From assembly GCA_937907055.1 (NCBI GenBank), contig CALCTW010000064.1, positions 10,134 to 42,133 on the forward strand: a DNA stretch of 32,000 nt. Direction: 5' to 3'. Under the pieces are notes generated by a model. That model was not told the DNA's origin and ran no database searches. It saw only the letters and a list, made by a program, of their open reading frames with translations. Positions within the stretch are counted from its first letter, which is position 1; every line of letters starts with the position of its first letter. Source of the stretch: an uncultured Clostridia bacterium. GTDB taxonomy: Bacteria > Bacillota > Clostridia > Christensenellales > Aristaeellaceae. The translations under genes were made by a program, and so were the position numbers. Shown piece by piece: positions 1 to 32,000 of this stretch.

Positions 1-176
1 TTCAGGGTATTAAAATACCCCAGGTAATACATGCGCTCCTTCAGGGCATACACATCATCGCCGCTGTCTCCCTGCCTCAGGGTACGGTACTGCGTTTCCG
101 CTGTCGCGGCGCTCATCAGCATCACGCCCAGCAGAAGGATCGCCATAGCAAACAGCACACGCGCCAGTTTTTTCAT
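1..176 (-). CDS. 5' part of a secreted peptidoglycan-binding-domain protein (continues past the left edge)
   Basis: Hand translation from the reverse-strand ATG (176-174) gives MKKLARVLFAMAILLLGVMLMSAATAETQYRTLRQGDSGDDVYALKERMYYLGYFNTL. This is a signal-peptide-like N-terminus followed by the G..G..V..L...L..LGY pattern of PG_binding_1 domains. It is absent from the ORF track because fewer than 60 aa lie in the window. Confidence 0.5.
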   Translation of the reverse strand, partial: MKKLARVLFAMAILLLGVMLMSAATAETQYRTLRQGDSGDDVYALKERMYYLGYFNTL

Positions 177-461
177 TCCGGATTCGTTCTTCATCATCAG
201 ATCCTGTTTTCCTTTATCTGTTCGTCCGGTTCGGCCCGCGCCGCGGACCATACTCCGGCTTATTTGTCTATTTCGCCGCGAACTGATGTTTTCCTGTTTT
301 TCAGGCTCTCAAATCATCATGATCACAGTCATTTTTTCTGTTTTTCTTTTGTCAGGGTCTTAAGAAAGGCGGTCCGGCAGTTCCCCGCGCCCCGGCCGCC
401 TATCAGCTTCGGGAGCAGAACAGCATTATCAGGCGCTGATCCGCGTACTGTCTCCACCATC

Positions 462-506
462 AAAAAACCGCGGCAGTCCTTCTTCTCAGAATCAGAACTG
501 CCGCGG
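462..506 (-). terminator. Rho-independent terminator downstream of potD
   Basis: 10-bp perfect arms ccgcggcagt (468-477) and actgccgcgg (497-506). On the minus strand they are followed by a T6 run (A6 at 462-467 on plus). The structure lies 15 nt after the potD stop. Confidence 0.6.
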
Positions 507-520
507 CTCTGTTCAGGCGA

Positions 521-1558
521 TTATTCGCTCAGAACCTTCTCCCAGTAGTTGTTATACAGGCTCAGGGTCTTGTCATCCAGATCATGATAGAACTCGCAGC
601 GGGCGATCACTTCGTCAGAAGGATTGATCGTGCTGTTCTCGGTGTACTCTTCACCCATCAGATCGATGGCGCCCTGGTTAGGGCTGGAGTAGTAGATGTA
701 TTCGCAGTTCATCTGCGCGATGTCGGGGCGGCACAGGAAGTTGATCAGCTTCTCAGCGTTCTCCTTGTTCTTCGCGCTGGTGGGGATTACGAAGGGATCG
801 ATCCAGATGTTGCTGCCCTCTTCAGGAACCGCGTAATCCAGGTTCTCGTTGCCGTCCATAGCGTACAGCGCGTCACCGCTGTAAACCACAGCCAGCGCGG
901 CTTCGCCGTTCATCATCATGTCCTTGGTCTCATCAACGTAATAGGCCTTTACAAGGGGCTTCTGCTCACGCAGAATATCCAGCGCGGCCTTCAGTTCCTT
1001 GCGGTCGGCACTGTTCATGCTGTAACCGTTCATGATCAGGCCGATGCCCATGGTATCACGAAGGCTGTTCATCATGATGATCTCATTGGCATACTTCTCG
1101 TCCCACAGCACCTTCCAGGTCGTCACTTCTTCCTCGGAAACGCGGGTCGTATCATACAGAATGCCCAGTGTGCCCCACATGAAGGGAACCGTATACTTGC
1201 TCTCGGGATCATAGTCGGCGTGCTTCAGGTTCTCCTTGATATAGGAAAAGTTCGGCACATTATCCATATTGATCTCCTGGATCAGGCCTTCCTTGATCAT
1301 GCGTTCCACCATATAATCGGAAGGAACGACCACATCATAAGCGCCTTCATTGGCACGCATGGAAACCAGCATTTCTTCGTTCTGAGTAAAATACATGCAG
1401 TTGACCTGAATACCGGTTTCGTCTTCAAAGATCTTCAGCACTTCCGGATCCATGTAATCAAACCAGTTGTACAGGTTTACGACTTCCTGCGCGGAAGCGA
1501 AGGAGACCATGGAAAGGAACATGACCACTGCCAGGAAAAGAGCCATCCACTTTTTCAT
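521..1558 (-). CDS. potD: Spermidine/putrescine ABC transporter substrate-binding protein
   Basis: ORF 521..1576. PotD-family sequence (NLYNWFDYMDPEVLKIFEDETGIQV...). I prefer the start at MKKWMALF (ATG 1558-1556), preceded by GAGGAGGA and followed by a signal peptide ending ASA-QE. Stop is TAA. Confidence 0.9.
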   Translation of the reverse strand: MKKWMALFLAVVMFLSMVSFASAQEVVNLYNWFDYMDPEVLKIFEDETGIQVNCMYFTQNEEMLVSMRANEGAYDVVVPSDYMVERMIKEGLIQEINMDNVPNFSYIKENLKHADYDPESKYTVPFMWGTLGILYDTTRVSEEEVTTWKVLWDEKYANEIIMMNSLRDTMGIGLIMNGYSMNSADRKELKAALDILREQKPLVKAYYVDETKDMMMNGEAALAVVYSGDALYAMDGNENLDYAVPEEGSNIWIDPFVIPTSAKNKENAEKLINFLCRPDIAQMNCEYIYYSSPNQGAIDLMGEEYTENSTINPSDEVIARCEFYHDLDDKTLSLYNNYWEKVLSE

Positions 1559-1648
1559 TGTCGTTATCCTCCTCAATGTTTCACGGATACGTATCTGTAT
1601 CCTTTTATTTCAAAGCTATGCTTTGGAATCGATGTCAGGTTTTCCGGA

Positions 1649-2425
1649 TTACTTTCTCTCATCCGGCTCCGTGGTACGCTTGTTCACCACGATCAGCAGC
1701 ACCAGCATCACCACAAACATGATGGAGCTCAGCGCGTACATCGTAGGCTTGATGCCCTTGCGTGCCTCGGAATAAATGAGCGTTGACAGGTTCTGCACCA
1801 GCGGAGAGGTGGTGAAGTAACTGATCGTAAAGTCATCCAGCGACAGGGTAAACGCGAAGATCGCGCCGGTCACCACACCGGGCAGGATCTGCGGCACGAT
1901 CACATGACGCAGCGCGTAGCCGGGTGTCGCGCCCAGATCCAGCGCGGCCTCATAGGTGTTCTGGTTCATCTGCTGTAGCTTCGGCATCACCGATACGATG
2001 ACATACGGAATATCAAATGTGATATGCGCGCACAGCATGGTGATATAGCCACGTTCCACACGGGTAAAGATGAACAGCAGCATCAGCGAAACACCGGTCA
2101 CGATATCCGGCATGGTCATGGGGATGTTGTTCAGCATCAGCATGATATTGCGCGGTCTGTTTTTCATCGAATAGATACCGATGGCGGCCAGTGTGCCGAT
2201 CAGTGTCGCGAAGACAGTCGCCAGCGCTGCGATCGACAGTGTGATGCCCAACGCCTTCATGATCTCATCGTTCTTGAACAGTTCACCGTACCAGGCAAAG
2301 GAGAAGCCCTCCCAGTTCGCGCGGCTCTTGCCGGCGTTGAAGCTGAAAACGATCATCATGATGATCGGGATATACATGAAGAAGATCAGCAATCCCAGAT
2401 AAACACGTTTCATCAGCTTGCTCAT
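1649..2425 (-). CDS. potC: Spermidine/putrescine ABC transporter permease
   Basis: ORF 1649..2530. The PotC-like sequence begins at [30 protein letters not shown]. Its ATG at 2425-2423 shares one base with the potB TGA stop (TGATG). Stop is TAA. Confidence 0.9.
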   Translation of the reverse strand: MSKLMKRVYLGLLIFFMYIPIIMMIVFSFNAGKSRANWEGFSFAWYGELFKNDEIMKALGITLSIAALATVFATLIGTLAAIGIYSMKNRPRNIMLMLNNIPMTMPDIVTGVSLMLLFIFTRVERGYITMLCAHITFDIPYVIVSVMPKLQQMNQNTYEAALDLGATPGYALRHVIVPQILPGVVTGAIFAFTLSLDDFTISYFTTSPLVQNLSTLIYSEARKGIKPTMYALSSIMFVVMLVLLIVVNKRTTEPDERK

Positions 2426-3486
2426 CAGGCCGCGCCTCCTTCCCCTTTGGGATCTGCCTTGCGCAGGATTCCCAGCGACAACAGCATCAGGATGACCATG
2501 ATCAGGGACATCGCGCTGCCGCGGTTCCATTCAGCCATGGAGATGCCCAGAAATTTCTTTTCGATCAGATCGCCGAACAGCGTCACCTTGTTGCCGCCCA
2601 GCAGCTTGCTGATATAGAAAGTGGTCACAGCCGGCATGAATACCATGGTAATACCGCTCACGACACCGGGGATGGACAGGGGCATCGTCACCTTATACAG
2701 GGTCTGCCAGCGGTTGCAGCCCAGATCCATCGCGGCCTCGTTCAGCCGATAATCCATCTTGTTCAGCACATTGTAGATCGGGAATACCATGAAAGGCAGG
2801 AAGTTGTACACCATGCCCAGCATAACGGCTTCCGGTGTATTCAGGATCTGTACCTTGCCCAGACCGAACCAGCCGAGGATCGCGTTCAATACGCCGTTCT
2901 CCTCCAGCACCGCCATCAGGGCCACCGTGCGCAGCAGGAAGTTCATCCACATGGGCACGATGAACAGCACGATCAGTACCGCGCCTTCCTTGATCTCCCG
3001 GTCGGCCATGAACAGCGCCGCCGGATAAGCAAGCAGCAGGCAGATCACCGTACACAGGAAGGCCATCCACAGGGAACGGGTGAAGGTGGACACATAGATG
3101 CCGCCGTAGCCCAGATCCCAGTCCTCCAGGATCTCCTGCTCCGTGCGCGGCACATAGGTCGGATCCTCTGCCGCCAGCTCCTGCTCGTAAGCCAGTTCTT
3201 CCTCGATATCCTCAAGCGAGTTCTGGCGGTCCGCGTAGTTGCTGTCATAGAAGCTGTAGAAGTTATCAAGGGTCAGGTTACCGTTCACATCCGTGAACGC
3301 GTAATACCCGATCAGCAGCAGCGGTACCACCGTAAAAATGATGATCCACAGCACATAGGGCGAAGCGAAGATCGGGCGCTTGATCCCGCGGTTCTTGCGG
3401 ATATACCACACGATCATGCCGATAAACGCGACCAGTCCCAGCGCCATCAGGATGTAGCCCCATACGGGCAGCTCGATATTAGTCAC
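2425..3486 (-). CDS. potB: Spermidine/putrescine ABC transporter permease with an N-terminal extension and an acidic loop insertion
   Basis: ORF 2425..3486 (353 aa). BPD-transporter permease core (…[36 protein letters not shown]…). The start overlaps the potA stop by 8 nt. Stop is TGA. Confidence 0.9.
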
Positions 3487-4615
3487 GTTTCATCGCGCCT
3501 CCCGCTTCATAAGGATCCCAGTCATCCATCGGATGCATGATATGGATGTTGAAGGGCACCACGCTCAAACCCACACGGCTGCCTTCCGGCTGCATGGTCG
3601 TGGAATGCACCTTCCATGTCGAATGGCCGGCATCGATGATCATTTCATAATGCACGCCCTTGAACAGCACGCTCTTCACGGTACCGGTGATCTGTCCCAC
3701 ATCCTCGCCCACGATCAGGATATCCTCAGGGCGTACCACAACATCCACCGGCGCGTTCTCGCCAAAGCCGTAGTCCACGCAGTTGAAGCGGGCGTTGCAG
3801 AATTCCACCAGTTCATCCTCGATCATGGTGCCGCGGAAGATATTGCTCTCACCGATGAAGTTCGCGACGAACGCGTTCTTGGGTTCATCGTAGATCTCCT
3901 TGGGCTTGCCGATCTGGAGGATGTTGCCGTTGCGCATCACGACGATGGTATCGCTCATGGTCAGCGCTTCCTCCTGATCGTGCGTAACATACAGGAAAGT
4001 GATGCCCAGACGCTGCTGCATGTTCTTGATCTCCAGCTGCATCTCCTTGCGCAGCTTCAAGTCCAGCGCGCCCAGCGGCTCATCCAGAAGCAGCATTTCA
4101 GGCTCATTTACCAGCGCGCGCGCGATCGCAATACGCTGCTGCTGACCGCCGGAAAGCGAGTCCACACCGCGCTTGCCGTACCCCTCCAGATTTACCAGAT
4201 CCAGCATCTTGTCCACTTTCTTGTCGATCTCGCCCTTACTCATCTTCTTCAGTTTCAGACCGAAAGCGATATTGTCATGCACATTCAGATGCGGGAAAAG
4301 CGCGTATTTCTGGAAAACGGTGTTTACGCGGCGCTTGTACGCCGGCAGACCGCTGATATCCTTGCCGTCAAAGATCACCTTGCCGGAATCCGCCTGCTCA
4401 AAACCGCCGATGATGCGGAGCGTTGTGGTCTTGCCGCAGCCGGAAGGGCCCAGCAGTGTCACAAACTCCTTTTTTTTCACATAAAGACTGATATTGTTCA
4501 GTACCGTCACATCACCGTACTGCTTGGTGATGTTCTCCAGCGAGATCAGCCGGGATTCATCTCCGTTAATCTTCTCATCAGCGAAAACGTTCGCGTTCTT
4601 CTTCTGTTCCTGCAT
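3479..4615 (-). CDS. potA: Spermidine/putrescine ABC transporter ATP-binding protein
   Basis: ORF 3479..4615. Walker [10 protein letters not shown], signature [15 protein letters not shown], Walker B LLLDEPL, and a C-terminal TOBE-like part. Stop is TAA. Confidence 0.92.
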
Positions 4616-4667
4616 ATGTCCAGATCCCTTTCCGAATCGTTTGATTTGTTAAACAACGGTCGCCCTC

Positions 4668-4886
4668 TCAGAAGGTGGGCGGATTGGAGATCCACAGCAC
4701 CTTGGCGGTCCTGCTTCCGCGGTTTATCAGGTAATGATCCTGCGCCGGATGAATACAGAAGCTTTCACCGGTCTTCACCTTGTATCGTTTTTCCCCGATG
4801 ACCAGCGTCACAGTCCCTGAAAGCACATAGCCGAATTCCTCGCCCTCGTGCGGCGGCAGCTCCATGCTCTTTCCCCCGCCTTCCAT
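4668..4886 (-). CDS. Cupin-domain C-terminal part of an HTH-cupin regulator, separated from its N-terminal part only by an in-frame TAG
   Basis: MEGGGKSMELPPHEGEEFGYVLSGTVTLVIGEKRYKVKTGESFCIHPAQDHYLINRGSRTAKVLWISNPPTF matches the cupin core of PuuR-like regulators. It is in the same frame as, and directly contiguous with, ORF 4887..5225. Stop is TGA. Confidence 0.7.
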   Translation of the reverse strand: MEGGGKSMELPPHEGEEFGYVLSGTVTLVIGEKRYKVKTGESFCIHPAQDHYLINRGSRTAKVLWISNPPTF

Positions 4887-5225
4887 CTAAATCAGGATCG
4901 GCTCCATCGCGTTTTTCTGCGCGCTGGGGATCAGCCATGTCACCTTGCCCTTCAGGATCTCATCGTCTTCCTTCTCAAACATATCGTTCGCGCTGAAAAC
5001 GATCTTTTCTTCTTCTTTTGTTTTGCTGAAGAACTCCTGTAGCGAGGAGCCGAGGCACTCCAGCATATCCGTTAATGTCGCGATGCTCGGAGAGGCCAGA
5101 TTTCTTTCCACCTGTGAGATAAAGCCTTTGCTCAGCTCACAGCGGTCCGCCATCTCCTCCTGCGTCAGGTTGCGCTGCAATCGCAGCAGTCGCAGGCTCT
5201 CGCCGATATCCATCTTTCCATTCAT
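4887..5225 (-). CDS. XRE-family HTH N-terminal part of the HTH-cupin regulator heading the pot operon; ends at an internal TAG (4889-4887)
   Basis: LRLLRLQRNLTQEEMADRCELSKGFISQVERNLASPSIATLTDMLECLG is a typical HTH_3/XRE motif. GGAGGG lies 8 nt upstream of the ATG at 5225. The ORF stops at cta (=TAG) at 4887-4889, in frame with the cupin ORF. Confidence 0.8.
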   Translation of the reverse strand: MNGKMDIGESLRLLRLQRNLTQEEMADRCELSKGFISQVERNLASPSIATLTDMLECLGSSLQEFFSKTKEEEKIVFSANDMFEKEDDEILKGKVTWLIPSAQKNAMEPILI

Positions 5226-5252
5226 TGCAAAACCCTCCGTTTTGCCTGAAAT

Positions 5253-5304
5253 GTTTAGTATAACTTAACCTGTTGTCGCACTTGAAAGTTTAGTGATCCT
5301 AAAC
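5253..5304. promoter_or_regulatory. Candidate operator upstream of the HTH-cupin regulator
   Basis: GTTTAGT occurs twice (5253-5259 and 5288-5294). The second copy is part of the palindrome gtttag-tgatc-ctaaac (5288-5304). Both lie within 80 nt upstream of the regulator start. Confidence 0.25.
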
Positions 5305-5477
5305 CGGCAAGCACAACGTATTAAAACATAACGCGCCCCGCCTGTCAATCATTTTTTTCACCATTTTCAAAACTTTTTTCGTCCTTTTTCCTGCCAAACC
5401 CCATTAATCCGCTTTTTACCCCGCAGACACTCCGCGGACACACGAACAAAATCCCCCTTCACGCCTTGTAATATAAG

Positions 5478-5672
5478 GTTTTTCCGTTTTTTCGCCTTTT
5501 CTGTTTTCCTTTCGTTCCCCTTCTGTTTTCGCGTGTTTTCACCCCCGGCTTTTCGGTCTTTCGTTTTTCATTTTTCACGTTTTCCGCGTACCGTATCCGG
5601 TTTGCCGTTCTTCATCGCCTGTTTTTCGCCTTATCGGGTCATTATCTTGCCATCCCGTCGGGATTGTTTTTT
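5478..5672 (+). repeat. Strand-biased array of G-T(4-6)-C tracts in a non-coding, pyrimidine-rich region
   Basis: GTTTTC at 5503, 5525, 5535, 5579 and 5667. GTTTTTC at 5478, 5563 and 5621. GTTTTTTC at 5486. CTTTTC at 5496. By hand count only 7 A occur in 5481-5640. No credible ORF on either strand. Confidence 0.5.
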
Positions 5673-5792
5673 ACCTGTTTTCTCCCGAAACCCTTGGGTT
5701 AATGCTGATAAGGATAAAATCTATCAGCCGTCGAACGAGTGTACATTTTCTCAGCTGAACAAAACGAAGTGTATTACAAGGAGGACGAACCC

Positions 5793-6175
5793 ATGAGTAA
5801 TTTGGCAAAGTATATTCATGATGACAGCAATGGCTTAAAATATACTCTGTGCATCGTGACTACTATCTGCCTGATCCGGGCGATGAGCCGGGTTATTCCT
5901 TGGGCAAGTATGGCATGATGCGAATGCAATACCTGAAGGAGCATCGTCCTGGCCTGTACACCGGGCTGCTGCTCTCCGGCAAGCTGAATAATGATCTGCA
6001 CCAGGTTGATGTACAGGCGCAGCATCTGCTGGACACGATGATACCGCAGATGGCGAAAGAAGCCGGTGTGACAGAGCATCTGAAAATGATGGATCAGCTT
6101 CGTTGGGTCGGGATGATGAACGCCATCAAGAGTCAGGCTGAAGAAATCATTTGGAATGAAATCATTCATAAGTAA
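5793..6175 (+). pseudogene. tnpV: TnpV-like transposon protein gene, frameshifted near codon 19
   Basis: AAGGAGGA (5778-5785) then ATG 5793 gives MSNLAKYIHDDSNGLKYTL. The family-typical sequence HRDYYLPDPGDEPGYSLGKYGMMRMQYLKEHRPGLYTGLLLSGKL...AEEIIWNEIIHK continues in another frame from 5852, with 2 extra nt (tg) at 5850-5851. The original frame stops after 42 codons. Stop is TAA. Confidence 0.6.
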
Positions 6176-6181
6176 AATGAA

Positions 6182-6208
6182 CGGGTGCTGCTGTAAATGC
6201 AGTACCCG
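6182..6208. terminator. Bidirectional terminator hairpin between convergent tnpV and the anti-sigma gene
   Basis: Arms cgggtgctgc (6182-6191) and gcagtacccg (6199-6208) with one mismatch and a 7-nt loop. T-rich sequence follows on both strands. Confidence 0.5.
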
Positions 6209-6246
6209 CCTTATTGTGACCAACCAGGAAGAAGATGATTTTGTCT

Positions 6247-7875
6247 TTATTTCTGAAGGAAATCGCTAATAGTCACAACTCCACCATCATTAGTACGATT
6301 ATTCTCGACACTCTTTACTACTCCGGTATGTGCATCAATAATCACAAACCGTGTTGCAGAAGCAATTCTCCATTCAGGCTGTTCAGGGTTAGTGACAATG
6401 TAGAACACATAGACATCATCTGCAGTTAGTTTGTCGCCAAAGTGCTCTTTAATCACCATAAGGGCAATGCCGACTGCATCATCCTGTGTGATTGCTTTGC
6501 TATCAGGCATCCCATTAATATTCCTTGTCCACTCCCAAACTCCGCTGCCCTTGCCTTCGAAATAGGGATGATTCAACGCATACTCATTTACGATCGGGCC
6601 CCATACCGTTGAAAATGCAGCTTTCTCTTCAAGAGTCCACGCGTAATAATAATTTCCCTTCGAATTCATAAAGTCTTCAGTCATTCCAAGTTCACTACAG
6701 CGCTTCCGCCAAATATCTGCAAGTGTTTCATACTGCCGATTGACAGAATCAAACAGTTTTCCAGCAGGTTCAGCATCAATATAGCTGCCATCAAATCCCA
6801 ACAGAACATTCCATTTGACTTCACCATGATTGCTCCAAGTAATAAGCCAAACAGGTTCTTCACCGTTGCAATACAGATCGCAATAGATAAGCTTTGCCGT
6901 AGCCTCCATGAAATCAAGATCCGTGTACGGTACATTCATAATTTCACCCAACGCGGATCTTGCTTCAGCAATTGCAATATCTGTAGATACACAGTCTGCA
7001 GAGACTTCCGCCGCCTTCGCGCCTGCATCGATTTCACAGTTCCAAGGATAGAATTCTGTCTTGGGTCCAGATACACCAAGCATCTCGCCAGTTCGCGTCA
7101 TATAGATACGATACGCAAGTCCATAACCAAAGTTAATCTCCCAGAACGGTTCGTCGCTTGGTGCACCCACAGTATTATAAGGATCCATGGAGAAGATAGC
7201 ATCAACACTCATCGCATTCAACCGATCCTCTTCAAGACTAAACATTGCCAATACAGATTTCTTTGCGATACCAATCGCTTCATTACGAGTTATATCTGTA
7301 TCACTCGGTACTACGTAAATTGGCCAATCCATTCCATACTTCCCATACTGTTGCAAAATGGATGTATACAGCGCTCGGTTCTCATCCGACCACATTTCAA
7401 TCGGGCCGAGTTCACGAGCCATAGCATTATAGGTATCAATGTATGTCATACCTTCAAAATGCATCGCCAGAACTTCGTCAGCCACTTCTTGTCTTTCGGA
7501 TTCATGAGTTGTTCTCCAAAGATTTGCTTCTTCTTCACTCAGAACTTCGCAGTCACTCATTAGCTTAACCAATTCAACCCTTGCATTGGATGGCCATTGT
7601 TCGTATTCACCATAAGTATTCTCCAATGCTGCAAATCCTCCAAAATAATTTGTCAGTCCAATTGCTAATGCAGTAACCGTAAACAGCATCAAAATCAAAG
7701 CTGCAACAAAACCAATAGACATCTTTTTTTTCATAACTATTCCGTCCTTTCCAATGCGTTCCGCATTCGCTGCGTTCAGCACACGCTGTGCAAGGTACGG
7801 GTTAGGCTGGATGAAGGCTGCGTCTTGATTCATAGCCTTCTGGACTTTCTTTACATTCTCACGATACTCATCCAT
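6247..7875 (-). CDS. Membrane-anchored anti-sigma factor candidate with a large extracytoplasmic PepSY-like repeat domain
   Basis: ORF 6247..7971. The likely start is MDEYRENV (ATG 7875-7873), with AAAGGAG upstream and an 8-nt overlap with the sigma gene stop. About 50 cytoplasmic aa precede one TM helix (MSIGFVAALILMLFTVTALAIGL) and a ~470-aa ectodomain. No zf-HC2 motif. Stop is TAA. Confidence 0.65.
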   Translation of the reverse strand: MDEYRENVKKVQKAMNQDAAFIQPNPYLAQRVLNAANAERIGKDGIVMKKKMSIGFVAALILMLFTVTALAIGLTNYFGGFAALENTYGEYEQWPSNARVELVKLMSDCEVLSEEEANLWRTTHESERQEVADEVLAMHFEGMTYIDTYNAMARELGPIEMWSDENRALYTSILQQYGKYGMDWPIYVVPSDTDITRNEAIGIAKKSVLAMFSLEEDRLNAMSVDAIFSMDPYNTVGAPSDEPFWEINFGYGLAYRIYMTRTGEMLGVSGPKTEFYPWNCEIDAGAKAAEVSADCVSTDIAIAEARSALGEIMNVPYTDLDFMEATAKLIYCDLYCNGEEPVWLITWSNHGEVKWNVLLGFDGSYIDAEPAGKLFDSVNRQYETLADIWRKRCSELGMTEDFMNSKGNYYYAWTLEEKAAFSTVWGPIVNEYALNHPYFEGKGSGVWEWTRNINGMPDSKAITQDDAVGIALMVIKEHFGDKLTADDVYVFYIVTNPEQPEWRIASATRFVIIDAHTGVVKSVENNRTNDGGVVTISDFLQK

Positions 7876-8389
7876 ACAGATACTCCTTTCCCAGTACGTC
7901 ATGCAGCTTCGCATGCGCTTTTTTGATTCTTCTTGAAACCATTGATATCGTAATGCCGCTGATATTGGCAATCTCCTGCATCGTCAGCTCCTGGTAATAG
8001 TAGAGGATGATAACCTCTTTCAGCTTGTCAGGCAACTGCTGTATAGCCGCCGCAAGATCAGCGGCATCCTGATCGTATTGACCATTGACGGCGATTTGCA
8101 TATCCTCCGGCACGATGTTGCGATTGGTATGCCTGAACCAGGCACTCCTGTGCAGATTCCGGCATTCATTGATCGCTATTTTAGTCAACCAGGTCTTTTC
8201 ACTGCTGTCTCCACGGAACGTGTCCAATGCCTTGTATGCTCGCAGGAATGTCTCCTGTACCGCGTCTTCTGCTAATACACGTTCATGGAGGTATGCATAG
8301 CATATTGTCAGCAGTGAGGATTGATACTGTTCTACCATCCGTGTCAGTCGTTCTTCTCGGTTGCTGTCCGGGCCCTTGACAACTTCCAT
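7868..8389 (-). CDS. ECF-type sigma-70 family RNA polymerase sigma factor
   Basis: Region 2 (AEDAVQETFLRAYKALDTFRGDSSEKTWLTKIAINECRN) and region 4 HTH (LTMQEIANISGITISMVSRRIKKAHAKL). AAGGAGGTGAT RBS upstream. Stop is TGA. Confidence 0.85.
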   Translation of the reverse strand: MEVVKGPDSNREERLTRMVEQYQSSLLTICYAYLHERVLAEDAVQETFLRAYKALDTFRGDSSEKTWLTKIAINECRNLHRSAWFRHTNRNIVPEDMQIAVNGQYDQDAADLAAAIQQLPDKLKEVIILYYYQELTMQEIANISGITISMVSRRIKKAHAKLHDVLGKEYLYG

Positions 8390-8421
8390 CTGCTGATCAC
8401 CTCCTTCACATGATTAGACAC

Positions 8422-8430
8422 ATCATAGCA
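8422..8430 (-). promoter_or_regulatory. Possible extended -10 (TGCTATGAT) upstream of the sigma gene
   Basis: The reverse complement of atcatagca (8422-8430) is TGcTATGAT, about 33 nt upstream of the start codon. No good -35. Confidence 0.25.
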
Positions 8431-8554
8431 CATTTTGTTGAATGGTTTTTCCTTTTCTTTTATATAATTTTGGCAGTCACTGCATGATGATGCTGTGACT
8501 GCCATTTTGTGATCCGGAGGGTGTCCTACCACTATGGATGCAGGATTAGCCCTT

Positions 8555-9280
8555 TCACATGATCGTTCCATCGGGAGACAGAGATACATACTCTTCACTA
8601 TTATCCGGAAAACGGATGGTAATCAAGTAGACCATATGCTCATGATTCACATCGCCGGCCTGTGTCATATAGTGCCAAATTACAGTAGAGCCTTTCAGCG
8701 CGTCTGGTGAATATCCTTTTTTCTGCAAATGATTCAGCGCAATCTCAATTGCTTCTCCGGGCTTAATGGCTTCATCGCCAGGGGTAAGATAGACATCAAC
8801 ATCACTTTCGACTGTCCACAAACCAACTGTAAACATCAAATCAGAGTACCAGACCCAAGTATCATTTTGCCAGTCAGTGTACGGCCCCATTTCGATCCAT
8901 GCAATCCGGTCGATGCTAATCCACTCCAAATCATTGGGATAGGCTTCTGCACCGTATCGTTTGAGCATATAATGATCAATCTCATCCTCGGATGCATGCT
9001 CAAGATGATCTGCCTGCACATCGTCAAGCAATCCATTCTTGTTCATGACTTGCAACATATAGTGTTTCTCATCCAGTGTCCAGTCTGCATAGTCACCGCT
9101 ATTCAGAGTAAGTTGTGCTAACTCTGAAAAAAACTCTGGCAAAAGAGTACATGGCGACGTGGCTATTTCTGTTGCTTCGGACAGAGTGGGTGATTTTGCC
9201 GGATATTTGGTAGCTTCTTCTGCTAAACAGATTTGACAGAACAGGCATACGCATAACAGAATAGAAATCAAGTGTTTCAT
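8555..9280 (-). CDS. Secreted protein paralogous to the anti-sigma ectodomain modules
   Basis: Signal peptide MKHLISILLCVCLFCQICLAEE, with AAAGGAGG RBS. It shares GDYADWTLDEK and AIKPGEAIEIALNHLQKKGY-type modules with the anti-sigma protein (GNYYYAWTLEEK; AITQDDAVGIALMVIKEHFG). Stop is TGA. Confidence 0.75.
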   Translation of the reverse strand: MKHLISILLCVCLFCQICLAEEATKYPAKSPTLSEATEIATSPCTLLPEFFSELAQLTLNSGDYADWTLDEKHYMLQVMNKNGLLDDVQADHLEHASEDEIDHYMLKRYGAEAYPNDLEWISIDRIAWIEMGPYTDWQNDTWVWYSDLMFTVGLWTVESDVDVYLTPGDEAIKPGEAIEIALNHLQKKGYSPDALKGSTVIWHYMTQAGDVNHEHMVYLITIRFPDNSEEYVSLSPDGTIM

Positions 9281-9461
9281 AGAAACCTCCTTTTAATACC
9301 ACTTAATATCGTTTTCCAGCTCCTGACCGGGAGAAACTAACGGGAATTGTTCAACCGATCTTACCTCGCCGGTCCGTACATTGATCCTTGATTGCCTGCA
9401 TGGTGCGATCACCTCCTTTTCACCTATTTAGACGCGAATTGTTTTCCTTTTTATCGATGAA

Positions 9462-9490
9462 ATTCAAAAAATATAAAAAATGCTTGTCAA
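9462..9490 (-). promoter_or_regulatory. Candidate sigma-A promoter for the secreted-protein/sigma/anti-sigma genes
   Basis: On the minus strand: TTGACA (9490-9485), a 17-nt spacer, then TTGAAT (9467-9462). Confidence 0.3.
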
Positions 9491-9617
9491 TATAGAGAAA
9501 TACAGAACTTGAAAAGACCGGGAAGTCGCCCTCTCGGCCTGGGTCACATTATCTGAAACTCGCGTTGATCAGTTTGCCGTTCACAGCGTTGATTTCGCCC
9601 CAGGAAAAATCACGCTC

Positions 9618-9863
9618 GTGAGCAGCGGTCTCAGCATCCTTGTATACATAAACAATCACTGCGGGACATTCAATTCAATATCAAAGCGCAATCAAATCGT
9701 GAATGAGTATATTCAGAAAATCATCGTCCATGCGCCGGAGAAAGACAAGGGAATCCGGACACAGCGCATCCAGATCGTATTCAACTTTGCAGATGCAGTA
9801 ATGGATTCGCCGCTGAATGCATCCGCGGAGATTGTGACAAGCAGACAAGCAAAAACGGCATGA
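9618..9863 (+). pseudogene. C-terminal remnant of a large serine recombinase (TnpX-like tail)
   Basis: …QIVNEYIQKIIVHAPEKDKGIRTQRIQIVFNFADAV… resembles, from memory, the conserved C-terminal (DUF4368-type) segment of clostridial large serine recombinases. No resolvase catalytic domain lies upstream. Stop is TGA. Confidence 0.5.
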
Positions 9864-9883
9864 CTTTCGCCATACCGTTTTGC
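9854..9883 (+). terminator. Hairpin plus T-run at the end of the recombinase remnant
   Basis: acggcatg (9854-9861) pairs with cataccgt (9871-9878) at 7 of 8 bp, followed by tttt. Confidence 0.45.
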
Positions 9884-9914
9884 TAAGGCAATTGTTCCTT
9901 ATCCGTAATAACCC

Positions 9915-9943
9915 TTGCTTTTCGGTTCTGTTTGTGCTATTCT
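9915..9943 (+). promoter_or_regulatory. Candidate sigma-A promoter of the ctsR operon
   Basis: TTGCTT (9915-9920), 17 nt, TATTCT (9938-9943). It lies immediately upstream of the CtsR box. Confidence 0.35.
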
Positions 9944-9948
9944 TTTAA

Positions 9949-9965
9949 GGTCAAAGATAGACAAA
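9949..9965 (+). promoter_or_regulatory. CtsR operator (direct heptad repeat)
   Basis: GGTCAAAgatAGACAAA matches the established CtsR box (A/G)GTCAAAnan(A/G)GTCAAA at all but one position. It lies 30 nt upstream of the ctsR start. An inverted TTTGAC follows at 9970-9975. Confidence 0.75.
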
Positions 9966-9994
9966 CGTCTTTGACTGCTACGGAGGTGATCTTT

Positions 9995-10459
9995 ATGCGT
10001 ATCAGTGATATGATCGAAAACTTCATTAAAGAAATGATGCAGGAGGAACAGCCGGAGATCGAGCTCAAACGCAATGAGCTGGCCGAATACTTTCATTGCG
10101 CCCCTTCTCAGATCAACTATGTTCTGGCCACCCGTTTCACACCCGATCACGGCTATGTCATCAACAGCCAGCGCGGCGGCGGCGGCTGTATCCGCATCAT
10201 CCGTGTCAACCGCACAGGGGATGAGCATCTGGCCTATCTCATGCAGCAGCGCATCGGAGATTCTCTTGATGAGCAGACTGCCGCTGTCCTTTGCCGTCAT
10301 CTTGCTGAAAAGGGCATTGTCTCCGCAGAAGAAAGCGCCACCATGTACGCCGCGCTTTCCCCCGCTTCCTTCAGTATCCCCATCCCGGAGAATCTCAAAA
10401 ATGTCCTGCGCGCCCGCATCATGAAAAACATGCTGCTCTCCATCGCGCAGCGGCACTGA
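9995..10459 (+). CDS. ctsR: Class III stress-gene transcriptional repressor CtsR
   Basis: MRISDMIENFIKEMM…ELKRNELAEYFHCAPSQINYVLATRFTPDHGYVINSQRGGGGCIRI is a CtsR hallmark sequence. GGAGGTGAT RBS at 9982-9990. Stop is TGA. Confidence 0.92.
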   Translation: MRISDMIENFIKEMMQEEQPEIELKRNELAEYFHCAPSQINYVLATRFTPDHGYVINSQRGGGGCIRIIRVNRTGDEHLAYLMQQRIGDSLDEQTAAVLCRHLAEKGIVSAEESATMYAALSPASFSIPIPENLKNVLRARIMKNMLLSIAQRH

Positions 10460-10500
10460 CCGTCTTTTCATACCCCATCGCTTTTTTCAAGGAGTCATTT

Positions 10501-11028
10501 ATGATCTGTGATGAATGCGGCAGAAACAATGCCGAGGTCATGATCACCACCATCGTCAACGGGCAAAGCGTTTCCAAACATCTTTGCCGTCAGTGTGTCA
10601 AAAAGTATCAGAACGGTTCCATCCACGGCGTTCTGGCTGCCGTCCTCGCCACCATGGCGCAGAAGCAGCAGGTCGCGGACGACAGCACCTGTCCCGCCTG
10701 TCAGATGACCTTTTCCGAATTTCAGAAGACCGGCCTGCTCGGCTGCGCGGATTGCTATCAGGCCTTCCGCTCCCAGCTGACGGATCTGCTCACCCGTGTA
10801 CAGGGGCGCACCCAGCACGCCGGCAAATGCCCGGAGCGCGGCGAGCAGACACAGCGTCATCTATCCCAAATCGGTGAACTTCGCGCGAAGATGGAAGAAG
10901 CCATCGCCGCGGAGGATTATGAACAGGCAGCCGTCTACCGCGACCGTATCCGGGAGGCCCAGGCGGAGTTTGATCGCCTGAAGGCCGAAAAAGCCCGTCA
11001 GGAAAGCGAAGGTGATCTGAATGGGTGA
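10501..11028 (+). CDS. mcsA: Protein-arginine kinase activator McsA (zinc fingers plus UVR motif)
   Basis: CDECG…CRQC and CPAC…CADC cysteine pairs, a C-terminal UVR-like EDYEQAAVYRDRIREAQ, and its position between ctsR and mcsB. Confidence 0.88.
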   Translation: MICDECGRNNAEVMITTIVNGQSVSKHLCRQCVKKYQNGSIHGVLAAVLATMAQKQQVADDSTCPACQMTFSEFQKTGLLGCADCYQAFRSQLTDLLTRVQGRTQHAGKCPERGEQTQRHLSQIGELRAKMEEAIAAEDYEQAAVYRDRIREAQAEFDRLKAEKARQESEGDLNG

Positions 11029-12013
11029 TGTCATCATGTCCTCCAAGGTGCGCCTTGCCCGCAATTTTGCCGATCTCCCCTTCCGAGACCGCATGTCCAT
11101 CACGCAAAGTGAACTTTGCTCCGGCCGCGTTCTCGGTGTCATGAAAAATCTTTCCGAGGAATATCATTATTTCCCCATGCAGTCCATCAGCGAGGAGCTG
11201 CGGGACCGTATGCTTGAAAAAGGTCTCATCACATCCGAGCTTTGCGGCAACGAGATCCCGGGCAGCGTGCTTATCCGCAAGGATGAAAAAATGTCCGTCA
11301 TGATCAACGAAGACGATCATCTGCGCATCCTTTCCTTTGCTCCGGGCGATGATCTCATCACTGCCTATCGTTCCGCCTCCGCGCTTGAGGACGCTTTCGC
11401 CTCGCAGCTTGTTTTCGCTTTTGATGATCAGTGGGGCTATCTCACCGCCTGCCCCACCAACACCGGCACCGGTATGCGCGCCAGCGTGCTCATGCATCTG
11501 CCGGTCCTCACGCAGCAAAAGCAACTCGGCAATGCCATCCAGCTGGCCAGCCGCCTCGGCATGTCCCTGCGCGGTGTTTACGGCGAGGGCAACGAAGCGC
11601 TCGGCAACATCTACATGCTCTCCAATCAGATCACGCTCGGCCGCACCGAGCATGAGATCATCGACACGCTTTCCACCGTCGCGCGGGAACTGAACGCCAT
11701 GGAAAACGCCTTCCGTGAAAAGTCCTACGGCGAGGATCCTGCCGCCTTTGAGGACCGTGTTTTCCGTTCGGTCGGCGCGCTGCTCTATGCCCGCCGCATG
11801 GAACAGAAGGAATTCATGTCCCGCTGGTCCGATCTGCGCCTTGCCTGTGAGCACGGCCTCACTGCCTTCCCCGCTGCCGCCTGTGATGATCTGCTCATCC
11901 ACGCGCAGCCCTCGCATATCAGCGATTACGCCGAAAAGCATTCGCTCACCGGCACACCCGAAGAAAATCTTTCCGCTTATATTCGTACGATCCTCAAACC
12001 GGAGGTGATCTGA
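11021..12013 (+). CDS. mcsB: Protein arginine kinase McsB
   Basis: Guanido-kinase signature GYLTACPTNTGTGMRASVLMHLP and N-terminal SSKVRLARNFADLPF. 8-nt overlap with mcsA. Confidence 0.92.
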   Translation: MGDVIMSSKVRLARNFADLPFRDRMSITQSELCSGRVLGVMKNLSEEYHYFPMQSISEELRDRMLEKGLITSELCGNEIPGSVLIRKDEKMSVMINEDDHLRILSFAPGDDLITAYRSASALEDAFASQLVFAFDDQWGYLTACPTNTGTGMRASVLMHLPVLTQQKQLGNAIQLASRLGMSLRGVYGEGNEALGNIYMLSNQITLGRTEHEIIDTLSTVARELNAMENAFREKSYGEDPAAFEDRVFRSVGALLYARRMEQKEFMSRWSDLRLACEHGLTAFPAAACDDLLIHAQPSHISDYAEKHSLTGTPEENLSAYIRTILKPEVI

Positions 12014-12014
12014 C

Positions 12015-14435
12015 ATGGCCATATTCGGTCGATTCAATGAACGCGCCCAGCGTGTCCTCGGCGGGGCGCACGCGCTGTCCATCGGCATGCGCGCCAAATG
12101 CACCGGCAGCGAGCATCTTCTTTACGCGCTCTGCCGCGAGGCAAAGGATGATCTCAATACCTTCCCCGATTCACTCACGCCGCAAACCATCAAGCAATGC
12201 ATCGAACGCCTGACCGAACGCCGCGAGGAAGCCGTTCCGGCCAGGCCGGAACTTTCCGCTCACGCCAAGAGCATTCTTGAAAACGCGGTCCGTCAGGCCG
12301 CGATCAATAACATCCCCCTCGTTTCCAGCGCGCATTTCTGGGTCGCGCTCCTGAATGAGCGGGATTGCAAGGCCGTCCGGATCATCCGGGAACTGGGTGC
12401 GGATCCCTCTGCCATGCTCTCCGCCATCGTTCCGCCGCGTCCCGGCCAGCCGGTCAACGCCGCCGCTTCGCAGCGTTCCGAAAACAGCGAGGACAGCTTC
12501 CTCGCGCGCTATGGCCGCGATCTTACACAGGCCGCCGCCAAGCAGGAAATGGATCCGGTGATCGGCCGTGATGTCGAGATCGACCGCATCATCCAGATCC
12601 TCTCCCGCCGCACCAAGAACAACCCCATCCTCATCGGCGAGCCGGGTGTCGGCAAAAGCGCCGTGGTCGAGGGCTTCGCGCAGAAGATCGCGTGCGGTGC
12701 CGTCCCCGATATGCTTTCCGGCAAGCGCCTCGTCTCCCTCGATATGGGGGCCATCGTCGCCGGCAGCAAGTTCCGCGGCGAATTTGAAGAGCGTCTCAAA
12801 AACATCCTTGATGAAGTCATCAAGGACGGCAACATCGTCCTGTTCATCGATGAGCTTCAGAACATCGTCGGCGCGGGCCGCGCGGAAGGCAGCATGGATG
12901 CCGCCGGCATTCTGAAGCCTCTGCTCGCGCGCGGTGAGATCCGCATCGTCGGCGCCACCACACTTGATGAATACCGCAAGAACATCTTAAAGGATCCGGC
13001 GCTTGCCCGCCGCTTCCAGCCGGTCACGGTCGGGGAGCCTACCCCCGAAAACACCCTCCTCATCCTCAAGGGCCTTCGCGGGGCGTACGAAAAGCATCAC
13101 AAGGTCACCATCACCGATGAAGCGCTGCAGGCCTGTGTCCGTCTGTCAGACCGCTATATCGCAGAACGCTTCCAGCCCGATAAATCCATCGACCTGATGG
13201 ACGAGGCCGCTTCCCGTGTCCACATCCGCTCCTACACCGCGCCGCCGGATGTTCACGAGCAGGAAAATGCCCTGCAGGAGATCGAGAAGCAGAAGCACGC
13301 CGCGGTCGATGAGCAGGATTTTGAAAAGGCCGCCTCTCTGCGCGACCGCGAAAAGGAACTGAAGGACATCATTTCTCAGAAGCGCGCGGCATGGGAGCAG
13401 ACCAAGGCCGACGCGGTCACCACCGTATCCGCGGAGGATATCGCGCGCGTGGTCTCCGAGTGGACCGGCATTCCCGTCACCAAACTCAGCGAAGAGGATT
13501 CCCGCCGTCTCCTTCATCTGGAGGAGATCATCCACCGGCGTGTCATCGGTCAGGAGGAAGCCATCAGCGCGGTCTGCCGTGCCATTCGCCGCGGCAGCGC
13601 CGGTCTGCAGGATCCCAAGCGCCCTCTCGGCAGCTTTATCTTCCTCGGCCCCACCGGTGTCGGTAAAACAGAACTCTGCCGTGCCCTCGGCGAAGCCATG
13701 TTCGGCGATGAGGACGCGCTCATCCGTGTGGACATGAGCGAATACATGGAAAAGCACTCCGTCTCCCGCATGGTCGGCTCTCCTCCGGGCTATGTCGGCT
13801 ATGAAGAGGGCGGGCAGCTCACCGAAGCCGTCCGCCGCAAGCCGTATTCCGTCGTTCTGTTCGATGAGATCGAAAAAGCGCACGGCGATGTCTTCAATCT
13901 GCTTTTGCAGGTGCTGGAGGACGGCCGCCTTACCGATAATACCGGACGCACCGTTTCCTTCCGCAACTGCATCATCGTCATGACCTCCAACGCCGGCGCG
14001 CAGCTGGCGCAGACCGGCGGTCTGGGCTTCGGCTCCCGCAGCACCGGCATGGATTACGAACGCATGAAGGAAAAGCTTCTGCTTTCCGTCCGCAATGTTT
14101 TCAAGCCGGAGTTCATCAATCGTATCGATGAGCTCATCGTCTTCCACAAGCTCACCGAGGAGGACATCAGCAAGGTCTGTTCCCTCATGCTCACGCAGGT
14201 CTGCGATCGTCTCACCGAACGCGATATGCACATCACCTTTGATGACACAGTCGTCGCTCACCTTTCCGCGGCCGGCTATGACGAACAGTACGGCGCGCGT
14301 CCCCTCCGCCGGGTCATCCAGCGTTCCATTGAGGACGCCCTTTCCGAAAAACTCTTGGCCGGCGAGATCCGCCCCGGCGATCACATCATGCTTCACGTGG
14401 ACGCGGGCAATCTCACCTTCATCCCCTGCCCCTGA
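12015..14435 (+). CDS. clpC: ATP-dependent Clp protease ATP-binding subunit ClpC
   Basis: 806 aa. Clp_N repeats, two AAA+ modules (GEPGVGKSA; GPTGVGKTE) and a UVR linker ([15 protein letters not shown]). Stop is TGA. Confidence 0.95.
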
Positions 14436-14450
14436 TCCCGTATTCCTTCC

Positions 14451-14488
14451 GGACGCCCTTTCGTACGCGAGAGGGCGTCCTTTGTTTT
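14451..14488 (+). terminator. Rho-independent terminator of the ctsR-clpC operon
   Basis: ggacgccct (14451-14459) and agggcgtcc (14472-14480) form a perfect 9-bp stem, followed by tttgtttt. Confidence 0.75.
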
Positions 14489-14533
14489 CAGTCCGTACCC
14501 CTGTATTTTCATCCATATCCCCTGCATTCTCCC

Positions 14534-14562
14534 TTGTTTCTGCCTCATCTCCGTTGTATAAT
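14534..14562 (+). promoter_or_regulatory. Candidate sigma-A promoter of the MATE gene
   Basis: TTGTTT (14534-14539), 17 nt, TATAAT (14557-14562). Confidence 0.45.
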
Positions 14563-14654
14563 GATTATGATCATTTACAGACAAAGCGGCAGGAGATCTT
14601 TTTTCATCCATCCCCGCCCTTTCTTTGCTTTGTCTTCACATTACAGGAGCATCT

Positions 14655-15515
14655 ATGTCATCAAAACACGGTGATTTTTCACGCGGTTCTGTTTCATCAA
14701 ATATCATCCGTCTCGCGCTGCCTATGATCGCGGCTGAGTTCGTGCACGTTCTATATAATATCGTGGATCGCATGTATCTCGGGCGCATTCCCTCCGGCGG
14801 CACGCTGGCGCTTTCGGGGATCGGCATCTCCTTTCCGCTCGTCACGCTCATCGGCGCGTTCGCGCAGCTTTGCGGCACCGGCGGCGCGCCGCTCTTTTCC
14901 ATCACGCGCGGCAGCGGTGATCAGGAAAAAGCGCGGCGTATCATGACCACCGCCTTCACCATGCTTCTGGTGCTGGGTGTCACCCTCACGGTGCTGCTCT
15001 TCGCGGCCGCGCCGTGGCTGCTCCGTCTCCTCGGCGGCGATGATGAGACCATCCCGGTCGCGCTTCAATACTTCCGTGTCTATGTCCTCGGCAGCATCCC
15101 TGTGCTCATCACACTCGGGATGAATCCCTTCATCAACGCGCAGGGTTATCCCGCGCTCGGCACCACCACGGTCGTCATCGGCGCTGCCCTCAATATCGCG
15201 CTCGATCCGCTCTTCATCTTCGTCCTCCATATGGATGTAGCCGGTGCCGCGCTGGCCACAGTCATCGCGCAATGCTGCAGCGCGCTGTGGGTGCTGTTCA
15301 TACTCACCGGCAAAAAGCTGCCGGTGCGCCTCGCCCGTCCGGCGATCGACCGCGCCTGCGCCAAAGAGATCGTCAAGCTCGGCGTCACCGGTTTTACCTT
15401 CAAGGTCACCAACAGCGTCACACAGGCCGTTGTCAATATCATGCTCAAGTCCTGGGGCGGCCTGCAGAGCACATTGTTCATCACCGCCGCCAGCCTCATC
15501 AATTCCGTCCGTTAG
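14655..15515 (+). CDS. MATE family efflux transporter, N-terminal two-thirds; ends at an in-frame TAG (15513-15515)
   Basis: MSSKHGDFSRGSVSSNIIRLALPMIAAEFVHVLYNIVDRMYLGRIP… is a typical MATE N-terminus. AGGAG lies 5 nt before the ATG at 14655. Confidence 0.85.
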   Translation: MSSKHGDFSRGSVSSNIIRLALPMIAAEFVHVLYNIVDRMYLGRIPSGGTLALSGIGISFPLVTLIGAFAQLCGTGGAPLFSITRGSGDQEKARRIMTTAFTMLLVLGVTLTVLLFAAAPWLLRLLGGDDETIPVALQYFRVYVLGSIPVLITLGMNPFINAQGYPALGTTTVVIGAALNIALDPLFIFVLHMDVAGAALATVIAQCCSALWVLFILTGKKLPVRLARPAIDRACAKEIVKLGVTGFTFKVTNSVTQAVVNIMLKSWGGLQSTLFITAASLINSVR

Positions 15516-16013
15516 ATCATCTCTCTGCCGTGCAGCGGCATCACCGGCGGCGCGCAGCCTGTCATCAGCTACAATTACGGTGCCAAAGCCTATAACCGCG
15601 TCTCCAAAGGCATCCGTTTCTCTCTGTTTGCCATCCTGATCGTCAACACGTTCATGTGGGCCATCGTCATGCTCTTCCCGGATCTGATCGTCCGCATTTT
15701 CAACAACGAAGATCAGGCGCTCATCGATGTCACCATTCCCTGCGCGCGCGTTTTCTTCGGCGCTTTCCCCTTCATGGCGCTTCAGTCCACCGGTCAAAGC
15801 ACCTTTGTCGCGCTCAACAAGCCCCGTCACGCGCTCTTTTTCTCCATGTTCCGCAAGCTCATTCTGGTCACGCCGCTCACGCTCCTGCTCCCTTCCATCG
15901 GCTTTGGTGTCAGCGGCGTCTTCTGGGCAGAATTCATCAGTCAGGTCATCGGCGCTTCGGCCTGTTTCATCACCATGTCCCTCACTGTGTGGCGGCACAT
16001 GAAGGAATCTTGA
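15516..16013 (+). CDS. MATE family efflux transporter, C-terminal third, same frame and contiguous with 14655..15515
   Basis: The codons directly after the TAG read IISLPCSGITGGAQPVISYNYGAKAYNRV. This is the conserved MATE motif at the start of the second 6-TM bundle. The first canonical start in frame is ATG 15654. Stop is TGA. Confidence 0.8.
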   Translation: MISLPCSGITGGAQPVISYNYGAKAYNRVSKGIRFSLFAILIVNTFMWAIVMLFPDLIVRIFNNEDQALIDVTIPCARVFFGAFPFMALQSTGQSTFVALNKPRHALFFSMFRKLILVTPLTLLLPSIGFGVSGVFWAEFISQVIGASACFITMSLTVWRHMKES

Positions 16014-16051
16014 ACCGGCTTTGCTTCCGGCCTTTTCCGCTGTATACCCCC

Positions 16052-16081
16052 TTGCTTATAGCGGGGCATATCCGTTATAAT
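16052..16081 (+). promoter_or_regulatory. Candidate sigma-A promoter of mnmE
   Basis: TTGCTT (16052-16057), 18 nt, TATAAT (16076-16081). Confidence 0.35.
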
Positions 16082-16155
16082 ACTGACAGTATGATCCTCT
16101 AATAACTTTTTTACTTCCTCAATTCAGCGATAACGACAGGAAAACAGCTACGAAA

Positions 16156-17496
16156 ATGAATTATTCCGAACACACCGATACCATTGCCGCCCCCGCCACC
16201 GCGCCGGGAAGCGGCGGCGTCGCCATCATCCGCGTCAGCGGCGAAAACGCGGAGTCTGTTCTCCGCGCGCTTTTTGTTCCCGCCGGCCGCTGTGATTACA
16301 CATCCCACATGATGTATTACGGCCATCTCGTTTACCGGGGCGAAACACTGGATGAATGCTTTGCCGTGCTCATGCGCGCGCCCCGCACCTACACCCGGGA
16401 GGATGTTGCCGAATTGCATCTTCACGGCGGCGAATATACGGTCTCCGCAGTCATGGATGCCCTCTGCCGCAGCGGTGTCCGCGCCGCGGAACCGGGCGAA
16501 TTCACCCGCCGCGCGTTTTTGAACGGCCGCATCGATCTCAGCCGCGCCGAAGCCGTCATGCAGCTCATCTCCGCCCGTGGGCGCACCGCCTCTCAGGCGG
16601 CCCTGCGCCAGCTCAGCGGCACTGCCGGCACCTTCATTCAGGGCGTGCAGACCGATCTGATGGCACTCCTCGCCGGCATTGAAGCCGCGATCGATTATCC
16701 CGATGAGATCGAAGAAAGCGAGACCGCCGCGGCTGTCGCTGTCAGGGCGCGCGAGCTTGCCGAAAAACTGCGTTCCGCCTGTGACGAGCAGGGCGCGAAG
16801 GCCCTTGAGAGCGGCGTGGATGTCGTTCTGTGCGGCATGCCGAACGCCGGCAAATCCTCTCTGCTCAATCATCTGCTCGGACGGGACCGCGCCATCGTCA
16901 CCGAGATCCCCGGCACCACGCGTGATATCATCACCGAGTCCGTCTATCTCGAAGGCATCCGTTTCAATCTCAGCGACACAGCCGGCATTCGCGACACGGA
17001 TGAGACCATCGAACGCATCGGCATCGATCTTGCCGAAAAAGCCCTGCGGCAGGCGGATGTCATCCTCCACCTGATCGATTCAGCTTCGCCCGATACGCCT
17101 GATAACGCCGCCATCCGGCAGATGATCGGGGAACTGCCCTGTATCACGCTCTACACAAAGCATGATCTTCATCCCTCGTACCATCCGGCGGATCCTTCCG
17201 CGCTGCCGCTCTCGGTCAGGACCGGCGAGGGGATCCCGGAGCTTATCAAGCGCTTGCTCTCCTATGCCGGACGGCGCGGTGAAACACCCCTGACCGAGCT
17301 CCGCCACATGTCCCTTGCCAGAGAAGCCGCGGACGCGCTCGAAAGCGCCGCGCTGTCCGCCGCCTCCGGGGCCGGGATCGATCTGTGCGCCGTCGATCTT
17401 CAGCAGGCGCTGCACCTGCTGGGCGGCATTACAGGAGAAGATGTCAGCGAAAGCCTGCTGGACACCATTTTCTCCAACTTCTGTGTCGGAAAATAA
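16156..17496 (+). CDS. mnmE: tRNA modification GTPase MnmE (TrmE)
   Basis: DTIAAPATAPGSGGVAIIRVSG N-terminus, G-domain GMPNAGKSSLLN…DTAGIR, and a C-terminal FCVGK motif. Stop is TAA. Confidence 0.95.
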   Translation: MNYSEHTDTIAAPATAPGSGGVAIIRVSGENAESVLRALFVPAGRCDYTSHMMYYGHLVYRGETLDECFAVLMRAPRTYTREDVAELHLHGGEYTVSAVMDALCRSGVRAAEPGEFTRRAFLNGRIDLSRAEAVMQLISARGRTASQAALRQLSGTAGTFIQGVQTDLMALLAGIEAAIDYPDEIEESETAAAVAVRARELAEKLRSACDEQGAKALESGVDVVLCGMPNAGKSSLLNHLLGRDRAIVTEIPGTTRDIITESVYLEGIRFNLSDTAGIRDTDETIERIGIDLAEKALRQADVILHLIDSASPDTPDNAAIRQMIGELPCITLYTKHDLHPSYHPADPSALPLSVRTGEGIPELIKRLLSYAGRRGETPLTELRHMSLAREAADALESAALSAASGAGIDLCAVDLQQALHLLGGITGEDVSESLLDTIFSNFCVGK

Positions 17497-17508
17497 GCCT
17501 GCCGACCG

Positions 17509-17537
17509 TTGATATTTTTTTCAATATCTGTTATAAT
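17509..17537 (+). promoter_or_regulatory. Strong sigma-A promoter of rho
   Basis: TTGATA (17509-17514), 17 nt, TATAAT (17532-17537), with TG at 17529-17530 (extended -10 TGnTATAAT). Confidence 0.6.
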
Positions 17538-17566
17538 AGTCCGGACAATTAAGGAGGAATATCACC

Positions 17567-19396
17567 TTGACCGAACAATTCGATGAAATGACAGTTATTG
17601 CATTACGTAAATTCGCAAAAGAAAATGGCATAAAACTGCCCGCCGGTCTTGATAAACAGGGGATCATTGATAAGATCACCGCCGAATATTCTGCCGAAGC
17701 GCCGGTACAGGTCTCCATGCCAGAAGCCGCTGTTTCTCCCGCGGCGACGGATCGTCCTGTCCGGAAAGCCTCCATCATCACGGATGACGAAGGCGATGAT
17801 GACGAGCCTGTTCTCACCGTCAATGCCTATCGTCCTTCCGTCCCCGCGGCTGTCCGTACCGCCGCTCCCGCTGCGCCTGCCGTGCCCAAACAGGGCAGCA
17901 GCCTCAGCACCATCTCCAGCAAAGCCCCCGCTTTCACCATGGAAGGGGCCCGGGCCTGGCATAACCCGCGCAGCTATAATCCCGCGCCCACACAGTCCTA
18001 TGCCCGCACCCAGTGGTCCACAAAGCCCGTATATCCGCAGGAGAATCCGTCCCGTCCCCCTGTCCGCACGGAAGAATCCCGTTCTTATCCCGTTTCCGCG
18101 CCGCGTACAGGCTTCGGCCCTGCTTCTCAGGAAGCCAATGAATTTGCCGGTGCCGATCACCGCGCCCATCCACAGGAAGCCGCTCTCCTTTCCGGAGAAG
18201 CTGCCCTCCAGCATGAATTCGCGAAGCGCGAAATGTATTCCGTCCAGCCGGAATCCGCGGAGCAGGCGGTCGATCTTCTCGCCTCCGGCGAATGCAAGGA
18301 TGCCGACGGCATTCTAGATGTGCTTCCTTCCGGCTATGGTTATATCCGTATCAATTCCTTGATCCCCGGCAAAGACGATGTTTATATTTCTCCCGCGCAG
18401 ATCAAGCGTCACGCGCTCCGTCAGGGTGATCGCGTCCTTGCCAAGCAGCGTCCCATCCGCGAGGGGGAACGTTACGGTTCCGTCCTTTGCATCACGGAGG
18501 TCAACGGTCTGCCCGTCAACGCGCCGGGCTCCCGCGCCGCCTTTGAGGATCTGACCCCCATCTATCCCAAAAAGAAGATCCGCTTTGCCGATCATGACGG
18601 TCTCACCGCCGATGTCCGTCTGCTGGATCTCATCAGCCCCATCGGCTTTGGTCAGCGCGCGCTCCTTTCCGTTCCCGCGCATGCCGGCAAGACCACGCTT
18701 CTGCGCAATATCGCCGTTGCCGCCGTTACCGCCGCGCCGGAGGCCTCCGTCCTCTGTTTGCTGCTGGATGAAAAGCCGGAGGAGATCACCGAGGCGTCCC
18801 TCGCCCTTCCCTGCCCGGTCTACGCCACAGCGGCCGATCAGGGCGCTGAGATGACCGTCCGCACCTGTGAGCTCGCGCTTGAGAACGCCATGCGCCTTTG
18901 CGAGCTCAAACAGCATGCCATCCTCATTGTAGACAGTCTGGATGCCGTTATGAATGCCTACAACTGCCTCGCGCCGCAGTCCAGCCGCACACTCACCGGT
19001 TCCATGTCGGCTTACGCCATGCAGAACGCGAAGAAGTTCTTCGCTGCCGCGCGCAATACCAAGGAAGGCGGCAGCATCACCATCATTGCCGCCTGTGATC
19101 CCGCCGGCCCCCTTTATGCCGAGCTTGGCAATGTCGCCAATATGACCGCCGCTCTGGATAAGTCGTTGACTGCCGCCGGTGTCTTCCCGCCCGTCGATCT
19201 CACCAAGTGCGCCACCCGCAAGGCGGAACTGATGCTCACGAAGCAGGAAGCGGCCAATATCCCGCAGCTTCAGTCCATCCGTTCCCGCTTCTCCGCGGCG
19301 GAAGCCATTCAACACATCACCTTCATGTTTGATAAAGCCCTTTCCAACGCCGCGCTGACAGACCGCCTTGAAAGCTGGCTCAGCATGATGAACTGA
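17567..19396 (+). CDS. rho: Transcription termination factor Rho with a ~200-aa low-complexity N-terminal insertion; TTG start
   Basis: Rho_N-like MTVIALRKFAKENGIKLPAGLDKQGIIDKI. CSD-like RNA-binding domain GILDVLPSGYGYIRI…GERYGSVLCITEVNG. ATPase with AHAGKTTLL and LLLDEKPEE. AAGGAGGA lies 8 nt before the TTG at 17567. Stop is TGA. Confidence 0.85.
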   Translation: MTEQFDEMTVIALRKFAKENGIKLPAGLDKQGIIDKITAEYSAEAPVQVSMPEAAVSPAATDRPVRKASIITDDEGDDDEPVLTVNAYRPSVPAAVRTAAPAAPAVPKQGSSLSTISSKAPAFTMEGARAWHNPRSYNPAPTQSYARTQWSTKPVYPQENPSRPPVRTEESRSYPVSAPRTGFGPASQEANEFAGADHRAHPQEAALLSGEAALQHEFAKREMYSVQPESAEQAVDLLASGECKDADGILDVLPSGYGYIRINSLIPGKDDVYISPAQIKRHALRQGDRVLAKQRPIREGERYGSVLCITEVNGLPVNAPGSRAAFEDLTPIYPKKKIRFADHDGLTADVRLLDLISPIGFGQRALLSVPAHAGKTTLLRNIAVAAVTAAPEASVLCLLLDEKPEEITEASLALPCPVYATAADQGAEMTVRTCELALENAMRLCELKQHAILIVDSLDAVMNAYNCLAPQSSRTLTGSMSAYAMQNAKKFFAAARNTKEGGSITIIAACDPAGPLYAELGNVANMTAALDKSLTAAGVFPPVDLTKCATRKAELMLTKQEAANIPQLQSIRSRFSAAEAIQHITFMFDKALSNAALTDRLESWLSMMN

Positions 19397-19442
19397 CCGC
19401 GCGAACGCCGTTTTTCATCAAAATACATTTCCATTCCCCATA

Positions 19443-19471
19443 TTGACAAACACATCCCCCTCCCCTATAAT
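19443..19471 (+). promoter_or_regulatory. Consensus sigma-A promoter of the T-box operon
   Basis: TTGACA (19443-19448), 17 nt, TATAAT (19466-19471). Confidence 0.6.
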
Positions 19472-19477
19472 GTTCCC

Positions 19478-19719
19478 AAGGCCTTGATGGGATCAAGTAA
19501 CCCGCGTTTTCCGCTCACAGAGAGTTCCCGGTCGGTGTAAGGGAACAGCAGGGCGCAGGGTGAATACCTCCCGGAGCCCGGCACTGAACCACCTTCTAAA
19601 GAAAGGTCAGTAGGCTGCCGCCGGTACGCCGGTTACAGCGTTCATGAGGGAGCAGTTTGCTCCGAATGGAAGTGGTACAGCGGTTTCATCGCCTTCCCGG
19701 TTGGGAAGGCGGTTTTTTT
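19478..19719 (+). promoter_or_regulatory. T-box riboswitch leader, probable tyrosine (UAC) specifier
   Basis: AGTA (19496-19499), AG bulge AGAGAG (19519-19524), distal loop GGTGTAA (19534-19540), GAA-TAC (19562-19567) on the 3' side of the specifier loop, T-box AATGGAAGTGGTACAGCGG (19665-19683), then a terminator. tyrS lies downstream. Confidence 0.8.
19690..19719 (+). terminator. T-box leader terminator
   Basis: cgccttccc and gggaaggcg form a 9-bp stem with a ggtt loop, followed by a T7 run (19713-19719). Confidence 0.8.
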
Positions 19720-19756
19720 ATTCCTTCATTCCGTATTCATGATCAGGAGGTATTGC

Positions 19757-20941
19757 ATGGATATTTCCACTGTTCAGTTCGCCGACCGTTTTGACGGTAT
19801 CAGCGGCAGCGCGATCCGTGAGATCTTCAAAATGCTGGCTGTGCCCGGCATGATCTCCTTCGCGGGCGGCAATCCGGCCGCCGCTGCTCTGCCCGATGCC
19901 CAATGCGCCGCCATCGCGCAGCAGGTGCTGCTTGAAAAGGGCAAGGTGCTGCTCCAGTACGGTGCCACCGAAGGCTACGCGCCGCTCAAGGAAGCGCTCA
20001 TCCCCTATATCAAGGATCGTTTCTCCTTCGATGTCGCCATGGATGAACTGCTGCCCACCACCGGCTCCACACAGGGCATGGATCTGCTCTGCAAGGCGCT
20101 GATCAATCCCGGCGACAAGATCGCCATCGAAAATCCCACCTTCCTCGGCAATATGCAGTGCATGCATCTGTATCAGGCGCAGCTGATCCCCGTTCCCTCC
20201 GATGACATCGGCATGGATATGGCCGCGCTCGAGGAAGTGTTCCGGACCGAGCATCCCAAGATGCTCTATGTCATCCCCACCTTCCAGAATCCCACCGGCC
20301 GCACCCTGCCGCTGGAACGCAGAAAGAAGATCGCCGAGCTTGCCTCCAAGTACGGTGTCATCATCGCGGAGGATGATCCCTATCGTGATCTCCGTTATAC
20401 CGGTGAGGAACTTCCCTCCATCAAGTCCTTCGATACCGAAGGCTGGGTGGCGTTCATGGGTTCCTTCTCCAAGGTCATTTCCCCCGGTCTGCGCGTCGGC
20501 TTCCTCTGCGCCAATAAGGCCCTGCTCCGCAAGTGCACCATCGGCAAGCAGTCCAGCGATGTCCACACTTCCCTGCTCTCTCAGGCCATCGTGGATCAGT
20601 ATCTCCGTCAGGATCTGCTTATGCCCCATGTGCAGCAGATCTGCAGCAGCTACGCGCTCCAGTGCAGCACCATGCTGGATAAGCTCTCCGTCTGCGGCGG
20701 TGTCAAGTCCTTCACCCGTCCCGAGGGCGGCCTCTTCATCTGGGCGGAGCTCAATGACGGTCTCAACGCCAAGGCGCTGCTGGATGAAGCCGTCAAGCAG
20801 CTGGTCGCCTTTGTGCCCGGCACTCACTTCTTCGAGGGCGGCGGTCACGAAAACACCCTGCGTCTCAACTTCTCCATGTCCCCTGTCGCCGATATCATCA
20901 AGGGCATGGATACCCTGAATCAGATCTTCTCCAAGGCCTGA
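19757..20941 (+). CDS. PLP-dependent aminotransferase (class I/II fold)
   Basis: Start at MDISTVQF (ATG 19757; AGGAGG at 19745-19750). Family-typical FAGGNP, NPTGRTL and SFSKVISPGLRVGF (PLP lysine). Stop is TGA. Confidence 0.88.
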   Translation: MDISTVQFADRFDGISGSAIREIFKMLAVPGMISFAGGNPAAAALPDAQCAAIAQQVLLEKGKVLLQYGATEGYAPLKEALIPYIKDRFSFDVAMDELLPTTGSTQGMDLLCKALINPGDKIAIENPTFLGNMQCMHLYQAQLIPVPSDDIGMDMAALEEVFRTEHPKMLYVIPTFQNPTGRTLPLERRKKIAELASKYGVIIAEDDPYRDLRYTGEELPSIKSFDTEGWVAFMGSFSKVISPGLRVGFLCANKALLRKCTIGKQSSDVHTSLLSQAIVDQYLRQDLLMPHVQQICSSYALQCSTMLDKLSVCGGVKSFTRPEGGLFIWAELNDGLNAKALLDEAVKQLVAFVPGTHFFEGGGHENTLRLNFSMSPVADIIKGMDTLNQIFSKA

Positions 20942-20985
20942 TCTTCTCATCTTTTCAAACGATTCATACAGGAGGTGCATTTCAT

Positions 20986-22212
20986 ATGCAGCACGTACTT
21001 GATATTTTGAAGGAGCGCGGATTTATCGCGCAGATGACCTACCCTGAGGAGCTCTATGAGCAGCTCAAGGAGCCGACCACCTTCTATGTCGGCTTCGATC
21101 CCACCGCCGATTCCCTTCACATCGGCCACTACATCCCCATCATGGCCATGGCGCACATGCAGCGCGCCGGTCACCGCCCCATCGCCCTGATGGGCGGCGG
21201 CACCGCCATGATCGGTGACCCCTCCGGCAAGAATGACATGCGCAAGATGATGACGGTCGAGACCATCGATGACAACGTCGCGCACATCAAGCAGCAGATG
21301 AGCCGCTTCCTCGATTTCTCCGAAGGCAAGGCGCTCATCGTCAACAACGGTGACTGGCTGCGCAACCTCAATTTCATCGATTTCATGCGCGAGATCGGTC
21401 CCCAGTTCCATGTCAATAACATGATCAAGGCGGATTGCTATGCCACCCGCATGGCTTCCGATAACGGCCTCACCTTCCTTGAGTTCACCTACATGCTCAT
21501 GCAGAGTTACGACTTCCTTGAGCTCTACCGCAAGTACAACTGCCGTCTGGAAATGGGCGGCAACGATCAGTGGTCCAACATGCTGGGCGGCGCGAACCTC
21601 GTCCGCAGCAAGGATCACGGAAAGGGCTTCGCCTGCACCTTCCAGCTGCTGCTCACGCATGACGGCCGCAAGATGGGCAAGACCGAAAAGGGCGCGCTCT
21701 GGCTTGACGCCAATAAGTGCAGCCCCTTCGATTTCTACCAGTACTGGCGCAATGTGGATGACAAGGATGTCGAAAAGTGCCTGGGTCTGCTCACCTTCCT
21801 GCCCATGGATGAGGTGCGCCGTCTCGGCTCTCTGCCCGGAAACGAGATCAACGAAGCCAAGAAGGTGCTGGCCTTCGAGGTCACCAAGCTCGTTCACGGC
21901 GAAGAGGAAGCCACCAAGGCCGCTGCCGCCGCTGCCGCGTTGTTTGCCGGCGGCGCCGATGCCGATGTCCCCTCCTATGACTGGAGCGCCGCTTCCATGG
22001 CTGAGGATGCCCGCCTGACCACCCTGCTCAACCTCTGCGGTCTGTGCAAGAGCAAGTCTGATGCCCGTACCCAGGTGCAGCAGGGCAGCGTTCTTGTGAA
22101 CAATGACAAGGTCACCGATGTCAACATGACCCTCACCGCCGATATGATCCCGGCTGACGGCCTTCTCATCCGCAAGGGCAAGAAGAGCTTCTGCCGCATC
22201 TTCCTCAAGTAA
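20986..22212 (+). CDS. tyrS: Tyrosine--tRNA ligase
   Basis: HIGH motif (DSLHIGHY), KMSKS-type KMGKT, and a C-terminal S4-like domain. Stop is TAA. Confidence 0.95.
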   Translation: MQHVLDILKERGFIAQMTYPEELYEQLKEPTTFYVGFDPTADSLHIGHYIPIMAMAHMQRAGHRPIALMGGGTAMIGDPSGKNDMRKMMTVETIDDNVAHIKQQMSRFLDFSEGKALIVNNGDWLRNLNFIDFMREIGPQFHVNNMIKADCYATRMASDNGLTFLEFTYMLMQSYDFLELYRKYNCRLEMGGNDQWSNMLGGANLVRSKDHGKGFACTFQLLLTHDGRKMGKTEKGALWLDANKCSPFDFYQYWRNVDDKDVEKCLGLLTFLPMDEVRRLGSLPGNEINEAKKVLAFEVTKLVHGEEEATKAAAAAAALFAGGADADVPSYDWSAASMAEDARLTTLLNLCGLCKSKSDARTQVQQGSVLVNNDKVTDVNMTLTADMIPADGLLIRKGKKSFCRIFLK

Positions 22213-22868
22213 TGGCGCTCACATCCTACAGGACCATCTCCAAAGCCGCCGAGGATGAATATATCATCAACAAAAGCCGCTTTATCGGGTATGCCGCCCC
22301 CTGTGAGACCGAAGAAGAAGCTCTCGCCTTCATCAAGGCCATCCGCGAAAAGCACCGTGACGCCACACACAACTGCTACGCGTATGTCATCGGCGCCAAC
22401 GCGGGCGTCATGCGCTACTCTGATGACGGCGAGCCCTCCGGCACAGCGGGCATGCCCATGATCGAGGTACTGAAGAACCGCAAGCTGGTCAATCTCTGCG
22501 TGGTCGTCACGCGTTACTTCGGCGGCATCCTGCTGGGGGCAGGCGGCCTTGTCCGCGCCTACACCCACAGCACCGTCATTGCCGTCGCTGCCGCCGGAGA
22601 GGCCGAGATGCTGCCCACCACCCGTGTGCTCTGCGATGTTCCCTATTCCATGTGGGACAGGGTCAACTACCGGCTCGCTTCGCTGCCGGTCCTCACAGAG
22701 GATACCGCGTTTGCCACTTCAGTCTCCTTCACCCTTCTCATCCGCACCGGGGATGTCACCTCCGTTCTGGATACGCTGACCGCCTCCACCGACGGCAGGA
22801 TCGAGTTCTTACCGGAGCCCGATGAGATCTATTACCCCTGGCCGGATCCCGCCGCGCCGGAGGAATGA
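22212..22868 (+). CDS. yigZ: YigZ / IMPACT family protein
   Basis: INKSRFIGYAAPCETEEEALAFIKAIREKHRDATHNCYAYVIG…DDGEPSGTAGMPM is typical of UPF0029/IMPACT-N. Its ATG overlaps the tyrS TAA (TAATG). Confidence 0.85.
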   Translation: MALTSYRTISKAAEDEYIINKSRFIGYAAPCETEEEALAFIKAIREKHRDATHNCYAYVIGANAGVMRYSDDGEPSGTAGMPMIEVLKNRKLVNLCVVVTRYFGGILLGAGGLVRAYTHSTVIAVAAAGEAEMLPTTRVLCDVPYSMWDRVNYRLASLPVLTEDTAFATSVSFTLLIRTGDVTSVLDTLTASTDGRIEFLPEPDEIYYPWPDPAAPEE

Positions 22869-22891
22869 TCTGCTTTGATCTTTACACAAAC

Positions 22892-22933
22892 AAGGATGTC
22901 TTCCCGTTTTCCGGAGGACATCCTTTGTTTTTT
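22892..22933 (+). terminator. Rho-independent terminator after yigZ
   Basis: aaggatgtc (22892-22900) and gacatcctt (22917-22925) form a perfect 9-bp stem, followed by tgtttttt. Confidence 0.7.
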
Positions 22934-22966
22934 GTCGCGGTTTCTTTTTCAACTGCATCACCATAC

Positions 22967-22997
22967 AAAAAACGACCGTTCATCACGGCCGTTTTTT
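22967..22997. terminator. Bidirectional terminator-like hairpin flanked by A6 and T6
   Basis: aaaaaa-acgaccgt…acggccgt-tttttt (8-bp stem with one mismatch). It could terminate psuG transcripts from the minus strand. Confidence 0.5.
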
Positions 22998-23085
22998 GAC
23001 ACTGCCATCATATCACATCCGGATATGACCTGCAATGACACAATGCGAACATTTTCGATCCTGTTCGCATATTTGATGATATTTT

Positions 23086-23112
23086 GTGACCTTCAGTGAC
23101 CTCAGGTGAACT
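23086..23112. repeat. Three direct heptads with exact 10-bp phasing (GTGACCT / GTGACCT / GTGAACT)
   Basis: Heptads start at 23086, 23096 and 23106. The third is part of the 11-bp imperfect inverted repeat ggtgaactgtt (23105-23115) and aacaattcacc (23129-23139). Confidence 0.5.
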
Positions 23113-23153
23113 GTTTTAACATTTTTGTAACAATTCACCCTTGGATGCCCTGC

Positions 23154-24059
23154 TTACAGCGCGGCAGCGATCTTCGCGGCCAGACGCACGTTGTTGAACA
23201 CCAGCTGGATATTGCTCTTCAGGCTGTCGCCGCCGGTCAGCTCGCACACCTTGGCCAGCAGGAAGGGCGTAGTCGCCTTGCCCTTGATGCCCTGCTCGTC
23301 CGCCTGACGCAGCGCTTCGTCGATGGCGTTGTTGATCACATCGGCAGGCATGGAATACTCATCGGGAATGGGGTTGGTGATCAGCATACCGCCGTTATAG
23401 CCGCAGGCGCGCTGCGCGTTGATGATCGCCGCGAACTCTTCGGGAGTATCCACACGCTCATCTACGGAGAAACCGCTGTGAGAGGTGTAGAAGGCGGGCA
23501 GTTCCTTGGTCTGATAGCCATAGACGGGCACGCCCTTGGTCTCCAGATACTCCAGCGTCAGACCCAGATCCAGAATGGACTTCGCGCCGGCGCAGATGAC
23601 CGCCACAGGGGTCATGGCCAGTTCTTCAAGGTCAGCGGAGATATCCATGGTGGTCTCAGCGCCGCGGTGCACACCGCCGATACCGCCGGTCGCGAAGATC
23701 TTGATCCCCGCCATCGCGGCAATGATCATGGTCGCCGCCACGGTGGTAGCGCCGTCCTTCTTATTGGCCACGATGTAGGGAATATCGCGGCGGGATACCT
23801 TGGGAACGGCATAGCCGGTCTTGCCAAGGTAATCGATCTCTTCTTCCGTCAGACCGGCGCACAGACGGCCGCCGATGATGGCGATGGTCGCGGGCTCCGC
23901 GCCGTTTTCACGGCAGATACGCTCACAGGCCAGCGCGGTCTCAACGTTCTGGGGATAAGGCATACCGTGGCTGATGATGGTGCTTTCCAGCGCGACCACC
24001 GGACGGCCTTCCTTCAGGGCCGCTTCAACACGGGGACTCATTTTGATCAGGGAATTCAT
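23154..24059 (-). CDS. psuG: Pseudouridine-5'-phosphate glycosidase
   Basis: VVALESTIISHGMPYPQN…GGIGGVHRGAE…DISADL is typical of PsuG/YeiN. Stop is TAA. Confidence 0.9.
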   Translation of the reverse strand: MNSLIKMSPRVEAALKEGRPVVALESTIISHGMPYPQNVETALACERICRENGAEPATIAIIGGRLCAGLTEEEIDYLGKTGYAVPKVSRRDIPYIVANKKDGATTVAATMIIAAMAGIKIFATGGIGGVHRGAETTMDISADLEELAMTPVAVICAGAKSILDLGLTLEYLETKGVPVYGYQTKELPAFYTSHSGFSVDERVDTPEEFAAIINAQRACGYNGGMLITNPIPDEYSMPADVINNAIDEALRQADEQGIKGKATTPFLLAKVCELTGGDSLKSNIQLVFNNVRLAAKIAAAL

Positions 24060-24072
24060 AGGGGTTCTCCTT

Positions 24073-24918
24073 TCAGATTCGATATATACCGCCGGTCAGG
24101 CGGGCATACGCCGCGTCCATCCCGGACATTGCACAGGAACGGATGTCCATGCCTTTGGTGATCGCGCACGCGATCCCGGCGCACATGGAGTCTCCGGCGC
24201 CTGTCTGCAGCAGATTGGTGATCTTCTTCGGGAGCAGACGGCCTTTGTCTTCCGCGGAGGCAAAGTAAACCCCTTCTCTTCCCAAAGAAATATAGACCTG
24301 TTTCACGCCCATTTCCAGCAGTTTTTCCGCCGCTTCACGATAATCCGTGCAGCCCGTCATTTCCTCTGCTTCCATGGCGTTGGGCTTGATGGCGAAAAGA
24401 TGACGCATGACCGGCAGGCACCGATGCGCCTTGATGCAGCTGACAGGATCCATCATCAGCGGAACGGTCAGCAGCCGCACAACGGCCTGCAGCGTTTCGT
24501 CGGAAAGATTGGCGTCCAGTATACAAAGTTCGCTTTTGTTCAGCTCCTCCGCGTGCTTTTCGATCATCTCGGGTGTAAGCATCTCCATCGTGCGCATATC
24601 ATTGAGCGCGCACAGCATATCGCCGTTTTCGTCATGCATGGCCAGATAGATATTGGTCGGCACATCCGCGCGGCCGCACAGAGACATATCCATCCCCAGC
24701 TCCTCGCACTCCTCCAGCAGACCGTCACCATTGCGATCATTGCCCAGTACGGTCATCAGGCGGGCCTTCCCGCCGATCTCGCACACAGCGGCGGCAATAT
24801 TGCGCCCCACGCCGCCCGCGCGGAAGGATACATGCCCCACATTGCTGTCACGCATCACAACGGGACCGAAGGGATCCCCCAGAATATCCAGATTAATGCC
24901 GCCGATCACGCTGATCAT
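24073..24918 (-). CDS. psuK: Pseudouridine kinase (PfkB family)
   Basis: DSNVGHVSFRAGGVGRNIA, LNDM, DPVS..K, KPN..EAE and TGAGD align with my recollection of E. coli YeiC. It is adjacent to psuG. Stop is TGA. Confidence 0.85.
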   Translation of the reverse strand: MISVIGGINLDILGDPFGPVVMRDSNVGHVSFRAGGVGRNIAAAVCEIGGKARLMTVLGNDRNGDGLLEECEELGMDMSLCGRADVPTNIYLAMHDENGDMLCALNDMRTMEMLTPEMIEKHAEELNKSELCILDANLSDETLQAVVRLLTVPLMMDPVSCIKAHRCLPVMRHLFAIKPNAMEAEEMTGCTDYREAAEKLLEMGVKQVYISLGREGVYFASAEDKGRLLPKKITNLLQTGAGDSMCAGIACAITKGMDIRSCAMSGMDAAYARLTGGIYRI

Positions 24919-24983
24919 CGCTTACCACCCCGGTCGTTTTTTCGTGCTTATTTTACCACAGTCATCAAGGCGGGTCAAGGAAC

Positions 24984-25012
24984 TTGCGCAGCAATCATCC
25001 TTTGTGTATAAT
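24984..25012 (+). promoter_or_regulatory. Candidate sigma-A promoter of the nucleoside hydrolase gene
   Basis: TTGCGC (24984-24989), 17 nt, TATAAT (25007-25012). Confidence 0.45.
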
Positions 25013-25041
25013 ACCCTTATCCAATTGCGGAGGAATAAACA

Positions 25042-25977
25042 ATGACAAAGATCATTCTCGACTGCGACCCCGGTCATGATGACGCGGTCGCCATTATGCT
25101 TGCTCACGCCTCTCCCATGATCGACCTGCTGGGCATCAGTGTCGTGACCGGCAATCAGACCCTCGCGAATACGCAGCGCAACGCGCTCAATGTCTGTCAG
25201 TGGATCGGCTGCAACGCGCCGGTCTATGCCGGGTGCGAACGTCCGCTCGTGCGCGAAAAAATGATCGCCGGGGACATCCACGGCTCCACGGGCCTGGACG
25301 GCCCCGTTTTCCCGGAAACCACAAAAAAACTTGAAGAAAAGCACAGCGTGCAGTTCATCATCGATACCCTGACGGCCTCCGAGGAGCCTGTCACGCTCGT
25401 CACGACCGGCCCCATGACCAACGTGGCGCTCGCGCTCCGTCTGAAGCCCGCGATCACCGAAAAGATCGAGCGCATCGTCCTCATGGGCGGCAGCTATACC
25501 AACGGCAACGTCACCCCGGCTGCCGAATTCAATATTCTGGCCGATCCCGAGGCCGCGCACATCTGCTTCACCTGTGGCCGTCCGGTATACATGGTGGGGC
25601 TTGATGTCACACGCAAGGTGCTCTGCTATCCCGAGATCGTTGCCCGCATGGGCGCGATCGGCAATCGCGCTTCCGCGCTCTTTGTGGCCATGATGGGACA
25701 CTTCTGCGCTACGCAGAAAGCCGTTTTCGGCTGGGAGGGCGGCCCGCTGCACGATCCTGTGACCATCGCCTCCCTGATCGACCCGGATGTCGTCACCTTC
25801 CGGAAGATGCATGCCGAGGTCGATCACACCCCCGGTCCTTCCTACGGGCGCACCAACTGCGACGCGTTCGATTACATGAAAAAAGAAAAGAACGTTTATG
25901 TCGCCGTGGACATCAATGCCGCGCGCTTCTGGGATATCGTTGAAGAAGCGCTCCGAAGCATTCCGGATCCCGAATGA
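25042..25977 (+). CDS. Ribonucleoside hydrolase (IUNH family, RihA/RihB-like)
   Basis: N-terminal ILDCDPGHDDAVAIMLA aspartate cluster and overall IU_nuc_hydro pattern. Stop is TGA. Confidence 0.9.
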   Translation: MTKIILDCDPGHDDAVAIMLAHASPMIDLLGISVVTGNQTLANTQRNALNVCQWIGCNAPVYAGCERPLVREKMIAGDIHGSTGLDGPVFPETTKKLEEKHSVQFIIDTLTASEEPVTLVTTGPMTNVALALRLKPAITEKIERIVLMGGSYTNGNVTPAAEFNILADPEAAHICFTCGRPVYMVGLDVTRKVLCYPEIVARMGAIGNRASALFVAMMGHFCATQKAVFGWEGGPLHDPVTIASLIDPDVVTFRKMHAEVDHTPGPSYGRTNCDAFDYMKKEKNVYVAVDINAARFWDIVEEALRSIPDPE

Positions 25978-26001
25978 TCCCGCGTTGATCCATACATCAA
26001 A

Positions 26002-26050
26002 ATCCCCCCGAAACTGCCGGAAAACGGTCAGCTTCAGGGGGATCTTTGTA
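26002..26050. terminator. Long imperfect hairpin between the convergent hydrolase gene and rsmG
   Basis: Outer arms atccccc (26002-26008) and gggggat (26037-26043), inner ctgccg and cggtcag pairing. T-rich sequence follows on plus; caaaat precedes it. Confidence 0.5.
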
Positions 26051-26116
26051 TGTATGTTTTATGATCTATCGGGGATCATCCGGAAGTGCTACGAATCTTT
26101 TCTCGCTGTGTTTTTC

Positions 26117-26812
26117 TCAGGTCCCCAGCGGCTTTTTTGCCGGTGTACCGCTCTTTCTTGGGTAGATCGAAGGCGTCTTCCCCGTCTTTACCACGCGAAC
26201 GATATAATGCTCCGCGCTCTCGATGGGCATCCGCGCGGGTTCTGTGATCCGTCCGCCCAGCAGGAAGGCCGCCTTTTTCGCGTTTCCCATTTCCTCGGCG
26301 ATACCGGGTCCCTTCCAGCACAGCGCGCTTCCGCCGATCTTCACCATCGGCAGCAGATATTCCTCCAGCACATTCATCGGCGCGACCGCGCGCGCGCAGG
26401 CGATATCAAACTGCTCACGCAGCGCCGCGTCACGTCCGGCATCCTCCGCGCGCAGATGACGGATACGCACATTCTTAAGCGCCAGCTTTTCCGCCACCTC
26501 TTCAAGGAAAAGGCAGCGCTTCTGCTGCGCGTCGATCAGCGTGCATTCCACCTGAGGCATCAGGATCGCCGCGGGCAGCCCGGGAAAACCGGCGCCTGTG
26601 CCCACATCCACCAGCGTGCTGAAGGGCTCCAACTCACATACCGTGAACGGCAGCAGGCTGTCCAGAAAATGGCGTTCATCCATTTCCGCCTCCGGCACAT
26701 TGGTCAGATCCATCACTTTATTCTTCTCGATCAGCAGCTGCTTAAAGGCGGCGAGCTTTTCCAGCGCCTCCGCCGTGCAGCCGATCCCGTACTGTTCCAG
26801 TAATTCTTTCAT
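26117..26812 (-). CDS. rsmG: 16S rRNA (guanine527-N7)-methyltransferase RsmG
   Basis: HFLDSL…LVDVGTGAGFPGLP…LIDAQQKRCLFL is typical of GidB/RsmG. ATGA overlap with the holA stop. Confidence 0.9.
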   Translation of the reverse strand: MKELLEQYGIGCTAEALEKLAAFKQLLIEKNKVMDLTNVPEAEMDERHFLDSLLPFTVCELEPFSTLVDVGTGAGFPGLPAAILMPQVECTLIDAQQKRCLFLEEVAEKLALKNVRIRHLRAEDAGRDAALREQFDIACARAVAPMNVLEEYLLPMVKIGGSALCWKGPGIAEEMGNAKKAAFLLGGRITEPARMPIESAEHYIVRVVKTGKTPSIYPRKSGTPAKKPLGT

Positions 26813-27831
26813 TTTCGCACCTTATCCCGTAAAGCAAGTATTCTCAGCATCAGCGTTTCCAGCGCGCCTTCTTCGGGGATCACACCGGATTTGATCTCAT
26901 ATTCCGTCTTCATGCACCATTCGGGCATCTTACGAAGTTCATCCTTGGTATAAAGCTTGCACTGATCCAGCAGCTTCTGCGCGGCAAACGCCGGTACGCC
27001 CAATGCCGCGGAAACAGAGTATTTATCCCTGAACTGCGACGCATAAAGCAACTGACGGCAATAGCGGCCGATCAGGGAGAGCAGCATCAGACTCTGCTCT
27101 CCGTCACGGTATAATACATCCAGGATCTGAAACGCGCGTTTCCCCTGCCCTGAAAAAAGCACCTCCGACAGGTCAAACACCTTGCATTCCAGTGTCTCCG
27201 CGCACATGGCGGCGATATCCTCCTGCTGCACAGCTTCCTTTCCCTCGGTATAGGCGCACAGCTTGTCAATCTCATTCGCGAGGGTATTCAGTTCCTTCCC
27301 GCAGGTGAAAAACAGCCTTGTGCACGCTTCCCGGTCGATCATCCGCCCATTCCGCTGAAAACGCCTGACCGTCCATTTTTCCAGTTCCGCGTCACTCAGC
27401 GTATCAAATGTGACGATCTCCGCGCTCTTTTTCAGCACATTATAAAGTTTTTTTCTCGAATCCGCCTTCCCGCGGGCGAAAAATACAAGGCATGTGCTGT
27501 CCGGCATCTGCGGAATATATTCCTTCAGCTGCTCCGCGCTGTCGCTCTCGTCATAATCCCTTGTCTTTTCACCGCTCAGCATGGAGCATTCCTTGACAAT
27601 CACCAGCCGCTGATCCGAGCCGAACGGCAGGGTCTCACAGGCCGCGATAATCGCGTCCGCCGAAGGATTCTTCATCACGGACATATTCATCTCCGGAAAA
27701 TCCTTGACCTCTACAATGGCTTTAACGCGCTCAAGAGCGGCGTATTTTGTAAACTCCTCCACGCCCTCGAACAGATAACACTTACTCAGGTTCCCGTCCG
27801 CCACGGAAGAGAAAAACTGCTGATGATCCAT
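26809..27831 (-). CDS. holA: DNA polymerase III subunit delta
   Basis: 340 aa with N-terminal CYLFEGVEEF and overall HolA-like length and pattern, in the comEC-holA synteny common in Firmicutes. Confidence 0.85.
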   Translation of the reverse strand: MDHQQFFSSVADGNLSKCYLFEGVEEFTKYAALERVKAIVEVKDFPEMNMSVMKNPSADAIIAACETLPFGSDQRLVIVKECSMLSGEKTRDYDESDSAEQLKEYIPQMPDSTCLVFFARGKADSRKKLYNVLKKSAEIVTFDTLSDAELEKWTVRRFQRNGRMIDREACTRLFFTCGKELNTLANEIDKLCAYTEGKEAVQQEDIAAMCAETLECKVFDLSEVLFSGQGKRAFQILDVLYRDGEQSLMLLSLIGRYCRQLLYASQFRDKYSVSAALGVPAFAAQKLLDQCKLYTKDELRKMPEWCMKTEYEIKSGVIPEEGALETLMLRILALRDKVRK

Positions 27832-30151
27832 AATCGCCTCTGAAAGTCTCTATCTGATATTCTCCGTTCCGGAAACGGATCGTGATACATCCGGTCTCAT
27901 CGGTGCGCAGGACCGGGACGGCGGCCTCCTCCAGCCGCTGCAGCGCGGCGGCAGACGGCAGCGTAGTTGAAAACCTTGTCGCGGTGATCACAGCGCATCC
28001 GGGTGATACCGCGCGCAGGAATTGTTCCCCGGTCGATGTTTTGCTGCCGTGATGCGCCACCTTCAGGATCTCCGCCGGATACGCGGCGTATTCCTCATAC
28101 ATGGCGGGCAGATCGCTCATTTCCAGCATCGTCACGCCGTCCATTTCCAGATACAGCGCCATGGAATAATAATTGGCTTCCGCAGATGACTGGATCCTGC
28201 CTCTTTCCGGCCAGAGAACGGATACTTTCGCCCTTGATGTCGAAAACACGTCTCCCCGAGCCGTGTGGATCACAGGGATACCGTTCTCCATCAGCCGCTG
28301 CAGCATCAGCCGAGCTTCCCCGGAAGCAAACAATTCCGCCTCCTCCGGGATCACCACCCGTCCGATCTTCACATGCTGATCCAGCAGCTGCCGGATCCCG
28401 CCGAAGTGATCCATATGCAGATGCGTGATCATGACCGTATCCGCGCTCAGCCCCTGCGAAAGCAGATAGGCCGCCAGATCACCGCCGTTCTCCCCTGTAT
28501 CGATCACGATCGTCTCGCGGTCATCGATCAACACCGCGCAGTCCGCCTGTCCGACTGAAAGCTGCACGTAGCGCAGCGAATGATCCACGCCAAAAACACT
28601 GATCAGCACGATCCCGGCAGCGCAAAGGCCGCCGATGATGATCCTGCGATTCCTTTTGATGATAACATATCTGGTAATAACAATCAATAACACAGCCGAT
28701 AGCAGGATCACAGGCAGGGACGGCGTTGCCATCTGCACGGTCGCCCCGGGCAATTGACTCACCCACGCGATCGCCTTTGTAAACGCCCCTGTCACGATCC
28801 CGGCCGCGGACCCCAATGCCGCGCCGAGCGGCAGATAAATGATCCCCAGCACATAGATCACCGCGTAGAAGGGCAGCAGCAGGCCCATCAGCGCGCACAC
28901 AAAGGGATTGATCAGAAATCCGATCAATGATACCCGGTGGAAGGTGCAGACGGTCGGGATCATCACGCCCAGTGTGGCGGCAAAGGTCATCTGCCAGAAA
29001 CGCCAGAGCATATCCAGCGTATGATTACGGAAGCTCAGCGCGCTGAAGCGGTCCCCCAACAGGATGATGCCCAGCACCGCGCAGAAGGACAACTGGAAGG
29101 AGGCCGTAAACAGCTGCATCGGCTGGAACAGCAATATGATCAGAAATGCCGCCGCCAGCGCCGTAAGCGGATCTGTCCGCCTTCGGATGACAGAGGAAAA
29201 CAGCAATATTACCGTCAGCAGCGAGGCGCGCACGACCGGCGCGGTAAAACCCAGCAGCGCGCTGTAGCAGAGCAGGAACACGCTGACCGCGATCAGCTTC
29301 GTCCGGGGCGACAGATGGAAAAGCCGCAGAAACGCCTGCAATATCCCCGCGATCAGCGTCACATGAAGCCCGGATACCGCCAGGATATGCGCGATCCCGG
29401 CATCCGAAAAGGCGCTGTTCGTCTCATCCGGCAGATCCGCGCGGTAGCCCAGCAGCAATGCCTCCGGCAGCGCGCTCTGCTCCCCAAAGATCGCCCGGCA
29501 GCGTTCCACCAACTGCTGCCGCAGCCCGGCCAGCGCTCCGCTGACTGTAAAAACGCCCTTTTCCGTTACCTCGACCGCGGAAGAACACGACACGCCGTAG
29601 CCGATCCCCTTTGTGAGCAGATATGTCCTGAAATCATAGCCGTACGGGTTCTCCTGACCGGATGGCAGATAGACCCTGCCGGTCAGACGGACACGATCCC
29701 CGCCCGTCAGTATGCCTTCCGATTCTTCATCCGGCGGTGTCCATGTAAAGTAGGCCTTCCCCGCGCTCTGGGTGTTTCCGTCCGTGTCCGTCAGGGTGAC
29801 ATCCGTCAGATAGGCGCGCAGTTTTCCGGCATCCGTCCGTTCCACCGTGCTGCTGATCACGCCTGTGACCGTATACCTTCCCTCAGCGGGCCGCGCGGGG
29901 TTCGCCGCGAGGCCGGTCAGCAGAAAGCCGAGTGTCACAAACAGAATACAGGCAGACGAGAACAGACCTCGCTTAGAGCATCGCGCGAGGATCACAAGGC
30001 CAAGTGAAAGCACACAGGCCAGAAGCGCCGGGAGCAGGGAGAAAGCAAAATAAAAGCCTGCCAAAACACCTGCCCCGTAGCACAGGGCAAGTGTTACCAG
30101 CTTTCTTTCACGGAAGAAAGCGGTCATTTGGCAGAGCTTGTTTTTCATCAT
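27782..30151 (-). CDS. comEC: DNA internalization-related competence protein ComEC/Rec2
   Basis: 789 aa. Polytopic competence domain (…GIAHILAVSGLHV…) plus a C-terminal MBL domain (ITHLHMDHFGG). Stop is TAA. Confidence 0.9.
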   Translation of the reverse strand: MMKNKLCQMTAFFRERKLVTLALCYGAGVLAGFYFAFSLLPALLACVLSLGLVILARCSKRGLFSSACILFVTLGFLLTGLAANPARPAEGRYTVTGVISSTVERTDAGKLRAYLTDVTLTDTDGNTQSAGKAYFTWTPPDEESEGILTGGDRVRLTGRVYLPSGQENPYGYDFRTYLLTKGIGYGVSCSSAVEVTEKGVFTVSGALAGLRQQLVERCRAIFGEQSALPEALLLGYRADLPDETNSAFSDAGIAHILAVSGLHVTLIAGILQAFLRLFHLSPRTKLIAVSVFLLCYSALLGFTAPVVRASLLTVILLFSSVIRRRTDPLTALAAAFLIILLFQPMQLFTASFQLSFCAVLGIILLGDRFSALSFRNHTLDMLWRFWQMTFAATLGVMIPTVCTFHRVSLIGFLINPFVCALMGLLLPFYAVIYVLGIIYLPLGAALGSAAGIVTGAFTKAIAWVSQLPGATVQMATPSLPVILLSAVLLIVITRYVIIKRNRRIIIGGLCAAGIVLISVFGVDHSLRYVQLSVGQADCAVLIDDRETIVIDTGENGGDLAAYLLSQGLSADTVMITHLHMDHFGGIRQLLDQHVKIGRVVIPEEAELFASGEARLMLQRLMENGIPVIHTARGDVFSTSRAKVSVLWPERGRIQSSAEANYYSMALYLEMDGVTMLEMSDLPAMYEEYAAYPAEILKVAHHGSKTSTGEQFLRAVSPGCAVITATRFSTTLPSAAALQRLEEAAVPVLRTDETGCITIRFRNGEYQIETFRGDYGSSAVFLFRGGREPE

Positions 30152-30160
30152 TTCACGTGA

Positions 30161-30871
30161 TTATAATTCGATCGTCAGTCCGGGGTACGCGCTGAAGGTG
30201 TTGGGGAAGATCTCCTTGGCCTGCGCCACCAGTTTTTCCGGCGAAACGCTCGGGTTCATATGCGTCAGGCAAAGCTGTTTGGCGTTGGCTTCCGTAGCCA
30301 GCTTCGCGCAAAGCGCGGGAGACATATGAGGCTTTTCGGGTGCCCAGATCTCATTGGGGAAGGCGCTGTCCGCCATGATCAGATCCGCGTCCCGGCAGAA
30401 AGCGGGCAGTGTATCACATTCGTTGGTGTCACCGGTAAAAGCAAAGGTTTTGCCGCCGGCGGTCAGGCGCAGCGCGCGGCAGGCGACCGGATGATTGACC
30501 GGGCTGGTCTCGATCCTGATCCCGGCCAGTTCATAAGCATCCTGATGCTCATGCACCTCCAGCTTCTTCTGCTTCTCCACCAGTTCACGCAGATAGGTCT
30601 TCTCCTCCGCCGGGATATACACCGGCAGCACACCGCTGTTCACCTCAAACCAGTATCCCAGCACCGCCACATCGCTCATGTGATCGAAATGCAGATGGGA
30701 GAACAGCACAGCCTCCAGCTGGGAGGGCTGAATATACTGCAGCAGCTTCCCGGCCACACCGGCGCCGCAGTCCATCAGAATATACTTTCCGTCATGCTCG
30801 ATCAGATATCCGCTCGTCGCGGCATTTGCCGCGGGAAAAGGCCCGTTGCAGCCAAGAACAGTGATCTTCAT
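30161..30871 (-). CDS. MBL-fold metallo-hydrolase
   Basis: HLHFDHMSD motif, 236 aa, AAAGGAG RBS. Stop is TAA. Confidence 0.8.
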   Translation of the reverse strand: MKITVLGCNGPFPAANAATSGYLIEHDGKYILMDCGAGVAGKLLQYIQPSQLEAVLFSHLHFDHMSDVAVLGYWFEVNSGVLPVYIPAEEKTYLRELVEKQKKLEVHEHQDAYELAGIRIETSPVNHPVACRALRLTAGGKTFAFTGDTNECDTLPAFCRDADLIMADSAFPNEIWAPEKPHMSPALCAKLATEANAKQLCLTHMNPSVSPEKLVAQAKEIFPNTFSAYPGLTIEL

Positions 30872-30899
30872 TGTATTTCTCCTTTATCCGCGTTCATAA

Positions 30900-31703
30900 T
30901 CAATCTTCCAGCGTATAGACGTGCCCGGGATGATCACGCCAGGCCATATCCACATTGATCTCCGTGCCCAGCACCGCGCCCCGCTCGCACAAGGCGTTCA
31001 CCGAGGTATTCATGGCCAGCTCGGGCGTGTTATTTTCGCCGCTCAGGTGTCCCAGGATCGCGCGCTGCAGACCGTTATCACACAGCCTGACCAGTGCCTC
31101 CGCGCAGGCTTCATTGCTCAGATGCCCTTTATTGCCCAGGATCCTGCGCTTCAGCGCGGCGGAATAATGCTCATTATGCATCAGCATATCCGGGTCATGG
31201 TTGCTTTCCAGCAGCACCAGATCCGCGGAGCGGATCTCATCAAAAACAGAAGGCGTCATATGTCCCATATCGGTCGCGGTCGCGATTGAAAGCCCGCCGC
31301 AAAATACATGATAGCCCACCGGACAGGCGGCGTCATGCGGGATGGCGAACGGGCGGACACACAGATCCCCGATATACAGCTCATCGGTCACATCAAAGGG
31401 GCGGATATTCTCCTTGCGGATATTGCCGACAGAACGCGCCATCATATTCCAGGTGGGCTCCGTGGCATACACCGGCAGATCAAACTTCCGGCTCATGATG
31501 CCCACCGATTTGATATGATCGGAATGCTCATGCGTGACCACGATGGCGGAAAGCCTGGACGGATCCACCCCGACCGAGTTCAGCGCTTCGATTTCCTGCT
31601 TTCCGCTCATACCTGAATCGATCAGGATATAGGTATCTCCGCCCCGCACAAGCAGCGCGTTGCCGCTGGAGCCGGAGAACAAAGGACAAAACTGCAAGAT
31701 CAT
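30900..31703 (-). CDS. MBL-fold metallo-hydrolase, YycJ/WalJ-like
   Basis: FCPLFSGSSGNALLV…ILIDSG…VVTHEHSDHIKSVG resembles YycJ-type beta-lactamase-fold proteins. Stop is TGA. Confidence 0.8.
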   Translation of the reverse strand: MILQFCPLFSGSSGNALLVRGGDTYILIDSGMSGKQEIEALNSVGVDPSRLSAIVVTHEHSDHIKSVGIMSRKFDLPVYATEPTWNMMARSVGNIRKENIRPFDVTDELYIGDLCVRPFAIPHDAACPVGYHVFCGGLSIATATDMGHMTPSVFDEIRSADLVLLESNHDPDMLMHNEHYSAALKRRILGNKGHLSNEACAEALVRLCDNGLQRAILGHLSGENNTPELAMNTSVNALCERGAVLGTEINVDMAWRDHPGHVYTLED

Positions 31704-31879
31704 ATTTCAAAGAAACCTTTCCGGAAAAAACCTGCTTTGCAAGTCCCCTCCAACATAGTAGTATACCCCAGCGAACTAATCAAAGGCAACTTACATTTCT
31801 ATTAAATCCAAAGCATGAAAGCAAGGCCAAGCCTCAATGCGAAAACTGTATCCTGTGTGTTTCTAAAAATCGCGCGTGA

Positions 31880-31908
31880 TTGCAATTATCCTTCGGATAC
31901 GATATAAT
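31880..31908 (+). promoter_or_regulatory. Candidate sigma-A promoter for the gene starting at 31961
   Basis: TTGCAA (31880-31885), 17 nt, TATAAT (31903-31908). Confidence 0.5.
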
Positions 31909-31960
31909 GACTTTGGCCGGTCTTCCGGCAAGTTGATGAAGTTTTAAGGAGATTCTCTTT

Positions 31961-32000
31961 ATGAAGATCGCTGTCGCGTGCGACCCTGCCGGGGTCGTCC
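31961..32000 (+). CDS. First 13 codons of an unidentified gene (MKIAVACDPAGVV…), faintly RpiB/LacAB-like
   Basis: AAGGAG (31946-31951) lies 9 nt before the ATG at 31961. Too short for a family call. Confidence 0.35.
   Translation, partial: MKIAVACDPAGVV

Follow-up and report, generated by a model that had tools for sequence, protein, structure and literature searches.

In table 4 UGA is read as Trp (Mycoplasmatota and several endosymbionts), and in table 25 as Gly (Absconditabacteria and Gracilibacteria). To our knowledge the described reassignments of TAG are limited to phages, eukaryotes and some archaea, the last reading it as pyrrolysine (Pyl). The known stop-codon changes of bacterial genetic codes all involve UGA (PMC8629427; 10.64898/2026.05.24.727570). 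A natural reassignment of TAG in bacteria was not found in the literature; the initial annotation likewise knew of no established bacterial TAG sense reassignment besides pyrrolysine. The phages of code 15, which read TAG as Gln, bring their own suppressor tRNA and have hosts with the standard code (10.1101/2021.08.26.457843; PMC9523058).

Here we report on a stretch of DNA of 32,000 nucleotides (the window, positions 1 to 32000) from an uncultured gut or rumen Clostridia species, which in our reading translates UAG as a sense codon throughout its genome and never ends a gene with it. We give this reading a probability of roughly 0.8, judged from sequence comparison. It is based on in-frame TAGs at collinear homologous positions of otherwise intact genes, on the retention of these TAGs in all strains, on purifying selection past the TAGs, including stretches without a possible start codon, and on the lack of TAG among the terminators. 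In addition, TAGs are numerous in the accessory and mobile genes of this lineage.

Terminators in the window and in related species

By Pfam and strain comparison the window contains 26 supported genes; TAA terminates 9 of them and TGA 17, and TAG does not occur as a terminator. The initial annotation had counted 28 genes (10 TAA, 18 TGA); its zero for TAG stands, the other counts do not. An ORF which it had taken for tnpV (9899-10471, minus strand, ending in TAA) is most likely spurious and lies antisense over ctsR. The trinucleotide TAG makes up 223 of the 1951 stop trinucleotides on both strands of the window, so the DNA shows no general avoidance of TAG. The orthologous terminators of other strains are likewise TAA or TGA only, with TAA and TGA interchanged in two cases, potC and the second MBL gene. 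Chromosomal operons of housekeeping genes and a T-box leader are found in the window and its flanks, and the neighbours of the TAG-containing genes are potABCD, ctsR-mcsAB-clpC, mnmE, rho, tyrS, valS, rsmG, holA and rpmF.

The sampled DNA of the species amounts to approximately 80 kb in all, with about 59 distinct genes, none of them clearly ending in TAG. A possible exception is the short mobile-element ORF L097 1545-1787, which stops at TAG and may represent a real TAG terminator. The nearest relatives are rumen and gut MAGs with only 59-78% protein identity. In related species TAG accounts for 17% and 15% of the terminators of conserved ORFs, and 16 out of 79 MATE orthologues end in TAG; both measures together give a rate of 15-20%. 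At the rates of the related species the chance of observing no TAG terminator is P ~0.008 for the 26 window genes and ~2e-5 for the ~59 genes. The deficit that had been suspected from the window is therefore beyond chance.

In-frame TAG codons and selection downstream of them

The window genes comprise 9328 codons with exactly two in-frame TAGs, one in a transcription regulator (HTH-cupin) and one in a MATE transporter (Table 1), and TAG is thus rare in core genes. Both positions had been read correctly in the initial annotation: the TAGs are in frame, homology picks up at the very next codon, a second lesion is absent from both genes, and the full lengths result if TAG is decoded. The sequence context T-TAG-AT common to the two, which had also been pointed out, is a coincidence; the flanking bases vary among the twelve listed TAG sites.

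Table 1. Features of the window referred to in the text (window positions).
Feature	Position	Strand	Remarks
HTH_3 + Cupin_2 transcription regulator gene	4668..5225	-	adjoins potABCD; 185 codons only if TAG codon 113 is translated; ends TGA
In-frame TAG, HTH-cupin codon 113	4887..4889	-	fixed in all strains recovered
ctsR	9995-10459	+	ends TGA
MATE (DinF-type) efflux transporter gene	14655..16013	+	452 codons only if TAG codon 287 is translated; ends TGA
In-frame TAG, MATE codon 287	15513..15515	+	fixed in all strains recovered
46 MATE codons from TAG to next ATG/GTG/TTG	15516..15653	+	no canonical start codon within

The MatE Pfam match covers the entire MATE protein. There are 7330 homologues, the best 120 listed spanning 99-100% of the query, and in the homologue alignment the collinear homology runs through the TAG. 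This TAG was found in the window and in seven loci representing four further distinct strain sequences, and exact look-ups yielded four distinct 286-aa MATE fragments, each ending at the same TAG. The residue at this site is Glu in 78 out of 80 other species (codon GAG in 53, GAA in 25). In the distant DinF-BH structure it is Met, which indicates that an acidic residue is not universally essential at this position. Strain differences 3' of the TAG are 17 synonymous and 1 non-synonymous (pN/pS 0.018, P = 3e-10 against neutrality). The first start codon after the TAG is found at position 15654, so that no restart at a canonical start codon could give translation of the codons before it. In this part of the gene (codons 288-333) the ratio of synonymous to non-synonymous differences is 7:0, at codons 290, 309, 315, 318, 321, 322 and 332.

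In the HTH-cupin regulator Pfam assigns HTH_3 to residues 11-65 and Cupin_2 to residues 112-179, and homologues of approximately 180 aa extend across the TAG, which is kept in 12 out of 12 matching loci. There are 15 synonymous and 3 non-synonymous differences 3' of it (pN/pS 0.059, P = 9e-8). Glu occupies the site in 15 out of 22 homologues, and the rest have T, H, S, A or D. An ATG follows directly after the TAG, and 8 codons past the TAG there is another, accompanied by a GGGGGA motif, so for this one gene a restart could take place, and the cupin half may be made from a start right behind the TAG.

If the flanking DNA is included, the species has 14 in-frame TAG sites in 8 genes, two of these sites being located in the window. 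Homology continues across the TAGs of these otherwise intact genes, and neither an in-frame TAA or TGA nor a frameshift occurs in any of the 8. Together with the lack of a clear TAG terminator this supports and extends the earlier suggestion that TAG is not simply a stop here. A 527-aa protein has a TAG at codon 299 that is kept in six distinct strain sequences including the source contig, followed by 15 synonymous versus 11 non-synonymous differences (pN/pS 0.20, P = 7e-5); its sole homologue has Glu at the site (1/1). Three TAG sites are fixed in all strains, in the MATE, HTH-cupin and 527-aa proteins. A HelD-like island gene contains seven TAGs, each of them present in both of two strains with 48 codon differences (26 synonymous, 22 non-synonymous, the neutral expectation being ~77% non-synonymous). 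The HelD-like sites are mostly unalignable; at site 39 two out of three distant homologues have E. In an integrase element the primase and DUF3987 genes carry in-frame TAGs. A TetR gene has a strain-specific TAG at codon 108 which aligns to Asn or Lys. The TAG of a surface protein occurs in one strain only, the other strains and the paralogous repeats having TAT (Tyr), and could be an ordinary nonsense allele.

Both window TAGs, with no other lesion, are present in the assemblies of at least eight other samples with 94-98% nucleotide identity (ERZ27247138, ERZ27247132, SRR21151017, ERR6929694, SRR14246005, SRR14246008, SRR21150886 and GCA_045628485.1), which were obtained with different assembly pipelines (ENA megahit, Logan, NCBI MAG).

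Proposed decoding of UAG and competing explanations

If UAG is a sense codon, RF1 (prfA) may have been lost or disabled, as all genes end in UAA or UGA, which RF2 alone can read, so that RF1 would be dispensable; prfA does not lie in the ~80 kb sampled. A tRNA with the anticodon CUA would probably be the decoder. For the inserted residue glutamate is the most likely candidate and our best guess from the alignments: all three species-fixed TAGs correspond to Glu in homologues, and TAG differs from GAG by a single G-to-T step. Changes from GAG to TAG would then be silent and able to drift to fixation. Insertion of glutamine or a mixed near-cognate insertion is possible. In database proteins such as P0353 the Q was set by the gene caller, since the DNA reads TAG there. 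The scarcity of TAG in core genes is consistent with a reassignment that is young or weakly used, or with an efficient suppression without a complete change of the code.

Engineered RF1-deficient E. coli read UAG slowly by near-cognate tRNAs. UAG could accordingly be unassigned in the present species, with RF1 lost and no dedicated suppressor tRNA, so that slow near-cognate reading (mainly Gln, also Tyr, Trp and Lys) gives a mixed product and lower expression. We regard this as unlikely. It would agree with the very low density of TAG in the core genes (2 in 9328 codons), with aligned residues that vary by site (E at each of the three fixed sites, Y and N/K at strain-specific ones) and with the ARAGORN search, in which neither the window nor 13 strain loci (L001-L013) yielded a tRNA gene. 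However, the HelD-like gene is under purifying selection despite its seven TAGs, and hardly any product would remain after seven successive inefficient read-throughs. The Glu at all three fixed sites is also hard to reconcile with near-cognate reading, as tRNA-Glu reads UAG poorly owing to codon-anticodon pairing.

Decoding of TAG as pyrrolysine, with pylTSBCD present as in the archaeal "code 34" lineages, appears very unlikely. TAG is the Pyl codon, and methylamines occur commonly in the gut and the rumen. The archaea in which all TAGs encode Pyl display the same in-frame TAGs and the same depletion of TAG terminators (10.1101/2024.09.30.615893). In bacteria, however, reports of Pyl are confined to a few methylamine methyltransferases and a single serine dehydratase, TAG being a stop otherwise, and the fixed TAGs described here stand in place of a Glu that is strongly conserved and chemically unlike Pyl, a bulky lysine derivative. 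Neither a pyl gene nor a methyltransferase is present in the ~80 kb covered. In the 100 nt that follow three TAGs there is no PYLIS-like stem-loop and no unusual structure compared to shuffled sequence (z-scores +0.89, -0.76 and +0.71); such a stem-loop is dispensable in some known Pyl cases.

The TAG genes could also be old pseudogenes or truly split genes, in which a nonsense mutation was fixed in the ancestor of the species and the halves are now dead or, via restart, separate. All strains belong to one species (94-98% identity), so common ancestry alone would account for the shared TAGs, and the ATG right behind the HTH-cupin TAG, with the second ATG and its purine-rich motif 8 codons on, would provide the means for a restart in that gene. 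We consider this explanation scarcely credible, as it is already contradicted for the MATE and the 527-aa protein. Selection downstream of the TAGs is strong and includes the 46 MATE codons without ATG, GTG or TTG, and the MATE break falls within the C-terminal lobe, off any domain border. The only lesions in the 8 affected genes are TAGs. Relaxed constraint and second lesions as marks of pseudogenes were not found in the TAG genes, and three of the TAG sites are fixed in all strains; the surface-protein TAG is restricted to one strain. The missing TAG terminators would, moreover, be left unaccounted for.

An artefact of sequencing, assembly or base calling, which might be suspected as the source is a MAG contig (47,449 bp), is already refuted by the same TAGs in independent assemblies of at least eight other samples from different pipelines, and the initial alternative of recent amber mutations or base-call errors is excluded by the presence of both TAGs in all independent assemblies and by the purifying selection downstream.

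A sense reading of UAG in this species would amount to a probable new variant of the bacterial genetic code. In its full form we favour the proposal to a lesser degree, yet still somewhat above even odds: UAG might here, for the first time in a natural bacterial lineage, have come to encode a standard amino acid (probably glutamate) across the whole genome, with RF1 lost, a dedicated tRNA(CUA) and mobile elements adapted to the code, which would make it a fourth bacterial genetic code. If true, the RF1-dependent codon, too, is open to capture in nature, and this in a free-living bacterium. As TAGs are few in its core genes and many in its mobile ones, the lineage would provide an early-stage case for the comparison of codon-capture and ambiguous-intermediate models. 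Its TAG genes would not be expressible in neighbours with the standard code, and incoming genes terminated by TAG would be read through, which concerns gene flow and phage-host interaction. For biotechnology, a natural pair of tRNA(CUA) and synthetase that functions in a Gram-positive background free of RF1 would be of interest. In practical terms, standard pipelines split or truncate the TAG genes (the MATE transporter, the regulator, the TetR protein and the HelD-like helicase), and some silently place Gln at TAG.

Comparison with known recoded systems

The UGA reassignments of bacteria follow the same pattern as proposed here: a stop becomes a sense codon genome-wide, it is gone from the terminators, and one release factor can serve the remaining two stops. 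The difference is that the codon here is UAG and the dispensable factor RF1 rather than RF2. Unlike the UGA-recoded lineages, the present one belongs to Clostridia of normal GC content (55-57%) and does not possess the reduced genome of a symbiont, and its core TAG usage is very low.

The phages of code 15 (crAss-like, Lak and other gut phages) also have in-frame TAGs that encode a standard amino acid, likewise in microbial DNA of the gut or rumen. Here, in contrast, the TAGs are located in chromosomal genes beside housekeeping genes, and the fixed sites correspond to Glu, not Gln. The phage code was rejected as an explanation on these grounds, as the window and its flanks are chromosomal. A scan of viral contigs with the primase of the integrase element as query gave no match. 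A public gene caller had used code 15 for one contig of the species (P0353).

With the archaeal code 34, in which all TAGs mean pyrrolysine, the lineage shares a genome-wide change of TAG in a prokaryote, with internal TAGs in conserved genes and the loss of TAG terminators; the coding density is little changed there, so such a code is easily missed. Those Archaea have a single release factor and the Pyl machinery, whereas the Glu pattern and the bacterial RF1/RF2 system point to another mechanism here.

The state inferred for the present species is the same as in engineered RF1-free E. coli (C321.deltaA and related strains), in which all TAG terminators have been replaced, RF1 is dispensable and UAG is free for a suppressor tRNA. 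What was made in the laboratory there would here have a natural counterpart, apparently common to wild strains from several samples.

In-frame TAG codons and their inheritance among strains

We regard sense decoding of TAG throughout the genome of this species, rather than a set of site-specific events, as the best explanation of the results reported here, with a probability of about 0.8. The two in-frame TAGs which the initial annotation had described in the window, codon 113 of the HTH-cupin regulator and codon 287 of the MATE transporter, were correctly positioned and framed. They are the only ones within the genes of the window, and neither gene carries a further lesion. Exact-sequence look-up places the 286-aa MATE fragment ending at the TAG in a cluster of four distinct sequences, each of 286 aa, and the corresponding 112-aa HTH fragment on at least ten contigs. 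All sister-strain contigs (ERZ27247138, ERZ27247132, SRR21151017, ERR6929694, SRR14246005, SRR14246008, SRR21150886 and the NCBI MAG GCA_045628485.1), which are 94-98% identical to the window, have TAG at both sites in otherwise uninterrupted reading frames. That both TAGs are kept across independent sister-strain contigs excludes base-call errors or recent amber mutations, which had been considered initially. The context T-TAG-AT shared by the two sites is coincidental, since the flanking bases differ across twelve TAG sites.

The window is chromosomal DNA with a GC content of 55%. Pfam scans and the comparison of sister strains support 26 genes, so that the 28 counted initially were slightly too many; the accompanying count of zero TAG terminators holds (TAA 9, TGA 17, TAG 0). 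The ORF labeled tnpV is probably spurious, because it runs antisense to ctsR, whose sequence exactly matches the CtsR annotated in sister strains.

Features of the window and of sister-strain loci of the same species (L numbers: retrieved DNA loci)
Feature	Location (strand)	Basis or content
potDCBA	window	Pfam/strain comparison
HTH_3 + Cupin_2 regulator	window	Pfam/strain comparison
ECF sigma / anti-sigma / ORF241 island	window	Pfam/strain comparison
ctsR-mcsA-mcsB-clpC	window	Pfam/strain comparison
MATE transporter, mnmE, rho	window	Pfam/strain comparison
T-box-led aminotransferase-tyrS pair	window	Pfam/strain comparison
UPF0029 gene, psuG, PfkB kinase, nucleoside hydrolase	window	Pfam/strain comparison
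rsmG, holA, comEC, two MBL-fold genes	window	Pfam/strain comparison
HTH-cupin TAG, codon 113	window 4889-4887 (-)	
MATE TAG, codon 287	window 15513-15515 (+)	
potC stop	window 1649-1651	TAA/TGA swap among strains
Stop of second MBL gene	window 30900-30902	TAA/TGA swap among strains
Low-GC island	window about 5697-9909	between HTH-cupin gene and ctsR
ORF labeled tnpV	window 9899-10471 (-)	ends in TAA; probably spurious
ctsR	window 9995-10459 (+)	
rho	window 17567-19396 (+)	609 aa
T-box leader	window 19475-19699 (+)	Rfam RF00230, 98.8 bits
HelD-like gene (RNA polymerase recycling helicase-like)	L100 12010-15402; also L103 865-4260	
Integrase-bearing element	L097 1-3400	adjoins rpiB, strain SRR21151017; integrase, HTH proteins, CHC2 primase, DUF3987 gene
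Surface protein	L007 18280-20339; L008 12124-14180	source protein P0299

Three further features of the window were observed. The low-GC island (44% compared to 57%) has no in-frame TAG. It encodes an ECF-type sigma factor, a putative anti-sigma protein of 574 aa and an ORF of 241 aa; it is found in the window and strain locus L009, and absent from L001/L007 (one contig), L008 and L010-L012. Between rho and the aminotransferase-tyrS pair there is the T-box leader, which presumably senses tRNA charging for this operon. Rho possesses a long, low-complexity, Pro/Ala-rich N-terminal extension, and its RNA-binding domain begins only at residue 247.

Together with flanking DNA taken from sister-strain contigs about 80 kb of the species were covered, containing 14 TAG sites in eight genes; none of these genes has an in-frame TAA, TGA or frameshift. 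Six distinct strain sequences, the source contig among them, share a TAG at codon 299 of a 527-aa protein whose C-terminus bears a Cys/His-rich motif; another TAG is codon 108 of a TetR regulator. The surface protein of about 1640 aa is made up of repeats that include PVEWPKYVTVHY. A conserved TAT (Tyr), found in the source genome, in a further strain and in the paralogous repeats, is replaced by TAG in a single strain. The CHC2 zinc-finger primase and the DUF3987 gene of the integrase-bearing element contain one in-frame TAG each.

The HelD-like gene (1131 codons), located in a strain-variable island of 38% GC, contains seven in-frame TAGs and no other stop, and all seven are shared by two strains with 48 codon differences between them (26 synonymous, 22 non-synonymous). 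Compared to the core genes, with two TAGs in 9328 codons, this accessory gene has an approximately 30 times higher TAG density, which suggests good adaptation of the lineage's mobile elements to the code, with the core genome only starting to use TAG. A scan of viral contigs with the primase of the integrase-bearing element gave no match, and a jumbo-phage origin of the contig is rejected in view of its housekeeping gene content.

Termination and translation past the TAG

Stop codons were scored in about 59 distinct genes of the species, 26 of them within the window, 5 on its left, 23 on its right and 5 that vary among strains; no clear TAG terminator was found, the stops being TAA or TGA. One case is ambiguous, an 80-codon HTH ORF of the L097 element that stops at TAG, with another 45 open codons behind it. 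Strain differences in terminators are TAA/TGA swaps (potC and the second MBL gene), never TAG. Of 285 conserved ORFs in the closest species available (MAGs of rumen and gut Clostridia and Oscillospiraceae, 59-66% MATE identity), 49 (17%) end in TAG, and 60 out of 396 (15%) do so in more distant species; TAG also terminates 16 out of 79 MATE orthologues. Against the share of 10-15% assumed by the initial annotation, conserved ORFs of relatives show 15-17%. At a rate of 17%, zero TAG terminators would be expected with a probability of about 0.008 among 26 genes and of about 2e-5 among 59. The TAG trinucleotide as such is not avoided in the DNA.

A scan of genome contigs with MATE as query gave a best match of 66% identity, the species itself being absent from the collection. 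The gene order surrounding MATE is not retained in related species. Relatives were also searched by tblastn for interrupted genes as a control; the matches were noisy and off-frame, with all three stops represented, and this control was left out.

Selection on either side of the TAG was measured by counting polymorphic codons among strains.

Polymorphic codons among strains, upstream and downstream of the TAG
Region	Synonymous	Non-synonymous	pN/pS	P vs neutrality
MATE upstream	31	4	0.046	1.7e-14
MATE downstream	17	1	0.018	3e-10
HTH-cupin upstream	21	0	0	6.7e-15
HTH-cupin downstream	15	3	0.059	9e-8

In the 527-aa protein the region past the TAG has a pN/pS of 0.20. We consider it highly likely that TAG is translated in this species, whatever the mechanism. 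A restart behind the TAG, yielding two polypeptides, is possible for the HTH-cupin gene alone, where the TAG is directly followed by an ATG and, eight codons past the TAG, by another one with a purine-rich motif. It does not explain the constraint in MATE: Codons 288-333 contain no ATG, GTG or TTG (the earliest start past the TAG is at 15654) and yet show seven synonymous and no non-synonymous changes. Read-through stimulated by RNA structure is rejected, as the 100-nt stretches behind three of the TAGs do not fold better than their shuffled controls. Ribosomal hopping or frameshifting is likewise rejected, for each TAG column holds exactly one residue in homologues and the sites lie in differing sequence contexts.

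The DNA comparison shows that TAG lies within working reading frames, is stably inherited and does not serve to end genes. The initial suggestion that TAG is not simply a stop is supported by the retained codons, the constraint past them and the terminator counts.

The inserted residue

Our tentative best guess from the alignments, short of an even chance, is that glutamate would be inserted. MATE codon 287 is aligned to Glu in 78 out of 80 other species (GAG 53, GAA 25), HTH-cupin codon 113 in 15 out of 22 homologues, and codon 299 of the 527-aa protein in its sole homologue, in a poorly conserved stretch. Glu is favored because TAG is one G-to-T step away from GAG. The MATE position is occupied by Met in the structure of the distant DinF-BH and is therefore not a universal catalytic acid. 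The strain-specific TAG of the surface protein is aligned to Tyr and that of TetR to Asn or Lys; both may represent tolerated replacements at variable positions. Distant homologues have E, E and N in the column of HelD-like site 39, and site 30 gives no information; as the plasmid homologues are only 25-35% identical, these columns say little.

Gln, or mixed residues, may be inserted instead. Full-length database versions of the TAG-split genes have Q at every TAG. A concatenated query of the TetR and 527-aa proteins gave only four matches. The Q in protein P0353 (locus L103) is an artefact, the DNA having TAG and the gene caller having applied code 15 on short contigs, and consequently the Q in the TetR versions (P0324-P0329) is untrustworthy too. 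Gln is disfavored because it predicts that the sites fixed in all strains derive mostly from CAG and are aligned to Gln, and none is. Database entries that render TAG as Q mask the recoding and suggest a wrong residue.

Proposed decoding and comparison with known recoding

RF2 reads both UAA and UGA. RF1 would for this reason be dispensable and is probably lost or disabled, and UAG would probably be read by a tRNA with a CUA anticodon. No tRNA gene turned up when the window and 13 strain loci (L001-L013) were scanned.

According to the literature searched, all known bacterial stop-codon code changes involve UGA (PMC8629427; 10.64898/2026.05.24.727570). TAG recoding is described for phages, to Gln by code 15 (10.1101/2021.08.26.457843; PMC9523058), and for archaea, to Pyl by code 34 (10.1101/2024.09.30.615893), while bacterial TAG is described as a stop except in a few Pyl enzymes. 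This is in agreement with the initial statement that no bacterial sense reassignment of TAG besides Pyl is established, and the literature searched contained no report of natural RF1 loss or amber reassignment in Clostridia. We lean towards a bacterial stop-codon reassignment hitherto not described as a bacterial genetic code. It would work like the bacterial UGA reassignments and engineered RF1-free E. coli, and would differ from these known cases in the codon, the affected release factor and its setting, the chromosome of an ordinary member of the Clostridia.
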